Of a DNA stretch of 64,000 nucleotides, positions 1 through 64,000 are shown one piece after another. Both the position numbers and the translations under genes were made by a program. Where the stretch lies: IMG/VR virus record IMGVR_UViG_3300037067_009128, positions 53,326 through 117,325 of that record, one strand, 5' to 3'. The notes beneath the pieces are model-generated. The model was not told the origin of the DNA and made no database searches. It saw only the letters and a list, made by a program, of their open reading frames with translations. This DNA is from a virus. Taxonomy: Duplodnaviria; Caudoviricetes. How positions within the stretch are numbered: position 1 is the first letter of the stretch; each line of letters opens with the position of its first letter.

Positions 1-710
1 GATCCATCATCTTCAAAAAATATCCAATCTTGTTTTATTAGTTTTGTGATAGTATTCTTTACTGAACCGGTAACATCTCTTTTCTTTTGATAGTATATTT
101 CAGGTACAAAATGAAAATAACTACCTAATTTTAAATTAGTTTCTGAAGCAACATATCTTTGTAATAATGTATGGTGAAAAACATCATAAGGTAATAAATT
201 CATAACATCATTAACTCTCATATTAACATACACATCAAGTTCACCATTTCTGTTCATAAACTGTATTGTTAGTGTACAAGGTCTTCTTGGATAAAGATCT
301 CTAGTCATAAGATATTTATCATCCCATATATTTAGAATACATTCAGAATATCCTTTTTTAAGACGTTTTATAATAACAGGTAATTGAGAATTATAAACAT
401 CTCCATAACTATAACAAAATCCTTCAAAATCTTCTTCTTCATTTTTTAATTTTTTTGCCCAATTAGGTCTAAATTGATAAGCTGTTCCTGGATTATTTCT
501 ACTTTCTTTTTGAGAAAGACGATTAACTCCTTCTACAAAACACCAAGACCAATTCTTTCTAATAGATATTAAAGAATTACAAGGATTTGTTAATTCAAAA
601 AATACTCCTGGGTAACTCTTAAATTTTCCTACAATTTGTCCTGTTGATTCAAGAGTTTCTAAGATTTTTAAATATATATTATAAAAATTATTTTCTTTAA
701 GAATTAACAT
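1..710 (-). CDS. Thymidylate-synthase-fold protein, dCMP-type (Asp at specificity position), atypical; 3' end runs off the window
   Basis: Not in the ORF track. Hand translation from ATG 710 is open to base 1: MLILKENNFY...NNPGTAYQFRPNW...FCYSYG...RRPCTLTIQFMNRNGELDVYVNMRVNDVMNLLPYDVFHH...LGSYFHFVPEIYY. PC catalytic motif, QF..G.L and R..D follow the TS pattern. Confidence 0.85.
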   Translation of the reverse strand, partial: MLILKENNFYNIYLKILETLESTGQIVGKFKSYPGVFFELTNPCNSLISIRKNWSWCFVEGVNRLSQKESRNNPGTAYQFRPNWAKKLKNEEEDFEGFCYSYGDVYNSQLPVIIKRLKKGYSECILNIWDDKYLMTRDLYPRRPCTLTIQFMNRNGELDVYVNMRVNDVMNLLPYDVFHHTLLQRYVASETNLKLGSYFHFVPEIYYQKKRDVTGSVKNTITKLIKQDWIFFEDDG

Positions 711-1746
711 AATCAACCCAATTTGGATACATTTTTTGAAATTCTTCATGTAAAGGAATCATCAATTCCCTCATTTGAGGATGTGCAGCATTAGATGTTC
801 TCATATAAAAAATCCATTGCCATTCTTTCAGATTAGTAGTAACAACAATTTCCGTTTTTATATGGTGACTCAATTTACCTCTAGCTTGTTGAGGTTGAAG
901 ACCATAATTTATAGCATTTAAATATCTTGATTCATTAATTGCACAATCAAAGAAGAATTCTTTATCAATATCAGAACTAAACTCAAAATTTCTTTTTTCA
1001 CCTTCATGATATTCATGTTCAGATATGTTAACCCAAGGAGGTATTATATAAGTTAATTGATTTCCAAATTTATCTTTACTATAATTACAATATCTTGTAC
1101 TTTCTTGTGAGAATGCAATATTGTTACGATGTCTTACAAGTTCATGAGTAACTCCTCTATCACAAACAAAATTAACAGAAACACATTCATGAATTAACTT
1201 CTCATCAAATGTTAAAAGTTCAGTATTGTTGAGTTCAAAGAATAAGGTTTGATTATCTTTTTCATATGTATGTTTAATTACCGGAAAAGGTTCTTTGTTT
1301 ATTAAATCTTTAAAAAATAATGAGTATTTATTAATTAAATAATAATACAATTCTAAAAACATAAAATTATCTTCTATGTCATTTACTTGTTTAATATAAT
1401 TAAAAACATCAATAATTAAATTTCTAAATGCTCTTACATTTCCTGAGACAAAACATCTATGATAACTATGGGCTTTATCTCTTGAGAGTTTTAAATATTT
1501 TGTTGACATTCCATCATTGAATGTAATAAACCATTTATAGAATGCTGAATTAGTTATTGCAAAAATAAGATTATGATGTTCAAGAACTGAATAATGATTT
1601 CTTTCTTTTATTTTACTTATAAACTTAATATAACTATCATCAGTAATTAAACATTCAGATTGATAACAAACCCTTCCGCAATTTTCTATTTTTTTATAAG
1701 GGTTATCTTCTTTTATAATTTCAAAATAAGGTTTTATTAATCTCAT
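697..1746 (-). CDS. thyX: Flavin-dependent thymidylate synthase
   Basis: GRVCY, HYSVLEH, THELVRHR, SQESTRY and AHPQMR motifs. Confidence 0.95.
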   Translation of the reverse strand: MRLIKPYFEIIKEDNPYKKIENCGRVCYQSECLITDDSYIKFISKIKERNHYSVLEHHNLIFAITNSAFYKWFITFNDGMSTKYLKLSRDKAHSYHRCFVSGNVRAFRNLIIDVFNYIKQVNDIEDNFMFLELYYYLINKYSLFFKDLINKEPFPVIKHTYEKDNQTLFFELNNTELLTFDEKLIHECVSVNFVCDRGVTHELVRHRNNIAFSQESTRYCNYSKDKFGNQLTYIIPPWVNISEHEYHEGEKRNFEFSSDIDKEFFFDCAINESRYLNAINYGLQPQQARGKLSHHIKTEIVVTTNLKEWQWIFYMRTSNAAHPQMRELMIPLHEEFQKMYPNWVDYVNS

Positions 1747-1748
1747 GT

Positions 1749-1976
1749 TTATTCCTCATCATTTTCATCTTCTTCATCTTGAACTAAATATTCTGGCCAT
1801 TTACCAGAACTTTCATATTCTCTGACACAATCAATTGCATACTGTTCTATTTGTTTTTTCAAATCTCCTGCAGGTATGAGTTTAGATGAATTTACATTAA
1901 AACTAGCATTAGTATTGATCTTTTTATTGTCTAAAGACTCAGATGTTATTATAATTGATATTAAACATTTATCCAT
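1749..1976 (-). CDS. Hypothetical protein, acidic C-terminus
   Basis: ORF within the operon; AAGGAG upstream. Confidence 0.6.
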   Translation of the reverse strand: MDKCLISIIITSESLDNKKINTNASFNVNSSKLIPAGDLKKQIEQYAIDCVREYESSGKWPEYLVQDEEDENDEE

Positions 1977-1995
1977 TAAATTAGCTCCTTTTTAA

Positions 1996-2631
1996 TTAAT
2001 AATTACTTTCTTGTCGAAATTGATTTACTCTTGATTTTTGATAATACATATTAAGAATTTCAATAGGTTTCATTTTTAAAAATAAGATGTTAAGATATTT
2101 AATAAAAGCTTTTGATAAAAACGATTGATACTTGACAATATCTGTTGAAACATGAGTACATTTCCATGGTTTTATTTTTAAACAATTCATAGTTTTACCA
2201 AGGATTTTTATAAAATCTCTCAATTCTATATCAAGAGTTTCATCATCTAATAATTGAGCATCAAGATATTTATCATAAGGTTTAAAATCACAAAAAACTT
2301 CAGCATCTATACTTGATAATAAACAAAGTTCAACAATAAAATGTAAACCGTCCATCATTTCTTCTTTATAGTGTACTTCATCATGAAAATCATCTAAAGC
2401 TTCTAAAGCCTCACCAATTTCTTCAACAATTCTCCAAGCAAAATTCTTCAATAAATTCTGATCTTTACCATTATCTATATTACAAAATAAATTCTCTGGA
2501 TAATAAAATCCATTTTTAACTTCAATAGGTGCATATTTTATCGCTAATTCATGTTGACGTTTAAAGATCAGAGGAATTAGATCGATGGTATCTTTTTCAG
2601 AAAATTCTGTGGTATAATCATTAATATTCAT
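1996..2631 (-). CDS. Dimeric all-alpha dCTPase/dUTPase (T4 gp56-like, MazG superfamily)
   Basis: EEIGEA, EEMMDGLHF, KPWK and C-terminal KSRVNQFRQESNY motifs. Confidence 0.8.
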   Translation of the reverse strand: MNINDYTTEFSEKDTIDLIPLIFKRQHELAIKYAPIEVKNGFYYPENLFCNIDNGKDQNLLKNFAWRIVEEIGEALEALDDFHDEVHYKEEMMDGLHFIVELCLLSSIDAEVFCDFKPYDKYLDAQLLDDETLDIELRDFIKILGKTMNCLKIKPWKCTHVSTDIVKYQSFLSKAFIKYLNILFLKMKPIEILNMYYQKSRVNQFRQESNY

Positions 2632-2645
2632 TTAGTTTATTCCTT

Positions 2646-3554
2646 TTATAAAATTGTTTGAAGTTTACTGGGAATCATTGTAGATTTTAATGAGTGCAAT
2701 GATGATATAAATCCGTCATTTCTTAAACTATCTATTAAATCTTTACTATTAATAGCTTTAATTTCATATTCAAAAAGTTTATTATTAAGTAAATACAAAT
2801 TAGGTTTTGGTAGAATTAATTCATCGTCTTCAATAGATTTAATTCTATTATCATGATTTTTTAAATCAATCAGTCTTATATTTCTTTTAACATTTTCAAT
2901 TTCAGTAGGATACATTGATTCTAATGTTTTTAATGGTTCAATTTCACCATTGATGAATCTACATGTTTTAACTTCACCAAATCCTTTTATTCCTTTAATA
3001 TTATCTGATGTGTCACCTAATATAGATAAGTACAAAATAAACTGTTCTTTTGAAACTCCATATTTAGTTTTAATCATATCTTCATCATACTTAATTAAAC
3101 CATCTTTTGGATGGGGTCTTAAAACTTTTATATTATTTTCATCAGAAATTAGTTGTAATAGATCTTTATCATTTGATATAATTGTAATATCTTTTTGAAA
3201 TCGTCTTACAAGATACTCAATACAATCATCAGCTTCATATTCATCCTTTCTTATTTGAGGTATTCCAATTAAAGTACATAAATCTTTTACATTATGAAAA
3301 CACTCAATCATTTCTTCATTAATTTCTTTTCGCTTTTCTTTGTATTGGGGGTATTCTTTTCTTCTCCAATTTTTATCTTTACTACCTTCCCAAGCAATTA
3401 TGAATTTATCTGTAACTCTTGCATAAGAAATTAACATATTAAAAAATCCATAAATACCACCTGTGTGTATTCCTTTTGAAGATTTGAATTTTGAGAATAC
3501 GTGATACGCTCTATATGCTAAATTAGCACCATCTATAAGACAAATATTAGACAT
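2646..3554 (-). CDS. 5'-3' exonuclease / flap endonuclease (PolI N-terminal, T4 RNase H-like)
   Basis: IDGANLAYRAY, YEADD, SNDKDLLQL, LGDTSDNIKGIKGFG. Confidence 0.93.
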   Translation of the reverse strand: MSNICLIDGANLAYRAYHVFSKFKSSKGIHTGGIYGFFNMLISYARVTDKFIIAWEGSKDKNWRRKEYPQYKEKRKEINEEMIECFHNVKDLCTLIGIPQIRKDEYEADDCIEYLVRRFQKDITIISNDKDLLQLISDENNIKVLRPHPKDGLIKYDEDMIKTKYGVSKEQFILYLSILGDTSDNIKGIKGFGEVKTCRFINGEIEPLKTLESMYPTEIENVKRNIRLIDLKNHDNRIKSIEDDELILPKPNLYLLNNKLFEYEIKAINSKDLIDSLRNDGFISSLHSLKSTMIPSKLQTIL

Positions 3555-3989
3555 TTATTTCCATATTATTGTGTTAGATTCATTAAGTATAACTTTATTA
3601 TTTTGAACGAGTTCTTTAACAACATTTTTAACTCGTATTCGAGATGATTTTCCTACTTCAGAATAGCCAAATTCTTTATCTACAGCTTCTATAACAGTTT
3701 TTGTAGTTATTGGGGATTTTTGTTGAATATAATTTATTATCCAATCTTTTCTAGATTCTTTTGAAGTTTTCTTTTTATATTTTTTAATCTTATAATCTTC
3801 AGTTATTTTATATTCTTCCATTGTTTTCATGTACTGATCATATGTAATTTCTAGTAATTCTTCTCTAGATTCAATATCATTTGGAATTGTCATTCCAAAT
3901 TCTTCTTTTACTAATTGTTTTACTTCTTCTAATGAAGCATCAGATTCTACTAAAACCTTTCTAAAACTCTCTTTTGGTATAATATTCAT
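3555..3989 (-). CDS. Putative DNA-binding protein, C-terminal winged-helix-like
   Basis: Helix-helix-helix plus beta-hairpin pattern (WIINYIQ...VKNVVKELVQNNKVILNESNTIIW). Confidence 0.45.
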   Translation of the reverse strand: MNIIPKESFRKVLVESDASLEEVKQLVKEEFGMTIPNDIESREELLEITYDQYMKTMEEYKITEDYKIKKYKKKTSKESRKDWIINYIQQKSPITTKTVIEAVDKEFGYSEVGKSSRIRVKNVVKELVQNNKVILNESNTIIWK

Positions 3990-4022
3990 ATTTAGTCAAA
4001 ATTAGTGGGAAAAAATTTTATA

Positions 4023-4040
4023 CAAAAATAAATCATCATT
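4023..4040 (-). promoter_or_regulatory. GA-N5-TAWWTTTR promoter motif
   Basis: AATGA-tgatt-TATTTTTG on the minus strand, upstream of 3989. Confidence 0.5.
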
Positions 4041-4416
4041 GAATTAATTTCTCTTGTTCTCTTTGTTTCTCATATTGTACTTCTTTTATATCTAAGTATA
4101 CATCTTTAGCTAAATTCCAATTTGGATCATCAGATTCTTCAAGTCTTTCAACTTCTCTTTCTATTAAAGTCATTAACCATTTAGTAAATGATTTAAAATT
4201 TATAAATTTAATATATATTGTAAAAGTTTGAAACATATCAATATGTTGATTTGATATGTATGCTTTAACTGAAGCATTTCTTCCATGTTTATAAAAGATA
4301 TTACTTCCAGGAATCCTAGTATCTTTTATACCATATCTTTTCATTACATCTTTATATTTATACTCTCTCATATTTATCCATTCTTTTAATACCATTACTA
4401 TTAGGACTACCTTCAT
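4036..4416 (-). CDS. Hypothetical protein (likely start ATG 4371)
   Basis: ORF in the minus-strand operon. Confidence 0.55.
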   Translation of the reverse strand: MKVVLIVMVLKEWINMREYKYKDVMKRYGIKDTRIPGSNIFYKHGRNASVKAYISNQHIDMFQTFTIYIKFINFKSFTKWLMTLIEREVERLEESDDPNWNLAKDVYLDIKEVQYEKQREQEKLIQ

Positions 4417-4693
4417 TAAAATTTATATAAAACCATCCAGTTTTTACTAATAATTTATGATACCATCTAATTATATATCTTCCATCATATCTAGGACCTA
4501 AATGTATATAATTTTTATCAAGTTTCATAACATTGTAATTCGGATCTACATTTGTTAAAATTTTACATTGATTAGTAGATAAACGATTTAACTGTATTAT
4601 TCTCAAACCTGGGAAATACTCTTCTTTCATACTTGAATCAAATAAGTATCCTGGATGGATCATATAAATCTTTTTATGTTTCTTTTTAACCAT
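4358..4693 (-). CDS. Hypothetical protein
   Basis: ORF overlapping the helicase stop; GAGG upstream. Confidence 0.55.
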   Translation of the reverse strand: MVKKKHKKIYMIHPGYLFDSSMKEEYFPGLRIIQLNRLSTNQCKILTNVDPNYNVMKLDKNYIHLGPRYDGRYIIRWYHKLLVKTGWFYINFNEGSPNSNGIKRMDKYERV

Positions 4694-6206
4694 TTAAAAC
4701 CTCTTCTAGTTTATTTTTTATTGATACTAAATTATTTACCATAAAGATTTCTGAATGTTTAACTGATTGATAAATTTTTAACCTTTCTTTTGATTGTTTT
4801 CTAAAATATCCTACTTTTGTTTTCCATTGATCTGTGATATTATCTTTAAATTTATGTATACCGTCATCATCATAAAAATCAAATATAAAAAGTTTATTTT
4901 TTCCTGTGGAATAGTCTATTCTTTTTCCTCGTCCAGTCTCTTGTTTAATTCTACCTTCAGCTTTTATACCTCCAGCTCTTATAACACAATCAATATTAGG
5001 GATATCTACACCTTCTTTAGAAACTGTTGTAAGTAATACTTTAATCTTACCAGATTTTAAATCATTATAAATTTTTTCTCTTTGATTATCTGATTTAGTT
5101 CTTTTAGTATCACCTGTAATAAACTGATAACCAGAATTTGAAAATAGAGTCTTTAATTGAATTTGTTTACTATCCATCATTACAAGTGTTGAAAGATTTA
5201 ATTCTTCAAATATTTTAGCTACTTTAAGGATTATATCATTTCTTTCACAATTTTCTAATAATCCTTGAAATCCTTCATGATAATCAGAATTGTATTTGTG
5301 GTTTAATTGATATAAAAATATATAACTTTTACTTAATCTTCCTTTTGAAATTAAAGTATCTTCTTTAATTTCATCAATCATATTACCTGTTATAGCTCTT
5401 AAGATTAATTCATTATCACCTGGTGTAGCTGTAAATCCATATCTATAGTATGCATTACAATTCATAGCTACTTTAAAGTAACCATTTGGTGTGTATAGTT
5501 TAGAAGTTTTATCTTGTTTAATACCAGCATGATGTCCTTCATCTAAAAATAAATTATCAAATTGATTAAACCAGTAATTTTGTTTTAACCTATCAAAATT
5601 AGTATTCAAAGTACTAATACTTGCAACAAAAATAAAATGATCTTTATCAACATTAACAATACTTTGGTTTCCTACAATTTCAATAACTTTTTGATTTGTA
5701 GCTTTTTGAATCTCTTTTGAAACTTGAGAAACTAAATCAATTGATGGTTCTATTATTAGAGATGATCCACCTAATTCACCTAGTAAACTTATTAAAATAG
5801 CAGTTTTTCCAGCCCCAGTAGCAGCTTTGAAATATCCTCTTTCACATTCTAATCCTTTAAGAATCACTCTTACTTGGTCAGAATCTAAATCAAATGTAAA
5901 TCCATAATCAATCCCTTCACTTTCTGGTTTTATTCTTTTGTCTTCAACTTCAATGTCATCTTCATTTATAAAATTAAGTTTGTCAAGTATATTCCAAAGT
6001 AAACCTGTTGGAAAATGATTTGAATTATACAATGCATATTCTTTATTAACAGCATGAGAAGCTCCTGCATATCTTTGAAATGTTAAGAACTTATGAAGAC
6101 ATTCATGGTTTATTACTTGAATTATCCTTGAGGCTTCTCCAACTCCACATTTATTTGAAAATTCAAAATTAGTATAATAATTATATAAAACGAATTTGAT
6201 TTTCAT
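4686..6206 (-). CDS. Superfamily 2 DNA helicase (UvsW/ResIII-like)
   Basis: ATGAGKT, LDEGHH, GFTATP, EGVDIP, QETGRGKR. Confidence 0.92.
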   Translation of the reverse strand: MKIKFVLYNYYTNFEFSNKCGVGEASRIIQVINHECLHKFLTFQRYAGASHAVNKEYALYNSNHFPTGLLWNILDKLNFINEDDIEVEDKRIKPESEGIDYGFTFDLDSDQVRVILKGLECERGYFKAATGAGKTAILISLLGELGGSSLIIEPSIDLVSQVSKEIQKATNQKVIEIVGNQSIVNVDKDHFIFVASISTLNTNFDRLKQNYWFNQFDNLFLDEGHHAGIKQDKTSKLYTPNGYFKVAMNCNAYYRYGFTATPGDNELILRAITGNMIDEIKEDTLISKGRLSKSYIFLYQLNHKYNSDYHEGFQGLLENCERNDIILKVAKIFEELNLSTLVMMDSKQIQLKTLFSNSGYQFITGDTKRTKSDNQREKIYNDLKSGKIKVLLTTVSKEGVDIPNIDCVIRAGGIKAEGRIKQETGRGKRIDYSTGKNKLFIFDFYDDDGIHKFKDNITDQWKTKVGYFRKQSKERLKIYQSVKHSEIFMVNNLVSIKNKLEEVLNG

Positions 6207-6592
6207 TATGCTTTAATACAAAGTAATGGTAGTAATCCAGTTAATGACCACCAAGAACCACTGCTAATAAAAAATACACTTGTTAATAAAACTGCTCCTA
6301 CAATTAAACAAATGTCAATAAGTTTATATAATTCTTCTTTACCAGAAATGTTGTGGTGATAAATATGAATCATTTCTTCATCATTTGTTTCATTAAGATT
6401 ACTATCAATCAACTTACCTGTATTATTGACAGGTTCTCCTCCTAAAAATTCTTCCATAGAATCTGCAAAAGTTTTTTCTCTTTGTTGATTTTTATCCATT
6501 ATACCTCCTTGGATTTTAGCATTTCTAATTATAACACCGTCTTCAGATGGCTTTTTAAAAAATGTATCATCAACTTCAATATCTTTTTCCAT
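6206..6592 (-). CDS. Hypothetical membrane protein
   Basis: Hydrophobic C-terminal segments. Confidence 0.6.
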   Translation of the reverse strand: MEKDIEVDDTFFKKPSEDGVIIRNAKIQGGIMDKNQQREKTFADSMEEFLGGEPVNNTGKLIDSNLNETNDEEMIHIYHHNISGKEELYKLIDICLIVGAVLLTSVFFISSGSWWSLTGLLPLLCIKA

Positions 6593-6625
6593 TTTATACC
6601 TTTATTTAATGTTTAAAAATTATTA

Positions 6626-6643
6626 CAAAATTAATACTTCTTT
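6626..6643 (-). promoter_or_regulatory. GA-N5-TAWWTTTR promoter motif
   Basis: AAAGA-agtat-TAATTTTG on the minus strand, upstream of 6592. Confidence 0.55.
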
Positions 6644-7265
6644 AATCCTTAAATAAGGCATCTAGGATTTCTTTATCAAGTTTATTATTTGACACTGTTT
6701 TGATTATTTTAACTAATTTTGCAATACCATTTCTACGTTTAGCTCCTAATATTTTAGCAATAGTTGTTCTTGAAGCATCGGGGAATGCTAATCTAAGTTG
6801 AAAAGTTTTTCCAGCTCTTTTACTTACACTAAAAATTATATCATGTAATCTGTGTATATCTTCTATAAATCTTTCATCAATTTTAATTTCACCACTGTCG
6901 AAAACATATTCTTCAAGATTCTCAATTTCTAAATTAGGATCCATTCTTGAATTACAAGTATTTTTTCCTTCTTTATCTGTTTTATTTATCTCTCTTATTA
7001 CTCCTTGTTTAACTATGTGGTATACCCAACCTAAAGCATTGTCCCATCTATTCTGGTCGAATTTGAGTATAGCTTTCCAGAATGATTCAAATGCTATAAT
7101 TTCAATATCACTTTCTTCAAATACTCCATGTTTATCATGAAAGTTTTTCAATCCAAAATATTTTTTTATCTTTTTAAAATAAAACTGTAATTCACAATCA
7201 CTTGGGGATTTTTTATAATTCTCAATAAAAAGTAATAAATCTTCATTAGTTATTAGGTTTTTCAT
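6642..7265 (-). CDS. Phage sigma-70-family RNA polymerase sigma factor
   Basis: Region-2-like ESFWKAILKFDQNR...WVYHIVK and C-terminal HTH SRTTIAKILG. Confidence 0.7.
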   Translation of the reverse strand: MKNLITNEDLLLFIENYKKSPSDCELQFYFKKIKKYFGLKNFHDKHGVFEESDIEIIAFESFWKAILKFDQNRWDNALGWVYHIVKQGVIREINKTDKEGKNTCNSRMDPNLEIENLEEYVFDSGEIKIDERFIEDIHRLHDIIFSVSKRAGKTFQLRLAFPDASRTTIAKILGAKRRNGIAKLVKIIKTVSNNKLDKEILDALFKD

Positions 7266-8976
7266 CTTTCTTTACCTTTTTAAACTCAACTTGTCTCATT
7301 TGAGTATTGATAATTTTTAAACATTGTGGATTGATATTTAATGCAACGTTTACTTGAGGCCCGTTACTTTGCTTTGCTATGTTAACTTCTATTGCATAAT
7401 TTAATAATGTAGTATCATAAAAATTTGGATAATGTAATAACATTACTATTCTAGCAAATTCTTCATAAGCTCCAGAATCTTTTAATTCCCATAATGATGG
7501 ACGAGGATCTTTTTTCTTTTCACTATTTCTGTTAATTTGTACTAATAAACAATAATGTTGTTTAAACTCTTTTGCCATTGTTAAATACCTAACAAGAGTT
7601 GCACTTACTTTTTGTGCTTTAAATTCTGGAGAATCACCTACTCCTTTTAATCTATCAAATAAATCAAAGAATACAACTTTTACTCCCTTTTTAGCTAACA
7701 TCCTCAATTCGTTTCTCATTTGATTTTCAGATTTATTTGTACCTTCAAGTAAATGGTAATTCCATTTAGATTGAATCTCCCAAGCATTTTTTAACTTTTC
7801 TAAACGGTTATCAGATTTTAACCAAGAATGACTACCAACAATTTCTTTTATAGGAATACCAGAAATGATTGAATCAATACGGTCCGATTCTACTTCCATA
7901 GTTTGTTCAAGAGCATAACTTGCAACACCAGTTCCGAGGTTACACATATTAGTAATTAGATTCCCTTTAACAAGTGAATTATGAACTAATATATTATTAG
8001 CAATGAAATTTGAATTTTTTAATAATGTTAAATCATATGTATCATCAATATCAGTTAAATCTATAGATTTAATAGGTAAAAATATAAAATCAGATTCTAT
8101 TAATGCTATTAAATCTTCATTAATACTTAAATCTTTTAAAGATTTCCAACCTGTTTTAGTTAAAAATAAATGATTATTAGATGCTTCTATTTGATATCCT
8201 ATCTTAGATAAAACTATTTTATACAATTGTTTTTTTCCAGAATCAATCTTATCAATTACTCTATCTAATTCAAGTTTATCATCATTGTTTTTAGTCCAAA
8301 TTAAATCTCCTACTTTAATATTTCTCAATTCAATTAATCCATGATTTGTATTGATTAATGAATTCCCTTTTAAACATTTCCCGTTACTTGGACGGCCAGC
8401 AACAATTGATATTTCACCTTCTTCAAATTTATAAGTAAGATTATCATCAATCTCTTTAATTCCACAATAAATTGAAGTTTTTGATTTCCTATCTTCTAAA
8501 GTCTTTATCCTGAAATCAGTATAAGTATCACCCGTAATATATTTTTCATCTAAAATTGATGATGAATTCTCTAATTTGAAATCTTTTATTAATTGTTGGT
8601 AAGGATCTGGGTCATTTTTTAATTTTTTGATAAGAGATTGGCATTCATCTATTGTTTTTCTTCTATCATGCCTATCAATAAGAAGTTCAATAAGACTGTC
8701 AAGTTTTTCTGGTATGAAATATTTATCTTCAATTGATATAATCTCATCTAAAGATAATACATCCCCTATTAGTGATAATTCACTTTTAACAGTATAAGCA
8801 TTAACATCTAAATTCTTTTCAACTAAATTAGAAATTGCAATAAAACAAGTTCTAAAATCAGGTTGACTAAAATGATCATCTGTTAATTGAGAGAGTATTT
8901 TTTGTCTAGCTTCATCAAAAGATATACTTAAACCTATAACTAATTGCTCATTTATTCTATCATTACTTATATTCAA
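7246..8976 (-). CDS. dnaB: DnaB-family replicative helicase containing a mini-intein
   Basis: N-terminal DnaB domain, AGRPSNGK|S Walker A, ALEQ, QINR, RPSLWELKDSGAYEE, IAKQSNGP. Confidence 0.92.
   Translation of the reverse strand: MNISNDRINEQLVIGLSISFDEARQKILSQLTDDHFSQPDFRTCFIAISNLVEKNLDVNAYTVKSELSLIGDVLSLDEIISIEDKYFIPEKLDSLIELLIDRHDRRKTIDECQSLIKKLKNDPDPYQQLIKDFKLENSSSILDEKYITGDTYTDFRIKTLEDRKSKTSIYCGIKEIDDNLTYKFEEGEISIVAGRPSNGKCLKGNSLINTNHGLIELRNIKVGDLIWTKNNDDKLELDRVIDKIDSGKKQLYKIVLSKIGYQIEASNNHLFLTKTGWKSLKDLSINEDLIALIESDFIFLPIKSIDLTDIDDTYDLTLLKNSNFIANNILVHNSLVKGNLITNMCNLGTGVASYALEQTMEVESDRIDSIISGIPIKEIVGSHSWLKSDNRLEKLKNAWEIQSKWNYHLLEGTNKSENQMRNELRMLAKKGVKVVFFDLFDRLKGVGDSPEFKAQKVSATLVRYLTMAKEFKQHYCLLVQINRNSEKKKDPRPSLWELKDSGAYEEFARIVMLLHYPNFYDTTLLNYAIEVNIAKQSNGPQVNVALNINPQCLKIINTQMRQVEFKKVKKDEKPNN
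7978..8376 (-). mobile_element. Mini-intein (133 aa) in the DnaB P-loop
   Basis: Starts CLKGNS directly after GK; block B SNNH; block F TYDL; ends ILVHN with Ser+1; too short for a homing endonuclease. Confidence 0.92.
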
Positions 8977-8980
8977 ACGT

Positions 8981-9478
8981 TTATTTCCTCAAACTTATCA
9001 TTAATGTATTATATTCTAAGAAGTTTTTTATAATAACTGGGGCTAATTTGATTGATTCTTTATAAGATATATTAATAATAATGAGTTTAGTTCTCATTGA
9101 TAACGTATCTAATAAATAAATAAACTCTCTCTTCTGATCATCTGTAAATAAACCAAAATCAACATAATCTAATAAAACAATATCTATATCAGTAAATGAT
9201 TTTAGTAAATTAAAATCTTTAATACAAGAAATTCTTAATGCTCTTGTATTAATTTTATTATTCTCTATTAATTCAGAAACTAAAATGTTAAACAAACAAT
9301 TACCTTGAACTATATTACCTTCAATTCCTATTACTTTATAGTTTTGATTAGGAAATTCATCCACAACTATACTGAGTTTATCTATTGCTTGTTGTGATAT
9401 TAAATCTGGATTAAATTCTATATCGCAATATTTCATTCCCCATTGATTAAACCTAAATGTTAATTCTTCTTTTGTCAT
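8981..9478 (-). CDS. Degenerate DnaC/IstB-like helicase loader
   Basis: Position between initiator-like gene and DnaB; Walker-B-like IVLLDYV; no intact Walker A. Confidence 0.45.
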   Translation of the reverse strand: MTKEELTFRFNQWGMKYCDIEFNPDLISQQAIDKLSIVVDEFPNQNYKVIGIEGNIVQGNCLFNILVSELIENNKINTRALRISCIKDFNLLKSFTDIDIVLLDYVDFGLFTDDQKREFIYLLDTLSMRTKLIIINISYKESIKLAPVIIKNFLEYNTLMISLRK

Positions 9479-10287
9479 ATAAATTTGATACCTTGTTCTT
9501 CTTTTGATTCAAGTGTTATATTATTATTTGTAAGGTATTTAATAAAATGTCTATTTAAAGCACCTATATTAGTTACATACTTTTTCCAATATCCGTCATT
9601 AAGTAACCAATCAATTCCTGACTTTATTACTTCCATATTATAATCACCGTATGATTTAACAAAACTTAAAGCATTATTATCTTCATATTTACGTTGTCTA
9701 GAGTTTAATACAGTACCGTATAAACTATTCATAACAGAATAGAAATATTCTAATACAGATTGTGCTTTTCTCCTATCTTTCTGTCTTTGTAATTTTTTGT
9801 TGATTTGTTCTTCGGATAAAACCTGTTTTGGCGGGATTAATATTTGTTTGTTAATGTTTGTATTATAATTCATACAATCTCCATCATATAAACCTAACGG
9901 AGTATACAATTCAACTATTAATATATCTATAATTTCTTGGTCACAAATAAGATGTGAATTAAGTAGTCTTATTGAAGTTTTTGATAAATCTGTAATGTTC
10001 ATATTAAAAGATTTACTATTGAAACTTATAAATATATCTGATTCTTTTAAATAAGATACATCTATAATTTCTAAATCCCATAAGATCTTAAGTGATGTAT
10101 ATATTTCTTGATCAGAAATTGATAACAAAGATTTCATTTTATCAAAACTAAACTTAAGATTCTTAAGAGATAAAACAAATAAATAATTTAGGATTTTGTG
10201 GTCATTTGTTGATAACTTTGACAATAAAGATACATTCATTTTTATTTTTTTGTTAAATGGATAAAATTGATTTGCAAAATTAAACAA
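9475..10287 (-). CDS. Putative replication initiator (N-terminal wHTH); start may be ATG 10239
   Basis: HTH-like FDKMKSLLSISDQEIYTSLKILWDLEII; C-terminal IKSGIDWLLNDGYW; upstream of loader-like gene and DnaB. Confidence 0.5.
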   Translation of the reverse strand: MFNFANQFYPFNKKIKMNVSLLSKLSTNDHKILNYLFVLSLKNLKFSFDKMKSLLSISDQEIYTSLKILWDLEIIDVSYLKESDIFISFNSKSFNMNITDLSKTSIRLLNSHLICDQEIIDILIVELYTPLGLYDGDCMNYNTNINKQILIPPKQVLSEEQINKKLQRQKDRRKAQSVLEYFYSVMNSLYGTVLNSRQRKYEDNNALSFVKSYGDYNMEVIKSGIDWLLNDGYWKKYVTNIGALNRHFIKYLTNNNITLESKEEQGIKFI

Positions 10288-10467
10288 TCAGTATACCATC
10301 AAACTATGAATGAAGAAGAAGTTAAAAAGATCTTAGAAGAATTAAATTTTGAATTAAATACCCCAAAATTCTTAAATTGGCTTTATGAGACAGGTAATAT
10401 AAAAGTCTTGAAAGATTCAGTAGAAAATTTATTGTATTTATTAATTAGTTATAAGGAAAACAAATAA
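10267..10467 (+). CDS. Hypothetical protein
   Basis: First ORF of the plus-strand block; start uncertain. Confidence 0.45.
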   Translation: MICKIKQSVYHQTMNEEEVKKILEELNFELNTPKFLNWLYETGNIKVLKDSVENLLYLLISYKENK

Positions 10468-10683
10468 GTGGAAAAAGAAATAAAGATCAGTTCTAATGGT
10501 GGAAAAACTCCAGAAGATTTGCTTAAAGAATGGTCTGCTAACCAAACAGAATTAGTAGTAAATACTTTTGTGAATAATACCAATGGTTTATGTGGATTAT
10601 TCATAAGCAAAAAAGGTGATATGAATCAGATCATCGATATTTATATTAAGAACGATCCTCCACAACTGCCATCACCGAGGTGA
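10468..10683 (+). CDS. Hypothetical protein
   Basis: Abuts the previous ORF; AAGGA upstream. Confidence 0.55.
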   Translation: MEKEIKISSNGGKTPEDLLKEWSANQTELVVNTFVNNTNGLCGLFISKKGDMNQIIDIYIKNDPPQLPSPR

Positions 10684-10757
10684 ATGTATACGGATCATTT
10701 CGGGGGATATAAGATGTCTCTTTTAACCTAATAAGATTCATTTTATATTCAAAAATC

Positions 10758-10775
10758 AAAGATCACTTATATTTG
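10758..10775 (+). promoter_or_regulatory. GA-N5-TAWWTTTR promoter motif
   Basis: AAAGA-tcact-TATATTTG. Confidence 0.6.
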
Positions 10776-11079
10776 TAAGTGCCTACGGGAATAATATAGT
10801 ATTAAAGAATATGTCTATAAGGAATCCATTGAATCCAAGATAAATTGATATATTATTAATTTGTATATTACAATTTATATTATATAAAAATTTAAATGTT
10901 ATAAAGTATAAATCATATCCAAAAGAATAAATTAATAATGATCACATATACCATGTCCACCTCAAAATACCTTCACGGCTGCTCATCACAAATGAATTAA
11001 AGAAGAATTAATTTTGATTTGTTCAAAAAATAAATAATTGAAAAAAGAAACACTCACTTAATCTAATAGGAGTTTTATT

Positions 11080-11427
11080 ATGGCAAAAGTTAAAGTTAAT
11101 AATCCAAAAGAAATAAAAAATCAAGCATCTTTATCAATCCCTGGGATTGATTTAACCAATGAAGATCTGAAACAATTCAAGGCTAAACTTATTGATGGCC
11201 TTATTGACAAGATACTTGACACTACAGTTATTGAAAATGCAGTAAGTAATATTATTTCTGATCTTAATATAAATATCAATATTCCTACAATTAATATTCC
11301 TATTGAAAAAGTACAAAAAACAGTTGAAAAATTATTAATAGATGATTTGAAAATGAATCCCGAAAATTACGTAAACAGTAATTCACTTTCAAAAGGTCTT
11401 TCTATAAAAATAGTAGCTAAAGATTAA
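11080..11427 (+). CDS. Hypothetical protein
   Basis: AGGAG RBS, ORF. Confidence 0.7.
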   Translation: MAKVKVNNPKEIKNQASLSIPGIDLTNEDLKQFKAKLIDGLIDKILDTTVIENAVSNIISDLNININIPTINIPIEKVQKTVEKLLIDDLKMNPENYVNSNSLSKGLSIKIVAKD

Positions 11428-11444
11428 AAAGAGGTAAAAGATTT

Positions 11445-11930
11445 ATGCCAAAAGTAAATAAAAGAGTTGCTAGAAAAGATTATCCTGAATTTGGGATTCT
11501 TAAAGGTGAAGAATATTACAATTGGGCTTTTAATTATGGTCCTAAGTTTAAAAGCAAAACTCCTCCTACAAGAAGTCAACTAACTCAAAGTAGTTTCTTA
11601 AAGAATCTTTATGATATCCAAGATGGATTGGATAAAAGATTTAAAGATACTACTTATGACTCATTTGATAGTGATCTTCAAGAATTAGTTGATGATATAA
11701 CTTCTTTAAAAGATGAATGTGAAAATAGTCTTGACAATATACCAGAACAATTAAGAGAAGCTCCTGCAGGTAGTACTTTACAAGAAAGAATTGATGCACT
11801 TGAAGAATGGATATCAGAATTAGAAGGAGTACAAATTGAAGAACTTGATGAAGAAAATCCTGATAATAAACAAGATGAAGCATTAACAAATGCAATAGAA
11901 GAAGCTTTATCAACAACATGTAACTTATAA
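11445..11930 (+). CDS. Hypothetical phage protein with acidic coiled-coil C-terminus
   Basis: GAGG RBS, ORF. Confidence 0.75.
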   Translation: MPKVNKRVARKDYPEFGILKGEEYYNWAFNYGPKFKSKTPPTRSQLTQSSFLKNLYDIQDGLDKRFKDTTYDSFDSDLQELVDDITSLKDECENSLDNIPEQLREAPAGSTLQERIDALEEWISELEGVQIEELDEENPDNKQDEALTNAIEEALSTTCNL

Positions 11931-11942
11931 AAAGAGACTAGA

Positions 11943-12209
11943 ATGATTAATTATTGTACTATAGAAGAAATAGAATCTTATTTTACAAAAACATGTATTG
12001 AATTATTACAAAAATGCAAAGATCCTGGGTACATAGTTCTTGGTAAGAATATTTATAATATGTTTTGTACTAAAAAAGAAAGATTAGTTGACCATTTAGA
12101 TATAAATGGAATGACATTAGAAGTTGTATTACTATTTGGTGATGATGTAGTTGATTATTTTGAAGTTTGTTTAAGATATCCAAGTTCAAATTTTATAGAA
12201 AGGAATTAA
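11943..12209 (+). CDS. Hypothetical protein
   Basis: ORF in operon. Confidence 0.6.
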   Translation: MINYCTIEEIESYFTKTCIELLQKCKDPGYIVLGKNIYNMFCTKKERLVDHLDINGMTLEVVLLFGDDVVDYFEVCLRYPSSNFIERN

Positions 12210-12346
12210 AATGAAAAATAAATTTGAACCAAATATATGGGTTATAATAATAAGTTTAATTTTAACAATAGTGTTTGGGGTTTTATCATTTCCTTTAATT
12301 AAAAAACTTTTTATTTGGGGATATCAATAAAACAAGAGGTATTAAA

Positions 12347-12568
12347 ATGAGTCTTATTTATTGTTTAGTAAAAAATAATGGGAAAATCATTGCTTCTGAA
12401 GAAGATGATAAAGTTAATTATCATATAAGACATAGTGCATTAAAAGGTAATTGGAATTTAGTTGTTGATTTACAAGATGTAATAATCTACCATTGTCAAG
12501 ATACTGATTATTTTATTATAAATGATTGTGGATTATCAACTATTTATGAATTAAAAGGATATAAATAG
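12347..12568 (+). CDS. Hypothetical protein
   Basis: GAGG RBS. Confidence 0.6.
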   Translation: MSLIYCLVKNNGKIIASEEDDKVNYHIRHSALKGNWNLVVDLQDVIIYHCQDTDYFIINDCGLSTIYELKGYK

Positions 12569-12570
12569 TT

Positions 12571-13059
12571 ATGGATATTAAAACTTGGTTAAAGACAAAT
12601 GAGAAAGAACTTGATTACATAAATGAAAATGTAGGATTGGCTATTGATGATAATAGTAGAGAACTCCGCAAGATATACTGGAATAACGGAAGACATGTTG
12701 CCGTAAACTATTGTGGAGGAGGAATTGAAATATATCATATTTATGTAAATGGGGTTAGACTAATAGAACTGTATCACAAGTATCATTCTGCAAAACAGTT
12801 CTTTTATTTAAAAGTAAACAGAAATGGAAAAGAAATTGAAGAATATTATGATACAGTCACTGATAAATGTATGTTTGAAATAAATTTTGATAAAATGAAA
12901 ATATTATTAGACGAATGGTTAAAGTTTATGGTTACAAAATGTAAACTGAGAGAACGTATTAAAAAAGCACAAGATGAGTATAATGAAAAAGAAAAGAAAA
13001 AACAACATCAAATTAAATATGAAAAAGAATTAAAAGTAATCAATAAGTATATACTATAG
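12571..13059 (+). CDS. Hypothetical protein
   Basis: ORF in operon. Confidence 0.65.
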   Translation: MDIKTWLKTNEKELDYINENVGLAIDDNSRELRKIYWNNGRHVAVNYCGGGIEIYHIYVNGVRLIELYHKYHSAKQFFYLKVNRNGKEIEEYYDTVTDKCMFEINFDKMKILLDEWLKFMVTKCKLRERIKKAQDEYNEKEKKKQHQIKYEKELKVINKYIL

Positions 13060-13066
13060 GATATTA

Positions 13067-13753
13067 ATGAGACAAACTATGATTTTTGAATGGGAAAAAA
13101 ATTGGAATAAAAGAGATGAAGATAATTTAAAACATTCAATAGATTTAATGAAAAAAAGTTTAAAAAAGAATCAAAAAAGGAAATTAATGAATATAGGAAC
13201 TAAATCATTATTATTTGGGGCACATCAATTTGTCATTCATCCAATCTTTGTATTAATTGCTTGGATTAAACTTTATGGATTTCCTTGGGATTTTCGTATT
13301 TGGATTGCAATAATTATACATGATTGGGGATATTGGGGTAAACCTAATATGGATGGTAAAGAAGGTGATACACATCCATTGTTTGCTGCAAAGATTATGT
13401 ATAAACTCTTTGGATGGAAATGGCATGATTTTTGTCTTTACCATTCAAGGTATTATGCTAAAAAGGATAATAGTATACCATCAAAATTATGTATGGCAGA
13501 TAAATTTAGTAATTATTATATTAATGGTAAACTTTATTTATTTTTGGTTAACCTTACAGGTGAAATTAAAGAGTATATGGATTTATCAAAGAAAAGAGAA
13601 GGTTCAAGTGAACAAATAAATAAGTATGAAAGTATGAACCTAAATTCTGAAGATCAGGTTTTATGGTTCAAAGGTGTACAGTCTTATTTATATAGATGGG
13701 TCATGAAACATAAAGATTGTGATAAATCTGATACTTGGACACCAGAATTATAA
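13067..13753 (+). CDS. HD-domain phosphohydrolase-like protein (possible start 13187)
   Basis: H...IIHDWG...H...YHS...ADK metal-binding pattern. Confidence 0.65.
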   Translation: MRQTMIFEWEKNWNKRDEDNLKHSIDLMKKSLKKNQKRKLMNIGTKSLLFGAHQFVIHPIFVLIAWIKLYGFPWDFRIWIAIIIHDWGYWGKPNMDGKEGDTHPLFAAKIMYKLFGWKWHDFCLYHSRYYAKKDNSIPSKLCMADKFSNYYINGKLYLFLVNLTGEIKEYMDLSKKREGSSEQINKYESMNLNSEDQVLWFKGVQSYLYRWVMKHKDCDKSDTWTPEL

Positions 13754-13847
13754 TTTTATTTCAAAAACTCGTAAGACTTTGTTCTTTATATATTATTATA
13801 TAAAACAATTTCTTTATTTATTAAACTAATAGAAAGGAGACATAAAA

Positions 13848-14093
13848 ATGTCAGAAGAAGCAAAAGCCCCAGTAGTTGAGAAGACGGCAACATTAGCAGA
13901 TCAGCAATTTGAATTAATCACAAACGTTATTAACGAAGATCTTGCAAAAGATTTTGAGAAATTCTTCGATAAGAATCAGAAAGCTGCTTCAAGACGTATA
14001 AATCGTGCAATGACCGATTTAAGAAAAGTAACAAAGTCAATTAAACTTGCTATTAAAGAACATAAAGCTTCAATGGTGAAAGTTACAGAATAA
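13848..14093 (+). CDS. Histone H1-like (Hc1 family) small DNA-binding protein
   Basis: DFEKFFDKNQKAASRRINRAMTDLRKVTKSIK resembles the Hc1 KGNKAA.xR.R core; strong AAGGAG RBS and own terminator. Confidence 0.7.
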   Translation: MSEEAKAPVVEKTATLADQQFELITNVINEDLAKDFEKFFDKNQKAASRRINRAMTDLRKVTKSIKLAIKEHKASMVKVTE

Positions 14094-14130
14094 ACTTTTG
14101 GTCTAAAAGACGATCGGTGAGACAACTAAG

Positions 14131-14163
14131 ATAGGGAGTTTTTTAAAGATTTCTCCCTATTTT
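14131..14163 (+). terminator. Intrinsic terminator
   Basis: ATAGGGAG...CTCCCTAT stem followed by T run. Confidence 0.65.
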
Positions 14164-14170
14164 GGTGTGA

Positions 14171-14188
14171 AAGGAACAATTATATTTG
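14171..14188 (+). promoter_or_regulatory. GA-N5-TAWWTTTR promoter motif
   Basis: AAGGA-acaat-TATATTTG upstream of the radical SAM gene. Confidence 0.6.
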
Positions 14189-14234
14189 TAAATAAAAACA
14201 AATTGAAATTTGAACTTTTTAATTAAGGAATAAA

Positions 14235-15329
14235 ATGGTATTTCCTAAAAATATTACTTATTTAAATATATCTATTACTAATCAATGTAATTTTAAATGT
14301 TCTTATTGTTATAAAAATAATAAATCAAAAGAACAATCAATTGATATGAGTTTTGATGATTTAGATAAAATTTTAAAAGCTTTATCCTTGAACAGTGATA
14401 GAAAATTACCTTTAACATGTTTTATTTCTGGAGGAGAACCTCTTTTAACAGATCATTTGAGTTTAATTACTCTTATAAATAAATATAATAAAATTAAATT
14501 TCAAATATCCACTAATGGGTCTATAAAGATAGAAGATTATTTTATAAATGGTCTTATCAATAAAAATATATCTTGGGTATTATCTTATGATGGGGTAATG
14601 TGTAATCAACGTATGGGGTTTGATAAAATTACATTTAATCATAATATAGATATTTTAACTAATAATGAATTTCATGTTCATTTAAATCCAACTTATAACC
14701 ATAATAATATCAAAAACATGGTTCATATTTATTATGAAGAATTAATAAATACAAATAAGTACATAACTTATGGTTGGAATTTAGCTAAAGCAGTAACAAC
14801 AGCTTTCCCAGATAATTACTATAAAGAATTTACTGATGCAATGTTTTTTATATTAAACGATATTTCTGAAAGAAAATATAAGTATGTACCTTTATATATA
14901 AAAGGATTAATAGGTTTAAAACTTGTAGGTAGTTTATCTCCTCATTGTTATCATAAATATCGTAATATTATTGATGTTTATGGGAATATTTATAGGTGTA
15001 ATATTATAAGTCAAAATACTGATTTTAGACATGGTAATATTCATGATGATTTATATTATAACTATATAAACTACAATTATAAATTTAATCTAAAACTTAA
15101 TAAAGTAGAAGATTTCATAAATAATTATAGACATGATTTTGATTGTAAATTGATATGTACATTGCATCCAAAAGTTTATACTATTTTAGATACTTTAATT
15201 GATGAATTTATAATAAAAGCACCTAGTAATGTATCATTAGATTCTATAAGTTTTTACAATAAATGTTATCCAACTGGATTTTGTTTAGGTACAAATATGA
15301 ATGCACCAGCATTTAATTTTAATTTATAA
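14235..15329 (+). CDS. Radical SAM protein with twitch/SPASM-like C-terminus
   Basis: CNFKCSYC, SGGEPLL, STNGS, SYDG, C...IDVYGNIYRC. Confidence 0.9.
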   Translation: MVFPKNITYLNISITNQCNFKCSYCYKNNKSKEQSIDMSFDDLDKILKALSLNSDRKLPLTCFISGGEPLLTDHLSLITLINKYNKIKFQISTNGSIKIEDYFINGLINKNISWVLSYDGVMCNQRMGFDKITFNHNIDILTNNEFHVHLNPTYNHNNIKNMVHIYYEELINTNKYITYGWNLAKAVTTAFPDNYYKEFTDAMFFILNDISERKYKYVPLYIKGLIGLKLVGSLSPHCYHKYRNIIDVYGNIYRCNIISQNTDFRHGNIHDDLYYNYINYNYKFNLKLNKVEDFINNYRHDFDCKLICTLHPKVYTILDTLIDEFIIKAPSNVSLDSISFYNKCYPTGFCLGTNMNAPAFNFNL

Positions 15330-15340
15330 AAAGGAGTAAA

Positions 15341-16690
15341 ATGGAGAATAGTTTTATAAAAATAGCAGAATGTTTCAATAAAATAAAAGAAACATCTTCA
15401 AGTAATGAGAAGAAAAAAATCTTAGAAAGTTTTTCTGGATCAATTTCTGATATAAAGATCATATTATCATTAACATATGATCCGTATATTATGTATTATG
15501 TAAATAAAGTAGATCTTGAGAATTTTAATGATCATGCATTGTTTTTAGGTGAATTTGATGTTGATGCTCTTTTAGATTATCTAGGGCCTCTTACTGAAAG
15601 GAAGATTTCTGGACATGATGCATTAAATCATGTTTGTAGGATTTATAATTTACTTCCCGTTAAGTTTCAACCATATTTAGAAAAGATTTTATGTAAAGAT
15701 TTAAAAATAGGTCTTGCAACGGGTTTAATCAATCAAGTATTTCCTGGTTTGATTCCAGAATTTGACTTAGCACTCTGTGAGAGATTTAAGAAAATCAAAT
15801 TGAATCAAATTAAATACCCAGTCTATGTTGAACCTAAAATTGATGGGACTCGTGCATTAGCTTTTGTTTATGAAGATCATGTTGAAATAAAAGCAAGATC
15901 GGGTATTAAGTTTGAAAATTTTAAAGTAATAGAACAAGAATTATTAGCAATTTCTGCTTTTATTGGGTATGTACTTGATGGAGAAATACAAGATGTTGAT
16001 TTTCAAACTACAATGAATAATGCTCGTAGAGTACATGATGCTCAAGCAGACAATGCAATATTTAAAATCTGGGATAAACTCTCAATAACTGAGTTTATGT
16101 TAAAACAATGTAAGTCATCACTTGAAGAAAGAAAACATGATTTAAGAGATATTTTTAATTATGTTAGTAATAATATCTCTTTTTATCATTTGGAGTTAAT
16201 CCCTTATGATATATGTGATTCATTTGAAGAAATACTGAAAGAATTTGAATATTGGAAATTTGAGAAAGGTGAAGAAGGAGTTGTTGTAAAAGATCCACAT
16301 TCAAAATATCCCTTTAAAAGAGACAGAGTTTGGTGGAAATTCAAGATTAGAGACTATTCTGAAGTAAAAGGTGATAAATCTAAATGTGAATGTTCTGCTC
16401 AGATTTTAGATTATTATAAAGGTGAACAAGGTACTAAATACGAAAATTCATTAGGTGGTTTTGTTTGTAAAACTGTAATAAATGGGGAAAATGTATACTT
16501 TAATGTTGGTGGTGGTTTTTCAGATGAACAAAGAGAAGATTTTATTAAAAGACCTCAAGATATAATAGAATATTTTCCAATAATAGATGTTAGTTATGAG
16601 GAGGTTACTAAAAATAAAAAAGGGACTTTGTCTTTACGACATCCAATCTTTCTTAGAATTAGAGAAGACTTAAACTCTATTGATGAATAA
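15341..16690 (+). CDS. ATP-dependent DNA ligase
   Basis: EPKIDGTR, LDGE, EGVVVK, WWKFK, VGGGFSDEQR, SLRHPIF. Confidence 0.95.
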   Translation: MENSFIKIAECFNKIKETSSSNEKKKILESFSGSISDIKIILSLTYDPYIMYYVNKVDLENFNDHALFLGEFDVDALLDYLGPLTERKISGHDALNHVCRIYNLLPVKFQPYLEKILCKDLKIGLATGLINQVFPGLIPEFDLALCERFKKIKLNQIKYPVYVEPKIDGTRALAFVYEDHVEIKARSGIKFENFKVIEQELLAISAFIGYVLDGEIQDVDFQTTMNNARRVHDAQADNAIFKIWDKLSITEFMLKQCKSSLEERKHDLRDIFNYVSNNISFYHLELIPYDICDSFEEILKEFEYWKFEKGEEGVVVKDPHSKYPFKRDRVWWKFKIRDYSEVKGDKSKCECSAQILDYYKGEQGTKYENSLGGFVCKTVINGENVYFNVGGGFSDEQREDFIKRPQDIIEYFPIIDVSYEEVTKNKKGTLSLRHPIFLRIREDLNSIDE

Positions 16691-16704
16691 ATTTAAGGAA
16701 TAAA

Positions 16705-16722
16705 AAAGAATAATTATATTTG
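16705..16722 (+). promoter_or_regulatory. GA-N5-TAWWTTTR promoter motif
   Basis: AAAGA-ataat-TATATTTG. Confidence 0.6.
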
Positions 16723-16770
16723 TAATTCAAATAAAATTTAATTATTTTTAATAAAAATTTAAAGGGTAAT

Positions 16771-16920
16771 ATGGGAGTATTTTACATTATTATAATATTT
16801 GTAATTATCTCATTAATTCTTGAGTTTTGTTATGCTTTATTTTTATTAAGTTTATTTTTATTAAGTTTATTTTTAATTATAAGGATTGGTCAATCTATAT
16901 GGAGAAAGTTAAAATTTTAG
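16771..16920 (+). CDS. 49-aa hydrophobic membrane micro-protein
   Basis: MGVFYIIIIFVIISLILEFCYALFLLSLFLLSLFLIIRIGQSIWRKLKF; downstream of a promoter motif. Confidence 0.45.
   Translation: MGVFYIIIIFVIISLILEFCYALFLLSLFLLSLFLIIRIGQSIWRKLKF
16836..16875 (+). repeat. 15-bp tandem repeat TTTATTTTTATTAAG, about 2.7 copies
   Basis: Read directly from the sequence. Confidence 0.85.
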
Positions 16921-17249
16921 GATTCTGTGATGGTCAACCCATAGGAACAATATATCATTTATCAAATAGTTATATTTTATTTAATATTAAAGATGATAAT
17001 AAAGGAAATTTCAATAGTGATGATATCATAAATATAAAACTGTCTAGTCCCCATTTAGAGTTTTTATATGAAAGTAATTATCAAAAAATAGAAGATATAG
17101 AAAAGATGTTTAATTATGAGGTTGTTTATAATAAATCATTAATAGAAAAAGAGGTAATATTTAATTCAAATGATATAATTGATGATGGTTTATTATTTGA
17201 TATAGCTTCAAGATGGATGGCAGATCCTGAGAAATTTTATGTAAATTAA
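16899..17249 (+). CDS. Hypothetical protein
   Basis: ORF 16827-17249; ATG 16899 preferred as start. Confidence 0.6.
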   Translation: MEKVKILGFCDGQPIGTIYHLSNSYILFNIKDDNKGNFNSDDIINIKLSSPHLEFLYESNYQKIEDIEKMFNYEVVYNKSLIEKEVIFNSNDIIDDGLLFDIASRWMADPEKFYVN

Positions 17250-17404
17250 AGAAAGGAAAATTAGATCTATGTTAGGAAGTATTAAATTATTAGGGTTACT
17301 TATTATTAATAATAAAATTAGTTTAAAAAGTTTAATTTTGTGGTATAATATTACAAAGAAACTTTTGATTTTAAGATTGAAATTTAATTATAATTAATGA
17401 AAAC

Positions 17405-17422
17405 AAAGATTGTTTATATTTG
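17405..17422 (+). promoter_or_regulatory. GA-N5-TAWWTTTR promoter motif
   Basis: AAAGA-ttgtt-TATATTTG. Confidence 0.6.
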
Positions 17423-17482
17423 CAATGTGTTATTTTTCTATTTATTAAAACAATTCAATCAATAAATTAAGGAGAACCTAAA

Positions 17483-17896
17483 ATGAGTAATGGTGTTAGT
17501 GCTTTGAAAAAATTAAAAAAATCACCTAAAACTACAGAAGATGCTGCAACTGTAAAAACAGAAGCACCTGTAAAGACTGATGTTCCAGCTGCTGCTTTGG
17601 CTGCAACAAATGGTGGTGAAAAAACAAAGAAAGGTTCTGGGTTAATTCCACGAACGAAAGATCCTGAAAAAGCAAAACTTGAAGCTGATACTCAAGCTGC
17701 TATTACAGAATTATTAAAAGCTTCAAAAGATGGTTTAATGGCTACTGATCTTCGATTAAAACTCTGGCCTACTCTTGCAGAAGATGAAGTTAAAGAAACT
17801 GAAAGATTCATTCGTCAGCAATGTAGAGCAATGGGTTGTGATTCAGTTCCTATTGAAGGCAGCCGTAAGGTAAAATACACATTACCTAAAAAGTAA
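17483..17896 (+). CDS. Putative nucleoid-associated protein: K/A/T-rich tail plus wHTH-like C-terminus
   Basis: Monocistronic with promoter motif, AAGGAG and terminator; low-complexity basic N-terminus. Confidence 0.55.
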   Translation: MSNGVSALKKLKKSPKTTEDAATVKTEAPVKTDVPAAALAATNGGEKTKKGSGLIPRTKDPEKAKLEADTQAAITELLKASKDGLMATDLRLKLWPTLAEDEVKETERFIRQQCRAMGCDSVPIEGSRKVKYTLPKK

Positions 17897-17919
17897 AATA
17901 AGAAAGTCAAATATATAAG

Positions 17920-17946
17920 AAAGGGCAATTCTCATTGCCCTTTTTG
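17920..17946 (+). terminator. Intrinsic terminator
   Basis: AAAGGGCAAT-tctc-ATTGCCCTTT plus T run. Confidence 0.85.
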
Positions 17947-17978
17947 ATTTTTAAGAAATATTTACTAAGGAATGATAA

Positions 17979-18341
17979 ATGGAAGCTTCAATAAGTCTTA
18001 ATGTAAATGATTTAATCTCATCTTTAAAAAATACTCCACAAGTCCCAAGATACAAAATAATAAACGGTCAAAGAATTAAAATTGAAGAATATAACAATCT
18101 TGAAAATCAAGAAAAAGAAAATTTACTCTTCAAAGATGAAATAGACTATTCTGTTATAGATGATGAACTTTATGAATTAGATAAAGAATGGAAAACAGAA
18201 ATTGACCCTGTTATGAAACAGATTTTATCTTTGAAATATGACTTGATAATTTTCCAATTCTTTCATCATGAAGAGGATGTCAATTTAATTACTGAATTAA
18301 CAAATCATCTTAACGATTTAACAAAATTATTAAAGAAATGA
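17979..18341 (+). CDS. Hypothetical protein
   Basis: AAGGA RBS. Confidence 0.65.
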   Translation: MEASISLNVNDLISSLKNTPQVPRYKIINGQRIKIEEYNNLENQEKENLLFKDEIDYSVIDDELYELDKEWKTEIDPVMKQILSLKYDLIIFQFFHHEEDVNLITELTNHLNDLTKLLKK

Positions 18342-18748
18342 ATAAATCTGATTTTAAAATATATGACCCAGTTAAATTTGAATTGATGATTAATCAAGTT
18401 ATCAGAAATGATGATTATCCTTTTAATTTTAAATGTAATATAAGAGTATGGGTAAAAGACAAAGAGATACCAGTAGTAAAAAATGCTTTTGAATTTAATC
18501 CTCTGTTATTGAAAAATTTAGATGATTTTATAAAGTTTAAAACTCATAAGTATTTTCCAGGGAAACATAAGAATTATTTTATTAAAGAAATCAAAGATCA
18601 ATTAAATTTAATTGATTTCGTTTTAATTGTAAAAGATAGAGAAAATAATGATTTTACTATAAAATTATATTTTGATACTTCTACAAAACAATATATTATC
18701 ACATCTGTAGAATCAAATTCTCTTTATCCAAAGGGCTCACAATTATAA
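18338..18748 (+). CDS. Hypothetical protein
   Basis: ATGA overlap with the previous gene. Confidence 0.65.
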   Translation: MNKSDFKIYDPVKFELMINQVIRNDDYPFNFKCNIRVWVKDKEIPVVKNAFEFNPLLLKNLDDFIKFKTHKYFPGKHKNYFIKEIKDQLNLIDFVLIVKDRENNDFTIKLYFDTSTKQYIITSVESNSLYPKGSQL

Positions 18749-18833
18749 ATCTGATGACTGGATGAATTAATTTATAATTGTTGATTTTCATTTTATAAAT
18801 AAATTTAATAAAATAATTTAAAGGAGATTTTTT

Positions 18834-19226
18834 ATGGACCCTAACAAATTGAAGAATCTAAAATCCCTATCAAACAAAGGAAAAAAAGATTCAGAAACTA
18901 AAAAAACTGAAGAAGTTGCAAAAACAGAAACACCTTCTGAAACAAAACCAGAAGTAAAATCTGAAGCAAAATCAGATACAGCAGCAACAGTTAAGAAAGC
19001 AAAGAAAGGTTTTGATGAAGCTAAACTTGAAGAATATGTAAAAATACTTTCTGATGGGAATGCTCATTCAATTCATGGCTTGCTTGACCATTTTAAACTT
19101 GATCACACAAGTTCTGGTAGAGAAGTCTTAAGGACAGCTAACAGGACTATCAATCAGACAGGTAAATTCAAAATAGAAACTATGTTTGTTGATAGTAAAA
19201 AAGCTAATAAATTAGTTAAATTATAA
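18834..19226 (+). CDS. Putative nucleoid-associated protein: K/E/T-rich tail plus wHTH-like C-terminus
   Basis: Same architecture as 17483-17896; AAGGAG RBS and terminator. Confidence 0.55.
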   Translation: MDPNKLKNLKSLSNKGKKDSETKKTEEVAKTETPSETKPEVKSEAKSDTAATVKKAKKGFDEAKLEEYVKILSDGNAHSIHGLLDHFKLDHTSSGREVLRTANRTINQTGKFKIETMFVDSKKANKLVKL

Positions 19227-19251
19227 ATTATTTTTCTTATTTGATTCATTG

Positions 19252-19279
19252 AGAGGACAACTTTAAATTGTCCTCTTTT
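19252..19279 (+). terminator. Intrinsic terminator
   Basis: AGAGGACAA-7nt-TTGTCCTCT plus TTT. Confidence 0.8.
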
Positions 19280-19289
19280 AATATTAAGG

Positions 19290-19556
19290 ATGTTTATGTT
19301 TGATGGAATTTCGTTGGTTATTTTTATCGTAATCATCTGGTTGATTAGGATTTTAATTGAACAAAATAGAGAATTAAAATCATACAGAAAGATATTTAAA
19401 TTCAATAAGAGTGAATTAAAAATTTTTAAAGAAAAAACTTTTATTTACAGTTATATTCAATTTAGACTTTTTATTCTTAGGGTTAAAAGATTAAATCTAA
19501 GAATAAAAAGAATTAAAACAGAAGAAGATATTGATTTTGTAATAAAAGAATTCTAA
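19290..19556 (+). CDS. Hypothetical membrane-anchored protein
   Basis: N-terminal hydrophobic helix. Confidence 0.55.
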   Translation: MFMFDGISLVIFIVIIWLIRILIEQNRELKSYRKIFKFNKSELKIFKEKTFIYSYIQFRLFILRVKRLNLRIKRIKTEEDIDFVIKEF

Positions 19557-19869
19557 AACTTAAAAAAGGAGTGATTATGTACAATTATATTTATTCTCAT
19601 ATTCGCTATAATGCAATTATATCTATTATTGCTGATAATAAAAAAATAGCAGATGCTATTTTTAAAGAAATTGTTGGTAAAAATAAAAATTTTTGGGATT
19701 TTATAGAAAGGATAAAAAACTAAATGGAACCGAAAGTAAAAATTGTAATATTTGATGATGAAAGTTTTAAAGTCTGTTCAGAACTTCAAGCTAAAGAATA
19801 CGAAAATAACCCAGAATGGCTTATGACTTTAGATTTAAACTGGATTAATGAATTAGCAAAGGAAGTAAA

Positions 19870-20697
19870 ATGAGAATATATCAAACACTTTATGAATGTA
19901 CTTCTGAAACAGAGAGGAATCTTTGGGAAATGGGTATTGACGTACCCATCAAAACAATGCAAAATAAAAAAGTTGAAGGTGATCCAAATTTGGGGATGAC
20001 TAAAGAGATTATGGGTGAGACTTATAAAATAATAGATCCTTTAAATATTGAAGGAATCATTAAAGCATATAATCATATGTTTAAATTTGATTCAAAAAAT
20101 TTAAAAATTAGTGAAGAAGTAAATAAAAACTTACATTGGGTTCAAGAAGAATTTAAAGAAAGAATTTTTAATCCTAGTAAAGGTAATTGTGATTTTATTA
20201 ATCCTGGGGAAGCTTGGGAAATCAGAAAAGAAACTTGGGAACCATTTTTAGTAAATGGTAAATTTGAGTATACTTATAATGAAAGATTGCGTGCATTTAA
20301 TCAATTACAAAAAGTAATTAATCATTTAAAATCTGATATCAATTCAAGAAGAGCAGTAATTAATATATATATAGGTCCACCATTTTCAGGTTATTTTAAT
20401 GATGAGGATGGTATTTGTGATGGTTATGAACCAGGAGATCTACAAGGACTTAAAGATATTAAAAGAGTTCCATGTTCAGTTACTTATTCATTTTTATATA
20501 GAGAAAATAAGTTACATACATTTTACCATATGAGAAGTTCTGATTTTTATTTACATTGGATTAACGATATGCATCTTGCAGCAAAATTCGGTAAGTATGT
20601 TGCAGATGAATTGAAAGTTGATTCAGGTGAATTGATAGTTTATATCAATTCATTACATGCATATTACGGTGAACTTAAAAAAAGAAAGATATTTTAA
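19870..20697 (+). CDS. Thymidylate-synthase-fold dCMP-modifying enzyme (dCMP hydroxymethylase-like)
   Basis: NSRRAV, RVPCS, MRSSDFYLHWIND (ND as in T4 gp42), NSLHAY. Confidence 0.85.
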   Translation: MRIYQTLYECTSETERNLWEMGIDVPIKTMQNKKVEGDPNLGMTKEIMGETYKIIDPLNIEGIIKAYNHMFKFDSKNLKISEEVNKNLHWVQEEFKERIFNPSKGNCDFINPGEAWEIRKETWEPFLVNGKFEYTYNERLRAFNQLQKVINHLKSDINSRRAVINIYIGPPFSGYFNDEDGICDGYEPGDLQGLKDIKRVPCSVTYSFLYRENKLHTFYHMRSSDFYLHWINDMHLAAKFGKYVADELKVDSGELIVYINSLHAYYGELKKRKIF

Positions 20698-20745
20698 AAA
20701 CTTTACTTATGATGGAGTTGATTATATTGATTGTAATTAAAAAGA

Positions 20746-21126
20746 ATGAGTATAATTAATGAGACCATTAAAGTAAAGTTTTATTTTAAATTTGAGAGGT
20801 ATAAAATGGTATTACATTCAATTAGAGAATTTGATGCATTTGGTATAACTAAAGAAGAATTATTTAAAAAATTACTTGCTGAAAATAATATACCTAAAGA
20901 TAAAATACAAATAGATTATGCTATACCTCAAGGATTATTTAATGTTTTCAATAAAATTGATAATGATAATTGTTCATGTTTTGTATATGTATATGGTAAT
21001 GGATTTGAAACTGTATTACCTTTAACTATTGAAGCATTATATACTTTAATTGAGTATGATAGAATTTCAGACACACAATATATTAAATATGGATTGAAAC
21101 CATTTTTTGAATTAGGAAAAATTTGA
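20746..21126 (+). CDS. Hypothetical protein
   Basis: ORF; start uncertain. Confidence 0.6.
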   Translation: MSIINETIKVKFYFKFERYKMVLHSIREFDAFGITKEELFKKLLAENNIPKDKIQIDYAIPQGLFNVFNKIDNDNCSCFVYVYGNGFETVLPLTIEALYTLIEYDRISDTQYIKYGLKPFFELGKI

Positions 21127-21338
21127 GTGAGTTGATTCCGTAAGTCCTTTATAAGGGTTATTCTCTTGAATTAAATATTAGACGTAATATTTTTCAATTG
21201 ATAATTACAGTAGGCAGAATTGACAAACTCTTTCAACAAGAGGTAGACTTGATATCTTTGGATTTCAATATCAAGAGCTCGTTCAAAGAGGAAGTTTATC
21301 TCTTGTTTTTAATTTTATTAAAAAGGAGAATTAATTCA

Positions 21339-21605
21339 ATGACATTAGTAGAAATGGAATCAAGAGTTAAAAAAATAAAAGAACTTCAAGTAACATTAGA
21401 AAGACTTAATTTTTTAAGTAAAATTGAATATTTTCAAGGTATTGATTATTACATAACTCAATCTAATTCAAAAGATATTTTAGAACAACATCGATTATAC
21501 GATTCTAAATTATTAAAAGAGTTGATTAATTTAGATTTACTCAAGTGTATGACTTTGAAAAAGATAAAAGAAGTAGAGGAAGAAATTAAACAATTAGAAG
21601 CATGA
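21339..21605 (+). CDS. Hypothetical protein
   Basis: AAGGAG upstream of ATG 21339 (track start 21198 lies in a structured leader). Confidence 0.65.
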   Translation: MTLVEMESRVKKIKELQVTLERLNFLSKIEYFQGIDYYITQSNSKDILEQHRLYDSKLLKELINLDLLKCMTLKKIKEVEEEIKQLEA

Positions 21606-21988
21606 AAACTTATCCAATTCAAATATTAAGGAAAGCATTCTTTCAATTAGTTGATAATAATAAATTTGTACATTTTACTTTATTTAATGCTAAACGAGGT
21701 AAACCTTTTAAAGTAAAAGCAAAGATTTCAAATTTATATGCTTCAAATCAAGGATTAAGTATTCATTTTAGTAATGTTTATGTCAATAGAAAAAGATTTT
21801 TTAATATTTATCCATTAGTTAAAGATATTAGATGGAAAGAAACTCCATTTAATGAAGAAGTCTTACAACAAATATGTGAATATATTAAAATTAAGAATTT
21901 AACATCAAGTTCTGATAAGAGGCTAGCAGGATCCTTGTCTGAAACTGCGTCACAACTGAATAGATCAGACTTAGAACTTGATATTTAA
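21602..21988 (+). CDS. Hypothetical protein
   Basis: ATGA overlap. Confidence 0.65.
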   Translation: MKTYPIQILRKAFFQLVDNNKFVHFTLFNAKRGKPFKVKAKISNLYASNQGLSIHFSNVYVNRKRFFNIYPLVKDIRWKETPFNEEVLQQICEYIKIKNLTSSSDKRLAGSLSETASQLNRSDLELDI

Positions 21989-21999
21989 AAAGATGAATT

Positions 22000-22182
22000 A
22001 TGAAAGAAAAGAAAAAGTATTGTGTTTGTATGAATGGTCAAAATTATTATAGATATGCAACATCACCAAGTCAAGCTTTAAGATTATTTAATCAATTTTT
22101 TATGAAGAAATTTGGTAAAAGTAATATTACTGATATGTCAGTTGAATACAAACCAAGAGAATGGTCTAGAGTTGCATTTTAA
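22000..22182 (+). CDS. Hypothetical protein
   Basis: Short ORF in operon. Confidence 0.5.
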   Translation: MKEKKKYCVCMNGQNYYRYATSPSQALRLFNQFFMKKFGKSNITDMSVEYKPREWSRVAF

Positions 22183-22274
22183 TATAAATATATCCGAATA
22201 AAAGATGTATTATATTTAATCAATCAAAAAAATAATTGAAAATAAAGTTACCATTTACTTTATTCCTTGCAAAG

Positions 22275-22308
22275 AAGGCCCTAGAATTGTAAAATTTTGG
22301 GGTCTTTT
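22275..22308 (+). terminator. Intrinsic terminator
   Basis: AAGGCCCTAGAATT-gtaa-AATTTTGGGGTCTT stem with G-U pairs, then TT. Confidence 0.65.
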
Positions 22309-22383
22309 AGTGTTTATCGAAAATCAAAAGATGTATTAAATTTATTGTATCAATTTTAATAAAAATTAAATAAAAGGAATAAA

Positions 22384-22689
22384 ATGCCAAAAAAAGAATT
22401 TAATCCAGAAGATGTAAAAAAGATTTTAGAAACTCAGAATTTGAGTATTTCTGATGGCAATGCAATCAAATCAACACTTTTGAAGTTTAAAGATAAAGAA
22501 TATCTTGAGATTAGAAAGTTTTATATGGATAACTCTGGTAGATTTTTACCTTCAAAAGGAGTTTGGATTCCTATTGAAACTGAGTATTCAAATATTGATG
22601 AAATTTTATTAGAGAGTATTAAGATACTTCCTAAAAAATATGTTGATAGTATTATTGAAGGATTAAAAATCTTTTCACAAGGAAAATAA
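22384..22689 (+). CDS. PC4/YdbC-family ssDNA-binding protein
   Basis: KFKDKEYLEIRKFYMD..G.FLPSKGVWIP matches the PC4 signature. Confidence 0.8.
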   Translation: MPKKEFNPEDVKKILETQNLSISDGNAIKSTLLKFKDKEYLEIRKFYMDNSGRFLPSKGVWIPIETEYSNIDEILLESIKILPKKYVDSIIEGLKIFSQGK

Positions 22690-22695
22690 ACTATT

Positions 22696-23106
22696 ATGAG
22701 AATGGGTTTTACAGGTACTCAAAAAGGAATGACACCTAATCAATTATATATTCTTGATAAGATTATTAAAGAAAAGAATCCATATGAAGTACATCATGGT
22801 GATTGTGTTGGAGCTGATACAGAATTTCATCAAATGTGTAAAGCTTTTGGTTCAATTATTATAATACATCCTCCAGATATTTCAACAAAAAGAAGTAATT
22901 GTGAAGGAGATAAAATCTTACCGGTTAAACCTTATTTGGATAGAAATAAGGATATCGTTAATAGTTGTGATTTGTTGATAGTTTGTCCAAAAACTAGATT
23001 TGAAGAAATAAGATCTGGAACTTGGTCAACTAAACGGTATGCACAAAAAAGAGGTGTTAAATTTATTATAATTTACTCTGATGGTTTAATATTTAATGGA
23101 GAATAA
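22696..23106 (+). CDS. SLOG superfamily (DprA/YspA-like) nucleotide-binding protein
   Basis: GFTGT, HHGDCVGAD, RNKDIV, RSGTWST. Confidence 0.8.
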   Translation: MRMGFTGTQKGMTPNQLYILDKIIKEKNPYEVHHGDCVGADTEFHQMCKAFGSIIIIHPPDISTKRSNCEGDKILPVKPYLDRNKDIVNSCDLLIVCPKTRFEEIRSGTWSTKRYAQKRGVKFIIIYSDGLIFNGE

Positions 23107-23109
23107 AAA

Positions 23110-23430
23110 TTGGAACAATCATTAAAAAATATATTAGCATTCATTCTTATGACATTATATACAACTGATGATTGGAATGAAATCTATGAATCATTAGATG
23201 ATTGTGAAGAAGAATTAATATCTGATTTGCAAATTTATTGCTCTTCAAAAGGGATTGGGACAATAGATTCAGATGATGATGAACTTATAAGACTTTTAAT
23301 TGAAAAATTTGAAAAGTACATTTTATTCTGTCATGATTCCTCAACAACAGAAAAACTTATTTCCGGGGCAGAAACTTTAGATAGTTTATATATTCAATGG
23401 TTAAAGTCAGAAAATAAAATAAAGGAATAA
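23110..23430 (+). CDS. Hypothetical acidic protein
   Basis: ORF in operon. Confidence 0.6.
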   Translation: MEQSLKNILAFILMTLYTTDDWNEIYESLDDCEEELISDLQIYCSSKGIGTIDSDDDELIRLLIEKFEKYILFCHDSSTTEKLISGAETLDSLYIQWLKSENKIKE

Positions 23431-23433
23431 ACT

Positions 23434-24138
23434 TTGATACCAAAAGAAGTTGAAGAAAAATTAAAAAAGTTATTAACATTTAAAGAAGATGCTGAAAAAA
23501 GGGATTCTCAGGCAGAACTTGAAAATGTTACTGCAAGGATTCAAGAAGTTCTGTTTAAATATAATATAGAACTTAGTAGTTTGAATTTTAAAGAAGAACC
23601 TCAGATAAATCAATATACAATGAAGTTTGATATTTCAAAGACTGAAGGTTTGTGGGTTTATAAATTAAGTCATGTGATTGCTGAACATAATCTTTGTTCT
23701 TCAATAAGTAATAGTCAATATCATTTAGTTTATATTATAGGTAAACCTGTTAATGTTGAGATAGTTCAGTATACAATAGAAAGTTTAATATCAAGAATTA
23801 AAATCATGAGTAAAATTGCTTATAAAGAGTATATAGGTCCTGAAAAGAAAAATGCTTTTTTAAGAGGATATTATATGGGAGTTGTTGTTGGTATTAAATG
23901 CAAATTAGATACAGAATTTGAAAAGTTAAAGAAAGATTCTCAAATCAATGCTTTAGTATTAAGTAATAAAGATGCTATTAAAGTTTATGAGAATAAAATG
24001 TACCCAGATGCAAAAGTAAAAAAATTAAGAGAATTATCAGCAGAAGATGGATTTTACAAAGGTGTTATAGACGGTAATAATATTTCTATAAATAAAGGAT
24101 TAAACTCTAACAATTTAGGACAAAAGTTAATAAAATGA
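23434..24138 (+). CDS. DUF2786-like protein
   Basis: EKLKKLL...E...A.IQEVLFKYNI N-terminus; AFLRGY and GFYKG motifs. Confidence 0.7.
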   Translation: MIPKEVEEKLKKLLTFKEDAEKRDSQAELENVTARIQEVLFKYNIELSSLNFKEEPQINQYTMKFDISKTEGLWVYKLSHVIAEHNLCSSISNSQYHLVYIIGKPVNVEIVQYTIESLISRIKIMSKIAYKEYIGPEKKNAFLRGYYMGVVVGIKCKLDTEFEKLKKDSQINALVLSNKDAIKVYENKMYPDAKVKKLRELSAEDGFYKGVIDGNNISINKGLNSNNLGQKLIK

Positions 24139-24241
24139 CAAATCAAAAAATAATACAAGAAGTATTAAAGAGAATTGGATATCAAGAAGTCAAGATCTTC
24201 AAAATTGTATTTTTAAAGGAGTAGATCTTGATGGTAATATT

Positions 24242-24490
24242 ATGAAAATAGTTCAGGGACTTCCATATATAATACCATATGAAACTTTAATATTTTCACA
24301 TTGGGTTTGTAAAGCTTTATTTGGTGAAAAATTAATAGCTACTAGATTAAGAAGAGTTGATGATTTTAAAGTAAATTCAAAAGAGATAGAATTGCCTGCT
24401 TGGCAATATCATATTCAAAGATTAGCTTTAGAAAGTGATCGTTTAAGTTATCTTGAGAAGTTTTTAAATGGAACATTAATATTAAGATAA
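24242..24490 (+). CDS. Hypothetical phage protein
   Basis: IFSHWVCKALFGE...AWQYHIQRLA. Confidence 0.6.
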   Translation: MKIVQGLPYIIPYETLIFSHWVCKALFGEKLIATRLRRVDDFKVNSKEIELPAWQYHIQRLALESDRLSYLEKFLNGTLILR

Positions 24491-24494
24491 TGAA

Positions 24495-24749
24495 ATGAAT
24501 TATAAATTAAAAAAAGATGTTTTATCTGTTATTAATAGTATATATCGTATGAATGCACCTAATGCAATAGGTTATAGATTTTTCCCGAATGAAGAAGAAG
24601 ATAAAATAGCTGTAGGTATGTTTATCCATGATTTACGTGAACTATCTGGTTTGGAAGATGGATATTATGTTCCATTTGCATATAACAATGGTATATTTAA
24701 AAGTATTAAACTTTCTAAAAGAAATTTAAATAAACTATTAAAGAAATGA
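24495..24749 (+). CDS. Hypothetical protein
   Basis: ORF in operon. Confidence 0.55.
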   Translation: MNYKLKKDVLSVINSIYRMNAPNAIGYRFFPNEEEDKIAVGMFIHDLRELSGLEDGYYVPFAYNNGIFKSIKLSKRNLNKLLKK

Positions 24750-25060
24750 TATTGATTTATTTTAATTTAATAATTTCATTGAATGTGATTCAATATAAAT
24801 TGATTGAATTTCAAAACCTAAAGGTGAATGATTCAATTCAGATTCAATCATATGATATTGTAGATTTTAATTCAAATAAAATTTCAATATCAAAACTCCA
24901 AGATTGTGATGATCTTTATCAAGTGTGGATTACATACAATAAAGAGAGATATCTATTTATTTTGTTAGTTGAAAATGATACTTTACTTAATATTCAAAAA
25001 TACAAGGTGATTGATGAAAACAATAAAAACAACAAAAAGAAGAAAATTAAACCATCTTAA
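24746..25060 (+). CDS. Hypothetical protein
   Basis: ATGA overlap. Confidence 0.5.
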   Translation: MILIYFNLIISLNVIQYKLIEFQNLKVNDSIQIQSYDIVDFNSNKISISKLQDCDDLYQVWITYNKERYLFILLVENDTLLNIQKYKVIDENNKNNKKKKIKPS

Positions 25061-25250
25061 TTTAGATGATTTAACATTATTAAAAAAGCAATTAGAATCT
25101 AAACGTCAAAAAGATTCTAAGGTTTACAAACATATTAAGAGAAAGATTCTTAATATTAAAGATGCAGAATTGAAGGCATCAATTCCATTGGGTTCACAAG
25201 ATAAAAAGAAAAAATGTAGGCCTAAAAAGAAAGTCACTGCAGTAAAATAA
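25011..25250 (+). CDS. Basic hypothetical protein
   Basis: Lys-rich ORF; AAGGT upstream. Confidence 0.55.
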   Translation: MMKTIKTTKRRKLNHLNLDDLTLLKKQLESKRQKDSKVYKHIKRKILNIKDAELKASIPLGSQDKKKKCRPKKKVTAVK

Positions 25251-25408
25251 TTTAATGCTGACATATATTTGTATTGTTGTTTTGCAATTTTATTAAAGAT
25301 AAAATAATAAAATTATGAATCTAAAATAAGGAGACTTGGATGATATTAAACTAATTCAAACATACCCAAATTACATTTTCTCCCCAATTCAAAGAATCGT
25401 TTTCCTAA

Positions 25409-25446
25409 AGGCTCTAATAATTATCCCACAGTTAGAGCCTCCTTTT
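25409..25446 (+). terminator. Hairpin, possible terminator
   Basis: AGGCTCTAA...TTAGAGCCT. Confidence 0.5.
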
Positions 25447-25544
25447 ATACTTCAATGTTATAAAGATGAATTAAATTTATAATACAATAAAAATTTTATA
25501 AATTAAAATTATAATAAAATGCCTAAACAAGAAATGGAGATAAA

Positions 25545-25733
25545 ATGAGTGATAAAATTATTGAGGAAAAACCTTTAGAATATGTTTGCTTAAAAGATGA
25601 TCCAAGAAAAACACCATTAAATCAATGTATGTCTATGGGTGATCTTATGGCAACAATACAAGTATGTAAAGAATTAGATAAAAAAGATGAAGAATTAAAT
25701 AAAGATGAAGAATTAAGAAAAGAAAAAATATGA
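25545..25733 (+). CDS. Hypothetical protein
   Basis: GGAG RBS. Confidence 0.55.
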   Translation: MSDKIIEEKPLEYVCLKDDPRKTPLNQCMSMGDLMATIQVCKELDKKDEELNKDEELRKEKI

Positions 25734-26269
25734 AAGTTTATGAAATTCTAAAAAGAAATGATTTTGAAAAAATTAAAGTGATTTTTAATAGTAATCCAGT
25801 GAATTATTTATATCGTTGTTTAATTACTGGGGATGAAGAAGAGTACCAACTTGAAGATGAGTTTAATAATTCTAAGGAAGAATTAAGTGAAAAATATTAT
25901 AACTTATCAAATGAAGTTATTAGTTTGTTATTTGATTTTTATCATGCTCTATTAGATGATAATATCAGAGATTCAATAAATTTAAAAGATAAATTAATAG
26001 AAAGTTTAAAACCATCAATTTCTGAATTACAATTTAGTATTCAACATTATGATTTTTGGGAATTATTAGTTACAAATGGTGATTATAAAGAAGTTTGGAA
26101 TTTATTTAATGAAGATTCAATAAATTCCGAAGAAATTACAATGTTTTGTATAGAATATTGTGAAGATCACGGTTTACTAAATTCTTGTATGAGTCTTTCA
26201 GATATTGAGTATATAAGATATGATAAGAAATTAGCAATAGATAAATTAAAAACACTTTTAGGAATTTAA
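25730..26269 (+). CDS. Hypothetical acidic protein
   Basis: ATGA overlap. Confidence 0.65.
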   Translation: MKVYEILKRNDFEKIKVIFNSNPVNYLYRCLITGDEEEYQLEDEFNNSKEELSEKYYNLSNEVISLLFDFYHALLDDNIRDSINLKDKLIESLKPSISELQFSIQHYDFWELLVTNGDYKEVWNLFNEDSINSEEITMFCIEYCEDHGLLNSCMSLSDIEYIRYDKKLAIDKLKTLLGI

Positions 26270-26293
26270 AATACCTAATAAGAAAAGGAAAAA

Positions 26294-26530
26294 ATGAAAA
26301 CATTTACCCAAGAACAAGTATTAGATCTGTTAATTAATTTTGATCAGTCTATGGATCCAAAGTATTATCCAGGTTGTGAAAATTTAACGTCTGATGATTT
26401 TCTTGATGCTGCTTACTCAAATGCTAAAAGACTTGGATTATTAAAAGAATTTGAAGAATTAAGAGAACAAAGAATAAATAAAAATGTTGTTAAATATGGT
26501 CCATTAATAAAAAACTCAAAAAGATATTGA
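26294..26530 (+). CDS. Hypothetical protein
   Basis: AAGGA RBS. Confidence 0.6.
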   Translation: MKTFTQEQVLDLLINFDQSMDPKYYPGCENLTSDDFLDAAYSNAKRLGLLKEFEELREQRINKNVVKYGPLIKNSKRY

Positions 26531-26590
26531 AGATATAAATAAAGTATTCCCACAAGATTAAAAAAGTAAAATATAAAAAAAGGAGTTCAA

Positions 26591-27220
26591 ATGAAAAATA
26601 AAGATATAATAGTTGTTGACAAGATTAAAAACAACATTAATATATTTGAGAATACTTCTGATCTAAGAGATTTTCTTTTAGAAGAATATGAGATCGACAA
26701 TATATTTGATAGTGATTTAAGTAAATATATCAAACAAATAGAAGAAGATCTTTCATTTTATTTATCTTGTGGTAAACTTCAACTGGAATTTGATATATCT
26801 GAAATTGAAGGACACAGTTCTGAATTTGATCATTTTATCGGTATTAATGAAGTTCTTGATGCTATTGAAGAACAATGTGAAAAATTCGTTCTTAAAGAAG
26901 AATTATTCAAAAGATCTAATCTTAGAGGATTTATTATAAATGAAACTGCTATGATTCCTTTAAGATTAAATATAAACGAGATCATCATAAATATTGATAA
27001 TGTATATATGTATTTTGATGAAAATATTATAAGTAACACAGCAATTTTTGGTAATGATACTCTTAATAAATTAAAACAATTATCTTTTTTAATTAAAAAA
27101 TTAAATGGGAATGTTACTGAGTTTTATCTTTTATCATTAGATAATATTGAAGAGAATCTTTGGTTAAATTTTGAAAGTCAATGGGAAAGATTAAGTGAAT
27201 ATCAGGCAAGATTTATATGA
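26591..27220 (+). CDS. Hypothetical acidic protein
   Basis: AAGGAG RBS. Confidence 0.7.
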   Translation: MKNKDIIVVDKIKNNINIFENTSDLRDFLLEEYEIDNIFDSDLSKYIKQIEEDLSFYLSCGKLQLEFDISEIEGHSSEFDHFIGINEVLDAIEEQCEKFVLKEELFKRSNLRGFIINETAMIPLRLNINEIIINIDNVYMYFDENIISNTAIFGNDTLNKLKQLSFLIKKLNGNVTEFYLLSLDNIEENLWLNFESQWERLSEYQARFI

Positions 27221-27489
27221 AAACTATTAAATTAATAATAATCTTTATTATGTTTATGTTTATTAGTTGTAATGATTCAATAGTTGAACCAGTTATTGAG
27301 AATCCAGATATAAACATAGAACAATATGGACATGACAAGATTCAATATTATTTTAGATATAAAAACCAAAGTTTAACTCAATTAATCATTGTTGGTCCTA
27401 GTATGGAGTATTGTATTCAAAAGATGAAATATATTAAATTAAATACGGATGAATGGAAATTGAGTTTCACTATTCCCCCAGAGAATTAA
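27217..27489 (+). CDS. Putative lipoprotein
   Basis: MKTIKLIIIFIMFMFIS-C signal peptide and lipobox. Confidence 0.65.
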   Translation: MKTIKLIIIFIMFMFISCNDSIVEPVIENPDINIEQYGHDKIQYYFRYKNQSLTQLIIVGPSMEYCIQKMKYIKLNTDEWKLSFTIPPEN

Positions 27490-27490
27490 A

Positions 27491-27877
27491 ATGTTAAAAG
27501 AGTATTTAAATCATTTCGATCTTCCAACTGAGTTAATAAATAATATTATTTGGTTTGTAGAATCATATCAAGATTATGAAGATCCAATTAATGCAAAGAA
27601 TAGTTGTATTGAAGCTTGTGAAAATTTTAGAACTTTTAAAGATCATGATCTGTATCAAGATGATATAATATTCTCAGAAAATCTTAATATGACAGATTTA
27701 TATATACAAGGGATTTATAATATAGAAAAAGTGGATTGGCCTAATCAAGATATTAACCATACAGTTATTAAATATAAAGATGTGTTTATAGATTTTACTG
27801 CTAAACAGTATAATTCAGAATTGGGTTATCCATTTGTGTTTAAACTAAGTGATTGGAATAAAAATGACAAAGATTAA
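27491..27877 (+). CDS. Papain-fold-like Cys-His-Asp protein (paralog A)
   Basis: NSCIEAC...NHTVIKYKDVFIDFTAKQY. Confidence 0.55.
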   Translation: MLKEYLNHFDLPTELINNIIWFVESYQDYEDPINAKNSCIEACENFRTFKDHDLYQDDIIFSENLNMTDLYIQGIYNIEKVDWPNQDINHTVIKYKDVFIDFTAKQYNSELGYPFVFKLSDWNKNDKD

Positions 27878-28193
27878 AAATAGATTAAGTTTTAAAATAC
27901 AAAAAAGACAAAAATGGGATATATTAAAATCATGTGATATAAAACTTGATGGGAAAGATATAGGATATATTAATGAAATAGGAGGTTTACTTGTAAAAGA
28001 AGATAACCCAAATATTGGGAAATTTTATATTATGTTAAGAATTCATAAAGAATCTACAAAAGAAAACCCATCTAAATGGAAATATATTTATTTAAAAGCT
28101 AAATTTGAGACTATTTCTGATGCACAACAATTTATGATAAATAAAAAAGATGAATTATTAAATAAATTTAATTTTTATAAATTAAAAGACTAA
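27849..28193 (+). CDS. Hypothetical protein
   Basis: ORF in operon. Confidence 0.6.
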   Translation: MIGIKMTKIKNRLSFKIQKRQKWDILKSCDIKLDGKDIGYINEIGGLLVKEDNPNIGKFYIMLRIHKESTKENPSKWKYIYLKAKFETISDAQQFMINKKDELLNKFNFYKLKD

Positions 28194-28198
28194 AAATT

Positions 28199-28720
28199 AT
28201 GGAATGTAACAACACATTATTAGTAATTAAATCAGTTATTGAAAAGTTAACATGTTTAACTGATTTAACAGTACCTTATGCTATACGTAAATTAGATAAA
28301 GTAATAGAATATATAAATAAAAATGTTCATATTGACAATGATCGAGGATTAATTCATTTATTAAAAGTTTCTGAAAAGTTAATTCTTGAATTAGATGAGA
28401 ATCTTATTAAAGATTTAGCATGGTTTATAGAAAGTTATCCTGAATATGGTGAAAAGTTTTTTGCTTTAAATGCTTGTGTATTAGCATGTAATGATTTTAA
28501 AGAAAACATACATCATACTAGCTATTCAATGAATATGGTTTTTGAATGTAATATTTATATGAATGATGATTTTATGGAAATTTATGGGATTGATGAAATT
28601 CCAAAATATTGTGCTTGGAATCATATTGTTGTTAAGTATAAAGATATCTATATAGACTTTACAGCTAAACAATATAATGAAGATTTACCTTTTCCTTTTA
28701 TATACAAATTTGAGGATTAA
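28199..28720 (+). CDS. Papain-fold-like Cys-His-Asp protein (paralog B)
   Basis: NACVLAC...NHIVVKYKDIYIDFTAKQY. Confidence 0.55.
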   Translation: MECNNTLLVIKSVIEKLTCLTDLTVPYAIRKLDKVIEYINKNVHIDNDRGLIHLLKVSEKLILELDENLIKDLAWFIESYPEYGEKFFALNACVLACNDFKENIHHTSYSMNMVFECNIYMNDDFMEIYGIDEIPKYCAWNHIVVKYKDIYIDFTAKQYNEDLPFPFIYKFED

Positions 28721-29069
28721 AATGGTTACTGACGAACAAAAGAAACATCCTTTAGAATTAGGTGATACTGGATTTCTTGATAGAATATGTCCAGAAGATA
28801 TAAATCAAGATTCTGAAGTAGATATAAAACCTAAAAATAAAAACAGATTTATAACTTGGTTAAAATATATTTTTAATATAACTGATTTGGTTGAAGATAT
28901 TGAAATTCCTAAAATTAATAACGTTTTTAAACATAAATGTCAAAGATGTGGATATGTATATCCAAGATTACCTAGTAAAAATGAATTCAGGTTTGATTGT
29001 GGTACTAAAGGTTGTTATTGGATGATATTTAGTGATGGTTCACAAACCTATGATTCTCCAGGAGAATAA
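28677..29069 (+). CDS. Hypothetical Zn-finger protein (likely start near 28722)
   Basis: CQRC...CGTKGC. Confidence 0.55.
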   Translation: MKIYLFLLYTNLRIKMVTDEQKKHPLELGDTGFLDRICPEDINQDSEVDIKPKNKNRFITWLKYIFNITDLVEDIEIPKINNVFKHKCQRCGYVYPRLPSKNEFRFDCGTKGCYWMIFSDGSQTYDSPGE

Positions 29070-29244
29070 AATGATAAGTGAAGATTCTAGTAAAGATTAT
29101 ACATTTTTTTATGAACATGAAATGATTAATAAAGTAGTTAATTTGTACATAGGTGGTATGGCAATAGATGATATAGCTGTTTATGTAGAAATGGATACAG
29201 CAGCTGTAAATCAATTATTAGATTCTGTAATACCACATTTATAA
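29032..29244 (+). CDS. Small HTH-like protein (likely start 29071)
   Basis: LYIGGMAIDDIAVYVEMDTAAVNQLL. Confidence 0.5.
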   Translation: MMVHKPMILQENKMISEDSSKDYTFFYEHEMINKVVNLYIGGMAIDDIAVYVEMDTAAVNQLLDSVIPHL

Positions 29245-29252
29245 GGAAAGTT

Positions 29253-29618
29253 ATGGACATAGTAATGCACGGTACTCATGGTGGTATTATTAGGTATTTA
29301 ATGTTTAAATCTACATGGGCTTTTATTATTGGGTTTATTGAAGGTATATTACCTGATTTAATTGGTTATGTTGAGAAAATAATAAAGAAAGATAATAAAA
29401 AATGGGAATGGTATGTTAAAATTCATTTACCATTACCTGCAGAATATGTTGGATATGTCTTATTCTTTCAACCTATTGCGTTACATATATTTTTAGATTC
29501 TTTTACACACCATAAAAAGAAATGGTGGAAAGAATTGTTGTGGTTAGAAATTTTATTATGGGTAGTAACACTTTTTATTTTATATTTAATATGGAGAAAT
29601 AATTTATGGAGTTTATAG
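29253..29618 (+). CDS. Membrane metal-dependent hydrolase-like protein (YdjM-like)
   Basis: H...PDL...H...LHIFLDSFTH within hydrophobic helices. Confidence 0.6.
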   Translation: MDIVMHGTHGGIIRYLMFKSTWAFIIGFIEGILPDLIGYVEKIIKKDNKKWEWYVKIHLPLPAEYVGYVLFFQPIALHIFLDSFTHHKKKWWKELLWLEILLWVVTLFILYLIWRNNLWSL

Positions 29619-29959
29619 GAAAGTATATAAGTAAAGTAAATCATAATTATATAGTAAAAAGATTTACTATGGAAAGACAATTTTTTATTTCTAAAAGAAC
29701 TATATTTAAAATTAATTTTCAAGGTGTAGATTTAAATCTCGTTGTAATGATTGAAGATACAGAATCTTGTTTCTCTTGGATTTTGGCTTTAGAAACTTTA
29801 GATGGTTGTATTATAAAATATGAATGGTCTAATGATTATCAAGGAATAATGAGTCTTGAAACTCATTATGGGACTTGGTATTTAACTACTAGTTATTGGG
29901 CTTCTATGTTTCCAGAATTTGTACCATTTCAAATAAAAACATTGGGAGAAATAAAATGA
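29606..29959 (+). CDS. Hypothetical protein
   Basis: ORF in operon. Confidence 0.55.
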   Translation: MEFIGKYISKVNHNYIVKRFTMERQFFISKRTIFKINFQGVDLNLVVMIEDTESCFSWILALETLDGCIIKYEWSNDYQGIMSLETHYGTWYLTTSYWASMFPEFVPFQIKTLGEIK

Positions 29960-30225
29960 CTAATGAAATAGTATTAAATAAATTACTTGCGTTTATATTA
30001 ATAGAAGATGATGAACTTGAAGATTTAATTGAGAACATTGATAGTCTTAGAGTCAATTTTAGTATTGAATATCAAAAAATCTTGAATTTCATACAAGATT
30101 CCGGATTTAAATCCGGTAATGAACTTTCTGATTATTTTTATAAGAATCAACTTATTTTGAATGATATAAAAAATAATATGAGACACAGTATTGTAAATAA
30201 AATAATAAATGAAGTAGAGATATAA
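29896..30225 (+). CDS. Hypothetical protein (likely start near 29956)
   Basis: GGGAG upstream of the internal ATG. Confidence 0.55.
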   Translation: MGFYVSRICTISNKNIGRNKMTNEIVLNKLLAFILIEDDELEDLIENIDSLRVNFSIEYQKILNFIQDSGFKSGNELSDYFYKNQLILNDIKNNMRHSIVNKIINEVEI

Positions 30226-30233
30226 GAATATAA

Positions 30234-30509
30234 ATGGGACATTATTATAAAAACGTACCAGGTCTTGGAAGTGTTGCTGTAAGTAGGCATGCTCAATATA
30301 ATATAAGACAACAACAGATTCCTGAAAGTAATTTTATTAAAGTGTTATTTGAATCTAAGTCATTGGAAGAAGGATTTGAAGTTGTTAGAAGAGAAGGATT
30401 TGGGATTAGAATCATCATACTATTAAATCCAACACCATTCAAAGGAGCTAAACTTGTAAAATCAGTATTTTCCATTAAACCTCAAAAAGACTCTAAACAT
30501 CTTCATTAG
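30234..30509 (+). CDS. DUF4258/BrnT-like small protein
   Basis: VSRHAQ..IRQQQI....IKVL...LVKSVF pattern. Confidence 0.45.
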   Translation: MGHYYKNVPGLGSVAVSRHAQYNIRQQQIPESNFIKVLFESKSLEEGFEVVRREGFGIRIIILLNPTPFKGAKLVKSVFSIKPQKDSKHLH

Positions 30510-30589
30510 TAGCGAACCCAGTGGTAATTTGGATATTTAATATGCTTTTTACTTTATTAAAAAATTATTTTATTTTTATAAAATTTTTA

Positions 30590-30618
30590 TTGACAATTAA
30601 AATTTTATTTTATATATT
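30590..30618 (+). promoter_or_regulatory. Sigma-70-type early promoter
   Basis: TTGACA-17bp-TATATT with AT-rich upstream region, heading the 30.7-40 kb gene array. Confidence 0.75.
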
Positions 30619-30679
30619 GTATTGTAAATAAATTTTGATTGATTTTTAATTATTTAATAATAAAAAGGAATAAAATAAA

Positions 30680-31189
30680 ATGGAACAAACAATACAATTT
30701 GGTTTTAATACAATTCAATCAAATAGATTTGTGGGAGAAAGAAAAAAAGTTTATTTAAATGATGATCAAATTGCAAAAATTGAAGAAAGAAAAAAAGAAC
30801 AAAAGATTGAAAAGTTAGAATATCAATTTGATAAGTATGAATTTATTGTTAAAGAAATTAATGAAGAATTCAATACAAAAGGGCCAAAGGGATTAAACAA
30901 ATTAATGAAATCATGGAAAGATAAAAAACAATTTGAAGATTTTGATAAAGTTTATATTGATTTGATTGAAAAGTTTGGTGAAATAAAAGGTTCAATTAAG
31001 TTTATGTTTAAAATCAATAATGAATTTTTAAGATTTGATGATGGAGCAATCAATAAAACAAGAAATAGAATCAAAGTTCAAAGAAAAGAAAAGAAGTTAC
31101 CAAGTACAAAAGAATTACAAACAAAAGAAGTTGTTAGTTCAATTGTCAATAGTTTTGTTACAAGGGATAAAAGAAGAAGGATTTTTTAA
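30680..31189 (+). CDS. Hypothetical early protein
   Basis: First gene after the promoter; AAGGA RBS. Confidence 0.75.
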   Translation: MEQTIQFGFNTIQSNRFVGERKKVYLNDDQIAKIEERKKEQKIEKLEYQFDKYEFIVKEINEEFNTKGPKGLNKLMKSWKDKKQFEDFDKVYIDLIEKFGEIKGSIKFMFKINNEFLRFDDGAINKTRNRIKVQRKEKKLPSTKELQTKEVVSSIVNSFVTRDKRRRIF

Positions 31190-31236
31190 TTAAAAGTTTT
31201 TAGTTAGTTTAAAATAATTTAAGGAGTAAAGTAAAA

Positions 31237-31938
31237 ATGATTAATGTATTAAACAATGAAAAGTATCCTTCAAAAGAAGATATATTAAAAAGTTTACCTG
31301 ATAAGATTGTTATTAAAACGAAACATCCTATTAACAAGGTAAAAGTTTTGAAATATGAAATTGAAAAAGAAGGAGATACACCTTTAAATAGTAATGAATT
31401 TGAAACAATAGGGACATTTGAAGGTGAGTTAGAGATTACAGATGATATGAAATCTGCAATTTTAATATTAAATGAATCTTTTAATAATGGTCCTTATATA
31501 AGTTTCCCTGAAAATGGAGAAAGAACATTCTCAATAAAGTTTAATGAAAAAATAACTGATGATTTTGAGATATCTCAAGAAGATCTTGATAAATTAATAC
31601 TTCAAAGATCTGCTTGGGGAGCTTATACATGGATTTATTATTATAAAGACATGATATCAAGAATGAATAGTTATAATTTTGATTTAACAAAAAAGGTTAA
31701 AAAAAATTCAAAAAGATTTCAATTGTTGTGGTTATTTGTGAATGTTTCTACATCATTTAAAAGAAGTGAATTAGTATCAAAATTAGGTAAACCTGGTATA
31801 ACAGATTTATTATGGAGCTTTGTTGGTGATAAACGAAATGATGGATTCTACAAAGCTCCTTTAATATTAAGAACTGGTAATGGTTGGTATGAATTAACTG
31901 ATTATGGAAAATTAGTATACGATAATTCAAATAAATAA
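31237..31938 (+). CDS. Hypothetical protein with C-terminal wHTH-like segment
   Basis: LILRTGNGWYELTDYG wing motif. Confidence 0.65.
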   Translation: MINVLNNEKYPSKEDILKSLPDKIVIKTKHPINKVKVLKYEIEKEGDTPLNSNEFETIGTFEGELEITDDMKSAILILNESFNNGPYISFPENGERTFSIKFNEKITDDFEISQEDLDKLILQRSAWGAYTWIYYYKDMISRMNSYNFDLTKKVKKNSKRFQLLWLFVNVSTSFKRSELVSKLGKPGITDLLWSFVGDKRNDGFYKAPLILRTGNGWYELTDYGKLVYDNSNK

Positions 31939-31954
31939 AAGGAGTTAAAGTTAT

Positions 31955-32155
31955 ATGTCAAGTTATATTAAAAAGTTGGTTAAAAAACAAACTAATGTAA
32001 ATAAGTTTGATAGTAATTCAAATACAACAATTAATTATGTAAGAGGTAAACTTATATTAAAGGATTTTTCTGAGCTTGAATTATTATGTGTTGCAAGTAA
32101 TTTGGAAAGTAATAAAGTAAAAGATAAAACAAAATTTAAAGTAATCACAGGTTAA
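31955..32155 (+). CDS. Hypothetical protein
   Basis: Junction-motif RBS. Confidence 0.6.
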   Translation: MSSYIKKLVKKQTNVNKFDSNSNTTINYVRGKLILKDFSELELLCVASNLESNKVKDKTKFKVITG

Positions 32156-32174
32156 TAAAAGGAGTAAAGTAAAA

Positions 32175-32630
32175 ATGGAAAAGTTATTAAGTTCAGATAA
32201 ATTAAAAGTAGTTGAAGCTTTATTTGATAATGAAATTCAAATATCAAGTTTCATTTTAGATCAGATTAGTGTTTCAAGAATTTCAAATTCTGATTCTGGT
32301 ATAAAAATTGAAGAAGAAAATATTTTATCAATTCTAACAAGAGATTTAGAATCATTATCAAAAGTATTGGAATTTTTAAATGCTTTAGGTTGGGTAGAAC
32401 ATACATCCGATTGGGATCCTTGGTTAATGATTAATTTTGTTGATGAACAAGAACAGTTTGAGAGTCCTTCAGGTTATTTTTTGTTTGATGTTGATAAGAT
32501 CATCAATACAATTGTTATAGAAGCACCTGATGAAGAAAATCTTGAAGAAGACGATGAAAGAAGATTCTATAAAGACGGGAAATATGTAATTCCTATAAAT
32601 TTAATTAAGTCAATAGATATAATGAGATAA
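32175..32630 (+). CDS. Hypothetical acidic protein
   Basis: Junction-motif RBS. Confidence 0.7.
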   Translation: MEKLLSSDKLKVVEALFDNEIQISSFILDQISVSRISNSDSGIKIEEENILSILTRDLESLSKVLEFLNALGWVEHTSDWDPWLMINFVDEQEQFESPSGYFLFDVDKIINTIVIEAPDEENLEEDDERRFYKDGKYVIPINLIKSIDIMR

Positions 32631-32653
32631 GCTAAAAAAAGGAGTAAAGTAAA

Positions 32654-33142
32654 ATGGAAGATCATAATTTATATCAAGAGTTAAAAGATTTAATTGCAAA
32701 AGAAGTTCCAAAAGAAATTCTTGAAAAAGAAGGGTATGCAATTGAAGATGTTATTAATAGTTTGAAATGTACTCAAAATGAGTTTTGTCCTAATATGTCA
32801 CTTATAGAGATATTTCAACAAGAAATTCTTTATTATAAGAATTTTGGAAGATCAGCTTTAGATTCTAATTATTGTGGGAAATCTATAGCAATTAATAATA
32901 AACCTGTTTGGAAACATTATCCTGGAGGTCATTTAGAATGTAATCCTACAGGTAGAACCACTTATAGAGAATTGAGAGATTTACTTAATCGTATGAGTGA
33001 TTTTCAATTAGATTGTGATGTTACTATTGAAGACCCATATAATGAACCTTTTAATATAGTAAAAGGGGAATTAACAATTTGTGGACCAGAACATAAGTTG
33101 GTAGATTTCTATCCTACAATAAGAATATTATATAAGGATTAA
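32654..33142 (+). CDS. Hypothetical protein
   Basis: Junction-motif RBS. Confidence 0.7.
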   Translation: MEDHNLYQELKDLIAKEVPKEILEKEGYAIEDVINSLKCTQNEFCPNMSLIEIFQQEILYYKNFGRSALDSNYCGKSIAINNKPVWKHYPGGHLECNPTGRTTYRELRDLLNRMSDFQLDCDVTIEDPYNEPFNIVKGELTICGPEHKLVDFYPTIRILYKD

Positions 33143-33145
33143 ACT

Positions 33146-33487
33146 ATGGAACAAATGATATCGTTTAATCTAGGTAAGAAATTTACCAAAAAAGAAATCA
33201 AAGAAATCAATAAAAAGAAAGATAATAATTCAGAAGTTATAACTTTTCAAGGGATTGACAAACAAACTTCTGGATATTATACACCTGTAAAAGATGACTT
33301 TGAAAAGGAAGATGAACAAGTTGATTGTAGATTTATTCAATTGTTACAACAATTAGATAATCAGTTGAGTCATATAGATAACCCTATGATTGCAGATTTA
33401 TTAATTCTGACAACCTTGAGAGATTTTGAAGATTCTCAAGCTGAACAAAAAATAAAAGATTATCAATTAATTTTAGGAGTAAAGTAA
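33146..33487 (+). CDS. Hypothetical protein (ends GVK inside the junction motif)
   Basis: ORF in array. Confidence 0.65.
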   Translation: MEQMISFNLGKKFTKKEIKEINKKKDNNSEVITFQGIDKQTSGYYTPVKDDFEKEDEQVDCRFIQLLQQLDNQLSHIDNPMIADLLILTTLRDFEDSQAEQKIKDYQLILGVK

Positions 33488-33488
33488 A

Positions 33489-33806
33489 ATGATTAATGCA
33501 GTAAATGATATAATTGCAATATCAACAAGGATTTATGAAATCTTATTAAATGATTCTGCTGAAGGGTATATTGTAAGACTTTTTATTCATGATGAAAAGA
33601 TACCAACTATATATCATTTTGATAATATACAAGAAATTAAATGGAATTGGTTTGGTACAGAAGAACAAATTAAGAATCATACAAAACAATGGTTAATAGA
33701 ACGTGAAGCAGAATTTGAGATTTTTAATTTAACTTCTGATTCATCTGAAGAGAAGTTTGTATTTCCAATGCATTATGTTTATGAATTTTTAATAGGAATT
33801 AAGTAA
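33489..33806 (+). CDS. Hypothetical protein
   Basis: Junction-motif RBS. Confidence 0.65.
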   Translation: MINAVNDIIAISTRIYEILLNDSAEGYIVRLFIHDEKIPTIYHFDNIQEIKWNWFGTEEQIKNHTKQWLIEREAEFEIFNLTSDSSEEKFVFPMHYVYEFLIGIK

Positions 33807-33971
33807 AATGATTTTTATTGTAACATCTGTAATTTTAAAAAGTGAAATTTTTTCAAAAGATGTTTATCATCGTTTTAATTCAAATTCAATAGATGAAGTT
33901 GTTGTAAAATTAAAAAGAAAGTATCCAGATTTAATTAATTATTATTATCACATTCAGAGGAATAAAGTAAA

Positions 33972-34232
33972 ATGAAATTAATTTTTTGTCCCATATGTAC
34001 TGATATTATTAGATTATCTCATGATAATTCTACAGTTTATTGTGAATGTAAAAAATCATCAGGTAGATATGTTAATCAAATTGATGCAATCATTTATGGA
34101 GAAGCAATTCCATTAGGTATTTCAAATGAATCTTTTTCAAAAGCTTTAAGGAATAGACCTCAAAATGGATTAGGTATTGAATTTAAAGCATTTGTAATTC
34201 CAGTTGAATGTAAATCAATAATTATAGGATAA
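33972..34232 (+). CDS. Hypothetical Zn-binding phage protein
   Basis: CPIC...CECKKSSGRY. Confidence 0.65.
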   Translation: MKLIFCPICTDIIRLSHDNSTVYCECKKSSGRYVNQIDAIIYGEAIPLGISNESFSKALRNRPQNGLGIEFKAFVIPVECKSIIIG

Positions 34233-34238
34233 AGTAAG

Positions 34239-34637
34239 ATGGAAGTAAATGATATTACAAATATGTTAAATTCTTGTGGATTAAACGTTACAACAATTGA
34301 TCTTGTAGACAATAATACAAAATGTATGACTTGTCAATGTATGTATATGGTACAAGAGATGGCTTCTAGAATTTGGACATGCCCAAATTGTGGGAAAACA
34401 GGATTTAAACCTTTTGTAGATTTAATTAACAAATATGCTAAAATTGATATGATTACATATGAAGAATCTTGGAATTTAGCAAATAATTTATTAATATTTA
34501 AACAAGAAGAATGTGAAAGTAAACATAAAATATATTTTGACGAAGACTATTTTTATAATGATTTGTTAGATTTTTATAAAAGAAGAAAGTTAAATAAATT
34601 TCAAAAAATATTAAGGTTTTTAAGGATTAAACAATGA
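34239..34637 (+). CDS. Hypothetical Zn-ribbon protein
   Basis: CMTC...WTCPNCG. Confidence 0.6.
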   Translation: MEVNDITNMLNSCGLNVTTIDLVDNNTKCMTCQCMYMVQEMASRIWTCPNCGKTGFKPFVDLINKYAKIDMITYEESWNLANNLLIFKQEECESKHKIYFDEDYFYNDLLDFYKRRKLNKFQKILRFLRIKQ

Positions 34638-34808
34638 TAATAAAAATATTAGATGAATTTGATGATGTTGTCGTTGAAGAATTTTATAATAAAGATGATT
34701 TTCAAGATTATTTTGACGAACATCCAGAATTGAATGTAGATCAAGTAATTATAAATGGTAGAATATTTTTTGATTGAGATGAAATTAATAATTATTTAGA
34801 GATACAAA

Positions 34809-35228
34809 ATGAAATATAAAAATAGAACACTTGATGTTAATAACATGATTCAAATTTATTTAGATGTACATAAAGAAAAGATTACTTTATGTGAAGCTGA
34901 AAAAATGTTAATTGCAACAAGAACTCTTCCAAAGTTAAATTCTGTTAGAGGTAATGGAGTTCAATTAAGATCTCTTTGGAATAAAAAAGCATTACTTGGT
35001 GCTTATAAGAATGAAAATGGTAATATTATGATTAAAAGAATAGAAGAACGTGAAGAAATGTTATCTATGAAAGAGGCAGCCAATAGATTATTCTGTACTC
35101 CGGGTAATGTTTATATTTTAATTAATAATGGTAGATTACCTATAAGAATAATAGGAAAGAAAACAAAGTATTTATATCAATCTGATATTGATAATTATAA
35201 TAAAGAATATTCAAAAGGAGTAAAGTAA
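34809..35228 (+). CDS. Excisionase/MerR-like HTH DNA-binding protein
   Basis: MLSMKEAANRLFCTPGNVYILINNGRLP. Confidence 0.75.
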   Translation: MKYKNRTLDVNNMIQIYLDVHKEKITLCEAEKMLIATRTLPKLNSVRGNGVQLRSLWNKKALLGAYKNENGNIMIKRIEEREEMLSMKEAANRLFCTPGNVYILINNGRLPIRIIGKKTKYLYQSDIDNYNKEYSKGVK

Positions 35229-35569
35229 TGAGTGATATTAAAATTAAAAATATTCCAGAAACTGAGTATGAAGTTGTAGAAACTACAACTGGTCCAGAAA
35301 AAGTGGAAGAAAAACCTAAAAAGAAAGTTGGAATTATTGGTAATGGATCAGCAATGCAAGCATTTAGTTTATTAATGGGTATGTCAGTTGTAAGTTTATA
35401 TCCTGATAGTACTTTTTTATTCACTAAAGAAGATCATCCATCAAAAGATAATAGACCTTTAAGAAGAAATGAAAAGACTTGTCCTGATTGTGGTCAACCG
35501 TTTACACCACATGGTCATAATAAATCTGATAGATGTACACCATATTTTAAAGCAAAATTTAAAATATAA
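35228..35569 (+). CDS. Hypothetical protein with CxxC motif
   Basis: CPDCG; junction-motif RBS. Confidence 0.6.
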   Translation: MSDIKIKNIPETEYEVVETTTGPEKVEEKPKKKVGIIGNGSAMQAFSLLMGMSVVSLYPDSTFLFTKEDHPSKDNRPLRRNEKTCPDCGQPFTPHGHNKSDRCTPYFKAKFKI

Positions 35570-35584
35570 AAGGAGTAAAGTAAA

Positions 35585-35968
35585 ATGGAAAGAAATCAAT
35601 TACAACAATTAATATGTCAAAAGTTTTTAGGATTGTGGCTTGCATATCCTGAATTAAGATTTAATCAATTAGTTCTTAGCTTATCTGATTATCCGAATGA
35701 TACATCTAAAATGTTTTATACAGAAGATGGGTGGTTTAATGATATGTTAACAAATGCTTCTAAGAATGGATTTTATAGAACTATTAGTCCAGTTGATATT
35801 AAAGACAAACAATTAGAATCCATGCTTGTTGATGGGCTTATGATCGAAGATGTTATTAAAAAGGTTATTGAAATGAATGGGTTAATTGGAGTAGGATTGG
35901 TAAGTTTACAAGAAGAAATTAATAATATCATGACAAGAATTAGACTTGATATGAACAAGAATCATTAA
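35585..35968 (+). CDS. Hypothetical phage protein
   Basis: LW..YPELRFNQL...FYTED pattern; junction-motif RBS. Confidence 0.65.
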   Translation: MERNQLQQLICQKFLGLWLAYPELRFNQLVLSLSDYPNDTSKMFYTEDGWFNDMLTNASKNGFYRTISPVDIKDKQLESMLVDGLMIEDVIKKVIEMNGLIGVGLVSLQEEINNIMTRIRLDMNKNH

Positions 35969-35985
35969 AAGAAGCAATATATTTG
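35968..35985 (+). promoter_or_regulatory. GA-N5-TAWWTTTR promoter motif
   Basis: AAAGA-agcaa-TATATTTG. Confidence 0.6.
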
Positions 35986-35991
35986 TATTGA

Positions 35992-36327
35992 TTGAAATTA
36001 AAATTTTATAATTTAATTAAAAGGCCTAAAATGAGTTTATTAAAAAAAGTTCCTAAGTATCATGCTAAAAAGATTCAAGAAATTGAGAAACTTACTGATT
36101 GTAGGTGTATAGGATATACAGGTGGACAACCTTCAAATGATATTGTACCTGAAGGAATTAATATTTTCTTATTCGTTTCTAATAAAGATGATGAAGAAAT
36201 GGTAATTGATGCTAATAAAATTAGAGAAATTATGTGGAAAGGTGAAGATTTACAGTCACATATTATGTTTGGATTTAATCATAGCAATCCCGATTCATTT
36301 TGGATGATTGAAACTTATTATTATTAA
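35992..36327 (+). CDS. Hypothetical protein (likely start 36031)
   Basis: Downstream of a promoter motif. Confidence 0.6.
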   Translation: MKLKFYNLIKRPKMSLLKKVPKYHAKKIQEIEKLTDCRCIGYTGGQPSNDIVPEGINIFLFVSNKDDEEMVIDANKIREIMWKGEDLQSHIMFGFNHSNPDSFWMIETYYY

Positions 36328-36371
36328 AGGAAATTAAAAAAAGAAACTAAAGAGATTAAAAAGAGATAATA

Positions 36372-36779
36372 ATGGAAACTAAAACAATTAATGCAATAGA
36401 TTTATCTGTACAACTAGAAAGACTTTATCCTGTTGAATGGAATAAACAAAATGAAAGAGAAGATGATAATATTATTCTTCAAGGTAATATTATTATTGAT
36501 AAAGAATATATTTGTCCTATAGATATCTATTTTAATATAGATGATGGATTTAATTTCTTTGAAGATGCTTTACCTAAGATAAATCAAAATAGTTTTGTTG
36601 TATTTAGAAAGATTGATAATGAGATTAGGATTTACCCTATAGAATGGTTAATGTGTGAAATACCATTTTTTGGATTAGCATCTGAAAATGATGATACTAC
36701 AATCATATTAATACGAGTATACGATATAGATTATGAATTTATAAAAGTTTATTGTGATACAAAATTAATTAAGGAGTAA
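36372..36779 (+). CDS. Hypothetical protein
   Basis: ORF in array. Confidence 0.65.
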   Translation: METKTINAIDLSVQLERLYPVEWNKQNEREDDNIILQGNIIIDKEYICPIDIYFNIDDGFNFFEDALPKINQNSFVVFRKIDNEIRIYPIEWLMCEIPFFGLASENDDTTIILIRVYDIDYEFIKVYCDTKLIKE

Positions 36780-36784
36780 AGATT

Positions 36785-37066
36785 ATGGGATCTTTAGTAC
36801 GTTCTAAAAATTGTGCAAAGATAGTAAGATTATATTATAATGATATTAAAAATATTTATAAAAAAGAAAAAAATTGGGATATAGATATTTTAGATAAAAA
36901 TGAATATGTTTATATTGTAATAAAAACAGCTGCTGAAAATTTTGTGTCTATTCCCATAATAGAAGGTGATGATTGTATAAGAGGAATGTGGATTGATATT
37001 AATATAACTGAAGAAAGAATGAAAGAGTTAATTCCTAATCTTTATAAGTATTTAATTAAGGAGTAA
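36785..37066 (+). CDS. Hypothetical protein
   Basis: AAGGAG RBS. Confidence 0.65.
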   Translation: MGSLVRSKNCAKIVRLYYNDIKNIYKKEKNWDIDILDKNEYVYIVIKTAAENFVSIPIIEGDDCIRGMWIDINITEERMKELIPNLYKYLIKE

Positions 37067-37069
37067 ACC

Positions 37070-37450
37070 ATGTTATTTGTTTGTGAATTTTGTGAAACTA
37101 TAAATGAAATAGATGATATCCTTAAAATTAAATGTGAAAATTGTGGTCATAAAGATCCTGTTAAATTCACAAGAGTTTATAGTCAAGATGAATACGATGA
37201 TAGAGTGTTAAATAAAGAAGATTTACCTAAGATTAAAGAAAAATTAAAAGATATAATACACAATATGCCTGATAAAAATAGTTTAACAGATTTAATAAAT
37301 GAATCTGAATCAAATCTAATAGATGTTGTATATATGCTAAAAACATATAGTGGGTTTGAGTATGATAAAGAGCATTTATTAAATACATTAAATTCTATTG
37401 CGATTGAAGCTAACAAGATTATTAAAATATTAAAGGATTATGTAAATTAA
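37070..37450 (+). CDS. Hypothetical Zn-ribbon protein
   Basis: CEFC...CENC. Confidence 0.65.
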   Translation: MLFVCEFCETINEIDDILKIKCENCGHKDPVKFTRVYSQDEYDDRVLNKEDLPKIKEKLKDIIHNMPDKNSLTDLINESESNLIDVVYMLKTYSGFEYDKEHLLNTLNSIAIEANKIIKILKDYVN

Positions 37451-37627
37451 TTTAGAATTCTTTCAAGGAATTGAAGATTATCCTGATTTTGTGCTTATGT
37501 GTACTAAATTAATTAATCTTGGAGTAGCTACAAAGGATTTATTAACTGAAGGTGAGACAAGATATTCAATTGCATTAATAGAGGATGTTTTAAGATAAAC
37601 TAATAAAGGAATATAAAGGTTAAAACA

Positions 37628-37876
37628 ATGACTGATGAAGAGAAAATAGAATTTAGAAAAGTCTTTATTAAAGATTTACAAAGTATAGCAAATGGTGTTT
37701 TTGGTATATGTAAAACTCTTTACACTTCTGATAAAAGAATGATTGTTTTGATGATTTGTATGCGATTTAATATAGATTATAATCCTGATGAGAAAATTAC
37801 AAGAGAAGAATTAATAAAAAAGTATCAAGAGTTGTACATCAAACAAATTGAAAAAAATATCATGGAGTTAGAATGA
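37628..37876 (+). CDS. Hypothetical protein
   Basis: ORF in array. Confidence 0.55.
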   Translation: MTDEEKIEFRKVFIKDLQSIANGVFGICKTLYTSDKRMIVLMICMRFNIDYNPDEKITREELIKKYQELYIKQIEKNIMELE

Positions 37877-37964
37877 ATAAACAAGAATGTGATTTATTAA
37901 CAAATTCTGTATGGGATTGCAGTAATTGTGAAGATTATAAACAATGTCAATATTCTAGAATTGG

Positions 37965-38402
37965 TTGGCACAATCTATTACTCCCAATAGTATTTATAGT
38001 ATGTACAATTATAGTTTTATGGAAGGTATTATGAGTTTATTTCAATGTTCAAAATGTGGTTGTATAGATAACACAGTTACTTCAAGACATGGATATGAAG
38101 GTATATATAGATTAATACCTGAAGATGTATTAAAGTCTTATAGAGAAGTTTTAAAATTAAAACCTGAAGATAATTTTGGGATTTATTGTTGTGTTTGTAG
38201 TCCCATTTGGTTTGATGAAAATGGAAAATATGGTATTGGACCAAAACCAGAAATAGATATTAAATTATATGAGTGGCATAATATATTCCCTAGAAGATTT
38301 TTACCATTAGGAGAATGGATTACTGATGAAGAAACTGGTAACCTCAAACATAAAACAACAGGTGAAAAGAATTATTATAAATATATAATTAAAGAGGAAT
38401 AA
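37965..38402 (+). CDS. Hypothetical Zn-binding phage protein (likely start 38031)
   Basis: MSLFQCSKCGCIDNT...CCVCSP...WHNIFPR. Confidence 0.7.
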   Translation: MAQSITPNSIYSMYNYSFMEGIMSLFQCSKCGCIDNTVTSRHGYEGIYRLIPEDVLKSYREVLKLKPEDNFGIYCCVCSPIWFDENGKYGIGPKPEIDIKLYEWHNIFPRRFLPLGEWITDEETGNLKHKTTGEKNYYKYIIKEE

Positions 38403-38406
38403 TCTA

Positions 38407-38589
38407 ATGAATAGTATTATGGTTGATGTAAGATGTTTTCATTATTTAAAAGAAAGAGATATTTTAATATTTCTAGATGCTAATGATTATAAATATTATA
38501 GAGATGATTACGATTTAACAATAATAAACCCAGATGAGTGTTGTGTTGAAGTTTTAACATCATTTGGTTATGAATTCAGAATATTATAA
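38407..38589 (+). CDS. Hypothetical protein
   Basis: GAGG RBS. Confidence 0.5.
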   Translation: MNSIMVDVRCFHYLKERDILIFLDANDYKYYRDDYDLTIINPDECCVEVLTSFGYEFRIL

Positions 38590-39010
38590 AAGGAATAAAA
38601 CTATGCAATATGATACAAGAAGAATTCAAGATCAAGAAATAGAACCTTTACTTAATAAGATATTTGGTTCTTGGATTAAATTTGTTGATGTTACTCAAGA
38701 TGATGGTGAATGGTATATGAATATTGAAACAATAAAAGGAAAATTAACTTCTAATGCAAGATTAACATCAGAAGGTAAAGAAGGTGATTTCGTTTCAGTA
38801 TTTTGGTTTAATTTTTACCCATTAGGTGCTGGTAATATCAGGTTTGATGGGCAGTTATCCAGAAAAGTTCATGAGTTTTGTAAACCATATGAAGGTTTAT
38901 ATAACGAAGAAGAAATAAGAAATAAACTTATTGACAAGTATAATGAATTGTTAATTAAATATGGTGGTGCAGGAAAGAATCTAGTTAGTCATTTTGTTAA
39001 TTTAGATTAA
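38564..39010 (+). CDS. Hypothetical protein (likely start 38603)
   Basis: AAGGA upstream of the internal ATG. Confidence 0.65.
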   Translation: MVMNSEYYKRNKTMQYDTRRIQDQEIEPLLNKIFGSWIKFVDVTQDDGEWYMNIETIKGKLTSNARLTSEGKEGDFVSVFWFNFYPLGAGNIRFDGQLSRKVHEFCKPYEGLYNEEEIRNKLIDKYNELLIKYGGAGKNLVSHFVNLD

Positions 39011-39022
39011 AGGAATTAAATC

Positions 39023-39316
39023 ATGCAATTTATCGTTACTGGAGTTGATACTGGAAGATTCCCTGAAATATTATTGATAGAAGATTGGTTTATTTATTTC
39101 TGTTACAAAGATTTAGTTTATTCTGTTTGTTTTGAATTAAGTCCTGAAGAAATAAATAAAGATAATGCATTAAGTTATGTTTTGAGAAATAGAGACAACT
39201 GGAAAAAAGAAACATGGAATGCAGAGTTAAAACAGATAACAGGTTTAAATGATAATACTCAATTAACGTTAAAAGATTGGAAATATATTACAAATCAAGG
39301 AAATAACATTTTATGA
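39023..39316 (+). CDS. Hypothetical protein
   Basis: AAGGA RBS. Confidence 0.6.
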   Translation: MQFIVTGVDTGRFPEILLIEDWFIYFCYKDLVYSVCFELSPEEINKDNALSYVLRNRDNWKKETWNAELKQITGLNDNTQLTLKDWKYITNQGNNIL

Positions 39317-39654
39317 ATGAATTAGAAATGGTTATATTAAAAGATCTGAAAATATTTATTGTTGATTTTTTAAAGAAAGAATTAAATTTTAATAAAGATG
39401 ATGTTAGAGAGTTATTTATCAATGGACAATTTAAGGTTGATGTTATTAGTTCAATACAAATGAGTTGGGATTTAGCACGTTATTCTAAAAAAGAAGTTGA
39501 TGAGTGTACATATAAACAATGGAATCAAATTAAAAGTAAATTAAGTAATGAAATACGTAAACAGTTATACCCATTATTAAGAGAAGGAAAGATTATTACC
39601 ATTACTTCTGATCTTGGTTCATGGATTGAGTTTACAATATTAGAAAAATTTTAG
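39313..39654 (+). CDS. Hypothetical protein
   Basis: ATGA overlap. Confidence 0.6.
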   Translation: MNELEMVILKDLKIFIVDFLKKELNFNKDDVRELFINGQFKVDVISSIQMSWDLARYSKKEVDECTYKQWNQIKSKLSNEIRKQLYPLLREGKIITITSDLGSWIEFTILEKF

Positions 39655-39656
39655 TT

Positions 39657-39866
39657 ATGAAACCTCATTTAATATTTGTTAAAAGAAAAAAACATCCTTT
39701 TAATAAGATGGTTTATAAAGATATGAATCTTAAAGTAGGTAAGAATTCTATTTTTCATAGAGGAGAAAATAAAATATTTTGTGGTAATACAATTGCAGAA
39801 GTTATTAACAATGCTAATGTTTATTGGATGACTCACAAAAGAACCAGAAAATTGATTAATAAATAA
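39657..39866 (+). CDS. Basic hypothetical protein
   Basis: ORF in array. Confidence 0.5.
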   Translation: MKPHLIFVKRKKHPFNKMVYKDMNLKVGKNSIFHRGENKIFCGNTIAEVINNANVYWMTHKRTRKLINK

Positions 39867-39877
39867 GGAGAAATAAA

Positions 39878-40123
39878 ATGGCAACAAAATTAAAGTCTTT
39901 ATTTGAAATAAATAATAAAGCATATTATAATTTAGGTTACGAGGAAGGGCATGGCAGCATGGGGAAAGGATATGCTCTTGAATATTATGCCTGTAAAGAT
40001 GGGTTTATTACACGAGTTGAATTTTTTGACGAAAAGGAACATAACGAGCCTTTTTCAAAAGAAAGACACTTACGTGATTTACCTAAGTGGGCTAAAGAAA
40101 GGATAGACTTAATCCCAAAATAA
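39878..40123 (+). CDS. Hypothetical protein
   Basis: AAGGAG RBS. Confidence 0.65.
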   Translation: MATKLKSLFEINNKAYYNLGYEEGHGSMGKGYALEYYACKDGFITRVEFFDEKEHNEPFSKERHLRDLPKWAKERIDLIPK

Positions 40124-40260
40124 CTGCCGATACAAGAATTGTTAAATTATAAACAAAGACAATATTTAGAAAGTGAATTAAATAAAAGGATTATAAATGA
40201 ATGAATTAGAAATAGTTATGTTGTTTTATGTAATATGGGAAATAGCATTGAGTATTTCAG

Positions 40261-41420
40261 AAGATTGATTCTCCCCTCTCAAAGTCAAATCAACCCTTTT
40301 CAATTCCAAATCTGAATTTTTGATTTCTGCAATTACCCATCTACTTTAGTATGTGTTTTTCAAATATTTATTTTTCCATTCTTTTGATACCCTTTTGCAC
40401 CTCGATTTCTCAAGATTCCCAAATTCCCCACAATTTATTTAAAACTTCCTTTCTTCATTCTAACAAACGATCCGACTCCCAACGAGGGCGCTTAAGGAAA
40501 GAATTAATCCTAAGAATAACCGTTTTAATTTAATTTAAATGATAAAAGAATTAAAAATCACTTAACTCTTTGAGATTAAAGAAATAAATTATTGAGTATA
40601 AAATAAATAAAAGAGTAAAGAACAAAGAAATAAACTTCATCATTTGTTTTATTCTTTACAGTTTTATTCTTTATAACATACAGATTAATTCGTTTACATC
40701 ACTTTGTTCTTTGTTTCTTGAAGGTAAATATAGTTTGAAAGAAATATAAATACCTTTTTCATTCTGGAATTGGGAAACTCCAGGTAATCCCTCTAGTCGG
40801 CGATGTTGGCTCCCTGGGCCATAATATGATTCTCGGCCTACGTCTCCTCGACACAAGCCTCAAGGCTCATCTCCCTGAGACATAGAAGTACCTCTTTTTA
40901 CTCATTAGATACTTGAGCTTGAATAGAGATCGAAATTTAATACAAGGGTAAATTTGATTTATTCTTTGAGATCTCTTCCCTACAGAAGATTAATCTATCC
41001 AATCATTGATAACCTCTTCTTTACGGAAGATATACAAATAATATAAAGACAACAAGCTAACTTATGATCTCTATGATTCTATATAGACACTACTTGACCT
41101 TTCAAGGCCCAAAGTGTATGTTATAGACCTTAGAGAAATCAAAGTCAACTTCTGGCCAATGGGAATGAAAAATAAAGAACGAAGTGATATGGCCAGGCAT
41201 TTATGTTTACAGCTTCATGCACGTGGCCACCACTGGGCTCGCAAAGAATGAGGATAATAAGAATGAGGGGGAGGACTGCGAACCCACTGGATATTATTGG
41301 CCCAAAGGATTGTGTAGATTGGAAGTTGGGTTACAAGTTTCTTGGCAAGTTGGAACGTGGATTGATACAAATATAAAAACAACTTTCCATCATACTAACT
41401 CACCTTTGTTGATTGACAAT
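40261..41420. other. Long non-coding, strand-asymmetric region with short repeats (candidate terminus, origin or ncRNA)
   Basis: No convincing gene; pyrimidine-rich left part, purine-rich right part; clustered GGCC and short direct/inverted repeats. Confidence 0.5.
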
Positions 41421-41547
41421 TGAATTGTTAAATTGCCTTATATCCTTGTATTATATATACAGTTTATATATGCAATTGTATATTGAATTGTATAATTAAA
41501 ATTCTAAATTATTGCTGTAGATAAGTAAAAAGATTATAAAATTTTAC

Positions 41548-41576
41548 TTGCATATGTGGAATAAATTCTTTATACT
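41548..41576 (+). promoter_or_regulatory. Sigma-70-type promoter
   Basis: TTGCAT-17bp-TATACT. Confidence 0.75.
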
Positions 41577-41617
41577 TAAACAAACGATTTATTAAATAAT
41601 TAAAAGGAGTTAATCTA

Positions 41618-41860
41618 ATGTTTGATAGAATAAAAAAATTGTCATTAAATTGTAAAAATTGGTTAGTAAAACAATATCAAATAGAAGATATTGACTTATT
41701 CTACGACCACTTAATTGGTGATAAAAAAGAAAAACCTACTACTTGTAATTATAAATTAAACAAAGCATTAAAAGAATTTCAAAATAATTTTAATACATCA
41801 GAAATAAAAGAATTCCATATTACTTTTATTTCAATGTTAAAATCAAAACAATTATATTAA
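41618..41860 (+). CDS. Hypothetical immediate-early protein
   Basis: AAGGAG RBS directly after the promoter. Confidence 0.7.
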   Translation: MFDRIKKLSLNCKNWLVKQYQIEDIDLFYDHLIGDKKEKPTTCNYKLNKALKEFQNNFNTSEIKEFHITFISMLKSKQLY

Positions 41861-41974
41861 AAGGAATAAGATTTTTATTGGACTAATATCCAAGAAAATT
41901 TATCATTGAGTATGAAGGAAAGAAATATTTTTCAAAAGAAGTATAATTTATTTTTACTTTTTTTAATATTTTAC

Positions 41975-42003
41975 TTGCATATATCAAAAAACAATATTAT
42001 ATT
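41975..42003 (+). promoter_or_regulatory. Sigma-70-type promoter
   Basis: TTGCAT-17bp-TATATT; shares TTTTACTTGCATAT with the 41548 promoter. Confidence 0.7.
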
Positions 42004-42064
42004 TAAGTAGTTCTTATATGTATTTAATTTTAATTCCCTGTTGACTTGAGACGTTAAACAGTTT

Positions 42065-42077
42065 AGTTCTTTGACAT
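42065..42077 (+). promoter_or_regulatory. boxA-like antitermination site
   Basis: AGTTCTTTGACAT in a ~200-nt leader; resembles rrn boxA (GYTCTTTRACA). Confidence 0.5.
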
Positions 42078-42206
42078 TATGATGACTAAGTTTCAAAGAT
42101 ATTTAAGAACATATCTTTATTAGTGTATGTTAAGAAGTTATCAACCTATCATAAAAACTTCATATCATTAAAAATATATTTTTAATTTAATTCAAAGGAA
42201 TAAAAA

Positions 42207-42653
42207 ATGGAAAATGGTAAAATCGATTTTAGTAATGTTTCACGTTCTAATGGTTCAGTTTTACAATTGGAATTGAACGATGAAAAGAAACTTGTTTCTT
42301 TAGGCTTAATTGGAAAGCCTTTAACAATGTCTGACTTGAAACAAGTAAAGGCTTATAACGATATTACAGGCAAAATCACAAGGAATGCCTATCGTAAACA
42401 GATTTCTACTTTAATCGGAAATGAGGTATTAACCTTAAAACAGATTAGGGAAAGATTTAATGTTGTTACCTGTTTTGGTAACTTAAAATCCCTTGATTGC
42501 TTAGGTGCTTATAGCCAAAAAGAAAGCAATGGTAAAATTTCTGATAAGTACTTTATCATATTTCTGCCAAAAGAATCAGGGAAAGTAAAAGCAGAACCAA
42601 AGGCAAAAAAGAAGGAAAATGAAGTAAAGGAAAATGAGCCTGTTATTGAATAG
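42207..42653 (+). CDS. Hypothetical immediate-early protein
   Basis: AAGGA RBS; codon usage looks different from neighbouring blocks. Confidence 0.75.
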   Translation: MENGKIDFSNVSRSNGSVLQLELNDEKKLVSLGLIGKPLTMSDLKQVKAYNDITGKITRNAYRKQISTLIGNEVLTLKQIRERFNVVTCFGNLKSLDCLGAYSQKESNGKISDKYFIIFLPKESGKVKAEPKAKKKENEVKENEPVIE

Positions 42654-42734
42654 GTAAGATTATGAGAATTTTGTTTAATCTATTCATCATAATTGCATTA
42701 CTTTACTTAATTCTTTGTTAGTTTAAGTAAACAA

Positions 42735-42769
42735 ATTAAGGCTATATTAAGTTATAGCCTTAATATTTT
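42735..42769 (+). terminator. Perfect 12-bp hairpin, terminator-like
   Basis: ATTAAGGCTATA-ttaagt-TATAGCCTTAAT. Confidence 0.7.
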
Positions 42770-42794
42770 AATCACTATTATATTGGAGTATCAA

Positions 42795-42881
42795 ATGAAA
42801 ACTAATAATCTTATTTACTGGTTAATCCCTGTTTTTCTGTTCTTACCTATTATTCTGTTTATATGGAGTATCATATTATGA
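42795..42881 (+). CDS. 28-aa hydrophobic micro-protein
   Basis: MKTNNLIYWLIPVFLFLPIILFIWSIIL; GGAG RBS. Confidence 0.5.
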   Translation: MKTNNLIYWLIPVFLFLPIILFIWSIIL

Positions 42882-43498
42882 AAGTATTATATATTAACCA
42901 TATCCCCATTTACTATGGTTATATTAAACCTTTACAAAAATCGTATCGGTTTATTCTTAATTAAATAATTGATAGTAAAAAACTATTAAAATTCGAAGCA
43001 ATCGTTCGAATTAGTTATCTTGAATTATCTCTGGTGGTAAAAATAATTAACCCATACTATGATCATATTTTGAAATTGACTTGTCAATTCAATTGGTGAA
43101 CAAACGATAAGCTGGAGATCATAACATGATGGAGACCAAAAAGAGTTGAAATGTGTGGGACTTCAAAAGACCTGGAATGTGGGAGACCCCAGGTTAACAT
43201 AAAATTGGGAGACATTTTTAATAGGCCACAATTTTCACCTTGACTAGTGTTTCCCCAAAATTTTTCTCACAATTTTTGAATTTCACATCAAAAAAAATAC
43301 CTCTTTCAGCCTAGCAATGGTAAAACCTATTTCTATAATTTTTATATTGAACTTCAAATCTTATTGGTGACAAGATTAAATACTGAGAAAAACTCAATTC
43401 AACAAACACCAATTGCTTTGAGACTCCCACAAGAATCTCTTAACTCGAATTAGATTTGAATTTCATAAACAATTTAATCAAATTCCAAAAGGAAAAAA

Positions 43499-44293
43499 TT
43501 GTCAGAACTAACATTCTCAAGTCTACTTAAAAAAAGTAAAGAAATCACTCAACAATTTGATGCTTTAAAGAAATTAAAGAATCTTGGGGAAAACTCCATT
43601 CTTGAAGACCGAGAACAATCTACATTTTGGATTGTATCAAAAGAAGGTGAAAGGATTCGAGCAATATGTGGACATAGAAACAATAAAGGGATATGCTTCA
43701 GACCTGCGGGATGGGGGACAGACCATGTTGGATTCAGCAAATGTAAAGACCACATGAGAGGAAGTCTGTACAATTCATTACTTTCTGCTCAACACAACTA
43801 CCCTACAAGACTTGTTGAACTTCTAGAATTCACTAATGATCTAGAAGACAGGTCTTTGAATTCACTCGATCCAGAAATTAAAATGTTAACTGCACTTTAT
43901 CAATTTGTACTCACAAGGCCTAGAGACTCTGAGGACATGGATGTAGAAGAAATAGATACAATAAGAGAGATAATTAAAGATTTGGTAAAAACTAAAGCAT
44001 TGAGAAACAAGATTCAAAGGGAAATGAGACTGGATGCATCAAGTGTCAAAGAGTTCGTACATCAAATTTTCAGTGTCATTTCGTATGCAGTAAATCCAGC
44101 GGTAGCAAAGAAGATCATGGAAGACATCAACAACAAAGTTCTGGTACCATTCATGAGCAAAGACAGAATCATTGGGAAAGACATGAACTTCGAAACAAAA
44201 GCTGCAGAGACTATCAAGAAGTATGGGAACACACTCAAAAATATTGAGAAAGTAAAAGAATCAAAAGATGAGGAAAAAGGAGAAGAAGAATGA
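43499..44293 (+). CDS. Probable terminase small subunit
   Basis: CGH...C.RPAGWGTDHVGFSKCKDH motif of the HGGxSTG-like TerS type; lies upstream of TerL. Confidence 0.65.
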   Translation: MSELTFSSLLKKSKEITQQFDALKKLKNLGENSILEDREQSTFWIVSKEGERIRAICGHRNNKGICFRPAGWGTDHVGFSKCKDHMRGSLYNSLLSAQHNYPTRLVELLEFTNDLEDRSLNSLDPEIKMLTALYQFVLTRPRDSEDMDVEEIDTIREIIKDLVKTKALRNKIQREMRLDASSVKEFVHQIFSVISYAVNPAVAKKIMEDINNKVLVPFMSKDRIIGKDMNFETKAAETIKKYGNTLKNIEKVKESKDEEKGEEE

Positions 44294-44502
44294 AATTCTT
44301 TGAAGATGAAGGAATCGAAAATCAAGAAATTTCTGATATGAAAACTAATAATCCATGTTATGGAGTAAACTGAATGACTCAGGGGATAACATTAGAAATT
44401 AAAGAAGGACAAGCAGAAATTATTTTATTAAGAGAAGAATTAGAAGCTTTATTAAGATATTGGCAAAAAGATGAAATACCTGAATTTGAGAGGAATTGAA
44501 TA

Positions 44503-46017
44503 ATGGGATTAAGAGATAATCGTATAAAACCAATGGGAAACAGTCAATTTTATGACTTGAATACAGACCCTAATGATGTATTATTTAATGAAGCAAGTAA
44601 ATGGGTTGAAGACTTTCAAAGTAATAATAACAAAGCTCAATTCCCTTGGAACTCTCAAATTGCAGAAGAATTCAGAACTGTACCTATACAAACATTAATA
44701 AAAGATCCATACTTTTTAGGCTTTGAAGATAATGTATATGATGGAGTGTTGAATGATATTGTGGATTTGTTTGAAGCTAAAAAAGTACATCCAATACATC
44801 TTGCTATATTTCTAGAAGGGATAGGAGCAGGGAAGACGGTTAAGGCGAGCATTCTGATGTGGATGATCTGGTATTATCTATCAATGGACCCCGATCCTCA
44901 AAGTGTCCACACTCTTGCACCAAGATCAGTCATTGCTTTATTAATGATGAGCCGGTCAGAATTACAGGCTAAGAGGATTACATTCGGAGAAGTATGGAAT
45001 CGATTCCAATCACCTTTCAATAAAGATTATTTCCCTCCAGCTGAGAGATTCAATAGAGAAATTAGAATTGAAGTCAATAATACTTGCGTTTATGCAGGTA
45101 CTAGTTCTGCCCTTTCAAGTTTGGGATACAACTTGTTTGGAGGAGTGATAGACGAAGCTTGTTTAATAAAATCAACTCTACAAAGGGTAAAATTTGAAAA
45201 TCAAATTGATTTAAGTAATATAAATTTGCACCAAAAAAATTTACATAGTGGTGCTATTGTAAGTTCATATAATATAACAAATAAAAAAGTTGAAAACCAA
45301 TTCTCAAAAGGTATATCTTCTATAGGTTTTAGAGAGATATACGAGGTAGAACTGGAAGATGGAACTATTCTAGGTCTTACTGGTAATCAAAAAGTCTTAA
45401 TTAAAACTTCTGATGGAAAAGAGGTTTATAAAAGAGTTGACCAGTTGACTGGAAATGAAGATTTAAGAGAAATGAAAATAAAATCAATTCGTAAAAAAGA
45501 AGTTTTAGAACCTGTTTATGATGTTGTTAACGTTAAAAACAATAAAAACTTTTTAGTAAAAACTGATTCTGGAAAATATATAGTTTTACACAATTCATTT
45601 CTTGAATCAACTGAAGAATCTAAAAAATCTGAAGATAAGTACGATGCATGTGAAGAAATATACCATGCAATCTTTAATAGGATGATTTCTAGGTTCTTAA
45701 AGAAAGGAAGAATCCCAGGGTTACTTTGTATGGTCACATCTCCTAATTTCCCTGATGATTTTGTACATAAAAAGATAGATGAAGCTAAGGCAAAAGGAGT
45801 CGATTCTGGAATTTTTTACAGGATTAGGTCTACATGGGATGCAAAAGGGGAAAGATATTATCCTGTAAAAGATGCATTTTATATCAATACTGATGATTCA
45901 GAGATTATAAATGATGATAATTTAACACAACTTTTAAATGCAATTCCTAAAAAAATGTATCCATTAGATTACGATATGGAATTATTAACTAAACTTGCAA
46001 AATATTTTATAAAATGA
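44503..46017 (+). CDS. Terminase large subunit, N-terminal ATPase part, with intein
   Basis: Walker A GIGAGKT, Walker B GGVIDEA|S, motif III VTSP. Confidence 0.88.
   Translation: MGLRDNRIKPMGNSQFYDLNTDPNDVLFNEASKWVEDFQSNNNKAQFPWNSQIAEEFRTVPIQTLIKDPYFLGFEDNVYDGVLNDIVDLFEAKKVHPIHLAIFLEGIGAGKTVKASILMWMIWYYLSMDPDPQSVHTLAPRSVIALLMMSRSELQAKRITFGEVWNRFQSPFNKDYFPPAERFNREIRIEVNNTCVYAGTSSALSSLGYNLFGGVIDEACLIKSTLQRVKFENQIDLSNINLHQKNLHSGAIVSSYNITNKKVENQFSKGISSIGFREIYEVELEDGTILGLTGNQKVLIKTSDGKEVYKRVDQLTGNEDLREMKIKSIRKKEVLEPVYDVVNVKNNKNFLVKTDSGKYIVLHNSFLESTEESKKSEDKYDACEEIYHAIFNRMISRFLKKGRIPGLLCMVTSPNFPDDFVHKKIDEAKAKGVDSGIFYRIRSTWDAKGERYYPVKDAFYINTDDSEIINDDNLTQLLNAIPKKMYPLDYDMELLTKLAKYFIK
45160..45594 (+). 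mobile_element. Mini-intein (145 aa) just after the TerL Walker B
   Basis: Starts CLIKS; block F VYDV; ends VLHN with Ser+1; block B reads TGNQ instead of TxxH. Confidence 0.88.
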
Positions 46018-46025
46018 GGTAAACC

Positions 46026-46532
46026 ATGAATCCTAATATTTATTATCATGTGATAGATGTAGAAACGACTACTTTTGATCCTATAAAAGGTGATATATGT
46101 GAATTAGCAGTATTAAGTTGTAGAGGAAGAGAAGTATATAACATATTTCACAAGTATTATTCTGTTGATTACATGAATATTGATGCTCAAAATACACATA
46201 AACTTTCAATTGATATGCTTTCAAATTGGCCTAAATTCAATTCTGAATGTAATATTAAAGAGTTGAATAATATTTTTAGTGTTGGAAGAAGTATCTGGGG
46301 ACATAATCTTCCATTTGATATAAGGTTTTTAACTAAATATGGAGTTTGTATTAATAATCTTTACCAAAAAGATACACTTAAAATGTTAAAAGGTGAAGGA
46401 CTTAAACTTGAAAATAATAAATTAACAACTTGGTTAAATCATTATGGTATTGAGATAAGTAATCATAGTGCTTTGGGTGATGCATTTGGTACATTTCAAT
46501 TGATTACTTTAAAAGGTTGGCAATTATTATGA
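46026..46532 (+). CDS. DEDDh 3'-5' exonuclease (DnaQ-like)
   Basis: IDVETT, GHNLPFDIRFL, DTL, HSALGDA. Confidence 0.9.
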   Translation: MNPNIYYHVIDVETTTFDPIKGDICELAVLSCRGREVYNIFHKYYSVDYMNIDAQNTHKLSIDMLSNWPKFNSECNIKELNNIFSVGRSIWGHNLPFDIRFLTKYGVCINNLYQKDTLKMLKGEGLKLENNKLTTWLNHYGIEISNHSALGDAFGTFQLITLKGWQLL

Positions 46533-46708
46533 TTTTTGGTGAAGTCATGTTATGTGATTTTCCCAATTGTAAATATAAAACTGATAATAAAAATAATAAA
46601 GAATGGGTAATATTTGGAAAATACACATATTGTAAGTTACATAAACACTGGGGAAGTAACAAGGTTAAAATAAAAAGAAATTTATATGATAATAAGAGCA
46701 CCAAATGA
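46517..46708 (+). CDS. Small putative Zn-finger protein
   Basis: CDFPNC...YCKLH. Confidence 0.5.
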   Translation: MAIIMIFGEVMLCDFPNCKYKTDNKNNKEWVIFGKYTYCKLHKHWGSNKVKIKRNLYDNKSTK

Positions 46709-47693
46709 TCCTATATTAAAGTCTTCTGCAGAAGGAGATCCTGAGAGATTTATTAGAGATATAGCATGTATTCCTAGAACAGGATTAAAAGCATTTATAA
46801 GAAGACCTAAAAAGATGTATAATTGTGTAAAGGATTACCCGAATCCTTTTAATCCTGAAACTTATAAATTCATTGAAGGGTATAAATGTAAAGACAATCT
46901 CAGAAGGTATCTACATATAGATCTTGCTAAAAATAGAGATGCTATCGGTATTGCTATGGCACATGTACCTAATTTTATAGATAGGGAAGTAATAGAAGAG
47001 AATAGTAAAAGAAAGATAAAAGTTAAAGCTCCAATAGTAAGATTGGATTTTTGGGGTAGAATTACTGTTAGTTCTAAAGAAGAATATGTACTTGGAGATA
47101 TACGTGAAATAGTTTATGACCTTTCAAGAATGGGATTTTATATAGGGTTAATCACTTTAGATAGATTTCAATCATTAGATTCTATTCAAATTTTAAAAAG
47201 TTATGGGTATATTGCTGCTAATATGTCAATAGATAAAACAGCATATTACATAAGACTTTCTGATGTTGGAGAATCAAATAAAGACGGTTATAATAGAGTG
47301 TCTACTAATGGTTGTCATAATTATGCTGTTACTACATTAAAAGAATTAGCATATGATGATAGACTTGAAGCTCCTAATAGTTCAAGATGGTATAAAGAAG
47401 ATTTCTTTGTTCAAGAGTGTATAAGATCTCAAGAAGGAAAAAAAGGTAAAGTAGATCATTTACCTAATTATCATAATGATGTTATGCAAGCTGCTGCTGG
47501 TTGCATAACGAATGCAGTTTCAAATGAAATATTTATAATGAATAATGAATCTGAGAAAGATTTAGAGAAAATGAAAGATGAATATTATAGTCAAATTAAA
47601 AGTTTAGATAATAATTTAATAAAACAAGAAAGTTATCTTGATTACAATACTGATGATCCAAGAGATATCGGTACTGAGAGGTACCAACTTTAA
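46686..47693 (+). CDS. Terminase large subunit, C-terminal RNase-H-fold nuclease part
   Basis: DPERFIRD, HIDLAKNRDAIGIAMAH, ITLDRFQS, KVDHLPNYHNDVMQAAAG; directly upstream of portal. Confidence 0.85.
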   Translation: MIIRAPNDPILKSSAEGDPERFIRDIACIPRTGLKAFIRRPKKMYNCVKDYPNPFNPETYKFIEGYKCKDNLRRYLHIDLAKNRDAIGIAMAHVPNFIDREVIEENSKRKIKVKAPIVRLDFWGRITVSSKEEYVLGDIREIVYDLSRMGFYIGLITLDRFQSLDSIQILKSYGYIAANMSIDKTAYYIRLSDVGESNKDGYNRVSTNGCHNYAVTTLKELAYDDRLEAPNSSRWYKEDFFVQECIRSQEGKKGKVDHLPNYHNDVMQAAAGCITNAVSNEIFIMNNESEKDLEKMKDEYYSQIKSLDNNLIKQESYLDYNTDDPRDIGTERYQL

Positions 47694-47710
47694 TCTATTA
47701 TAACATAACA

Positions 47711-49441
47711 ATGAGTAATAAAATGAGAAAAAAACCATCAAATCCTAGAATTAAATCCACACCAACAGTTGATATAGATTCTGATTTAAAAGCTGGGTAT
47801 AAATCTGAAGAAGATCTTCAAAGAATTATAGGGAAAGCTATTGATTTACACAAACATTATCATCAAGATGATTTGTATAATCAAGTTGCTCCTGTTGATA
47901 AAGTAAGTATCTTTAATTCAGAATTTACTAAAAAGAAGATAAAAAATGAAGATGTTAAAGATATTATATCTTCTGCATTTAATTATTTTCCTGATTGTGA
48001 AATTACTCAAGAAGAATTATTTTTATTACAAAATGCAATAAGAACTAAATATAGAGATGATAATCTTTGTCAAGGAGTTGTAGATTCTTTTGTTGATTAT
48101 GTTATTGGAAGTGGAGTTACGGTTAATTCTCCAGTAAAAGAGGTTAATGATGTTTTATGTGATTTCAGAAATATGAATAAAATGGCATTAAGAGAAAGGA
48201 ATATAACGAAAGACATATTTCTTGATGGAGAATATTTTTGTTTGATTTACACAGATAAGTCTGGGAATTGTTTTTTAAGGAAAGCAGCACCTTCTATGAT
48301 AACTTCTATAGAAACATCAAGAAGAGATATAGAAGCTGTTTTATCATTTAAAAAAGATGCTGTTGAGTATGATAGTGAAGGAAATCCTTCTGGAGTCCCT
48401 TTCACTCAATATATAAAGAATATTGATTATGATAAACTTATAAAAATGACTGATTTAGGATACATTCCAAGTGTATATTCAAGTAAATTAGAAAAAAATG
48501 TTGTTTGTAAATTCTTCAAGTTATCTGAAGAAGGTGTATTACGAGGAAGACCTCCTTTGAGGAATTTCCCAAAATATGCTAAACTTTATGAAAATTTTAT
48601 TATGGATAGAATGGTTTTGAATCATGAAAGATCTAAAGTTGTGTGGATAAAGAAACTTAAAGGGAGAACTTCAGAAGAGACATCATCAACTGCTCCTAGA
48701 GGTGGTATGATGTTGGTTGAAAGAGATGGGATTGAATATAGAATTGAATCTTCAAAATTAGATTCTGCAGAAGCAAAAGAAGATGCACTACATATACTTT
48801 ATTACTTAGGTTCTGGCATAAGATACCCTTTACATATCTTAAATCAACGTACATCTGAAGAAGTTTATGCCTCGATTCGTAAAAGTGATACTCCTTTCAG
48901 TACAATGATAACTGGTTACCAATGGTATGAAGCATTAGAATTTCAAGAAATATATAAATATACTATAGAGCAAAAAGTTAAAGCAAAGAAATTAAAGAAA
49001 CAGTATACATATCCAGCATATTCTGAAGAAAGTGTTATGTTTGCATTACTTAAAGTGACTGAATTAATTGAAGATGATGTTAACAGACCTACAGAAGAAA
49101 TATTAAATGTAGTTGATGGGATTTTAAAATCTGATGGATTAAAGGATATAACTAAAAATACTCTTGAAATACCTATTTCTCAAGATTTTCCTCAAATTAT
49201 TTGGCAAGACCCAAAAGAGATGGCAGAAGTATTGAAGATCCATAAAGAAATAGGTATTGCTTCTATACCATCACTTGCTGCTAAAGCGGGATATAATTGG
49301 GAAAGAGAATTCTCTAAAATCATTATAACTCAAAAACAGTTATTAAAAAATAACATTATTCCTGATCCTAATCCACCTAAAGAAACTGGAACAGAAAAAC
49401 CTAATGGAAACAAAACAAGTAAACCTGTTAATAAGAAGTAA
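47711..49441 (+). CDS. Portal protein
   Basis: Size and position after TerL; DYVIGSG, FLDGEYF and RGRPPL motifs. Confidence 0.8.
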   Translation: MSNKMRKKPSNPRIKSTPTVDIDSDLKAGYKSEEDLQRIIGKAIDLHKHYHQDDLYNQVAPVDKVSIFNSEFTKKKIKNEDVKDIISSAFNYFPDCEITQEELFLLQNAIRTKYRDDNLCQGVVDSFVDYVIGSGVTVNSPVKEVNDVLCDFRNMNKMALRERNITKDIFLDGEYFCLIYTDKSGNCFLRKAAPSMITSIETSRRDIEAVLSFKKDAVEYDSEGNPSGVPFTQYIKNIDYDKLIKMTDLGYIPSVYSSKLEKNVVCKFFKLSEEGVLRGRPPLRNFPKYAKLYENFIMDRMVLNHERSKVVWIKKLKGRTSEETSSTAPRGGMMLVERDGIEYRIESSKLDSAEAKEDALHILYYLGSGIRYPLHILNQRTSEEVYASIRKSDTPFSTMITGYQWYEALEFQEIYKYTIEQKVKAKKLKKQYTYPAYSEESVMFALLKVTELIEDDVNRPTEEILNVVDGILKSDGLKDITKNTLEIPISQDFPQIIWQDPKEMAEVLKIHKEIGIASIPSLAAKAGYNWEREFSKIIITQKQLLKNNIIPDPNPPKETGTEKPNGNKTSKPVNKK

Positions 49442-49533
49442 TGAAGAATTTGATTTGGAAATACCTTCTGAGCTTCAAGAATATAATTTATATATAAATA
49501 CTGTAAGTAATAAGGATGTTGAGGTAAAAAAAG

Positions 49534-49899
49534 ATGGAAATTTTAGAAATACCGATTATGACCATAACCCCTATAGTTAATGGGAGTAAAAAAGAATTAA
49601 AGTTTACATGTTATCAATCAATAGAATCTGGGTCTTTATTTACAGGTTTAAGTACTTCTAGTATAGAAGTAGTACTTAAAAGAAGTATACAGTCAAGTAC
49701 AGTTTTAACCAAGAAGACAGCAAATCTAATAGGTGGTGCTGATACTCAAGTTAAAGTTAATAACGATTCTAATTTTTCTATTTTTTTATTAGACACAGAT
49801 ACTGAAGGTTTAACTAATTATACATATATTTTTATTATAAAGATAACTCTTACAGATCAGAGTATTTATAAAATGTATGTAAATGTCCCAATCATATAA
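49534..49899 (+). CDS. BppU-N-like Ig-fold virion protein
   Basis: Beta-rich; FSIFLLDTDTEGL..YTYIF pattern. Confidence 0.5.
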   Translation: MEILEIPIMTITPIVNGSKKELKFTCYQSIESGSLFTGLSTSSIEVVLKRSIQSSTVLTKKTANLIGGADTQVKVNNDSNFSIFLLDTDTEGLTNYTYIFIIKITLTDQSIYKMYVNVPII

Positions 49900-50041
49900 G
49901 GATTAAATCCATGGCTTGTAAAATTGGTAAGAAAACTAAAAAGATGAATGTTACTAAAAAACATATGACGAATTCTTCAAGGACATCTCAATTTCCAACA
50001 ATTAATAGAACTAGAACTTTGATTTTAAAAAAGAAATCAAA

Positions 50042-50323
50042 ATGAGAATAGTATTAATTAAAACTCCTGATACAGTTAATTCTTCTAATATGGCTAGAAC
50101 CGGTAAAAGTAACGGTCGTTGGAAAGGTGGAGTTTCAAAGACATATTATAGGAAGAAAGCTGGAGCTAAAACAGGTGATGGAAAAGTTGTTCATCACAAA
50201 TCTTATAAGAAAGGTGAATTAACAAAGAAATCTAATTATAAGAAATTAAGTCGTGGAGAACATAATAAAGCACATCCTGATCGTTCAAAAGGAAGTGGAA
50301 GAATAGCTAAGAAGTATAAATAA
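50042..50323 (+). CDS. Small HNH endonuclease-like protein
   Basis: NGRWKGG, VVHHK, N...LSRGEHNKAH. Confidence 0.7.
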   Translation: MRIVLIKTPDTVNSSNMARTGKSNGRWKGGVSKTYYRKKAGAKTGDGKVVHHKSYKKGELTKKSNYKKLSRGEHNKAHPDRSKGSGRIAKKYK

Positions 50324-50324
50324 T

Positions 50325-50597
50325 ATGTCTCAATATATAAATTTAACATATAAAGAAAAAAAGTTAATTCGTAAAGAATTACTTGATAAATTAGATGAAG
50401 CGTTTATTATTAATGATAATGCACAGAAAGGGATTCCTATTCATAAAGTTTTATTTTTTATACTTGATAAGTTTAATACAGGTGGGTATCATGGGAATAT
50501 TGATTTTAGAATAATGGGTAATCAAATTCATGATCCTAAAGAACAAGAAGTAACACATAAACTTGATACTATATATAATTATGATGAAGAAGTATGA
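50325..50597 (+). CDS. Hypothetical protein
   Basis: ORF in late operon. Confidence 0.6.
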   Translation: MSQYINLTYKEKKLIRKELLDKLDEAFIINDNAQKGIPIHKVLFFILDKFNTGGYHGNIDFRIMGNQIHDPKEQEVTHKLDTIYNYDEEV

Positions 50598-51181
50598 CTA
50601 AAGTAACTAAACCTTTAAATGAGTTAGATGCTATAAGGTATGCAGACCTTCTTGAGCACACTAACAATAAATCAATTCATAAATTTGATGAGACTGAATT
50701 AATTCTGGATTATATTCCGAGCGTAATGGATATTAAAGCTTATATCTTTAATGAGTATGTTACAGGAGATGCTCTTACTATTCAAGTACCTAAAGACCAA
50801 TTATTATTAAGATTTACAAATATGTTTAATTATGGAAATACATCACTAATCTGTTCTGATGGAATTACAAGAACAGTTTTGAATAATGTATTTAAAAATA
50901 TTAAAAAGTATTTAGTTTTTATATGTATCTTAAATCAAGGTCAAACAACTTCTCAATATAGTTATCCTACATTAGATGATAATAAAGGTACTTGGGGATT
51001 ATTTCAATCAATCGATGATTTAAACATACAAAATTCTGATAAACTTTGGTATGATGTTTTATTAACAGGATTACCTTCAGGTAAAATATGTTTTTGGATG
51101 GGAGTTTCTACTCAATATAATACATCAGAATTGTTAAAGAATATTAAAATAATAAATCCAGGAATGAGGTTTATTGAATGA
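50594..51181 (+). CDS. Hypothetical virion protein
   Basis: ORF in late operon; ATGA overlaps. Confidence 0.6.
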   Translation: MTKVTKPLNELDAIRYADLLEHTNNKSIHKFDETELILDYIPSVMDIKAYIFNEYVTGDALTIQVPKDQLLLRFTNMFNYGNTSLICSDGITRTVLNNVFKNIKKYLVFICILNQGQTTSQYSYPTLDDNKGTWGLFQSIDDLNIQNSDKLWYDVLLTGLPSGKICFWMGVSTQYNTSELLKNIKIINPGMRFIE

Positions 51182-51507
51182 ATGGGTTTATAGGAACATT
51201 TGAAATATTTGGTCCAAGTTCTAAATCTATAAATAGAAACGAATTTACAGATATAGATTTAATTACGGGTAATAGTAGTTTTAAACCTAATGATGTTTAT
51301 GGTATACAAGGTAATGGTATACAAGTTAGAATATTATCAAATGGTAGAGCATTACTTTGTGTTGATGATATTGTTGTAAGAAAAAGATTTTCTGCTAGTG
51401 CTCAAGTTTTTCAACAAGTAAGAGCACTTAATGGTAGGATATTTATAACAGATTGCGGTTCAGCAATCTCTCAAGGATATAAAAAAGAAAAACCAGAGGA
51501 AGTATAA
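51178..51507 (+). CDS. Tail/host-specificity protein N-terminal fragment
   Basis: G...L.VDDIVVRK...QVRALNG motif, recalled from FCB-phage tail proteins. Confidence 0.5.
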   Translation: MNGFIGTFEIFGPSSKSINRNEFTDIDLITGNSSFKPNDVYGIQGNGIQVRILSNGRALLCVDDIVVRKRFSASAQVFQQVRALNGRIFITDCGSAISQGYKKEKPEEV

Positions 51508-51926
51508 TGATTTTAGTACCTAATGTTGCTTTATTAAAAATATTAGAATTAATTTTTAAAGACACATCTCCTGTAAATCAAACTTTAAGATTATTTACTA
51601 ATGATTTAACGCCTGATGAAGACACAGTCTTAACAGATTTTATTGAAATGTCTGGGTTAAGTTATGCTGTTATTACATTAACAAGATCAGAATGGACAGC
51701 TGCTTTATCTGGAGGAGTTCCTACTATTGAGAATTTAGAGAAAACATTTACTTTTACACAAGGTACTCCAGCTACTATTTATGGATACTATGTTACATTT
51801 AATGATGGAAGTGATCGTTTATTGTATTGCGAAAGATTTGATGGGCCTAGTACTGTTGGAGCTACAGGAGATGACACAATAAAGATAGTCCCTAAAGTTA
51901 CACAAAAAACAGAGATTTTAGTATGA
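51507..51926 (+). CDS. Small virion structural protein (fibre-associated)
   Basis: LRLFTNDLTP...F.E..G..YA...TIYGYYV...LLYCERF. Confidence 0.65.
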   Translation: MILVPNVALLKILELIFKDTSPVNQTLRLFTNDLTPDEDTVLTDFIEMSGLSYAVITLTRSEWTAALSGGVPTIENLEKTFTFTQGTPATIYGYYVTFNDGSDRLLYCERFDGPSTVGATGDDTIKIVPKVTQKTEILV

Positions 51927-54900
51927 ATTATGATTTTACACCTGTTGGAGGTGTTGTTGTTGGAAGTTCTGCTTCTAAGAGTATTACCAAAAAAGTAATA
52001 GGTTCTGGAGGATTAATATCTGGTGGATCAGGTGTTGTTGGTGATTATATTTATAGATTTTTCTTTGCTCATGGTGGTCCAGGATTTAAAGTAAATGACT
52101 TGATTCATACTAGTAGAATAGACTATACAGGAAGTGGTACTCCAGTTACATTATTTGAAATCTATGGTAAAGTTACTTCAATTGATGCTGAAGGTCAAGC
52201 TTTAATAGGTATATTAAACTGGACTTCAACTATTGGGGATTATCTTGAACAGTATGGTGATTATTTAGAATGGGTAAGATTTGGTAACACTTCTGATTCT
52301 TCTAGAGCTAATCTTATAGAAATCAATTCATCCATCGGTTCTAATACTCCTTATATAAGTATTAAACAGAATATTACAAGTATTAGTGCATTAACAAATC
52401 CAGAAAATTTATTAGTTTTATTAGGAAGAACTAAAAATTATGTTGATAATCATTTTGGTACAATTCCTGATGATGGGATATTAGTAAAGAATGGTTATTT
52501 TAGAGGTTGTGTTAAAGTAGGATCAGTACAAGATACTACTGACTCTAGTGGTAATAACTGGTCAATTTCTGGAACGGGAGCTTATCTTGACAAGTATGGT
52601 AACTTTAGAGTTGGAAATGATAATGCCTATATTCGTTATAAAAAAGAAGATAGTTCATTTAAAATTAAAGCTGCAGATTTTATATTAGAGACATCACATT
52701 TAAAAATAAATTCTGTTACAGAAACTATTTTAATAGGAAGTGCATCTGCTTTTGATACTGGAGTTGGTATTTTTATCGGGAATGATTCAGGGTATAAAAT
52801 CAGAATGGGTGATCCTACAGCACAAAGATTTCAATATGATGGCACAGATATTATAATTTTTGATAAAGATGATGAAGAAGTATTCAATTCAACATCTTTG
52901 GGTGCAAATATGAGTGGCTGGAAACTTACTTCAACTGAATTTTATAAAGAATATATACATATCAATTCATCTGGTTATATTCAAAGTAAAAACCCTGTTA
53001 CACCTTTTTATGAGTATTGGAAATTAGATAATGATGGTTTAAAAATCAATATATCTGGTAATAATAGGATGATTCTTGGAAAAGCTGGGGCTTTATTTGG
53101 GATTTATATTGATTCATATAATTATTGGTATGATGATTTTGCATTTAGGATAGGGGGAGCAACTACTAATTACCTATTATTTTCTTTTGGTGGAAGCCTT
53201 ACTATAAATTCTGATACATTTAAACTTACTGCAGGAACAGATCTTGTTATTGATTCTACTGCAAAATTAATAACTTTAGCAAACAGTGCAATGAAATTTG
53301 GATATGGAGTAGGGGGTACAGGTTTACATGGTGTATATGTTGATGCAAATAATTATTGGTATTCTGATGGTACATTTAAAGTTTATACAGATGCAGATAA
53401 TTATATAAGTAAAGCTGCTACAGGAGTTGTTATAAAATCTACTTCTTTTTTATTAAAAGCAGGTAATTTAGTTTTTAATTCAACTGGGAGTATAAAATCA
53501 TATGATACTAATTATTCATACTGGGAATTAAAAGCCGATGGTTCTGGGTTTTTAGCATTAAATAATATCCATTGGGATACTTCAGGTAATTTGAGTATAA
53601 CGGGTTCAATATCAGCTTCAAGTTTTAATATTGATGAGAATAATTATTGGCATTCAGATGGTACATTTAAAATATACACTGATGCAGATAATTATATTTC
53701 AAAATCGACTAGTCTTGTTATTAAATCAACATCATTTTTATTAAAAGGTGGTAATTTAGTTTTTAATTCTACAGGAAGCATAAAATCATCATATGAAACT
53801 ACAGTTTATTGGGAATTAAAAGCTGATGGGTCTGGATTATTGGCATCAAATAATATTCACTGGGATTCTGCTGGGGCTTTGTCAGTTACAGGTACTATTA
53901 CAGGGTCTAGTTTTCAGATTGATGTTAATAATTATTGGAACTCAGATGGAACATTTAAAATTTATCATGATGCAGATAACTATATTTCAAAAGGAACTAG
54001 TTTTGTAATTAAAGCAACATCATTTTTATTATCTGCTGGTAACATTTCAATAAATTCAACAGGAAGCATTAAATCATCTGCTGGAGCTACTACTTATTGG
54101 GATTTGAAGGCAGATGGATCAGGTGATCTTGCTTTAGGTAAAATATCATGGACATCAGCTGGAGTATTATCAATTACTGCTTCTTTAAGTGCTTCATCTT
54201 TTTCAATCGATGCAAATAATTATTGGAATTCAGATGGGACTTTTCAGATTTATATCGATGATAATAATAGGCTTTCTAAAGGAACTTCAAGTTTTGTATT
54301 AAGATCTGAGAGTTTTATTCTTAAAGCAGGAAATTTGTTGTTAACTTCTGTTGGTAATATCAAATCATATTCTGGAACTACAGTTTATTGGGATTTAAAA
54401 GCAGATGGGTCTGGATTATTGGCAAGTGGGAATATTGCATGGACATCGGCAGGAGCTATAACTTTAGGAGGAACTATTACCTGGAATAGTAAACCGTCTT
54501 ACACTGCAAGTGAGGTGGGAGCTAGACCTTATGATTGGGTTCCTACAAAAAGTGATTTAGGGACTTGGACAACCTATATAGATGCTAATGGAATCTACAC
54601 AGGGACTTTAACAGCTAATCAAATAAATGTTTCAGGTATTAGTGCTTCTAATATAACAACAGGAACTTTATCTGCTGACAGAATAGCTTCTGGATCAATT
54701 ACATCTACTAAATTAAGTGTTTCTACACTTTCTGCAATTAGTGCAAATTTAGGTACAGTCACTGCAGGAAGTATTTCAGGTGTTACAATTACTTCAAGTA
54801 CTTTTGCAACAAATCCTGATGGTTATACAAGAACAAAACTTACATCAGGGACTGCTGGAATTACTTTTTATAATTTATATATTGATTGGGAATTATCAAG

Positions 54901-55699
54901 TTCAATTAGTACAGATATTAGTTCTCCAAATCGTTTAATTATGAGTTTTAGTGGTTCAGATTATTATAATTTTAGTGGACCAGTAACAGCTACATCATTT
55001 ACTGGAATACAAGTATCAGATTTACCATCACATAATCATGATACTTTATATTCAGCTATAGGACATGACCACAGTGGAGTTTACTCAGCTGTGGGACATG
55101 ACCACAGTGGAGTTTACTCAGCTGTGGGACATACTCATTCTTATGTACCTACAGGTAGTTGGACTAATGGTAATATTATTGTAGGGGCAAGTTATGGAGC
55201 AGGATTAGGAGATAGTGGTTATACACCATCATCATTTGCCACAGCTGGTCATGATCATTCAGGGGTATACTCTCCTGCAGGACATGACCACAGTGGAGTT
55301 TACTCAGCTGTAGGTCATGATCATAATAGTTCATATGTTGCAATTAATACAGCTATAACAGGAGCTACTAAATGTAAAATAACATATGATACTAAAGGTT
55401 TAGTAACATCAGGGGCAGATTTAGCCGCATCTGATTTACCTACTGGAATTGATGCTGCTAAAATAAGTTCTGGGAATGTTAGTAATACAGAATTTGATTA
55501 TTTAAATGGTGTTACATCTGCAATACAAACTCAATTAGGGGGGAAATTATCACTTACAGGTAATGGTTTAAGTAACGGAATTTTAGTAACTTCATATGGG
55601 TCAATTGGGATTATTGCTGGTTGGGCTGGAACGTTTACTGACGGAGATAGTAATGTTTACACAGTAACAGATGGAGTTATAACAGGTAAAAATTTATAA
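51923..55699 (+). CDS. Long tail fibre / receptor-binding protein
   Basis: G/S/T-rich; 96-97 aa repeats; LSAISANLG-type fibre repeats; HxH repeats. Confidence 0.8.
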   Translation: MNYDFTPVGGVVVGSSASKSITKKVIGSGGLISGGSGVVGDYIYRFFFAHGGPGFKVNDLIHTSRIDYTGSGTPVTLFEIYGKVTSIDAEGQALIGILNWTSTIGDYLEQYGDYLEWVRFGNTSDSSRANLIEINSSIGSNTPYISIKQNITSISALTNPENLLVLLGRTKNYVDNHFGTIPDDGILVKNGYFRGCVKVGSVQDTTDSSGNNWSISGTGAYLDKYGNFRVGNDNAYIRYKKEDSSFKIKAADFILETSHLKINSVTETILIGSASAFDTGVGIFIGNDSGYKIRMGDPTAQRFQYDGTDIIIFDKDDEEVFNSTSLGANMSGWKLTSTEFYKEYIHINSSGYIQSKNPVTPFYEYWKLDNDGLKINISGNNRMILGKAGALFGIYIDSYNYWYDDFAFRIGGATTNYLLFSFGGSLTINSDTFKLTAGTDLVIDSTAKLITLANSAMKFGYGVGGTGLHGVYVDANNYWYSDGTFKVYTDADNYISKAATGVVIKSTSFLLKAGNLVFNSTGSIKSYDTNYSYWELKADGSGFLALNNIHWDTSGNLSITGSISASSFNIDENNYWHSDGTFKIYTDADNYISKSTSLVIKSTSFLLKGGNLVFNSTGSIKSSYETTVYWELKADGSGLLASNNIHWDSAGALSVTGTITGSSFQIDVNNYWNSDGTFKIYHDADNYISKGTSFVIKATSFLLSAGNISINSTGSIKSSAGATTYWDLKADGSGDLALGKISWTSAGVLSITASLSASSFSIDANNYWNSDGTFQIYIDDNNRLSKGTSSFVLRSESFILKAGNLLLTSVGNIKSYSGTTVYWDLKADGSGLLASGNIAWTSAGAITLGGTITWNSKPSYTASEVGARPYDWVPTKSDLGTWTTYIDANGIYTGTLTANQINVSGISASNITTGTLSADRIASGSITSTKLSVSTLSAISANLGTVTAGSISGVTITSSTFATNPDGYTRTKLTSGTAGITFYNLYIDWELSSSISTDISSPNRLIMSFSGSDYYNFSGPVTATSFTGIQVSDLPSHNHDTLYSAIGHDHSGVYSAVGHDHSGVYSAVGHTHSYVPTGSWTNGNIIVGASYGAGLGDSGYTPSSFATAGHDHSGVYSPAGHDHSGVYSAVGHDHNSSYVAINTAITGATKCKITYDTKGLVTSGADLAASDLPTGIDAAKISSGNVSNTEFDYLNGVTSAIQTQLGGKLSLTGNGLSNGILVTSYGSIGIIAGWAGTFTDGDSNVYTVTDGVITGKNL
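53342..54480 (+). repeat. Four ~288-bp intragenic repeats in the fibre gene
   Basis: GATxxxAATAATTATTGG (DxNNYW) at 53342, 53633, 53921, 54209. Confidence 0.9.
55031..55324 (+). repeat. 33-bp coding repeats (GHDHSGVYSAV)
   Basis: GGACATGACCACAGTGGAGTTTACTCAGCTGT at 55061, 55094, 55280. Confidence 0.92.
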
Positions 55700-55735
55700 T
55701 TAAAAGTTAAAAAACTTAAAAAGGAGAAAATACAA

Positions 55736-56137
55736 ATGATTAATTTAACCAACAAACAATTATTAGATTCAATTCAAGGATTACAAGCTTTAACTAATTT
55801 GATAGATGAATGCCAAATAGGATATAAAGTTGCAAGAAAGTGTCTTGATATTGTTAATGCTGTCAATAAAGAAATTGATGAGCATTTTAATAAACATGCA
55901 AATGAGTTAACTCTGAAACATTTTGAAAAAGTTGAAGATAAAACTCAACAATCAGGATTTAAGTTTAATCCTAAACAAGAAAATAGTGAAGAAGAATATC
56001 AAAAAGAAATGAAAGATTTATTAGAAAAACAAATTGAATTGGTTAATGTATTTAAATTTACAGAAAATGAATTACAAGATGTTAAACTAAAAGCAACTGC
56101 AGTTATAGTTTTAGAACCTTTTACAATAAGAAAATAA
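55736..56137 (+). CDS. Helical protein after the fibre gene (DUF1617-like, possible assembly chaperone)
   Basis: Position and helical pattern; AAGGAG RBS. Confidence 0.5.
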   Translation: MINLTNKQLLDSIQGLQALTNLIDECQIGYKVARKCLDIVNAVNKEIDEHFNKHANELTLKHFEKVEDKTQQSGFKFNPKQENSEEEYQKEMKDLLEKQIELVNVFKFTENELQDVKLKATAVIVLEPFTIRK

Positions 56138-56138
56138 A

Positions 56139-57935
56139 ATGGGTGATTTTAATATAGGTTTAAACCAAAGTTTTGAGAAATCTTTTTCTCCAAAAAAGTT
56201 AAATAGTTTAAAACTTTGGTTACGTTCAAGTTCTGATATCACATTAGGTGATGTTAATAATCAGTACAAACTTGAAACATCGGGAAATCTAACAAGAGAA
56301 AATTCTAGTAAACTTCAGATTAATTCTAAAAATTTCAGTATTCACATACAAATCAAATGTGATTTTTTACCTGAAAGTATAATAAATCTTGTTTATCGTG
56401 ATACTCAAATATTCTTTAGATTGAATTTAAGTGGGTTAATTGAATGTGAATTAGTAGATTCTGATCTTAAGACAAGAAATAATATTTCTCTTACTAATAT
56501 ATGTGATGGTAATTATCATGATGTTGTTTTAATTGTTAATTATGAATCTGGAAATTATTTGTATATTGATAATGAACTTGAGTCTTCAGATACCATTAGG
56601 TTCACAGGTGATATCATCAACACAAATCTAATCAATATTGGCAATACTACTGAAACATCAAAATTATTTTATATTAAATTTGTAAGAATTTTTAATAAAG
56701 TTTTATCTTTATTTGAGATTTCAAATTTAAATACACAAGAGTCAATACCTGCAGAATATCAGTGGTCTGATAACGAATCATTAATCAGTAATCCTAGTTT
56801 TGAGAATTGGGATTCAATGAATGAAGTAACATTAGATGGTGTAGATCAACATATGTATAGAAATGCACCTACAAATTTAATTCCCATTGAAAGTAGTAAT
56901 TTTGACACTGATGGGATTGATTATTGGTCTACAAATAATCTTACTAAAACATATGACTCTGTTAACAAATGGATGGTATTACAAGTAAGTAAAGTTTCTA
57001 ATATACAAAATCTTTATAAAGACATTTCTGATAAAGTAAATAATAAAAAGTATAGAATTAGTTTCAAAGCTAAAACATTAGACATAGAATTAACTGATTC
57101 TGTTTTTAAAGTATCTGATTCTTCTATAATTAAGAATCCTAATTTGAATTTTTATTTTCAAGAATATATATTTGAGGGTATCTCATTAAACTCTTTGACT
57201 TCAATAAGTCTTGATGGTGGAAATAAACCTTTAAATTCAAGATTCATATTAGATGACATTGTTGTTATTGAAGATTGGGAGTTGGATTTTAATAGTCAAG
57301 AATTAGGACAGAATTACAATTTTAATAATATAGATGAACCAATTGAAGTACAATTCACTGGAACTCAATATATTGAAAAGACATTACCCAATCCAAATTT
57401 ATTTACTAATGGTAATTTTGAATCAGGAGTTAATACTGATAACATTTTGTCAACTTTTGGTATAACAACTTCTTATGATGATACTGATTCAGGAAAAACA
57501 GGAAGTTATTGTTTTAAAGGTGTAACAGTTTTATCAGAATGTGGGATTTATAAATTAAATCTATTACAAGTTGAGAAAAAATATAAATGTTCATTAAGAT
57601 ATAAATCCACATCTGATTTAATAATTTACTCTGAATTACCAGGTAGAATATTAAAACAAGAACTTATTATACTTAAACATTGTGATGATTGGAATTATAT
57701 TGAGTTTGAATTTCAAGCTGAGTATAATAGATTTGGTATATATAGTATTTTATCAGGAACATTTTATATTGATAGCTTATATTTAGGATTAAATCATTGT
57801 TTAGATATGAACGATTCTAATATTTTAAATTTTAGTAAAGATAATAACTTTGAAATCTCAGAAGTAAATGTTCTTGGGTATGATGAGAATACAATATTTT
57901 CTTTTGGTGGAGTTAATTTAGTATGGAGAGATTAA
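56139..57935 (+). CDS. LamG/ConA-like and CBM-like virion protein (opening halves of nested domains)
   Basis: LKLWL, VRIFNKVLS, NPSFE, LDGVDQ, NLFTNGNFESG, FYID. Confidence 0.7.
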   Translation: MGDFNIGLNQSFEKSFSPKKLNSLKLWLRSSSDITLGDVNNQYKLETSGNLTRENSSKLQINSKNFSIHIQIKCDFLPESIINLVYRDTQIFFRLNLSGLIECELVDSDLKTRNNISLTNICDGNYHDVVLIVNYESGNYLYIDNELESSDTIRFTGDIINTNLINIGNTTETSKLFYIKFVRIFNKVLSLFEISNLNTQESIPAEYQWSDNESLISNPSFENWDSMNEVTLDGVDQHMYRNAPTNLIPIESSNFDTDGIDYWSTNNLTKTYDSVNKWMVLQVSKVSNIQNLYKDISDKVNNKKYRISFKAKTLDIELTDSVFKVSDSSIIKNPNLNFYFQEYIFEGISLNSLTSISLDGGNKPLNSRFILDDIVVIEDWELDFNSQELGQNYNFNNIDEPIEVQFTGTQYIEKTLPNPNLFTNGNFESGVNTDNILSTFGITTSYDDTDSGKTGSYCFKGVTVLSECGIYKLNLLQVEKKYKCSLRYKSTSDLIIYSELPGRILKQELIILKHCDDWNYIEFEFQAEYNRFGIYSILSGTFYIDSLYLGLNHCLDMNDSNILNFSKDNNFEISEVNVLGYDENTIFSFGGVNLVWRD

Positions 57936-57936
57936 T

Positions 57937-58245
57937 ATGATAAAAGAATTTTCTGATTTAACTTCTGGAGTTCCAGTATTAACAGATGAATTATTAATTA
58001 GTAGGAATAATATTCCTTACAGAATTGTTATAGGTAGTACAAGTTTAACTCTTTTTTCAGTATTAGATTGTGAAGTTAATGATATGTTTGTTGTAGAAGA
58101 AGTTTTAGGTATTAAACATTGTGTAAATAAATCACAGTCTCAAATAAAAACTCTTTTAGGTATTACCACATTGGAAGGCAATTATGCTTTATCTATAAGC
58201 GGTCAATACGGATTTTATAATATTTTTAATCCTTTATCTTTATAA
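57937..58245 (+). CDS. Hypothetical virion protein
   Basis: KEFSDLT...TDELLI fibre-like N-terminus. Confidence 0.55.
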   Translation: MIKEFSDLTSGVPVLTDELLISRNNIPYRIVIGSTSLTLFSVLDCEVNDMFVVEEVLGIKHCVNKSQSQIKTLLGITTLEGNYALSISGQYGFYNIFNPLSL

Positions 58246-58256
58246 GGAAATTAACT

Positions 58257-59069
58257 ATGAAAAAAATAATTTTAATAAAATCAGACGGTAATGTAGGTGG
58301 ATATGATACAATTCAGGCTGCAATTGATGCGGGTGCAAGCGGTGATTGTGTGATTTTATACCCCGGTACTTATAACGAAAATTTAACTATTAATAAAAAT
58401 TTAACTTTGGAGAGTATCGGTGATGTAACAATAGCTGGTGATAGTACTAGTGGAACTATTGCTATTGCTGCAAATACGACTGTTTCAATTAAAGGTTTTC
58501 CAACTATTACAAATAGCAATGGAGTAGATAAAAGGATTGTTTGTGCAGACGCTACTGCAATTATTAATGATTTTTACTGGGAATTCTCTGGGAGAATTCA
58601 GCAGTTACCACCAGCAACTACAACTTCAGGCTCTTTAGCTGCAGGTAAAGTTTATTTCATAACCACATTTAATGCAGGTGATGATTTCAGTAATGTTGCC
58701 AGCGTAATAAGTGGGACAATAAATACAACTGGATGCTTTTTTAAGGCTACTGGCACAACACCAACTAATTGGAGTAATGGCTCCACATTAGATTATAGTG
58801 GTGCACCTTATATCTTGGCTTTATTTAAGAATACTACCGGACAAGATTTTGGAATAAATTGGAGTTATAGCAGTACAGGTAGTGTAACTTGGAGTGGGAT
58901 ACTTAGTCCGATAAAAACACTTATTTCTATTACAAGTCAGGGTGCAAGGCAGGTTACTTATAGTATTTCAACTAATACTATTGGAATAACTTGTTATAAT
59001 ATCACAGCAGACCCACCTGCCTTAGTTAATGGTACAGCTTTTATGCTTAATATAAGAATGTTTCCATGA
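58257..59069 (+). CDS. Virion protein with pectin-lyase-like N-terminal cap
   Basis: YDTIQAAIDAGASGDCVILYPGTYNENLTINKNLTL. Confidence 0.7.
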   Translation: MKKIILIKSDGNVGGYDTIQAAIDAGASGDCVILYPGTYNENLTINKNLTLESIGDVTIAGDSTSGTIAIAANTTVSIKGFPTITNSNGVDKRIVCADATAIINDFYWEFSGRIQQLPPATTTSGSLAAGKVYFITTFNAGDDFSNVASVISGTINTTGCFFKATGTTPTNWSNGSTLDYSGAPYILALFKNTTGQDFGINWSYSSTGSVTWSGILSPIKTLISITSQGARQVTYSISTNTIGITCYNITADPPALVNGTAFMLNIRMFP

Positions 59070-62000
59070 TTACTAAAATTTCCATAGGCGGTGGCAATTT
59101 ATCCCATGACACTAATGTGACAAATGCTTTTATAGCAGGTTACGAAAGTAATGGTGCAAGTTGGACGGGTGAAATAATTCAGCTTGGCGAAGGTGATTTT
59201 AATTCACAGATATTAACTGCATTAAATAATGGAAGTGATATTTATATCCGTTCAACAACAGGCTTAACCGCTTATATAGCAAGTGCTCTTGCTAACTACC
59301 CAAACATTCTATGTTTTGTACCGGCAGGTGCAAACAGCCCAGGAGAAATTTTTGAAAGTAATGGCGGAATAAATCTTCCTTGCATAGTTGTTACAGGTGC
59401 TGGGGATATTGCAAATGAAACTGGTGATGATATAGAATTCTTTAGTCAAGATCCTATTACTATTGAACCAGATTATTCTTCATACAGCAACGGTTATATT
59501 GCTGGACAGATTGCTTATATAATAAATACTCTTAATTGCTCAAGTTGGGAAGCCCGTTATAGGGCTCATGTTACAGGTTCAAAAAATGGTGTATGGCATG
59601 AAACAGATGGGTTTGGTTTAATAAATGTTCCGGCTGCTCTTGCATTCACAGGAACGATTCCAGATGATCCTTATATTAATCATATATTGGAAATAGGAGA
59701 TATTTCTTTTTCTTTAGAAGATCTAGAATTAACAATTGTTTGTGATGTGGTAGAAAATGCAGAAAATTATATTATAGAACAATTAATTGATGGTGTTTGG
59801 ACAGTTGTAACTAATCAAGTAACAGTTGAATATGGAAATGTTTATAGATTTAGATATAAAGCTAATATGACAAATGGTTATGAGGTATTAGAAGAGACTG
59901 GATATAGTGAAACATTTTTATTTAATGTTCCAGTTTTACCTACAATTATTAATCAATCTAATAATATAAATTGGATTGGTTATAATTCACATAGTTGTGA
60001 TATTTCATATAATGATTATAAAAGTGGAACTTCTTGTTTAGAAATACAATCAACAAGAGAAGGTGATGAGTATGATGATTATTGCTTTTTAAGTAATAGT
60101 TATTTTAGAAGTTTAATTCGAAATAAACAATACCTAATAAATTTCTGGGCAAGAACGGGATTATCAGATACTTCAATTACAGTAAAGATAGGAAATAAAT
60201 CAAAAACATTTAACACAGTTTCTCACACTGTTGAGGTATTTACAGAATGTAATTTTTATTTTACAGTTGACATTACAGAACTTAATCAAGGAATCAAACT
60301 TTACTTAAATCAATCTGATACTGTTTATATTGATGATTTTACTATTTCTGAAGCTCATGACTTTAGTATGGGTATTTGGGTAAAAAATGGTCTTATTCAA
60401 ACTACTGATAAAATAATTCAATTAAGTAATGGAAGTAGTTCAATAAGTTTTAAATACGAAATAGGAACTTCTTGTGTTATAGCTTCAATAAATGATGAAG
60501 AAATAAGATATGAAGATGAATCTATAATTGACGATACTTGGAAATTATTAAGTATTACTGGTGATAGAGACGGAAGTTTAAAGTTTTATATAAATCAGAG
60601 TTTAATAGGTACATCTGTTATTTCTTCAAATGTGGGATTATTAAAAGATTTTGAAAGTTTATCAAGTTCTGAAGGTCTCATACACTCAATAAGTGATTTA
60701 CAGATTGTTAGAGATCATATTTGGGATTTAAATGGGATAAAAGATATTTATAATAACGGATTTAAACATAAATATAATACAGGTGAAGTAGTATTATGGA
60801 ATGATTTTAAAGAGGAAAATCAAAGAGGTAAAGATCTTTCATTATTAAAAAATAACATTACTTTATATAATACTCCTATTTACACGTCTATATTAAAAAA
60901 TAATATTATTAATAATTGGAAAAAAATTACAAATGGTTTAAGTAATATTATTTATGATGAATCAGAAGAGACTATTAAATTTGAAATAGATTCTACACCA
61001 AACAGAGTTTATATTAAACAAGAAATATTACTTGTTAAAGATAAAAAATATACTTTTGAAATCTGGACTAAAGGAAGTAATTCTTCTACAGGTTATATAA
61101 TTAACATAATTAATCCAAATGGTTTAAGTTTAAAATCTGATTTAACATTTGGGGTTTTGGATAATATAACAGTAATTCCTGGAACAACTTATAGTAAAAA
61201 AGCTATAACATTTATTGCAGATTCTGATGGGCTATTTACTATTGAAATTAGTAATAATACTGTAAATAGTGCTTCTTCATCTTTATGGTTTAGTAATTTT
61301 AGTTTTACAGAAGGGTATGATTCTACTATAAATATATGGGTTAAGAATAATTCTGATTTAGAAAGTAATTTATTGAATTATGGAGGAAATAATCAATTAT
61401 CTATAAAAAAGAATACTAATAATAAATTTTGTATATCAAATTCAGGAGTAGGAGATTATAGACTCACAGATTCTGTTTTAACAGAAGATGAATATTATTT
61501 ATTAAGTGTAATTTTAATAGGAGGAGCAAAATTCCCTAAAGATATTCAACTTTATTTAAATGGTGAATTAAATCAAGGAACATTTACTCAAGATTTAGGT
61601 AATTATATTGCTTTAGGTAATCCTACAAAATTATGTATAGCTTCTAATAATGGAACTTCTAATTTCTTTCAAGGTAGTATAGGCGAAATAGAAATATTAA
61701 AAGGTGTAAATTTAACTGACACACAAATTAAAGAATTATATAATTCAAGAAAAGATTTTAATAACACAAATCAAGTGTTACATATTAAACCTGATGTTAA
61801 TGGAGAAGATTTATCAGATAAAGAAAATGATGTTACTATTGTAAACTCTCCAACATTCTCAACAATTGATTTGAAGATAGAAGATTGGAATCATTTTTAT
61901 AATGGTAATTCAAAAATAGATAAAAATACTGATAATGCAAGAAGTACAACTTGTGTTAATTTTAAATTAGACTCAAATAATTCTGAAGTAAAAGTATCTC

Positions 62001-62974
62001 AAAGTTTTAATTTACAATCATCAAAGAATTATGCATTAGAAGTTTGGGCTAAAGCAGATGATGTACTTTCAAGTTATCACATTAATATAAAAGATTTTAA
62101 TGGTTTGGTCTTAACTGAAGATAATACTTGGATTGAAGAAGAATCAATTATTGTAGTTCCTGGAACTTCATATTCAAGGAAGTTTATCCAATTTCAAGTA
62201 CCTATTTCTGGGGTATATACAATAGAATTAAAAAGTATCGGAGTTGCAAGTTCTAATCTATACTTTGATGATCTTAGTCTTTATTTTGAAGGATGTCTTG
62301 TTGAATTACTTCAATCAAATATTACAGGAAGTAAATGGGTAGATTCATCTTCAAATCAATTGGATTTTACAAACAACTCAATTTTAGATTTAATCTCTAT
62401 TAATATAGATACATTAAATGATTTAAGTATTAATTCTAATAATATGAGTCAAGACACCAAAGATAATCAACCTATTCTTATTGAAGGTGATAAATATAAT
62501 ATCATTAGATTTGATGGAGTAGATGATGTTTTAATATCAAACATTTCTGATCTTACAGATTTTTCAATTTTTATCTTATTCAAAATTAGAACTTCACCCA
62601 CAGTTAAATCTATTATATTTGGGAACACACTGGACAATCTTTGGATTAATAATTCTTTACAACTAGGAGTTTATTGTAGTAATTTTAATAATACAATAAA
62701 TCTGCAATTAACTCAAGACACATTAGAGATATTAGGTTTAGTTTATGATTCAACAAATAATCAATTAGAAATATATCAAAAAGAAAATAAAATTAATACC
62801 ATCTCAGGAATTATTAATGGTAATAATCTTTTAAGTTGTCTTGGTGGGTTATCAAATGGAACTTCTTGTACAAGTTTAGATTTAGTTGAAATCATTTGCA
62901 CTTCTGATAAAATGAATGATATCCAAATGCAAGCTCTAGTCAATTCTTTAAAAGAACAATACTTCAATGATTAG
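59066..62974 (+). CDS. Large virion protein: subtilase-like N-terminus, then closing halves of CBM/LamG domains
   Basis: HDTNV, PAGAN, SSYSNGYIAG, GFGLIN; VYIDD, GSIGEIEI, LYFDD, FDGVDD. Confidence 0.7.
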   Translation: MITKISIGGGNLSHDTNVTNAFIAGYESNGASWTGEIIQLGEGDFNSQILTALNNGSDIYIRSTTGLTAYIASALANYPNILCFVPAGANSPGEIFESNGGINLPCIVVTGAGDIANETGDDIEFFSQDPITIEPDYSSYSNGYIAGQIAYIINTLNCSSWEARYRAHVTGSKNGVWHETDGFGLINVPAALAFTGTIPDDPYINHILEIGDISFSLEDLELTIVCDVVENAENYIIEQLIDGVWTVVTNQVTVEYGNVYRFRYKANMTNGYEVLEETGYSETFLFNVPVLPTIINQSNNINWIGYNSHSCDISYNDYKSGTSCLEIQSTREGDEYDDYCFLSNSYFRSLIRNKQYLINFWARTGLSDTSITVKIGNKSKTFNTVSHTVEVFTECNFYFTVDITELNQGIKLYLNQSDTVYIDDFTISEAHDFSMGIWVKNGLIQTTDKIIQLSNGSSSISFKYEIGTSCVIASINDEEIRYEDESIIDDTWKLLSITGDRDGSLKFYINQSLIGTSVISSNVGLLKDFESLSSSEGLIHSISDLQIVRDHIWDLNGIKDIYNNGFKHKYNTGEVVLWNDFKEENQRGKDLSLLKNNITLYNTPIYTSILKNNIINNWKKITNGLSNIIYDESEETIKFEIDSTPNRVYIKQEILLVKDKKYTFEIWTKGSNSSTGYIINIINPNGLSLKSDLTFGVLDNITVIPGTTYSKKAITFIADSDGLFTIEISNNTVNSASSSLWFSNFSFTEGYDSTINIWVKNNSDLESNLLNYGGNNQLSIKKNTNNKFCISNSGVGDYRLTDSVLTEDEYYLLSVILIGGAKFPKDIQLYLNGELNQGTFTQDLGNYIALGNPTKLCIASNNGTSNFFQGSIGEIEILKGVNLTDTQIKELYNSRKDFNNTNQVLHIKPDVNGEDLSDKENDVTIVNSPTFSTIDLKIEDWNHFYNGNSKIDKNTDNARSTTCVNFKLDSNNSEVKVSQSFNLQSSKNYALEVWAKADDVLSSYHINIKDFNGLVLTEDNTWIEEESIIVVPGTSYSRKFIQFQVPISGVYTIELKSIGVASSNLYFDDLSLYFEGCLVELLQSNITGSKWVDSSSNQLDFTNNSILDLISINIDTLNDLSINSNNMSQDTKDNQPILIEGDKYNIIRFDGVDDVLISNISDLTDFSIFILFKIRTSPTVKSIIFGNTLDNLWINNSLQLGVYCSNFNNTINLQLTQDTLEILGLVYDSTNNQLEIYQKENKINTISGIINGNNLLSCLGGLSNGTSCTSLDLVEIICTSDKMNDIQMQALVNSLKEQYFND

Positions 62975-63033
62975 GTCATTCTGATTTTTATGATCATCAA
63001 TATATTTAACTATTAACATTTAACTATTAAATC

Positions 63034-63525
63034 TTGATGACTATGATAAATCTTATAATTGCTGCTGAAACAACTTATACATCATCTCCCGAATTTGTTT
63101 GGGGAATCATCATTGCTAGTACTCTTATTAATATTATTTACCATCTTACACAATCAAAAAGTAAAAGATCTGAAAGTGATATTATTAAACTTTACTCTCT
63201 TAGTACTGCTAATAGTAAAGAATTGAATGTTTTGAAAAATGGTGTTCAAAATATAAAAGAAGAAAGTTTAGTTAATATTGAAAAAAAGATTGAATCGTTA
63301 GTAAGTGATTATAAATGTTTAGAAGAAAAAGTTAATAAATCAGATTCTAAGATATTAATTTGGTCTAATGAAATAAAAGATTTGATGAGAGAGAATGAAA
63401 GACAACTTACATCAAAAATAGATGATGTAAAGTTAAAAGTTTGTAATGTATCAACATTAGTTGAAAGCACATTAAAAGAATTAAAAGAATTACTAAAAAG
63501 CACTATAAATGGAGTACAAAAATGA
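63034..63525 (+). CDS. Single-TM coiled-coil protein (possible holin/lysis accessory)
   Basis: N-terminal TM helix then coiled coil; position after tail genes. Confidence 0.5.
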   Translation: MMTMINLIIAAETTYTSSPEFVWGIIIASTLINIIYHLTQSKSKRSESDIIKLYSLSTANSKELNVLKNGVQNIKEESLVNIEKKIESLVSDYKCLEEKVNKSDSKILIWSNEIKDLMRENERQLTSKIDDVKLKVCNVSTLVESTLKELKELLKSTINGVQK

Positions 63526-63953
63526 AACACATTTCAATCCCGATAATTTTAAGTATAATATCTGTCATAGTATTATTTTTATTTTTAATTCCTGCAGAGA
63601 ACGATAATAATCTTAAAATAATAGATAATTATTCTAATCAATCATTACAACTTGATTCATTAAATAAATCATTTACATTATCTAATCAATTTAAAGATTT
63701 TAAAGTTGTAAATGATTTAAAAAAACAAATGATGGATTTAGAATTTAAAGAAAAGATAATAAATTATATTTATATTTTTATAAATTCATTACTATTATTA
63801 TCTATTATAGGAATCATTTCTAATTATCTTCAATTTATTTATACAAAATTTGATTTCATACAAGAAGATGGAGCTAATAGAGTATTATCATACAGTTTAC
63901 TTTGTACAACTTTAGTAATATTACTTGTTTATTACTTACAAATGAGTCAATGA
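63522..63953 (+). CDS. Three-TM membrane protein (holin-like)
   Basis: Three hydrophobic segments. Confidence 0.5.
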   Translation: MKHISIPIILSIISVIVLFLFLIPAENDNNLKIIDNYSNQSLQLDSLNKSFTLSNQFKDFKVVNDLKKQMMDLEFKEKIINYIYIFINSLLLLSIIGIISNYLQFIYTKFDFIQEDGANRVLSYSLLCTTLVILLVYYLQMSQ

Positions 63954-64000
63954 AAAAGTTATTACTTTTAATACTATTCACATCTTTATCATTTCCACAA
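63950..64000 (+). CDS. Secreted protein, truncated by the window end
   Basis: MKKLLLLILFTSLSFPQ signal peptide; ATGA overlap. Confidence 0.55.
   Translation, partial: MKKLLLLILFTSLSFPQ

What the first reader, a model, noticed from the sequence alone, without database searches (positions are those of the whole stretch)
1..20697. Probable cytosine-replacement pathway: two paralogous dCMP-type TS-fold enzymes, a dCTPase-like enzyme and ThyX
Seen: the minus-strand ORF 710->1 (missing from the ORF track) and ORF 19870-20697 are both thymidylate-synthase fold. They share a subfamily motif (NPG(T/E)A(Y/W)...W...F.Y(S/T)Y). Both keep the catalytic PC. Both carry Asp where true ThyA has Asn: E. coli RSCDVFLGLPFN versus RVNDVMNLLPYD and RSSDFYLHWIND. 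Established: Asp at this site marks dCMP specificity, as in T4 gp42 (RSNDVVFGFRND); T4 pairs gp42 with the gp56 dCTPase, whose motifs resemble 1996-2631. Inference: ThyX supplies dTMP, leaving both TS-fold proteins free to make modified cytosine(s). Two such paralogs could mean a two-step or undescribed C modification.
Basis: partly seen in the sequence, partly recalled or inferred. Interest (0 to 1): 0.85.

Follow-up and report, generated by a model that had tools for sequence, protein, structure and literature searches.

The report
Paired cytosine-type thymidylate-synthase homologs in phage
An uncultured 117-kb phage carries two different thymidylate-synthase-like enzymes built to act on cytosine rather than uracil nucleotides, inside a T4-style nucleotide-remodelling gene set; they most likely put a chemically altered cytosine into the phage DNA, but neither enzyme belongs to a characterised type.

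Summary
Both ORFs are thymidylate-synthase (TS) fold. Both keep the catalytic Cys and carry Asp at the E. coli Asn177 position. ThyX and a dUTPase_2/gp56-family NTP pyrophosphatase lie beside TS1. Just outside the window follow a dNMP kinase, two C5-methyltransferase-like genes, dCMP deaminase and a glycosyltransferase/methyltransferase island.

By published diagnostic residues, both enzymes are cytosine-type (N177D, no His147). Both keep Asp169, so they are probably folate-dependent and not flavin 5-hydroxy-dCMP synthases. Both have Arg at position 143, unlike T4 gp42 (Asp), ThyA (Leu) or PaMx74 (Asn).

They form two separate uncharacterised clades that are weak sisters. The clades co-occur in 13 phage contigs and are translationally coupled in two.
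- **TS2** has canonical nucleotide-binding residues and also occurs alone in Clostridium perfringens phages.
- **TS1** belongs to a small family with MilA-like architecture and altered phosphate and 3'-OH contacts.

My verdict is a new variant of the T4/Xp12-type pre-replicative cytosine-modification pathway. The product is unknown and full replacement of cytosine is unproven; the conserved C5-MTase-like genes argue against full replacement. The scan has flagged paired Asp-type TS enzymes in other phage genomes before (e1-5738025, e1-3421160, e1-2002448). None of those is close to these proteins in sequence.

The parts
1..749 (-). TS1: N-terminal 249 codons of a 324-aa (311 aa from the Met at 710) cytosine-type TS-fold enzyme. 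The last 75 codons lie before the window (G000 53100-53325).
   Evidence: PF00303. Diagnostic residues: C158, R178, D181 (=D169), D189 (=N177D), R155 (=L143R), T159 (=H147T), S135 (=R126), V179 (=S167), Y at the H207 column. The model's best Foldseek match is MilA, TM 0.72-0.74 over the full length including a C-terminal five-helix domain.
697..1746 (-). ThyX, flavin-dependent thymidylate synthase (349 aa, with an N-terminal extension)
   Evidence: PF02511 at 9.8e-35. TIGR02170 at 87.2 bits, just under its 87.9 cut-off. RHR-x8-S-x-R-Y motif present. No ThyX was seen in any related locus.
1749..1976 (-). Small conserved ORF (75 aa) lying between the NTPase and TS1/ThyX; function unknown
   Evidence: Weak homologues at the same position in L008, L011 and L012. 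No Pfam match.
1996..2631 (-). All-alpha NTP pyrophosphatase of the dUTPase_2 family (T4 gp56 family); candidate dCTPase/dUTPase
   Evidence: PF08761 at 29.9 bits (cut-off 22.9). PHROG 12184 at 3e-21. T4 gp56 hits the same Pfam family. Pairwise similarity to gp56 is E 1e-3. Syntenic with TS1 in L008, L011/12/40, L013, L018, L019, L041 and L048. It is the only dNTP pyrophosphatase found in the genome: no PF00692 and no PF03819.
19870..20697 (+). TS2: 275-aa cytosine-type TS-fold enzyme with canonical nucleotide-binding residues, lying in the plus-strand block of small genes
   Evidence: PF00303 at 8.9e-11. Diagnostic residues: C202, R160/R161 (=R126/R127), R222-S223, D225 (=D169), D233 (=N177D), R199 (=L143R), S203 (=H147S), H229 (=G173H), H263/Y265 (=H207/Y209). 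Closest isolates are Clostridium perfringens phages CPD4/CP3/CPAS-15 at 32.5% identity.

Best explanation
This is a pre-replicative cytosine-modification module of an uncultured tailed phage with 25% G+C. It follows the T4/Xp12 logic but uses two uncharacterised TS-fold clades.

Inferred flow. The gp56-family pyrophosphatase returns dCTP (and dUTP) to the monophosphate. TS2, which has a full set of dNMP-binding residues, most likely transfers a one-carbon unit from methylene-tetrahydrofolate to C5 of dCMP, giving 5-hydroxymethyl- or 5-methyl-dCMP. The adjacent dNMP kinase and the host NDP kinase raise the product to the triphosphate, and the phage PolA incorporates it. dCMP deaminase plus ThyX keep dTMP supplied.

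TS1 is a second, non-redundant cytosine-type enzyme. It has MilA-like architecture, Glu at the 127 position and Tyr at the 207 position. It either makes a different C5 product, uses a different substrate form, or works as a partner of TS2.

Shown: the fold, the active-site residues, the clade structure, the synteny and the co-occurrence. Inferred: the substrate, the cofactor, the product, entry of the product into DNA, and the division of labour between TS1 and TS2.
For: - Both proteins have N177D and lack His147. These are the two residues that best discriminated modified-cytosine contigs experimentally (PMC8670742).
- The diagnostic table reproduces the known specificities of six reference enzymes fetched by tool: E. 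coli ThyA, RB69 td, T4 gp42, RB69 gp48, PaMx74 and SPO1 gp29.
- Asp169 is kept, whereas all tested 5-hydroxy-dCMP synthases have D169N (PMC13326640).
- Scores against the NCBIfam ThyA equivalogs are far below cut-off: 32.6 against 327, and 60.7 against 174.55.
- The NTPase-TS1-dNMP kinase order is conserved.
- TS, dCMP deaminase, all-alpha NTPase, ATP ligase and PolA are the domains reported to co-occur on modified-cytosine contigs (PMC8670742; bioRxiv 2024.12.05.627091). All are present here.
- TS1 and TS2 form two well-supported clades, 100/99 and 99/98.
- They co-occur in 13 contigs. They overlap by 4 bp in L041 and by 1 bp in L048.
- TS2 in L019 carries an intein inserted at the catalytic Cys, which points to a gene under selection.
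- TS2 stands alone in phage CPD4.
- A glycosyltransferase/methyltransferase island lies next to the module here, and an analogous one in L011/L040. This is compatible with later decoration of a hydroxymethyl group.
Against: - There are no chemical data; no family member comes from a phage whose DNA has been analysed.
- Arg at position 143 fits neither the hydroxymethylase state (Asp/Glu) nor the methylase state, so the product cannot be read from sequence.
- One or two C5-MTase-like genes are conserved and translationally coupled to the kinase or to TS2. They need an unsubstituted C5 in DNA, which argues against complete replacement.
- This phage's own TS1 has Ser at a nearly invariant Arg (R126 equivalent) and Val at the S167 column, so it may be weakened.
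- Some relatives (L015 type) carry a trimeric dUTPase and no gp56-like NTPase.
- The NTPase specificity for dCTP is untested.
Confidence: 0.6

Rival explanations
1. Thymidylate supply rather than cytosine replacement. One or both Asp-type enzymes methylate dCMP, and the dCMP-deaminase-family enzyme deaminates the 5-methyl-dC nucleotide to make dTMP or dTTP for a 75% A+T genome. Cytosine in DNA stays mostly canonical and is marked only at the sites of the C5-MTase-like enzymes.
For: In Xp12-type phages, 5-methyl-dCTP deaminases of the dCMP-deaminase family lie next to PolA and TS homologues and make dTTP (bioRxiv 2024.12.05.627091). The same deaminase-PolA adjacency occurs in L008, L013 and L041. 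Relatives have no ThyX. The conserved C5-MTase-like genes imply free C5 positions in DNA. The genome is 25% G+C.
Against: This phage already has ThyX plus a deaminase for the normal route. Neither enzyme clusters with the PaMx74/Xp12-type methylase. In the known cases the 5-methyl-dCTP is also incorporated into DNA, so this route does not exclude replacement. Two different enzymes would be superfluous for this purpose.
Confidence: 0.17
2. Effectively a one-enzyme pathway. TS2 does the chemistry. TS1, at least in this phage, is a catalytically weak or non-catalytic subunit: a heterodimer partner, a scaffold of a dNTP-synthesis complex, or a regulator.
For: The TS1 family has Glu at the R127 column and Tyr at the H207 column. 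This phage's copy additionally has Ser at the nearly invariant R126 column and Val at S167. TS active sites are built across the dimer, and TS2 keeps the donated Arg. TS1 and TS2 are translationally coupled in L041 and L048. TS2 occurs alone in CPD4, whereas TS1 was found without TS2 in only one phage species, known from incomplete records: G003 is 65% complete, and only a 21-kb stretch of its 121-kb contig could be read.
Against: TS1 keeps Cys146, Arg166, Asp169, Tyr94, Trp80, Glu58 and Asp177 invariantly across its family, which is expected of an active enzyme. No multimer prediction or interaction data could be obtained.
Confidence: 0.2
3. One of the two is a flavin-dependent 5-hydroxy-dCMP synthase of the RB69 gp48 / HY126 AfhB type, feeding a glycosylated 5-hydroxycytosine.
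For: AfhB (PDB 9iqu/9iqc) is the best PDB hit by sequence for both proteins: E 4e-8 for TS1 and 4e-5 for TS2. The combined TS1+TS2 clade sits next to the RB69 gp48 clade in the tree, 96/85. Glycosyltransferases are nearby.
Against: All experimentally confirmed 5-hydroxy-dCMP synthases have D169N (PMC13326640). Both proteins and all their relatives keep Asp169.
Confidence: 0.05
4. Ordinary thymidylate synthases (dUMP methylases), redundant with ThyX.
For: Pfam, PHROG and database annotations call them thymidylate synthase.
Against: They have Asp instead of Asn177 and no His147. Scores are far below the ThyA equivalog cut-offs. They fall outside the ThyA clade.
Confidence: 0.03

Closest known systems
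T4 pathway: gp56 dCTPase/dUTPase, gp42 dCMP hydroxymethylase, gp1 dNMP kinase (plus DNA glucosyltransferases)
   Same: Same logic and gene set: an NTP pyrophosphatase of the same Pfam family, a TS-fold enzyme with N177D and no His147, a dNMP kinase, and glycosyltransferases nearby. TS2 shares gp42's Arg126/127, Ser167 and His207/Tyr209.
   Different: Position 143 is Arg, not Asp. Neither enzyme falls in the gp42/nattely clade. There are two enzymes instead of one. C5-MTase-like genes sit in the operon. The kinase is thymidylate-kinase-like rather than gp1-like. Similarity of the NTPase to gp56 is marginal.
Xp12 / PaMx74-type 5-methylcytosine pathway (TS-homologue dCMP methyltransferase, PRA-PH-type NTPase, 5mdCTP deaminase next to PolA)
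   Same: N177D with Asp169 kept. A deaminase and PolA lie in the same module. An all-alpha NTP pyrophosphatase is present.
   Different: The PaMx74 enzyme groups with true ThyA (100/99) and has Asn143/Pro147. TS1 and TS2 lie elsewhere in the tree.
MilA, CMP 5-hydroxymethylase of mildiomycin biosynthesis (PDB 5jnh, 5b6d)
   Same: It is the best structural match to both models. TS1 matches over its whole length (TM 0.72-0.74), including an extra C-terminal domain of five helices (PMC5175136). Asp is present at the 177 column.
   Different: MilA has Asp at 143, per PMC13326640. Its ribose preference rests on Ala at the S167 column and Lys at the R126 column. The TS1 family has Thr/Ser and Arg there, and this phage's copy has Val and Ser. 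Sequence identity is about 18%. The context is a phage replication operon, not an antibiotic cluster.
RB69 gp48 / DLP3 gp80 / HY126 AfhB, flavin-dependent 5-hydroxy-dCMP synthases
   Same: TS fold, N177D, and the nearest characterised clade in the tree. AfhB is the best PDB sequence hit.
   Different: The diagnostic D169N is absent, and position 143 is Arg rather than Glu.
TS homologue of Clostridium perfringens phages CPD4, CP3, CPAS-15 and Clo-PEP-1
   Same: It is a member of the TS2 clade: 32.5% identity over the full length, with the same R143/S147/H173/D177 signature.
   Different: It is uncharacterised, annotated only as thymidylate synthase. It stands alone, with no TS1 in the genome.

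Membership tests
ThyA thymidylate synthase (dUMP methylase) | TS fold with catalytic Cys146, Arg166 and Tyr94 | tested here: met
   PF00303 above cut-off, AlphaFold models plus Foldseek, and alignments
ThyA thymidylate synthase (dUMP methylase) | Asn177 and His147 (uracil recognition) | tested here: not met
   D189/T159 in TS1 and D233/S203 in TS2. NCBIfam equivalog scores of 32.6 and 60.7 bits against cut-offs of 327 and 174.55.
T4 gp42-type dCMP hydroxymethylase | N177D | tested here: met
T4 gp42-type dCMP hydroxymethylase | Acidic residue at the L143 position (water access), per PMC13326640 | tested here: not met
   Arg in every TS1 and TS2 family member examined; T4 and nattely have Asp
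T4 gp42-type dCMP hydroxymethylase | Placement in the gp42 clade | tested here: not met
   ML tree: gp42, nattely and SPO1 gp29 lie on the other side of the root from TS1+TS2. Deep nodes are weakly supported and the gp42 branch is long.
Flavin-dependent 5-hydroxy-dCMP synthase (RB69 gp48, AfhB) | D169N | tested here: not met
   Asp is kept in both proteins and in all relatives; the RB69 gp48 control shows Asn
Xp12/PaMx74-type dCMP methyltransferase | N177D with Asp169, and clustering with the Xp12/PaMx74 enzymes | tested here: inconclusive
   The residues are met, but PaMx74 clusters with ThyA, away from TS1 and TS2. Xp12 itself was not fetched.
MilA-type CMP hydroxymethylase | Extra C-terminal five-helix domain | tested here: met
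   TS1 only: helices 229-239, 253-267, 273-276, 286-302 and 306-323; Foldseek alignment of 308-332 columns to MilA (PMC5175136)
MilA-type CMP hydroxymethylase | Ala at the S167 column and Lys at the R126 column (ribose preference) | tested here: not met
   The TS1 family has Thr/Ser and Arg; this phage has Val and Ser; L047 has Lys at 126
dUTPase_2 / T4 gp56 dCTPase-dUTPase family | Match to PF08761 above the gathering score | tested here: met
   29.9 bits against 22.9. T4 gp56 scores 25.4 bits on the same model.
dUTPase_2 / T4 gp56 dCTPase-dUTPase family | Hydrolysis of dCTP | not testable with these tools
   No sequence rule for base specificity is known to me. There is only context: synteny with TS1 and the kinase, and no other dNTPase in the genome.
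ThyX | PF02511 match and the RHR-x7/8-S-x-R-Y motif | tested here: met
   120.5 bits; motif read in the translation. TIGR02170 scores 87.2 bits against a cut-off of 87.9.

The most novel reading that the evidence does not exclude
TS1 and TS2 act as an obligate pair, either as a heterodimer or in consecutive or parallel steps. Together with the lineage-specific C5-MTase-like enzymes, which carry Lys at the HhaI Asn304 / CmoX Arg350 position, they build an undescribed cytosine chemistry. Examples would be two different C5 adducts in one genome (one installed at nucleotide level, one at DNA level), or a DNA-level enzyme that remodels the nucleotide-level adduct. In this phage the adduct would be further decorated by the glycosyltransferase/methyltransferase island.
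Probability: 0.22. Interest if true: 0.85.

Novelty: new variant of a known kind. Interest (0 to 1): 0.6.

Why it matters
TS homologues are the entry point of nearly all pre-replicative pyrimidine modifications in phages. Their product is currently read from three residues (143, 169, 177). Here are two clades, one small and one well populated, with a fourth state at position 143 (Arg) that none of the six references compared here shows.

The two clades are kept together across a phage lineage. They are wired to C5-methyltransferase-like genes that carry the substitution known to switch such enzymes to carboxymethyl transfer. Testing them would extend the residue code for predicting DNA modifications from metagenomes. 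It could also reveal a new cytosine adduct, or a first case of two cytosine-type TS enzymes working together. Either would be relevant to restriction evasion, to sequencing artefacts in viromes, and to enzyme tools for epigenetic sequencing.

Tried and rejected
- A DNA-level search of 8 kb against 50,697 phage records matched only about 150 bp of ThyX to crAss-like and Bacteroides phages. I first suspected a crAss-like phage. I dropped that idea because PolA is only about 24% identical to SPO1-type UDG-PolA enzymes and the structural proteins have almost no PHROG hits.
- Literature searches for '9IQC', 'AfhB', 'crAss-like' with 'dCMP hydroxymethylase', and DNA modification in C. perfringens phages gave nothing useful.
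- The spread listing of T4 gp42 hits gave no new functional references.
- CPD4_74, the gene next to the CPD4 TS2, was considered as a hidden second TS. It has no Pfam match and aligns poorly, so I rejected it.
- The conserved 254-256-aa protein of the relatives was considered as a short ThyX. It has no Pfam match.
- No trimeric dUTPase, MazG or CmoA was found in the genome. TET/JBP was also not found, but the control for that search found nothing anywhere, so it is uninformative.
- No tRNAs are in the window, so they give no host clue.
- The ENA/Logan contigs L040 and L041 could not be searched whole. Whether the L011/L012/L040 phage species lacks TS2 therefore stays open.

Full report
**Setting.** The window is bases 53326-117325 of a 117,325-bp IMG/VR virus record. 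CheckV rates it 95% complete and G+C is about 25%. The left 10 kb of the window is the end of a long minus-strand replication and nucleotide-metabolism operon that continues before the window. From about 10.4 kb a plus-strand block of small genes begins. No isolate is close. PolA, which has an N-terminal UDG-like domain, is about 24% identical to SPO1-type polymerases, and the large structural proteins have almost no PHROG matches.

**Observation.**
- TS1 (window 749/710 to 1 and 226 bases beyond; 324 or 311 aa) matches PF00303 above threshold.
- TS2 (19870-20697; 275 aa) also matches PF00303 above threshold.
- Both fold confidently (pLDDT 86.8 and 89.9), and Foldseek places both among TS-fold structures with probability 1.00.
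- I fetched E. coli ThyA and T4 gp42 by tool and aligned them with both proteins and their families. The catalytic Cys, Arg166, Asp169, Tyr94 and Trp80 are kept. The Asn177 column holds Asp in both.
- The L. casei N229D mutant outranks the wild type in a PDB sequence search for both proteins, which is an independent sign of the same thing.
- ThyX (697-1746) is clear.
- ORF 1996-2631 belongs to Pfam dUTPase_2, the family that T4 gp56 also hits. Its direct similarity to gp56 is confined to the C-terminal motif.

**Surroundings.** Directly downstream of TS1, outside the window, lie these genes in order:
- a 138-aa unknown;
- a thymidylate-kinase-like dNMP kinase;
- two C5-cytosine-MTase-like genes, the first overlapping the kinase by 4 bp;
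- the DnaG primase;
- a dCMP deaminase;
- a 7-kb island with GT2+MTase, MTase, a small kinase-fold protein, a DUF2334 deacetylase-like protein and a GT1-like protein;
- PolA.

The genome has no trimeric dUTPase and no MazG, so the gp56-family enzyme is its only recognisable dNTP pyrophosphatase.

**What the residues say.** Two recent papers give tested rules.
- MetaGPA found positions 177 and 147 to be the best discriminators between TS homologues on modified-cytosine contigs and those on unmodified contigs (PMC8670742).
- Lee et al. 2026 (PMC13326640) give three rules: N177D for dCMP; Leu143 against Asp/Glu143 for methyl against hydroxymethyl; and D169N for the flavin-dependent 5-hydroxy-dCMP synthases. 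PDB 9iqc/9iqu, the best sequence hit of both proteins, is one of these synthases.

I built a table with six reference enzymes fetched by tool: E. coli ThyA, RB69 td, T4 gp42, RB69 gp48, PaMx74 TS and SPO1 gp29. The rules reproduce their known products, except that PaMx74 has Asn and not a hydrophobic residue at 143.

The two families read as follows:

| Position (E. coli numbering) | TS1 family | TS2 family |
|---|---|---|
| 126 | Arg | Arg |
| 127 | Glu | Arg/Gln/Lys |
| 143 | Arg | Arg |
| 147 | Thr | Ser |
| 167 | Thr/Ser | Ser |
| 169 | Asp | Asp |
| 173 | Leu | His |
| 177 | Asp | Asp |
| 207 | Tyr | His |
| 209 | Tyr (Trp/Phe in some) | Tyr |

Both are therefore cytosine-type and folate-type, and not of the 5-hydroxy type. 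Both share an Arg at 143 that none of the six references compared here has. This phage's TS1 also deviates from its own family at two columns: Ser for the nearly invariant Arg126 and Val at 167.

**Phylogeny and family size.**
- In an ML tree of 44 sequences, TS1 (100/99) and TS2 (99/98) are separate clades and weak sisters (80/74).
- They lie outside the gp42/nattely/SPO1 group and outside the ThyA+PaMx74 group, next to the RB69 gp48 clade. Deep nodes and long reference branches make the exact placement uncertain.
- The two proteins are 22% identical. 'Paralogues' is right only in the deep sense.
- An exhaustive profile search of 1.84 billion representatives finds only about 24 clusters of the TS1 family (E up to 1e-42). 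Below that there is a gap down to the general TS superfamily.
- TS2 has more than 150 clusters at 90% identity. Its closest isolates are C. perfringens phages annotated 'thymidylate synthase'.
- TS1's closest isolate is Enterococcus phage nattely. Its TS sits next to a beta-glucosyltransferase, but it has the T4 signature.

**Structure.** TS1's best matches are the MilA CMP hydroxymethylase chains (TM 0.72-0.74 over 308-332 columns). The match includes a C-terminal domain of five helices that MilA has and that ThyA and gp42 lack (PMC5175136). The residues that give MilA its ribose preference are not reproduced, so I do not propose CMP as the substrate. TS2's best matches are also MilA (TM 0.66) and AfhB. 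T4 gp42 structures are not in the top 50 for either model.

**Conservation of the pair.** Loci encoding TS1 relatives all show TS1 in the same replication module: DnaB, sigma-like protein, SNF2-type helicase, a conserved 144-aa protein and a dNMP kinase.
- A TS2-type gene with the same residue signature is present in 13 contigs, counting this one.
- It overlaps TS1 by 4 bp in L041 and by 1 bp in L048, and lies one gene away in L013.
- In seven loci it stands next to, or within one gene of, a C5-MTase-like gene, directly upstream or overlapping it in five: L009, L015, L018, L019 and L041.
- In L019 it carries an intein inserted exactly at the catalytic Cys.
- Only one phage species (L011/L012/L040) shows TS1 without TS2. 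Its IMG/VR records are 63-65% complete, and its 121-kb contig could not be searched whole.
- CPD4 has TS2 alone.
- ThyX was not seen in any relative. It is an accessory of this phage and not part of the module.

**The C5-MTase-like genes.** Both align end to end with M.HaeIII and M.HhaI and keep motifs I, IV (Cys), VI (Glu), VIII (Q-R-R) and IX. They have SP(S/D)C in motif IV and Lys where HhaI has Asn304. Lys is conserved in 11 of the 13 copies examined (Arg in one, Ser in one). That column is the one mutated in the engineered carboxymethyltransferase M.MpeI N374K, and it is occupied by Arg350 in the natural phage carboxymethyltransferase CmoX (PMC12783734). No CmoA is encoded. Whatever they transfer, such enzymes act on an unsubstituted C5 in DNA. 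This is the strongest argument against complete pre-replicative replacement of cytosine.

**Reading.** The best-supported explanation (0.6) is a T4/Xp12-style nucleotide-level cytosine modification. TS2 is the main dCMP one-carbon transferase and TS1 is a second, non-redundant cytosine-type enzyme of unknown role. ThyX and the deaminase cover dTMP. The product cannot be called. The sugar and methyl island, here and at the analogous place in L011/L040, would fit a hydroxymethyl handle, but that is inference.

Rivals:
- a 5-methyl-dC nucleotide route to dTTP without replacement (0.17);
- TS1 as a weak or non-catalytic partner (0.2; this overlaps the main reading);
- a 5-hydroxy synthase (0.05);
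- plain thymidylate synthases (0.03).

**Relation to earlier notes of this scan.** Notes on this genome had already listed the operon, the Lys-type MTases, the altered TS1 pocket and the glycan island. I checked those claims and they hold as observations. Other genomes gave follow-up reports of paired Asp-type TS enzymes. By shared words, none is close to these proteins in sequence.

Noticed in passing
L005:12115-13089(-) and L005:10821-11822(-) (G000 51115-52089 and 49821-50822, before the window): Two C5-cytosine-MTase-like proteins have SPSC in motif IV and Lys at the HhaI Asn304 / M.MpeI N374K / CmoX Arg350 position. Lys is conserved in 11 of the 13 copies examined across the lineage (Arg in one, Ser in one). 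No CmoA is in the genome. They are candidate natural Lys-type carboxymethyl (or other) transferases.
   Followed up: partly
L019:12040-13986(+): The TS2 orthologue of a 105-kb relative carries an intein of about 400 aa inserted exactly at the catalytic Cys, which serves as the +1 residue. A 640-aa TS1-family protein (P0154) may carry a similar insert.
   Followed up: partly
window 7246-8976(-): The DnaB-type replicative helicase contains an intein splicing domain (PF14890) between its N- and C-terminal domains.
   Followed up: no
window 3555-3989(-): A 144-aa protein without Pfam match is conserved in 12 of 13 related loci, always within the same replication and nucleotide module. Its function is unknown.
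   Followed up: no
window 14235-15329(+) and 15341-16690(+): A radical-SAM protein (generic MoaA/SPASM-like N-terminal match only) lies next to an ATP-dependent DNA ligase in the plus-strand block that also holds TS2. The ligase domains are among those associated with modified-cytosine contigs in MetaGPA. The role of the radical-SAM enzyme is open.
   Followed up: no
L005:894-8057 (G000 39894-47057, before the window): An island between dCMP deaminase and PolA encodes GT2+MTase (687 aa), Methyltransf_24, a 184-aa protein-kinase/Kdo-kinase-fold protein, a DUF2334 deacetylase-like protein and Glyco_trans_1_2. It is absent from the closest relative L008. L011/L040 carry unrelated MTase-GT1 fusions after the second C5-MTase gene, upstream of the primase.
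   Followed up: partly
L015:15493-16257(+), L041:7684-8454(+) and equivalents: A 254-256-aa protein with no Pfam match is conserved in the nucleotide module of relatives in at least eight loci (L009, L010, L014-L018, L041). It has no detectable homologue in this phage.
   Followed up: no
L040:8848-9093(+): In the widespread 121-kb relative, an 81-aa PP-binding (acyl-carrier-like) protein lies between the NTPase and TS1.
   Followed up: no
L004:17103-19835(-) (G000 37103-39835): PolA carries an N-terminal UDG-superfamily domain, as in SPO1-type polymerases of phages with modified pyrimidines. The same fusion occurs in L041.
   Followed up: no

Follow-up and report, generated by a model that had tools for sequence, protein, structure and literature searches.

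In the one-chain large terminases (TerLs) of T4 (gp17), HK97, P74-26/G20c, D6E and Sf6 (gp2), an ATPase domain and a nuclease domain are carried on the same polypeptide. How these domains move relative to each other, or how they are arranged on the portal, lies at the heart of terminase motor models, and to our knowledge all structural and single-molecule models of the motor (T4, P74-26, HK97 and phi29) have the ATPase and the nuclease covalently linked. For T4 gp17, the ATPase and nuclease domains are said to keep partial activities when expressed separately, with packaging needing the full-length protein.

Genes for TerL that are annotated in pieces have been described. In Jug phages, terL is split by group I introns, with splicing seen in metatranscriptomes, and genes of crAss-like phages are also fragmented by group I introns and inteins (PMC12880540); the terL of Campylobacter phage IBB_35 carries both an intron and an intein (PMC3322345). 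A phage enzyme that stays in pieces is NrdA of Aeromonas phage Aeh1, which is split by the homing endonuclease gene mobE, and whose chains reassemble non-covalently (Friedrich et al. 2007 PNAS; Crona et al. 2011, PMC3045599). Bacillus phage 0305phi8-36 was considered as a further precedent and rejected, its published description having no split terminase. The ‘terminase ATPase subunit / endonuclease subunit’ annotations of P2-type phages were likewise set aside, as we take these to be the ordinary large and small terminase subunits.

Here, the terminase locus of an uncultured groundwater phage (117-kb genome, CheckV completeness 95%) is compared with these systems, using a window of 64,000 nt, which is the whole stretch of DNA that was analysed. 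Like the one-chain TerLs, the locus encodes both domains, which share the folds of those enzymes and keep the Walker A and B motifs, the coupling motif and the acidic nuclease residues; the portal gene is adjacent, with a TerS-like gene upstream. Unlike in those enzymes, the domains are encoded by separate genes cut in the linker, with one to six unrelated genes lying between them across a large clade. The explanation that we consider probable, taken as a whole, is that the large terminase is made as two polypeptides, of which the ATPase chain would be cis-spliced, that the chains most likely associate non-covalently, and that the gap between their genes serves as a cargo slot.

Organisation of the terminase locus

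The ATPase half (N half) is closed by a stop codon at 46015–46017, and the nuclease half (C half) opens at a new start after a gap of 668 nt that holds two ORFs and only 8 non-coding nt, so that the two domains are not on one polypeptide (Table 1). Homologues of the 264-aa gene directly 5′ of the N half, at 29–55% identity, occupy the same position in 23 related loci (tblastn); the gene matched no Pfam, PHROG or NCBIfam family, and its position makes it the probable small terminase. At the 3′ side, the portal gene directly follows the C half in the window and in related loci, and completes the packaging module.

Table 1. Features of the terminase locus (positions in the window)
Feature	Position	Strand	Basis
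Conserved 264-aa gene, directly 5′ of TerL N half; probable small terminase	43499..44293	+	position only
TerL ATPase chain, 504-aa precursor, 359 aa minus intein	44503..46017	+	tblastn, blastp, fold
Putative cis-splicing mini-intein, 145 aa, residues 220–364	45160..45594	+	extein abutment, motifs, Pfam score below cut-off
DnaQ-like DEDDh 3′–5′ exonuclease, 168 aa	46026..46532	+	Pfam RNase_T, phrog_192, PDB
Cys/His micro-ORF, 59 aa (63 aa from TTG 46517)	46529..46708	+	ORF call, Cys/His motif
TerL nuclease chain, 335 aa	46686..47693	+	tblastn, shared start, fold
Predicted chain ends: N-terminal peptide MIIRAPNDPILK; C-terminal peptide ends ...LAKYFIK			from sequence
Portal protein gene	47711..49441	+	PHROG portal families, E 1e-5 to 2e-4; position kept in relatives

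Neither half matches a terminase family or PDB entry by sequence in Pfam, PHROG, NCBIfam and PDB searches, and their identification as terminase is therefore founded on tblastn matches to annotated TerL genes and on fold, rather than on profile families. Alignment to contiguous TerLs, which the earlier note had proposed, matched both halves to the same genes of cultured phages (Vibrio phage vB_VhaS-a; Gordonia phage GMA7), at ~30% identity; the N half matches phage TerL genes in two pieces, one on each side of the intein, and the C half matches their C-terminal halves. The spliced form of the ATPase chain aligns with residues 88–349 of the Vibrio phage TerL (blastp, E 3e-40). In the predicted fold of the N half, residues 59–468 correspond to HK97 TerL residues 1–259 (Z 16.6) and T4 gp17 residues 80–345, with the P74-26 TerL ATPase domain also matched (HK97, P74-26 and T4 all at about Z 16). 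Residues 32–284 of the C half correspond to G20c residues 255–442 (Z 15.4), T4 gp17 residues 355–562 and HK97 residues 274–483, the nuclease domains of G20c, D6E, HK97 and T4 giving Z 14–15. Between them, the fold matches leave unassigned only the 9–18-residue linker of the known structures, placing the break in the interdomain linker.

The motifs of the ATPase half are Walker A (GIGAGKT, ~105–111), Walker B (VIDEA, 215–219) and the coupling motif (TSP, 412–414), all conserved in relatives. The earlier note had described this half as an ATPase with Walker A, Walker B and motif III, ending at 46017, and was right as to the ORF and the motifs, but had overlooked a 145-aa cis-intein inside it. 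The insertion point lies between Walker B and SFLES (VIDEA/CLIKST...IVLHN/SFLES). The insert begins with Cys1, has the block F Asp, and ends in HN followed by Ser+1. It is missing from 16 aligned homologues, and where homologues lack an intein the +1 position is occupied by N or A. When the separated exteins were compared with the Vibrio phage TerL by blastp, they abutted precisely, from residue 248 to 250.

In its Cys1, block F Asp, C-terminal HN and Ser+1, its length of ~145 aa and its position at a motif of the active site, the insert resembles class 1 mini-inteins such as that of Npu DnaE, which is also its best, if weak, PDB match. It differs from them in its block B, which reads TGNQ instead of TxxH (aligned in the PDB match to TKDH of Npu DnaE), and in a Pfam Intein_splicing score of 30.4 bits (E 4e-7), below the gathering cut-off of 35.8. 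A related intein, in locus L034, scores 39.4 bits, above the cut-off, and has TADQ at the same block B position; an intein with no block B histidine is also known from Tko CDC21-1. We infer from these sequence features that the 145-aa insert is removed by cis-splicing, directly after Walker B, as the ATPase motor chain matures, with the histidine-free block B leaving its competence not guaranteed.

The linker-type motif DPERFIRD, with which the earlier note had the RNase-H-fold half start, is both real and conserved. The chain opens with a 31-residue two-helix head (MIIRAP...DPERFIRDIACIP), followed by the RNase H-like domain, and the conserved segment of this head, DPENFIRDIA, is also found in fused TerL relatives, to which the C half aligns collinearly from its first residue. 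Four acidic residues of the nuclease (D79, D159, D165 and D183) do not vary, and a fifth, D265, is conserved in 90% of rows or more. The stand-alone C halves taken from a large protein database, 14 in number, all begin at the same position, with M-I-I-[RK]-V-P. The nuclease chain would start at its own ATG, inside the segment that links the two domains of one-chain TerLs.

Conservation of the arrangement

Relatives among viral contigs were retrieved with an alignment as query (a single-protein query retrieved none), and the contexts of database homologues were taken from IMG/VR and GTDB loci. In 30 related viral contigs, at 37–55% identity, the order is N half, exonuclease, zero to five cargo genes, C half and portal, and the same order is found in a 121-kb contig (L041). 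Stand-alone C halves account for 94 of the 162 proteins classified, these being the 150 best profile matches among 1.84 billion representative proteins together with earlier ones. The window lies in the half of the tree that holds 76 split and 13 fused rows, with the fused forms scattered inside the split clade.

It is extremely improbable that the locus is an assembly chimera, a concern raised in the earlier note, or a decaying, non-functional terminase gene. The window comes from a single metagenome assembly, and block B of the intein in its N half is atypical; however, contigs of 100% identity from an independent, unrelated landfill metagenome span 45961–46262 and 46459–46721 and so bridge both junctions, and the arrangement is shared by more than 30 independent contigs. 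Moreover, the catalytic residues of both halves are kept across relatives at 41–55% identity, and this is the only terminase in the 95%-complete genome, in which the nuclease half is single copy. The single joint reported in the source run, from 46061 to 46318 and carried by one low-depth contig (side 27), was rejected, as it looks like another organism or a repeat. The further suggestion that the split might be standard in a described phage family was borne out in part: it is family-wide in uncultured relatives, but a literature search found no published description of a two-gene terminase arrangement, or of a split in this phage family.

The junctions themselves are compact. No non-coding run is longer than 19 nt in any of 30 split loci (28 that have the exonuclease, together with L036), and in two loci (L009 and L034) the gap consists of one ORF with a 0–3 nt spacer. 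In many cases the stop of the N half and the start of the exonuclease overlap as TAATG, and the start of the C half lies directly against the stop before it.

One chain or two

As far as can be told, both halves and the genes between them would be co-transcribed; no plus-strand terminator-like site was found at 42764–50000, and promoter-like sites were no more frequent than in shuffled sequence. Such a transcript could, in principle, hold a group I or group II self-splicing intron with which the exonuclease and micro-ORF leave the mRNA, the halves then being translated as one chain. The window does resemble the intron-split terL phages in having terL annotated in pieces with ORFs between them and inteins in the same gene. 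The pieces of those genes, however, are rejoined by RNA splicing, while here no ribozyme is detectable and the downstream half has its own conserved start: Rfam gave no match in 40000–50000 at E <= 1, and none at the gathering threshold in 15 related loci, and the 8 non-coding nt of the window gap and the near-absent spacers of L009 and L034 are too short to accommodate a ribozyme core. The cargo also varies from one to six genes, the C half keeps its ATG and N-terminus, and the N-half stop overlaps the next start codon, all of which make an intron very unlikely.

Joining of the chains after translation, by a typical or atypical split intein or another protein-joining chemistry, appears more improbable still. 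TerL is an intein hot spot, with cis-inteins at three sites across the window gene and its relatives, but Pfam sees an intein only at N-half residues 250–319 and none in the C half, whose collinearity with fused TerLs runs to its first residue. The N halves of most relatives have no tail after the last ATPase strand, and neither side of the break has an intein signal or a Cys/Ser/Thr nucleophile and HN pair, in agreement with the earlier note, which had seen no split-intein ends there.

Together, the coding gaps, the start and stop overlaps, the lack of an Rfam intron match and the lack of intein ends make two non-covalently associated polypeptides the most likely product of the locus. The two-chain terminase that the earlier note had proposed is supported, on stronger grounds than were open to its author, with the break site, the separate start codon and the exonuclease kept across the clade, no space for a ribozyme, and junctions confirmed independently. 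The two chains and the intervening genes would be translationally coupled as well as co-transcribed. As packaging by T4 gp17 is said to need the full-length protein, a working two-chain enzyme would need compensating contacts; the nuclease chain retains the linker and head of fused TerLs, which suggests that it still docks on the ATPase, and the chains most likely pair through the surfaces by which the two domains of a one-chain TerL contact each other, notably by predicted docking of the two-helix head. A close parallel is Aeh1 NrdA, likewise an essential phage enzyme whose gene is broken up by inserted DNA, so that its two chains are translated separately. The terminase split differs in being ancient and family-wide instead of confined to one phage, and in that it is from sequence that we infer that its chains stay separate in the cell and bind each other.

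If the chains are truly separate, the covalent ATPase–nuclease link would be dispensable in a widespread natural enzyme, and the clade would constitute a natural test of whether terminase halves must share one chain. A two-chain terminase would also offer a ready system for studying which domain binds the portal, how cutting is switched on at headful, and whether the motor/nuclease stoichiometry is fixed. With neither half recognised by a terminase profile family, this clade will be mis-handled by gene callers and by viral classification based on TerL. Separately, some of the ‘stand-alone’ C halves in databases could be gene-calling artefacts.

The gap as a probable cargo slot

The DEDDh exonuclease that the earlier note had placed after the ATPase half was confirmed, matching Pfam RNase_T at 58.2 bits (cut-off 24, E 1.9e-15), with further matches to phrog_192, to DnaQ (PDB 8h18, E 4e-8) and to a Cas2-DEDDh protein (8fy9). 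Its catalytic residues are D11, E13, D98, H147 and D152, of which D11, E13 and D152 show no variation among 20 unique sequences. It lies in the gap in all 30 loci having the exonuclease-type split; two further loci (L036 and L037) are split without it, and fused L033 has none in the 12.9 kb of sequence examined around its TerL. Elsewhere in the clade, the slot holds endolysins, small ORFs and, in L007 only, a LAGLIDADG homing endonuclease gene. No homing endonuclease is recognisable in the window gap, and the constant insert, unlike mobE in Aeh1 nrdA, is an exonuclease.

This constancy, and the conservation of the catalytic residues, raise the question of whether the exonuclease takes part in packaging. 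One such reading has the ATPase chain alone as the motor, in the manner of phi29 gp16, the nuclease chain being recruited on its own as an unattached headful or initiation nuclease, not a stable holoenzyme subunit, which possibly acts with the exonuclease on DNA ends. It would fit the N halves of most relatives, which end cleanly right after the last ATPase strand, the presence of the phi29 ATPase N-terminal domain (5hd9, Z 12.1) among the structural matches of the N half, and an exonuclease usually translationally coupled to that half. The linker and head kept by the nuclease chain speak for docking instead, and this, with the loci that lack the exonuclease and the endolysins that occupy the same slot, renders a freely acting nuclease unlikely. 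A fuller version has the clade package DNA with a three-part set encoded as a single coupled unit, in which separate ATPase motor and headful nuclease chains would work with a DnaQ-like 3′–5′ exonuclease that trims or proofreads the cut genome ends. The exonuclease would then be a terminase accessory and no passenger, and the separation adaptive (for instance in cutting control or in escape from host sensors of whole TerL); this version seems slightly less likely again.

Strict co-location is all that would point to a role of the exonuclease in packaging or in end processing, the latter a link that the earlier note had raised as possible, and it is equally explained by a founder insertion staying in a tolerated cargo slot. 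The split without an exonuclease in L036 and L037, and its lack around fused L033, indicate that the exonuclease follows the slot and not packaging as such. Under the two-chain explanation, the gap would be an ancient, tolerated slot with the exonuclease as its constant occupant and probable founder, to which relatives would have added endolysins, the LAGLIDADG endonuclease and small ORFs. The linker would offer a stable place for parking late genes such as endolysins.

The micro-gene that had been noted between the exonuclease and the nuclease half was also confirmed, as an ORF with the motif C-x-F-P-x-C ... Y-C-K-x-H-x-H that shares 23 nt with the start of the C half. Its more likely start is ATG 46529, whose overlap with the exonuclease stop reads ATGA, rather than TTG 46517. 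The product matched none of the Pfam, PHROG or NCBIfam families, and an Atlas search gave sub-threshold matches only; its one detectable homologue, in L003 (3704–3949; pairwise E 3e-6), has the same position and the same Cys/His motif.

The terminase genes and their predicted folds

The window covers the final 64 kb of a viral genome assembled as a single contig of 117,325 bp (25% G+C), which comes from a groundwater metagenome and has a CheckV completeness of 95%. The earlier note described a large terminase (TerL) divided into an ATPase gene (N half) and a nuclease gene (C half), with an exonuclease cassette in the gap between them, and ORFs of the same content were found at the same positions. 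The plus strand from 42764 to 50000 is without a terminator-like site. A 41-aa ORF (44374–44499) occupies the space between the TerS-like gene and the N half.

Features of the packaging module, and genes carried in the gap of related loci (L numbers denote comparison contigs)
Feature	Position or locus	Strand	Assignment
Conserved 264-aa gene	43499–44293	+	probably small terminase (TerS), by position
504-aa ORF	44503–46017	+	TerL N half
168-aa ORF	46026–46532	+	exonuclease
59–63-aa Cys/His micro-ORF	start 46517 or 46529, end 46708	+	
335-aa ORF	46686–47693	+	TerL C half
Portal gene	47711–49441	+	portal
GH108 + PG_binding_3	gap of 18 loci		endolysin
Amidase_2	gap of L018, L029		endolysin
LAGLIDADG, free-standing gene	gap of L007 (2854–3501)		endonuclease
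DUF4031	gap of L004–L006		
GT11-like gene	gap of L013, L021, L023		
Several small ORFs	gap of various loci		

Neither half matched a terminase family in the profile libraries searched. By tblastn, both hit a common set of contiguous TerL genes in cultured phages (~30% identity), including those of Vibrio phage vB_VhaS-a (2240–4249 of L001) and Gordonia phage GMA7. Their identity as the ATPase and nuclease halves of TerL, already proposed in the earlier note, is settled by AlphaFold models. Modelled N-half residues 59–468 superpose on HK97 TerL ATPase domain residues 1–259 (Z 16.6), and also on P74-26 residues 3–241 and T4 gp17 residues 80–345. Modelled C-half residues 32–284 superpose on G20c TerL nuclease domain residues 255–442 (Z 15.4), and also on D6E 232–417, HK97 274–483 and T4 gp17 355–562. 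Only the 9–18-residue interdomain linkers of the reference structures are left uncovered, so the break sits in the linker. The N chain has a 36-residue tail past the last ATPase strand, common to its nearest relatives only. The C chain opens with a 31-residue two-helix head, MIIRAP...DPERFIRDIACIP, kept in all stand-alone C halves and in fused TerLs, where its equivalent is 'TEVPIELRNEFERDPERSLRDL' in P0021, a one-chain relative, and 'FERDPVKALRDLAGIP' in GMA7.

Spread of the split and contents of the gap

An assembly chimera had been named as one way in which such a split could be spurious. Logan contigs from an unrelated 2018 landfill metagenome are 100% identical across 45961–46262 and 46459–46721; as these span both junctions, the split is not an assembly artefact. 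A search of 5.8 billion proteins returned 14 stand-alone C-half homologues (41–57% identity), the complete ones beginning at the same residue (M-I-I-[RK]-V-P). Using an alignment of stand-alone C halves as query, 38 IMG/VR loci were obtained. According to tblastn and ORF maps, the order N half, exonuclease, zero to five further ORFs, C half and portal is found in 29 related loci, with both halves at 37–55% identity, and thus in 30 when the window is included. Exceptions are L036, which is split with different cargo; the distant relative L037 (118–2426), with halves in different frames, a 53-nt gap and no cargo, a configuration that a minimal split, a frameshift or a sequencing error might explain; and L033, L039 and L040, in which TerL is fused at the break point.

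Searching 1.84 billion representative proteins with a profile yielded 2,745 matches. Among 162 classified proteins (the best 150 of these matches plus proteins found earlier), stand-alone C halves number 94 and fused proteins 56. In a quick, midpoint-rooted FastTree tree of the nuclease domain, from which fragments below 70% coverage were excluded, the window's half of the tree comprises 76 split and 13 fused rows, and all 37 rows of its own sub-clade are split; the tree requires at least 4 state changes, counting well-supported branches alone, and at most 15. No cultured phage in INPHARED exceeds ~31% identity to the stand-alone C halves, and in both matches inspected (vB_VhaS-a and GMA7) the match lies within a fused gene.

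The same gene order occurs in L041 (DATDSF010000038.1, 121,445 bp), binned as a Nanoarchaeia MAG. This contig has a complete packaging module of phage type and seems to be a phage genome placed in the wrong bin. Public databases list the close relatives L041 and protein P0008 among DPANN or 'archaeon' MAGs (Candidatus Nanoarchaeia). Related loci encode peptidoglycan-binding endolysins, which points to bacterial hosts.

The exonuclease is DnaQ-like, of the DEDDh type, as supported by RNase_T (58.2 bits), phrog_192, and PDB matches to DnaQ (8h18, E 4e-8) and Cas2-DEDDh (8fy9). D11, E13 and D152 never vary; the residue at position 98 is either Asp (the window, some relatives) or Glu (other relatives). 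It is present in the gap of all 30 loci with the exonuclease-type split, usually in first position and coupled with the N half. Two split loci, L036 and L037, lack it, and it was not found within the 12.9-kb locus of the fused L033; the exonuclease thus tracks the slot, not packaging in general. With lysis genes in the same slot, it is read as a founding, persistent passenger, and a role in end processing is possible but unsupported. The micro-ORF has a single detectable homologue, which occupies the equivalent position in L003 (pairwise E 3e-6) and shares with it the pattern C-x-[FY]-P-x-C...W-[VI]-I...Y-C-K-x-H-x-H. None of ATG, GTG and TTG occurs at the conserved start of the L007 C half (3495–4475), though the tblastn alignment of this half runs from residue 1.

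Inteins in the terminase genes

The 504-aa ORF encodes more than an ATPase half: residues 220–364 (nt 45160–45594), missing from 16 aligned homologues, are by sequence a cis-intein, overlooked in the earlier note. It lies exactly between Walker B ...VIDEA and SFLES, and its flanks join on the Vibrio phage TerL, residue 248 to 250. Its first residue is Cys and its last two are His-Asn; the next residue is Ser, a position occupied by Asn or Ala in homologues that lack the intein. The Pfam Intein_splicing match is sub-threshold (E 4e-7, 30.4 bits; cut-off 35.8), and alignment to the Npu DnaE intein is weak, with TGNQ at the block B TxxH position. A related intein in L034 (4631–5074; 32% identity), five residues upstream, has TADQ there, so the Gln looks like a family trait rather than decay. 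The two may represent a small lineage of inteins able to function with no histidine in block B.

Other inteins occur in relatives. The P-loop of the ATPase half in L003 (1035–2270) holds a ~410-aa intein (EGIG|C...HN|SGKT) with a LAGLIDADG endonuclease domain (Intein_splicing 46.9 bits, LAGLIDADG_3 69 bits); LAGLIDADG-containing P-loop inteins are present in L003, L007, L012, L018, L019, L029 and L034. A nuclease-half intein follows ...ITFDRF in L034 (5995–7407; protein P0015) and L035 (1341–3338), giving the L034 terminase three inteins plus the split. In L011 (3157–4910) and L026 (3126–4879) even the ATPase half is divided, into two ORFs in different frames: one of 423 aa, ending ~200 residues beyond the Walker B region, and one of 168 aa with the remainder. 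A split intein or a frameshift at the Walker B site could account for this, and the terminase would then be in three pieces. In L033 (3178–6957), TerL is fused at the linker, yet its Walker B site carries an insert of ~1.9 kb, which includes a separate-frame ORF (4724–5461) that opens ...NEIYCGDC and looks like an N4/N6 DNA methyltransferase.

Rejoining or association of the halves

Splicing of a group I intron could rejoin the halves, as documented for split terL genes: in Jug phages it has been seen in RNA (PMC12880540), which also reports similar gene fragmentation in crAss-like phages, and the terL of Campylobacter phage IBB_35 carries both an intron and an intein (PMC3322345). However, Rfam gave zero matches at E <= 1 in 40000–50000 and none at gathering threshold in 15 related loci, and the gap is coding throughout, with just 8 nt non-coding in the window, runs of at most 19 nt across 30 split loci, and exactly one ORF with 0–3 nt non-coding in L009 and L034. 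The stop of the N half and the start of the exonuclease gene often share bases (TAATG), and the ATG of the C half either adjoins or overlaps the stop before it, as in translationally coupled cistrons. Rejoining by a split intein would call for intein fragments at the break, but neither end has a fragment or a nucleophile, bearing out the earlier note, and the C half aligns collinearly with fused TerLs starting at residue one. On these sequence features, the halves are probably not rejoined. The gaps measure 510–2431 nt and code for other proteins, which rules out ribosomal bypassing.

In family terms, the system combines TerL domains with a class 1-like mini-intein and a DnaQ-like exonuclease. 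A literature search found no description of a TerL with ATPase and nuclease as separate translated genes. The closest functional precedent is Aeh1 NrdA, which is split by mobE and reassembles non-covalently (PMC3045599). A phi29-like motor consisting of the ATPase alone, with the nuclease recruited separately, is the chief alternative mechanism. In the two-chain terminase that we propose, the packaging module would be transcribed as a single late operon, the intein would be removed from the ATPase chain by self-splicing, and the nuclease chain would be translated from its own start. The two chains would then associate via the interfaces used in fused TerLs, the conserved head of the nuclease chain being the likely docking element.

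Follow-up and report, generated by a model that had tools for sequence, protein, structure and literature searches.

Essential phage enzymes encoded in two pieces, with another gene lying between the pieces, have been described before. In Aeromonas phage Aeh1 the nrdA gene is split by mobE, a free-standing homing endonuclease gene (Friedrich et al. 2007, PMC1851037, as cited in PMC5418858), and the fractured genes that carry split inteins together with a free-standing endonuclease include one locus that encodes a gp17-like terminase (Dassa et al. 2009, PMC2677866). Inteins within the terminases of actinobacteriophages and other phages have also been surveyed (bioRxiv 10.1101/2025.01.02.630785). 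Our literature search for a described two-gene terminase returned only papers on genes in pieces and on fractured genes.

Here we analyse the late region of an uncultured phage, whose genome is a self-closing contig of 117 kb in which a single large terminase (TerL) was found. A preliminary description of this region had proposed that three genes, namely TerL and the pairs 51178/51923 and 56139/59066, were each cut in two by an inserted cassette of intact genes. Every open reading frame (ORF) in that description is present at its position, and the proposal is partly confirmed: the late region contains one truly split gene, TerL, rather than three. Our preferred reading, to which we give a probability of roughly 75%, is that TerL consists of an ATPase chain and a nuclease chain with a slot for other genes between them, that the ATPase half bears an intein, and that both fibre pairs are ordinary neighbours. 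The features are listed in Table 1; all positions refer to the window, meaning the whole stretch of 64,000 nucleotides that was analysed.

As far as it can be judged from the account in PMC5418858, the TerL locus resembles Aeh1 nrdA/mobE: in both, an essential phage enzyme is divided over two genes that are translated separately and flank an intact gene, and the two products are presumed to assemble non-covalently. It differs from that account in that the gap gene encodes a DEDDh exonuclease, with no HNH, GIY-YIG or LAGLIDADG domain detected, and in that the split is not sporadic; it is kept across a large clade, and the gap content changes between relatives. No homing endonuclease was found in the gap using Pfam and PHROGs, which gave only RNase_T and DNA polymerase exonuclease matches, and nothing for the small ORF. 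With the fractured genes of PMC2677866 the locus shares a divided phage terminase gene whose pieces flank a further gene, and more distant members of the TerL family start with 35-residue look-alikes of the C-terminal part of a split intein. Unlike in those fractured genes, TerL-N does not end in an N-intein, TerL-C does not start with a C-intein, and the break lies at a domain linker rather than inside the ATPase domain.

Table 1. Features of the late region, with positions in the window.
Feature	Position	Strand	Remarks
264-aa gene directly 5′ of TerL-N, possible small terminase	43499..44293	+	No Pfam match
TerL N half (TerL-N), packaging ATPase	44503..46017	+	504 aa; Walker A GIGAGKT, Walker B VIDE, motif III TSP
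Predicted mini-intein, 145 aa	45160..45594	+	Cys220 to Asn364, then Ser365; directly after Walker B "VIDEA"
DEDDh (RNase T/DnaQ-like) 3′-5′ exonuclease, 168 aa, first gap gene	46026..46532	+	Pfam RNase_T E 1.9e-15; PHROG 192 E 3.9e-23
Cys/His-rich small ORF, 59 aa	46529..46708	+	CDFPNC ... YCKLHKH; overlaps exonuclease stop (ATGA); no Pfam match
TerL C half (TerL-C), RNase H-fold nuclease (fold from sequence)	46686..47693	+	335 aa; own conserved Met start (MIIRAP...DPERFIRD)
Portal protein	47711..49441	+	PHROG portal families, E 1.4e-5; downstream of TerL-C in all relatives
109-aa orphan protein, proposed "upstream half"	51178..51507	+	No Pfam or PHROG match; no longer homologue
139-aa protein, proposed "insert"	51507..51926	+	Resembles a widespread stand-alone phage family of ~135 aa; no Pfam match
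1258-aa fibre-like protein	51923..55699	+	Gly-rich leader, conserved domain aa 44–231, 96-aa tandem repeats, GHDHSGVYS repeats
598-aa protein	56139..57935	+	LamG domain and two complete CBM-like modules; sequence orphan
Two intact genes, 102 aa and 270 aa	57937..59069	+	Own starts; no family matches; second ends in TGA overlapping next ATG
1302-aa protein	59066..62974	+	N-terminal ~290 aa, then alternating CBM-like modules and stretches, two of them LamG

The two halves of TerL and the break between them

In alignments with one-chain TerL proteins the two halves cover successive stretches, and the claim that TerL is cut in two with intact genes in the gap holds. In the TerL of Vibrio phage vB_VhaS-a, TerL-N matches residues 88–337, in two pieces, and TerL-C matches residues 393–653. 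Like canonical one-chain enzymes (T4 gp17 type; the family of Vibrio phage vB_VhaS-a and Gordonia phages), the pair has Walker A, Walker B, motif III, the acidic residues of the RNase H fold and a place beside the portal gene; it differs from them in being two chains and not one. Catalytic motifs are retained in both halves, and D79, D159 and D265 of TerL-C are invariant across 20 stand-alone homologues. Identity to any cultured phage TerL does not exceed 33%, and a PDB profile search with the nuclease half matched no solved structure.

The two domains are encoded by separate ORFs: the stop codon at 46017 is followed by 668 bp (46018–46685) that hold two other ORFs, the exonuclease gene and the 59-codon Cys/His gene, and then by a new Met codon at 46686, and the same is seen in relatives. 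The position of the break corresponds to the short linker that joins the ATPase domain to the nuclease domain. TerL-N is 53–59% identical to the TerL-N genes of the relatives L003 and L002, and about 50% identical to those of an IMG/VR clade. Homologues of the 264-aa gene occupy the same spot upstream of TerL-N in L003, L004, L007–L017, L024 and G001. No terminator was found on the + strand between 43000 and 50000.

TerL-C has 1325 homologues at E ≤ 0.001. Among the best 150 cluster representatives, half (75/150) are stand-alone nuclease halves that start at the same residue and 55/150 are fused. The break is conserved, together with a Met start of the form M-x-I-I-x-V-P-x-E-L ... DPE-x-F-x-RD, in 20 aligned stand-alone homologues, and the same break is found in relatives down to about 32% identity. 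The gene order TerL-N, gap genes, TerL-C, portal is common to L002, L003, L004–L017, G001 and L024. The closest relatives (49–58% identity) have both the break and the exonuclease, and fusions are not encountered until identity falls to about 37%. Metagenomic relatives with a fused gene, such as P0009, can be aligned to both halves, leaving only around 16 residues unaccounted for at the break. Scans of viral contigs with P0002, P0010, P0021 and P0028 found nothing. An independent landfill metagenome contains identical contigs spanning the TerL junctions.

On a tree, the distribution of split and fused forms requires 11 changes, of which well-supported branches force at least four. The break may accordingly go back to one old split followed by re-fusions, or to repeated splits.

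The preliminary description had also raised the idea of an unrecognised splicing or rearrangement process, and the halves might be rejoined into one chain by an unrecognised intron, by translational bypass or by protein trans-splicing. Such rejoining would fit with the lack of a clear ribosome-binding site for TerL-C (there is no obvious Shine–Dalgarno sequence, and its start overlaps the 59-aa ORF by 23 nt), and inteins are common in this TerL family, some members of which start with the look-alikes noted above. However, those members break inside the ATPase domain and not at the TerL-N/TerL-C site. At the site itself we found no split-intein ends: the tail of TerL-N is a stretch of about 30 residues of variable length without HINT motifs, and TerL-C has its conserved Met start, after which residues from about the fifth onward align to extein sequence of fused TerLs. 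No Rfam family, and hence no group I or II intron, was detected at E ≤ 1 in 40000–64000 apart from a chance snoRNA match, in a search that divergent introns can escape, and no excision joints were present in two metagenomes. In addition, at least two conserved ORFs lie intact in the gap, whose length ranges among relatives from 0.5 to 2.6 kb. We consider rejoining very improbable, and the splicing or rearrangement idea is unsupported, with neither Rfam introns, nor split-intein ends, nor excision joints found.

There are no flanking repeats at the insert, and the short direct repeats nearby look like chance matches. Origin of the break by a junction duplication, in which the tail of TerL-N would resemble the head of TerL-C, was rejected by hhalign (probability 0.04).

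Gap genes and a predicted mini-intein

Orthologues of the exonuclease occupy the same gap in L002, L003 and L004–L019, with invariant DxE, D and H-x4-D residues. The 59-aa ORF has a counterpart at the same place in L002 (52% identical), and L003 has an unrelated DUF4031 gene there. Across relatives the content of the gap varies, comprising exonuclease, lysozyme, radical-SAM, glycosyltransferase or sulfotransferase-like genes, or small ORFs only. These genes are probably cargo.

Alternatively, the exonuclease might sit where it does because it works together with the two-chain terminase, perhaps trimming the ends of DNA in the course of packaging. Here, in L002, in L003 and across the P0013 clade it comes first among the gap genes, it is tightly packed in the same operon, and its DEDDh residues remain intact despite identities of only 25–47%. 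On the other hand, L024 shares the TerL break without having the exonuclease, and other gap genes (lysozyme, radical SAM, glycosyltransferase) are plainly unrelated to packaging; we also know of no terminase that requires a DEDDh partner. We therefore regard a partnership as unlikely. A broader proposal is similarly unlikely: that the two-chain terminase is a distinct working design, with the exonuclease as a third functional partner (in end processing, for example) and the gap as a regulated expression slot and not chance cargo.

The preliminary description had reported no flanking repeats, intron cores or recombinase. This stands within the region, but a mini-intein inside the ATPase half of TerL was overlooked. 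The predicted element interrupts a conserved host motif in frame and has the hallmarks of an intein, with a Cys220 nucleophile, a terminal His363-Asn364 and Ser365 at the +1 position. None of the aligned relatives has it, and their sequence runs uninterrupted through VIDEA|xFLE. Removing the element would leave a TerL-N of 359 aa. The Pfam Intein_splicing match (E 1.4e-5) has a score of 25.4, below the curated cut-off of 35.8. The best PDB matches are chains of the Npu DnaE intein, with blocks B and F aligned, at E 0.19, and BLASTP against the intein of the fused relative P0030, which lies five residues upstream, gives E 4e-12. The contigs of the second metagenome do not cover the intein junctions.

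The predicted element resembles known terminase inteins: it would be a mini-intein of the HINT type, it interrupts a conserved motif of the TerL ATPase, and it has Cys1, a His-Asn end and Ser at +1. It differs from them in block B, where Gln replaces His (TGNQ, where TxxH is expected), and in that its host gene is only half a TerL.

The fibre and lectin gene pairs

The members of the two remaining pairs seem to be no more than ordinary neighbours within a variable fibre/lectin block. The preliminary description had itself said that pairs without contiguous homologues would never have been single genes; no one-chain homologue of either pair was found in the phage database, in a search of 5.8 billion proteins (at near and longer lengths) or in related contigs, so that both pairs fall by this standard, although the absence is weak evidence given that the searches were word-indexed and limited in sensitivity. 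No significant similarity exists between the partners within either pair, and no domain is begun in one partner and completed in the other, as judged from LamG profile spans and the CBM-like modules. It had also been claimed that the last inserted gene is fused in frame to the downstream half. In the literal sense this is incorrect: the stop codon of 51507–51926, like that of 58257–59069, overlaps the ATG of the following gene (ATGA), which is read in another frame. All the junctions within the block are out-of-frame ATGA or TAATG overlaps, and neighbouring genes would be coupled through these overlapping stop and start codons. In the relatives G001 and G002 everything between 50594 and the scaffold gene is missing from this block.

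In the pair 51178/51923, an intact gene does lie between the members, as claimed, but the partners show neither similarity nor contiguous or longer homologues, and the idea of one cut gene is not supported. The Atlas clusters nearest to the 109-aa protein are small viral proteins of 69–127 aa, with scores ≤0.86 that make them leads only. The 139-aa protein has Atlas feature scores of 0.97 for 29 of its 30 nearest clusters (an alignment-free look-alike search) and structural TM scores of 0.72–0.87 against proteins of 119–141 aa; PF23140 (Gp80), which occurs in only 15–32% of members, is a lead. The 1258-aa gene contains tandem repeats of 288 nt and 33 nt, and its protein has a single homologue, P0005, whose residues 565–746 match the conserved domain. 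The sequence of P0005 upstream of this shared domain is unrelated, and P0005 has no similarity to the 109-aa protein.

The pair 56139/59066 likewise has intact genes between its members, as had been noted, but there is no partner similarity, no contiguous homologue was found, and the modules are complete in each gene. In the 598-aa protein, Pfam Laminin_G_3 covers aa 59–194 (profile positions 12–150 of 151); of the two Laminin_G_3 stretches in the 1302-aa protein, the best is at aa 738–888 (profile positions 5–150 of 151). The modules at aa 205–382 and 408–556 of the 598-aa protein can be aligned over their full length with the modules of the 1302-aa protein, which has three complete ones, and each of the five CBM-like modules lies whole inside its own gene. 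The N-terminal 300 aa of the 1302-aa protein have no homologue in the phage database. AlphaFold2 models made without an alignment had a pLDDT of about 30 and were unusable, both for the 598-aa protein and for residues 1–430 of the 1302-aa protein. A frameshift fusing 58257–59069 to 59066–62974 was also considered, and no slippery site was seen by eye.

These findings bear on two alternatives. The first is that each of the three pairs derives from one ancestral gene into which a cassette was inserted, all through one process, either the grafting of virion modules by complementation or an undescribed form of splicing or rearrangement. TerL is truly split around intact genes, intact genes also lie between the members of both other pairs, and the fibre block is variable and absent from G001 and G002. 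Against this, neither fibre pair has a contiguous homologue, the partners are dissimilar with every domain whole within one gene, the junctions are ordinary overlaps, no repeats, introns or excision joints were found, and TerL is not a component of the virion. A common process is very unlikely, and for two of the three cases the split pattern is not supported. The second alternative, that the fibre pairs did arise by splitting, but so long ago that one-chain alleles have escaped sampling, draws on the near-orphan status of the proteins, for which homologue searches are low-powered, and on the high modularity of fibre genes. It has no positive support, P0005 is unrelated upstream of the shared domain, and each LamG protein has a complete set of modules; we judge it improbable, if somewhat less so than a common process. 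The preferred reading of both pairs remains that of ordinary neighbours.

Working model and implications for DNA packaging

Because they are encoded as two separately translated genes, the two TerL chains would have to cooperate. The ATPase chain and the nuclease chain most likely assemble non-covalently on the portal, where, as two subunits, they would do together what the usual one-chain enzyme does, and the mini-intein would have to splice at the protein level to yield an active motor. Fragment complementation, which the preliminary description had offered as a route for grafting new modules onto the virion, is thus upheld for TerL, as two separately translated genes here and in many relatives; the grafting part is not, TerL not being a virion module.

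In models of packaging, the motor is taken to include the covalent connection between the ATPase and nuclease domains of TerL. A natural and large two-chain clade would offer a ready means of finding out which steps depend on that connection, among them translocation, the switch to cutting and headful sensing. The space between the halves would act as a slot for unrelated genes, and may illustrate how an essential operon can gain accessory genes. There is also a consequence for annotation: where this arrangement goes unrecognised, nuclease halves that stand alone and ATPase halves that carry an intein will be overlooked or labelled as fragments.

Two genes for one terminase

The preliminary description proposed that three late genes had each been cut in two by an inserted cassette. 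The open reading frames that it named sit at the coordinates it gave, and its observation is partly confirmed: the large terminase, TerL, is a real split, whereas the other two pairs are unsupported as halves of single genes. The ATPase half (TerL-N) and the nuclease half (TerL-C) align to consecutive parts of one-chain terminases, as in the 670-residue TerL of Vibrio phage vB_VhaS-a, where TerL-N is aligned in two pieces with residues 88–337. Both halves are matched by fused metagenomic relatives, one of which (P0009, 676 residues) has only about 16 residues of its own unaccounted for at the break. The genome contains only this copy of TerL.

The halves are separated by 668 bp. The view that this gap has no intron core or flanking repeat stands: the region gives no Rfam hit, and the short repeats flanking the insert appear to be chance matches rather than meaningful direct repeats. 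No terminator is predicted on the + strand in 43000–50000.

The window is the final 64 kb of one 117,325-bp contig with a G+C content of approximately 25%. The contig ends overlap by about 127 bp (63874–64000 against L025:1–140), so the contig closes on itself. Its first 11 bases (TCTTCCGATCT) resemble a sequencing-adapter remnant. Among sequencing runs, a groundwater metagenome matches best and may be where the contig came from. Identical pieces of the contig are present in an independent landfill metagenome, whose contigs span both TerL insert junctions with zero differences; the layout is therefore not an assembly error. None of the landfill contigs joins the halves across the insert, which speaks against its precise excision.

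Features of the TerL region and the accessory block
Feature	Position	Strand	Details
TerL-N, 504 aa	44503–46017	+	Walker A (GIGAGKT), Walker B (VIDE), motif III (TSP)
Mini-intein (splicing putative)	45160–45594; TerL-N residues 220–364	+	Cys directly after VIDEA; ends His-Asn, then Ser365
DEDDh exonuclease, 168 aa	within the 668-bp gap		Pfam RNase_T E 1.9e-15; PHROG 192 E 3.9e-23
Cys/His ORF, 59 aa	46529–46708		overlaps exonuclease stop and TerL-C start
TerL-C, 335 aa	46686–47693	+	aligns with residues 393–653 of vB_VhaS-a TerL
Accessory block, ~16 kb	50594–64000 + L025:1–2840		missing from G001 and G002

The fibre gene pairs and the accessory block

The 598- and 1302-residue proteins of pair 56139/59066 have no significant similarity to each other by BLASTP. 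Every LamG match spans nearly the whole Pfam profile within a single gene, and the five CBM-like modules (two in the shorter protein, three in the longer) can be aligned over their full length, and each one has an opening and a closing motif of its own. Because both kinds of module are complete per gene, no domain is started in one gene and completed in the other. The 598-residue protein is a sequence orphan, and the N-terminal 300 residues of its partner have no match in the phage database.

In pair 51178/51923, the 109-residue protein has no family hit, no credible match in the phage database and no longer homologue. The 1258-residue protein has a single distant relative, P0005; they have one domain in common (residues 44–231 and 565–746, respectively), and the P0005 sequence ahead of it is unrelated to the 109-residue protein. 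The supposed insert, a 139-residue gene, resembles a common stand-alone phage family of about 135 residues in ESM Atlas (feature score 0.97, structure TM at most 0.87); its PF23140 label is a lead only. Uninterrupted relatives were found for neither pair. The last inserted gene had been described as fused in frame to the downstream half; instead, the 109-, 139- and 1258-residue genes are joined by overlaps, ATGA or TAATG, at which the reading frame changes, and in the other pair the TGA that ends the 270-residue gene shares bases with the following ATG, again in another frame. The 1258-residue fibre gene carries tandem 288-nt (96-residue) repeats, in overlapping arrays of 2.2–2.6 copies, and 33-nt repeats encoding GHDHSGVYSAV (53340–54253 and 55052–55132).

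In the relatives G001 and G002, the counterpart of a 90-residue gene (50325–50597 here) stands immediately before homologues of the scaffold, cement and capsid genes, which in this genome lie just beyond the window end. Everything between 50594 and the scaffold gene is thus missing from both, and we consider it an accessory block. Its products are of several kinds: fibre-like proteins, LamG/CBM proteins, a lysozyme, small membrane proteins and a 398-residue protein bearing an InsA-type zinc ribbon. At another position, G001 carries a different block of 8 kb. Such a pattern is what normal turnover of fibre and lysis genes would produce, and it disagrees with genes being split by cassettes. The G001 block, which lies between the portal and an 87-residue gene (reversed record 8771–15883), encodes proteins with lipoprotein-like or signal-peptide-like N-termini and may, as a guess, hint at a Bacteroidota-type host.

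Occurrence of the TerL split

An exhaustive HMMER search of cluster representatives with TerL-C found 1325 homologues. The best 150 of these include 75 classed as stand-alone nuclease halves starting at the same residue as TerL-C, with the common head M-x-I-I-x-V-P-x-E-L ... DPE-x-F-x-RD, and 55 classed as fused forms. The surrounding genes could be recovered for three groups. In L002 and L003 (TerL-C 58% and 49% identical) the order is TerL-N, exonuclease, small gene, TerL-C, portal. In the 17 IMG/VR contigs of the P0013 group (TerL-N about 50%, TerL-C 36–40% identical), the gap of 1.0–2.6 kb contains, in this order, optional sulfotransferase-like or GT11-like genes, the exonuclease, a GH108 lysozyme and optional radical-SAM and small genes, with the portal again after TerL-C. 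L024 (about 32% identical) is broken at the same place; its gap lacks the exonuclease and contains just two small ORFs. As all three groups keep the break and differ in the gap genes, the break is conserved and the gap content variable. The split is widespread and appears to be old.

A tree built quickly from the nuclease domain intermixes split and fused forms; 11 changes are needed, at least four of them forced by well-supported branches. The history may have been a single ancient split followed by re-fusions, or splitting that recurred. All cultured phages in the collection have at most about 33% identity to either half. In G001 (L021/L022, reverse strand, reversed-record 5442–6385) the TerL-C homologue lies in two ORFs of 171 and 96 residues; a frameshift, a sequencing error or an additional break could explain this.

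Inteins and the probable assembly of TerL

TerL-N contains what its sequence motifs identify as a mini-intein, with putative splicing activity, missing from every aligned relative and overlooked in the preliminary description. Pfam Intein_splicing matches it under the curated cut-off (E 1.4e-5), chains of the Npu DnaE intein are its top PDB matches and align with it in blocks B and F, and in block B Gln replaces the usual His. The intein of P0030, a fused relative, matches it (E 4e-12) and is inserted five residues upstream. A large intein interrupts the nuclease half in an IMG/VR relative (L019:1341–3338); Pfam detects in it both Intein_splicing (E 2.3e-21) and the HNH endonuclease domain HNH_3 (E 5e-8). 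Four more distant relatives (P0154, P0136, P0106, P0020) have, at the Walker B region, a 35-residue N-terminal piece ending in His-Asn plus Thr/Ser; they resemble the downstream parts of terminases that split inteins have fractured, and some may be truncated ORFs. With the mini-intein, the HNH intein and these split-intein-like starts, interruptions of several kinds occur in the TerL family. Outside the window, C1:38708–38836 (minus strand) weakly matches residues 1–45 of the TerL intein (tblastn, E 0.014) and may represent a further intein, located in a different gene.

Catalytic residues are kept in both halves. TerL-C has a conserved Met start, its first residues aligning with the linker of the fused enzymes; the TerL-N tail is variable in length and contains no intein motifs; and the gap holds several intact genes, differing in number between relatives. 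From these features we infer that the halves would be two separately translated chains, which most likely associate without a covalent link.

The two closest published parallels are the genes in pieces that a free-standing homing endonuclease creates (Friedrich et al., 2007, as cited in PMC5418858) and fractured genes with split inteins, one of them a gp17-like terminase (PMC2677866). Neither fits as a family, because the gap gene here cannot be recognised as a homing endonuclease and the break has no split-intein ends. Our literature search found no paper describing a two-gene terminase with a variable gap. Of the interpretation proposed for all three loci, the grafting of new modules onto the virion through fragment complementation, only the fragment complementation would hold, and for TerL alone, as complementation between its two chains.

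Follow-up and report, generated by a model that had tools for sequence, protein, structure and literature searches.

We analysed a 64,000-nucleotide stretch of viral DNA (the window), towards the end of which four genes lie on the same strand in the order P0001, g102, g270 and P0002. P0001 and P0002 encode LamG and CBM modules and are the sole carriers of such modules in the genome, within one tightly packed operon. The genes and their modules are as follows.

56139-57935, plus strand: P0001, 598 aa; a LamG, then two orphan open modules; the protein breaks off within the beginning of a CBM
56196-56738, plus strand: P0001 LamG, residues ~20-200; a canonical Laminin_G_3, complete and with start strands (LKLWL) of its own
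56826-57329, plus strand: open module 1, P0001 residues 230-397; A/B strands 'VTLDGVDQHMYRNAPTN', inserted CBMa, then 'DWELDFNSQELGQNYNF'
57348-57887, plus strand: open module 2, P0001 residues 404-583; 'VQFTGTQYIEKTLPNPN', inserted CBMb, then 'LDMNDSNILNFSKDNNFE'
57937-58245, plus strand: g102, a 102-aa gene, function not assigned
58257-59069, plus strand: g270, a 270-aa gene
59066-62974, plus strand: P0002, a head-FN3 adaptor fused to CBM/LamG modules
59066-59731, plus strand: P0002 head, residues 1-222, a conserved domain
59732-59953, plus strand: P0002 FN3-like tail, residues 223-296, belonging to the head family, with no LamG open strand
59969-60880, plus strand: unit 1, P0002 residues 302-605; CBM1, LamG body 1 and close strands 'VVLWNDF..KDLS..NNITLYN', without open strands
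60899-61858, plus strand: unit 2, P0002 residues 612-931; CBM2, LamG body 2 and close strands 'VLHIKPD..EDLS..NDVTIVN', without open strands
61889-62281, plus strand: CBM3, P0002 residues 942-1072, contiguous
62291-62971, plus strand: terminal LamG, P0002 residues 1076-1302, which has start strands of its own as well as an FDGVDD strand

The arrangement of these four genes is not an assembly artefact. Positions 56596-63600 were covered without a difference by a 19.3-kb contig of the source run, and identical contigs in an independent landfill metagenome bridged both the P0001 stop and g102 start (57896-58237) and the FN3-to-CBM1 junction (59799-60306). In run X2, with a depth of 3-4x, positions 58,444-59,304 were uncovered. 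A megablast of phage GenBank with the 44-64 kb part gave zero matches, PHROGs returned nothing for P0001, P0002, g102 or g270, and word-index searches with P0001 and P0002 gave self-matches only; the best identity to either protein in an exhaustive homologue search was 34%. No related viral locus was retrieved through the 270-aa gene and a single one (L001) through the P0002 head. The C-terminus of the upstream 1258-aa protein led to 48 loci, which had only an ~80-residue domain in common and contained no fibre relatives. In the tail context of the window, this 1258-aa protein had no family match, and the portal alone was recognised.

A preliminary description, based on motifs in the translations, had proposed that about seven domains are opened in P0001 and closed in mirror order in P0002, so that the two polypeptides would co-fold along their length. 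The quoted motifs were all found where they had been placed. The first LamG of P0001, however, was not a mere opening but complete by the measure of Pfam, since residues 59-194 matched positions 12-150 of the 151 in PF13385 with 30.8 bits (cut-off 27.6). The two open modules that follow were compared with an HMM of A/B strands, inserted CBM and LDLNG strand, built from 7 homologues with P0001 left out. Open module 1 aligned with HMM positions 9-174 (i-E 5.6e-6) and open module 2 with positions 9-184 (i-E 1.3e-19); the best E among 200 shuffled controls was 0.042. Using phmmer, open module 1 matched P0018 (residues 19-178, 7e-10) and open module 2 matched P0003 (residues 96-268, 5e-17), and tblastn gave 33% identity over 191 aa for open module 2. 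A weak CBM_4_9 signal was seen in the CBM of open module 1. Both orphan modules retain the consensus residues of the family (L.G..Q....P.N and LD.N). Beyond open module 2 lie ~15 residues of the first strand of a CBM, P0001 stopping ~30 residues into this next CBM, and the part and open-module HMMs detected neither a body nor a close after the two open modules. A 'GG[VT]N' motif at the end of P0001, at first sight common to it and homologues, proved to be an artefact of printing.

The P0002 head showed 46% identity to a 294-aa ORF of L001, and its homologues from 30 other sources were stand-alone proteins of 222-373 aa with 37-61% identity. Since the head stands alone (~300 aa) in these sources, P0002 is a fusion. 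The head had no match in Pfam, PDB sequence searches with the head and g270 gave nothing usable, and a profile of 28 head homologues reached one subtilisin-like protease with an E of 0.46, over the C-terminal 24 residues only, so that the subtilase-like head of the preliminary description is marginal at best. The FN3-like tail is also borne by the heads of P0153-P0162 (for example P0161, 'YKYKAEFTNVYEVLETTAFS' versus 'YRFRYKANMTNGYEVLEETGYS'), and no open-strand signal was found in the P0002 tail using the open HMM or hhalign. Residues 243-262 had been a candidate for an open strand in cis, as AlphaFold2 put this segment in the A/B slot, but we rejected it: the pLDDT was <50, the profile signal was absent, and the segment is part of the FN3-like tail of the head family. 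It came to lie in the slot because MAFFT had forced the open strands of homologues onto those columns.

The remainder of P0002 was compared with a unit HMM of 392 positions, built from 29 single-unit homologues. The order CBM, body and close was present in both P0002 units, which aligned from the CBM onward only: unit 1 (residues 302-605) with positions 69-387 (3e-50), and unit 2 (residues 656-931) with positions 117-388 (5e-21). Neither the open HMM nor the open-module HMM matched P0002. PF13385 matched P0002 with 52.9 bits in two stretches, the best of which was residues 738-888 of unit 2 (profile 5-150 of 151), and the first (FDG) strands, at profile positions ~1-20, were missing from bodies 1 and 2 as judged by the unit HMM, the open HMM and hhalign. 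FDG strands are present in the P0001 LamG and, by motif only, in the last LamG of P0002. The AlphaFold2 model of unit 1 alone had a pLDDT >90 for CBM1 and 63-97 for the LamG. The CBM1 model aligned with the CBM22 structure 4xuo_A (Z 15.0, rmsd 3.3, 142 aligned) and with 2w5f_A (Z 13.9, rmsd 2.4, 136 aligned), and also matched CBM22 4xup and CBM16 2zew, while the fold match of the P0002 LamG model was to pentraxin. When P0002 296-1302 was aligned globally with all matches by MAFFT, and likewise full P0001, the homologues became spread over the repeats, and neither alignment was used for folding.

Against the CBM_4_9 profile (PF02018; cut-off 25.9 bits), CBMa of P0001 and CBM2 of P0002 scored 16.3-16.4 bits and the other CBMs of the window gave nothing, whereas the homologues P0013 (32 bits) and P0010 (45.6 bits) passed; the relationship to CBM_4_9 therefore holds at the level of the family of homologues only. 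CBM3 was detected by the CBM part-HMM (5e-4), and homologues matched positions 643-778 of the search query in this region. The terminal LamG was matched by the body part-HMM (6e-3) and by the ~240-aa homologues P0123 and P0134, which carry close-type strands ahead of the body and match query positions 783-1004. It is the weakest of the domain calls, because Pfam did not detect it when it was searched alone.

Each of the five CBMs and each end LamG is encoded in one piece, and only 2 of the eight beta-sandwich domains, the P0002 LamGs at residues 432-605 and 752-931, are incomplete through the split. At most two LamG sandwiches are divided between P0001 and P0002. N-terminal-type pieces do lie in P0001 and C-terminal-type pieces in P0002, as had been described, and the contrast of openings with closings stood for the open module (two in P0001, none in P0002) and fell for every other element. 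The 'NW...YIDD' items read as closings are whole CBMs, and the outermost pairing of LKLWL with FDGVDD was mistaken, the last LamG of P0002 having its own start strands. Folding of each protein into complete domains by itself, which would refute that description, holds for all three P0001 domains and for four of the six beta-sandwich domains of P0002.

About 100 homologues share a unit in which N-terminal LamG open strands are followed by one or more CBM4_9-like modules, the LamG body and C-terminal close strands; among 149 homologues, 65 contain open, body and close in a single copy each. In some members the nesting goes on to a third level, ~130-145 aa being inserted inside a CBM. In the AlphaFold2 model of P0018, a single pentraxin/LamG domain extends over residues 16-752 (1sac_A 6-202, Z 18.2, rmsd 2.9, 186 aligned), and the N-terminal strands at residues 16-30 have a pLDDT of 79-94 despite the 540 residues that separate them from the body. 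Domain-within-domain insertion, which the preliminary description had suspected, is a genuine property of this family. Its members include phage fibres as well as secreted proteins of the Bacteroidota type, and current domain libraries detect only fragments of the family. Close strands terminate some homologues and therefore belong to the body that precedes them. P0004 begins mid-CBM, so truncated domains are tolerated in the family. Three homologues (P0085, P0087 and P0139) contain open-less CBM-body-close units and apparently have no open strand anywhere.

A search for uninterrupted homologues yielded P0003, the best database match of both P0001 and P0002 (31-34% identical). This single chain of 2430 aa has the module order open-CBM-open, then CBM-body-close, CBM-body-close and CBM-close-body, as in P0001 and P0002 taken together; unlike the pair, it is one polypeptide with no head-FN3 adaptor, with extra inserted domains and with one more CBM-LamG at its end. 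Its gene follows those for the tube initiator, the sheath initiator and Baseplate_J in a Bacteroidota prophage (loci L002-L004). Within P0003, the best match of P0001 is the first open module and that of P0002 is the last CBM (1778-1926). Open and close lie in one ORF in all four relatives on viral contigs, and the split is therefore a one-off in the data searched.

In fold and sequence family, P0001 59-194 and P0002 432-605 and 738-888 resemble the jelly rolls of Laminin_G_3 (PF13385) and pentraxins, and models from the window and the family align with PTX3, SAP, CRP, the PAPP-A LamG and BACOVA_03559 at Z 15-22. Unlike in Laminin_G_3, the family domain is discontinuous, and the strands that precede FDG in Laminin_G_3 are placed at the C-terminus, an order like that of pentraxins. 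The first two strands are followed by one to four inserted domains, and the two P0002 copies are without the first strands altogether. The fold of the CBM1 model is that of CBM_4_9 and of CBM22/CBM16, but the CBMs of the window reach only ~16 bits against the 25.9 of CBM_4_9, and they are inserts inside a LamG and not neighbours of a glycoside hydrolase. In concanavalin A and favin, the N- and C-terminal segments of a jelly-roll lectin are exchanged with the fold unchanged. The permutation in concanavalin A is post-translational and within one protein, whereas that of the present family is encoded in the gene and accompanied by domain insertion.

The genes between P0001 and the modules of P0002 had been described as a GC-richer cassette with different codons. 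The rise in GC is real and sharply bounded (58,200-59,700), spanning g270 (0.352) and residues 1-222 of the P0002 head (0.360) in a genome of 0.268; g102 (0.256) has the native low level and lies outside the island. The foreign codon signature was not borne out. The GC3 of g270 and the head (0.19 and 0.18) is within 1.5 sd of the genome mean (0.142, sd 0.035) while the GC2 of g270 is 0.50, and the rise is therefore one of amino-acid composition. Three further GC islands of equal height are present in the genome. Pfam and PHROG searches with g102 were empty. The N-terminal 114 residues of g270 resemble residues 161-286 of the L001 protein encoded upstream of the head homologue (BLASTP 33% identity, 2e-15). 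A search for flanking direct repeats or a target-site duplication around the cassette gave short chance matches only.

The reading that we prefer, in which we place about as much belief as doubt, is that fission or mosaic recombination gave rise to two self-folding fibre proteins. P0001 and P0002 would serve an AT-rich groundwater phage of 117 kb as receptor-binding tail-fibre proteins; the tail-fibre role is suggested by the position of P0003 in its prophage. Both are built on the discontinuous LamG/pentraxin-like sandwich, with the A/B and 'LDLNG' strands at the N-terminus, CBM4_9-like inserts next, and the strands that are N-terminal in an ordinary Laminin_G_3 coming last in the unit, after the LamG body. 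P0001 represents the front, a complete LamG with two tandem open modules that each hold a CBM, and P0002 the back, with two CBM-body-close units and, after them, a CBM and a LamG that includes start strands. The two probably have a common origin, most likely a single P0003-like fibre gene that underwent fission or mosaic recombination, and P0002 has acquired the ~296-residue head-FN3 adaptor, a separate protein elsewhere. At present each chain most likely folds by itself, the pair acting as two fibre or baseplate proteins. We infer that the two incomplete sandwiches of P0002 are self-sufficient, so that these open-less LamGs would be viable with the A/B strand pair missing and the orphan open modules of P0001 would be recombination leftovers. 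The confident standalone model of unit 1 argues for self-folding chains, as do the open-less units of P0085, P0087 and P0139. The A/B slot in the P0002 model is nevertheless filled by low-confidence FN3 residues and not empty, and is therefore part of the modelled fold; that the nearest relatives are only 34% identical also counts against our reading.

A different fate after the same origin is less probable but deserves serious weight: the chains may still assemble, in which case the A/B and LDLNG strands of P0001 would enter the two P0002 LamG sandwiches that lack opens, either crosswise (open 2 in body 1, open 1 in body 2) or each in the body of like number. Gene fission would then have left a tail fibre made of two polypeptides by double strand complementation, zipped at two points in the manner of a donor strand, displaying five CBMs and four LamGs and folding as though the nested domains were still on a single chain; we regard this form of the idea as tenable, though short of an even prospect. 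The 2:2 complementarity is limited to two adjacent genes, and exactly two orphan opens beside two open-less units appear too neat for scars. The conserved residues of the orphan opens count against leftovers and for assembly; in the P0018 model, which nests in cis, the open strands form part of the sandwich itself; and the two tandem opens ahead of two open-less units in the one chain of P0003 can be understood only as opens that pair with bodies far along the chain. In a complex prediction of P0002 296-612 with P0001 222-598, the median ipSAE was 0.40 (runs 0.40, 0.22 and 0.62; best control 0.00), with a partner pLDDT of at least 66 and at least 55% of contacts shared between runs, which lends weak support. 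Of the 80 solved complexes used for calibration, 58 reached the mark, as did 2 of the 110 mismatched pairs. Passes at ≤0.60 comprised 7 of the 80 solved complexes and both of those mismatches; a pass of this size was therefore rated as likelier to be false than true, except for a guess with good prior odds. The prediction moreover gave a score and no interface, so that its contact may or may not be the A/B slot, and it used our own alignments, that of P0001 being thin (24 rows). The open-less units of the three homologues above apparently have no donor, a second split was not found among the four viral loci, and the truncated CBM start at the end of P0001 resembles a scar and not a designed terminus. 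Chaperone-usher pili, in which donor-strand complementation completes an incomplete beta-sandwich with a strand of another chain, would be the working analogue if docking holds. Unlike the pili, P0001 and P0002 have no Ig-like pilin fold, chaperone or usher and their complementation is weakly predicted; the pilus donor is an N-terminal extension, while P0001 would donate two pairs of strands from its interior, each pair flanking a CBM.

It is also conceivable, though improbable, that there was no common ancestor gene and that mosaic pieces of different fibre genes were acquired independently, the 2:2 complementarity being coincidental. P0001 and P0002 match P0003 at the first open module and the last CBM respectively, so the collinearity is architectural and not orthologous; the end of P0001 and the start of CBM1 overlap by ~20 family-HMM columns and do not abut; flanking repeats are absent, and the family is highly mosaic. 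Against this, both pieces are alike in low GC and GC3 and lie within 2 kb, and no other gene of the genome belongs to the family. Whole-length co-folding of some seven domains closed in mirror order, as in the preliminary description, has by far the smallest claim on our belief. Its motifs exist and nesting in the family reaches three deep, but each CBM is one piece from 'NW' to 'YIDD', CBM1 being modelled with high confidence on its own, and the LamGs at both ends are complete or have their own start strands. Close strands belong to the preceding body, the open module is the only kind of element left unpaired, and the strands that P0001 has in excess are lacking only from P0002 432-605 and 752-931.

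The family itself merits description, as a discontinuous LamG clamps one to four inserted CBMs between its first and last strands, and the locus is a natural experiment in which a nested protein has been cut in two. If the halves do not dock, LamG sandwiches can do without their first pair of strands and fibre genes contain domain fragments that have no function, which is relevant to the automated annotation of receptor-binding proteins. If they dock, the locus would reveal a new assembly route for receptor-binding fibres and a natural protein-fragment complementation across nested domains, which may be of use in engineering modular phage host range.

The window, the final 64 kb of one 117,325-bp contig (GC 26.8%), belongs to a phage-like genome with numerous small genes and a portal gene at 47711-49441, and nucleotide comparison with GenBank phages gave no match. 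Four closely packed genes lie on its + strand:

56139-57935, + strand, P0001, 598 aa
57937-58245, + strand, 102-aa gene
58257-59069, + strand, 270-aa gene
59066-62974, + strand, P0002, 1302 aa

A 19.3-kb contig from the source run (a groundwater metagenome) spanned 56596-63600 with zero differences, and identical contigs from an independent run (a landfill metagenome) bridged both the P0001 stop (57896-58237) and the junction between the P0002 head and its first CBM (59799-60306). The gene arrangement is not an assembly artefact. Within 55000-63600, identical pieces of the phage were present in 2018 landfill and 2022 groundwater metagenomes, and the zero differences over the ~3 kb covered indicate the same phage in two habitats.

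No close relatives of P0001 or P0002 were found among 5.8 billion clustered proteins. An exhaustive HMMER search returned 149 relatives of P0002 296-1302, all at ≤34% identity, of which ~30 were ~390-aa proteins that aligned end to end, many with an N-terminal signal-peptide-like stretch. Their consensus opens with 'aVdLnGstQYlsktsPvnLDLNGsErIt', equivalent to the FDG strand that starts the Pfam Laminin_G_3 profile, and continues with a CBM ('nW...vYIDDvSLtqa') and a LamG body ('yDllisvWvK...GsiGevqi'), while the extreme C-terminus ('GtvvaWwDWkgngsDkSGnGNdLTg') corresponds to the stretch ahead of the FDG strand in ordinary Laminin_G_3 proteins. In these proteins Pfam detected Laminin_G_3 as well as CBM_4_9 (32 and 45.6 bits). 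The unit is therefore a LamG in which an inserted CBM parts the first strands (open) from the remainder (body), and the strands that normally lead have shifted to the end (close). In 65/149 homologues open, body and close each occurred exactly once; in others, open and body were separated by two to four CBMs. In about eight (P0016, P0036, P0040, P0058, P0060, P0066, P0068 and P0076), ~130-145 extra residues at unit HMM position ~132 sit inside the CBM, itself inside the LamG, giving three nesting levels in one chain.

The nesting was examined in a 752-aa homologue, P0018. Its open module is related to those of P0001 (7e-10), and at its C-terminus lies a unit that fits the family at 2e-75. In its AlphaFold2 model (98-row alignment), strands 16-30 had pLDDT values of 79-94, the LDLNG segment 71-91, and the CBM, body and close 85-98; the ~230 residues linking the open module to the main CBM fell below 50. 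By structural alignment a single pentraxin/LamG domain spans model residues 13-16 to 752 (Z 18.2, rmsd 2.9, 186 aligned residues against 1sac_A 6-202), and this span persisted after low-confidence stretches were trimmed. Both the order of elements in sequence and a confident predicted model therefore support family nesting. The nested LamG/CBM architecture is real, and no description of it was found in the literature searched.

Pfam found Laminin_G_3 in both phage proteins. In P0001, residues 59-194 cover profile positions 12-150 of 151, a complete domain, which is followed by two tandem copies of A/B strands, CBM and LDLNG strand. An HMM of this open module, built from seven homologues with P0001 left out, matched P0001 at 230-397 (i-E 5.6e-6) and 404-583 (i-E 1.3e-19), with a full-sequence E of 5e-23 versus 0.042 for the best of 200 shuffles, and did not match P0002. 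P0001 ends with ~15 residues of another CBM's first strand. In P0002, where the best Laminin_G_3 stretch is 738-888, residues 302-605 match unit HMM positions 69-387 (3e-50) and 656-931 match positions 117-388 (5e-21); both matches comprise CBM, body and close, with the open strands unmatched. Since homologues end with such strands, the close strands of P0002 belong to the preceding body. The rest of P0002 contains:

P0002 942-1072, CBM3, after the two CBM-body-close units
P0002 1076-1302, terminal LamG with its own 'LVELLQ..KWVDSSS', 'NDLS' and 'FDGVDD' strands

Searched alone, residues 1076-1302 gave no LamG in Pfam. Two open modules in P0001 thus lack bodies and two bodies in P0002 lack opens, and a six-frame scan found LamG/CBM modules in no other gene of the genome.

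The preliminary description had read these proteins as a seven-level mirror nest, with domains opened in P0001 and closed in reverse order in P0002, co-folding along their whole length. All the motifs it quoted are present in the translations, and its contrast of openings with closings holds for the open module; it does not hold for the CBMs, every one of which is contiguous, or for the two end LamGs, each of which has all its strands within one chain. CBM1 was predicted to fold alone (pLDDT >90; matches to CBM22 and CBM16). The observation is thus borne out in part, and so is its interpretation: nesting survives as a property of the family; the mirror order and the whole-length co-folding do not, and the full model is very improbable.

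Residues 1-222 of P0002 (head) share 46% identity with a stand-alone ORF of 294 aa on a viral contig, L001, where the upstream gene resembles the 270-aa gene. Thirty further stand-alone homologues (222-373 aa, 37-61% identity, 30 clusters) were found, and most of those whose tails were read carry an FN3-like tail as in P0002 223-296. P0002 is therefore a complete head-FN3 protein fused to an array that begins exactly at a CBM. The head-FN3 family (59066-59953 here) consists of unannotated ~300-aa proteins with 16 invariant positions, no Pfam match and only a faint likeness to the C-terminus of one subtilisin-like protease (E 0.46). The GC rise noted earlier at 58,200-59,700 was confirmed and coincides with the 270-aa gene and the head; GC is native in the 102-aa gene and in the FN3-like tail. 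Different codon usage was not borne out: the genome averages a GC3 of 0.142 (sd 0.035), and the 270-aa gene and the head have 0.19 and 0.18. At second positions the 270-aa gene has a GC of 0.50, so the rise, like that in three other islands, reflects the amino-acid make-up of conserved domains and not foreign codon usage.

Those islands (window 43176-45676 and 53676-55676, and contig ~4000-6000) lie over other genes and have a GC of 0.33-0.355 over stretches of 1.5 kb, the mean being 0.268. A 264-aa gene at 43499-44293 has the genome's maximum GC3 (0.318) and is a stronger candidate than the 58,200-59,700 block for having been acquired recently. In a 1258-aa protein (51923-55699), an ~80-residue segment (residues ~1125-1210; 55295-55555) has counterparts of 45-79% identity in 45 viral contigs that are otherwise unrelated, with several copies within one contig (L014); the remainder of the protein has no relatives in those contigs. 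The segment may represent a mobile domain, widespread and of unknown function.

The best database match of both P0001 and P0002 was P0003, an uninterrupted protein of 2430 aa. Its gene follows the tube-initiator, sheath-initiator/LysM and Baseplate_J genes of a prophage and adjoins TonB-receptor and CHU_C genes, which places it in a tail-fibre position in a Bacteroidota host. Its parts, in order, are:

Part 1, open-CBM-LDLHG
Part 2, open-insert-LDFHG
Part 3, CBMs-body-close
Part 4, CBMs-body-close
Part 5, CBM-close-(A/B)-body
Part 6, CBM-open-body

In a single chain, P0003 shows the arrangement obtained by reading P0001 and then P0002 297-1302. The likeness is architectural and not orthologous: the nearest matches cross positions (P0001 module 2 to the first module of P0003; P0002 CBM1 to P0003 1778-1926). 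No direct repeats flanking the intervening block were found. The end of P0001 and the start of CBM1 do not abut but share ~20 family positions ('NVLGYDEN' versus 'NWIGYNSH'), so that a clean insertion into one gene is not demonstrated. We consider it improbable that P0001 and P0002 never shared a gene.

The second-best P0002 homologue, P0004 (L005:1887-5581), starts mid-CBM ('MGDATTNYVELP'). Just upstream of it lie a reverse transcriptase (RVT_1, 328 aa) and an N/G/S-rich ORF of 63 aa, a setting that resembles that of a diversity-generating retroelement.

In an AlphaFold2 model of P0002 205-640 alone (97-row alignment), CBM1 was confident and the LamG had pLDDT 63-97, with pentraxin structural alignments starting at model residue 39. 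We treat the placement of residues 243-262 in the A/B slot (pLDDT <50) as an artefact, homologues' open strands having been forced onto these columns by the alignment; the residues belong to the FN3-like tail seen in the head family, and profile comparison showed no likeness to open strands. Complex prediction with P0002 296-612 and P0001 222-598 gave an ipSAE of 0.40 (runs 0.40, 0.22 and 0.62) against 0.00 for the best control, graded as weak support, with partner pLDDT ≥66 and ≥55% of contacts common to runs; the interface was not reported. In the tool's calibration, which used other alignments, 58/80 solved complexes and 2/110 mismatched pairs reached the mark, and 7/80 solved complexes and both passing mismatches lay at ≤0.60. 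A pass at 0.40 would therefore be more often wrong than right unless docking were likely beforehand.

Docking by strand complementation at two LamG sandwiches is favoured by the 2:2 fit of orphan opens and open-less units, its restriction to two adjacent genes, the consensus residues kept in the orphan opens and the layout of P0003. However, P0085, P0087 and P0139 show CBM-body-close yet lack any recognisable open strand, P0004 starts mid-CBM, P0001 ends in a truncated CBM, and open and close lie within one ORF in 4/4 family members from viral contigs, among which no second split case was found. We regard docking as tentative, with the chances somewhat against it. P0001 and P0002 hold the front and back of a nested LamG/CBM architecture, and the likeliest reading, at about even odds, is that each protein today folds and works by itself.
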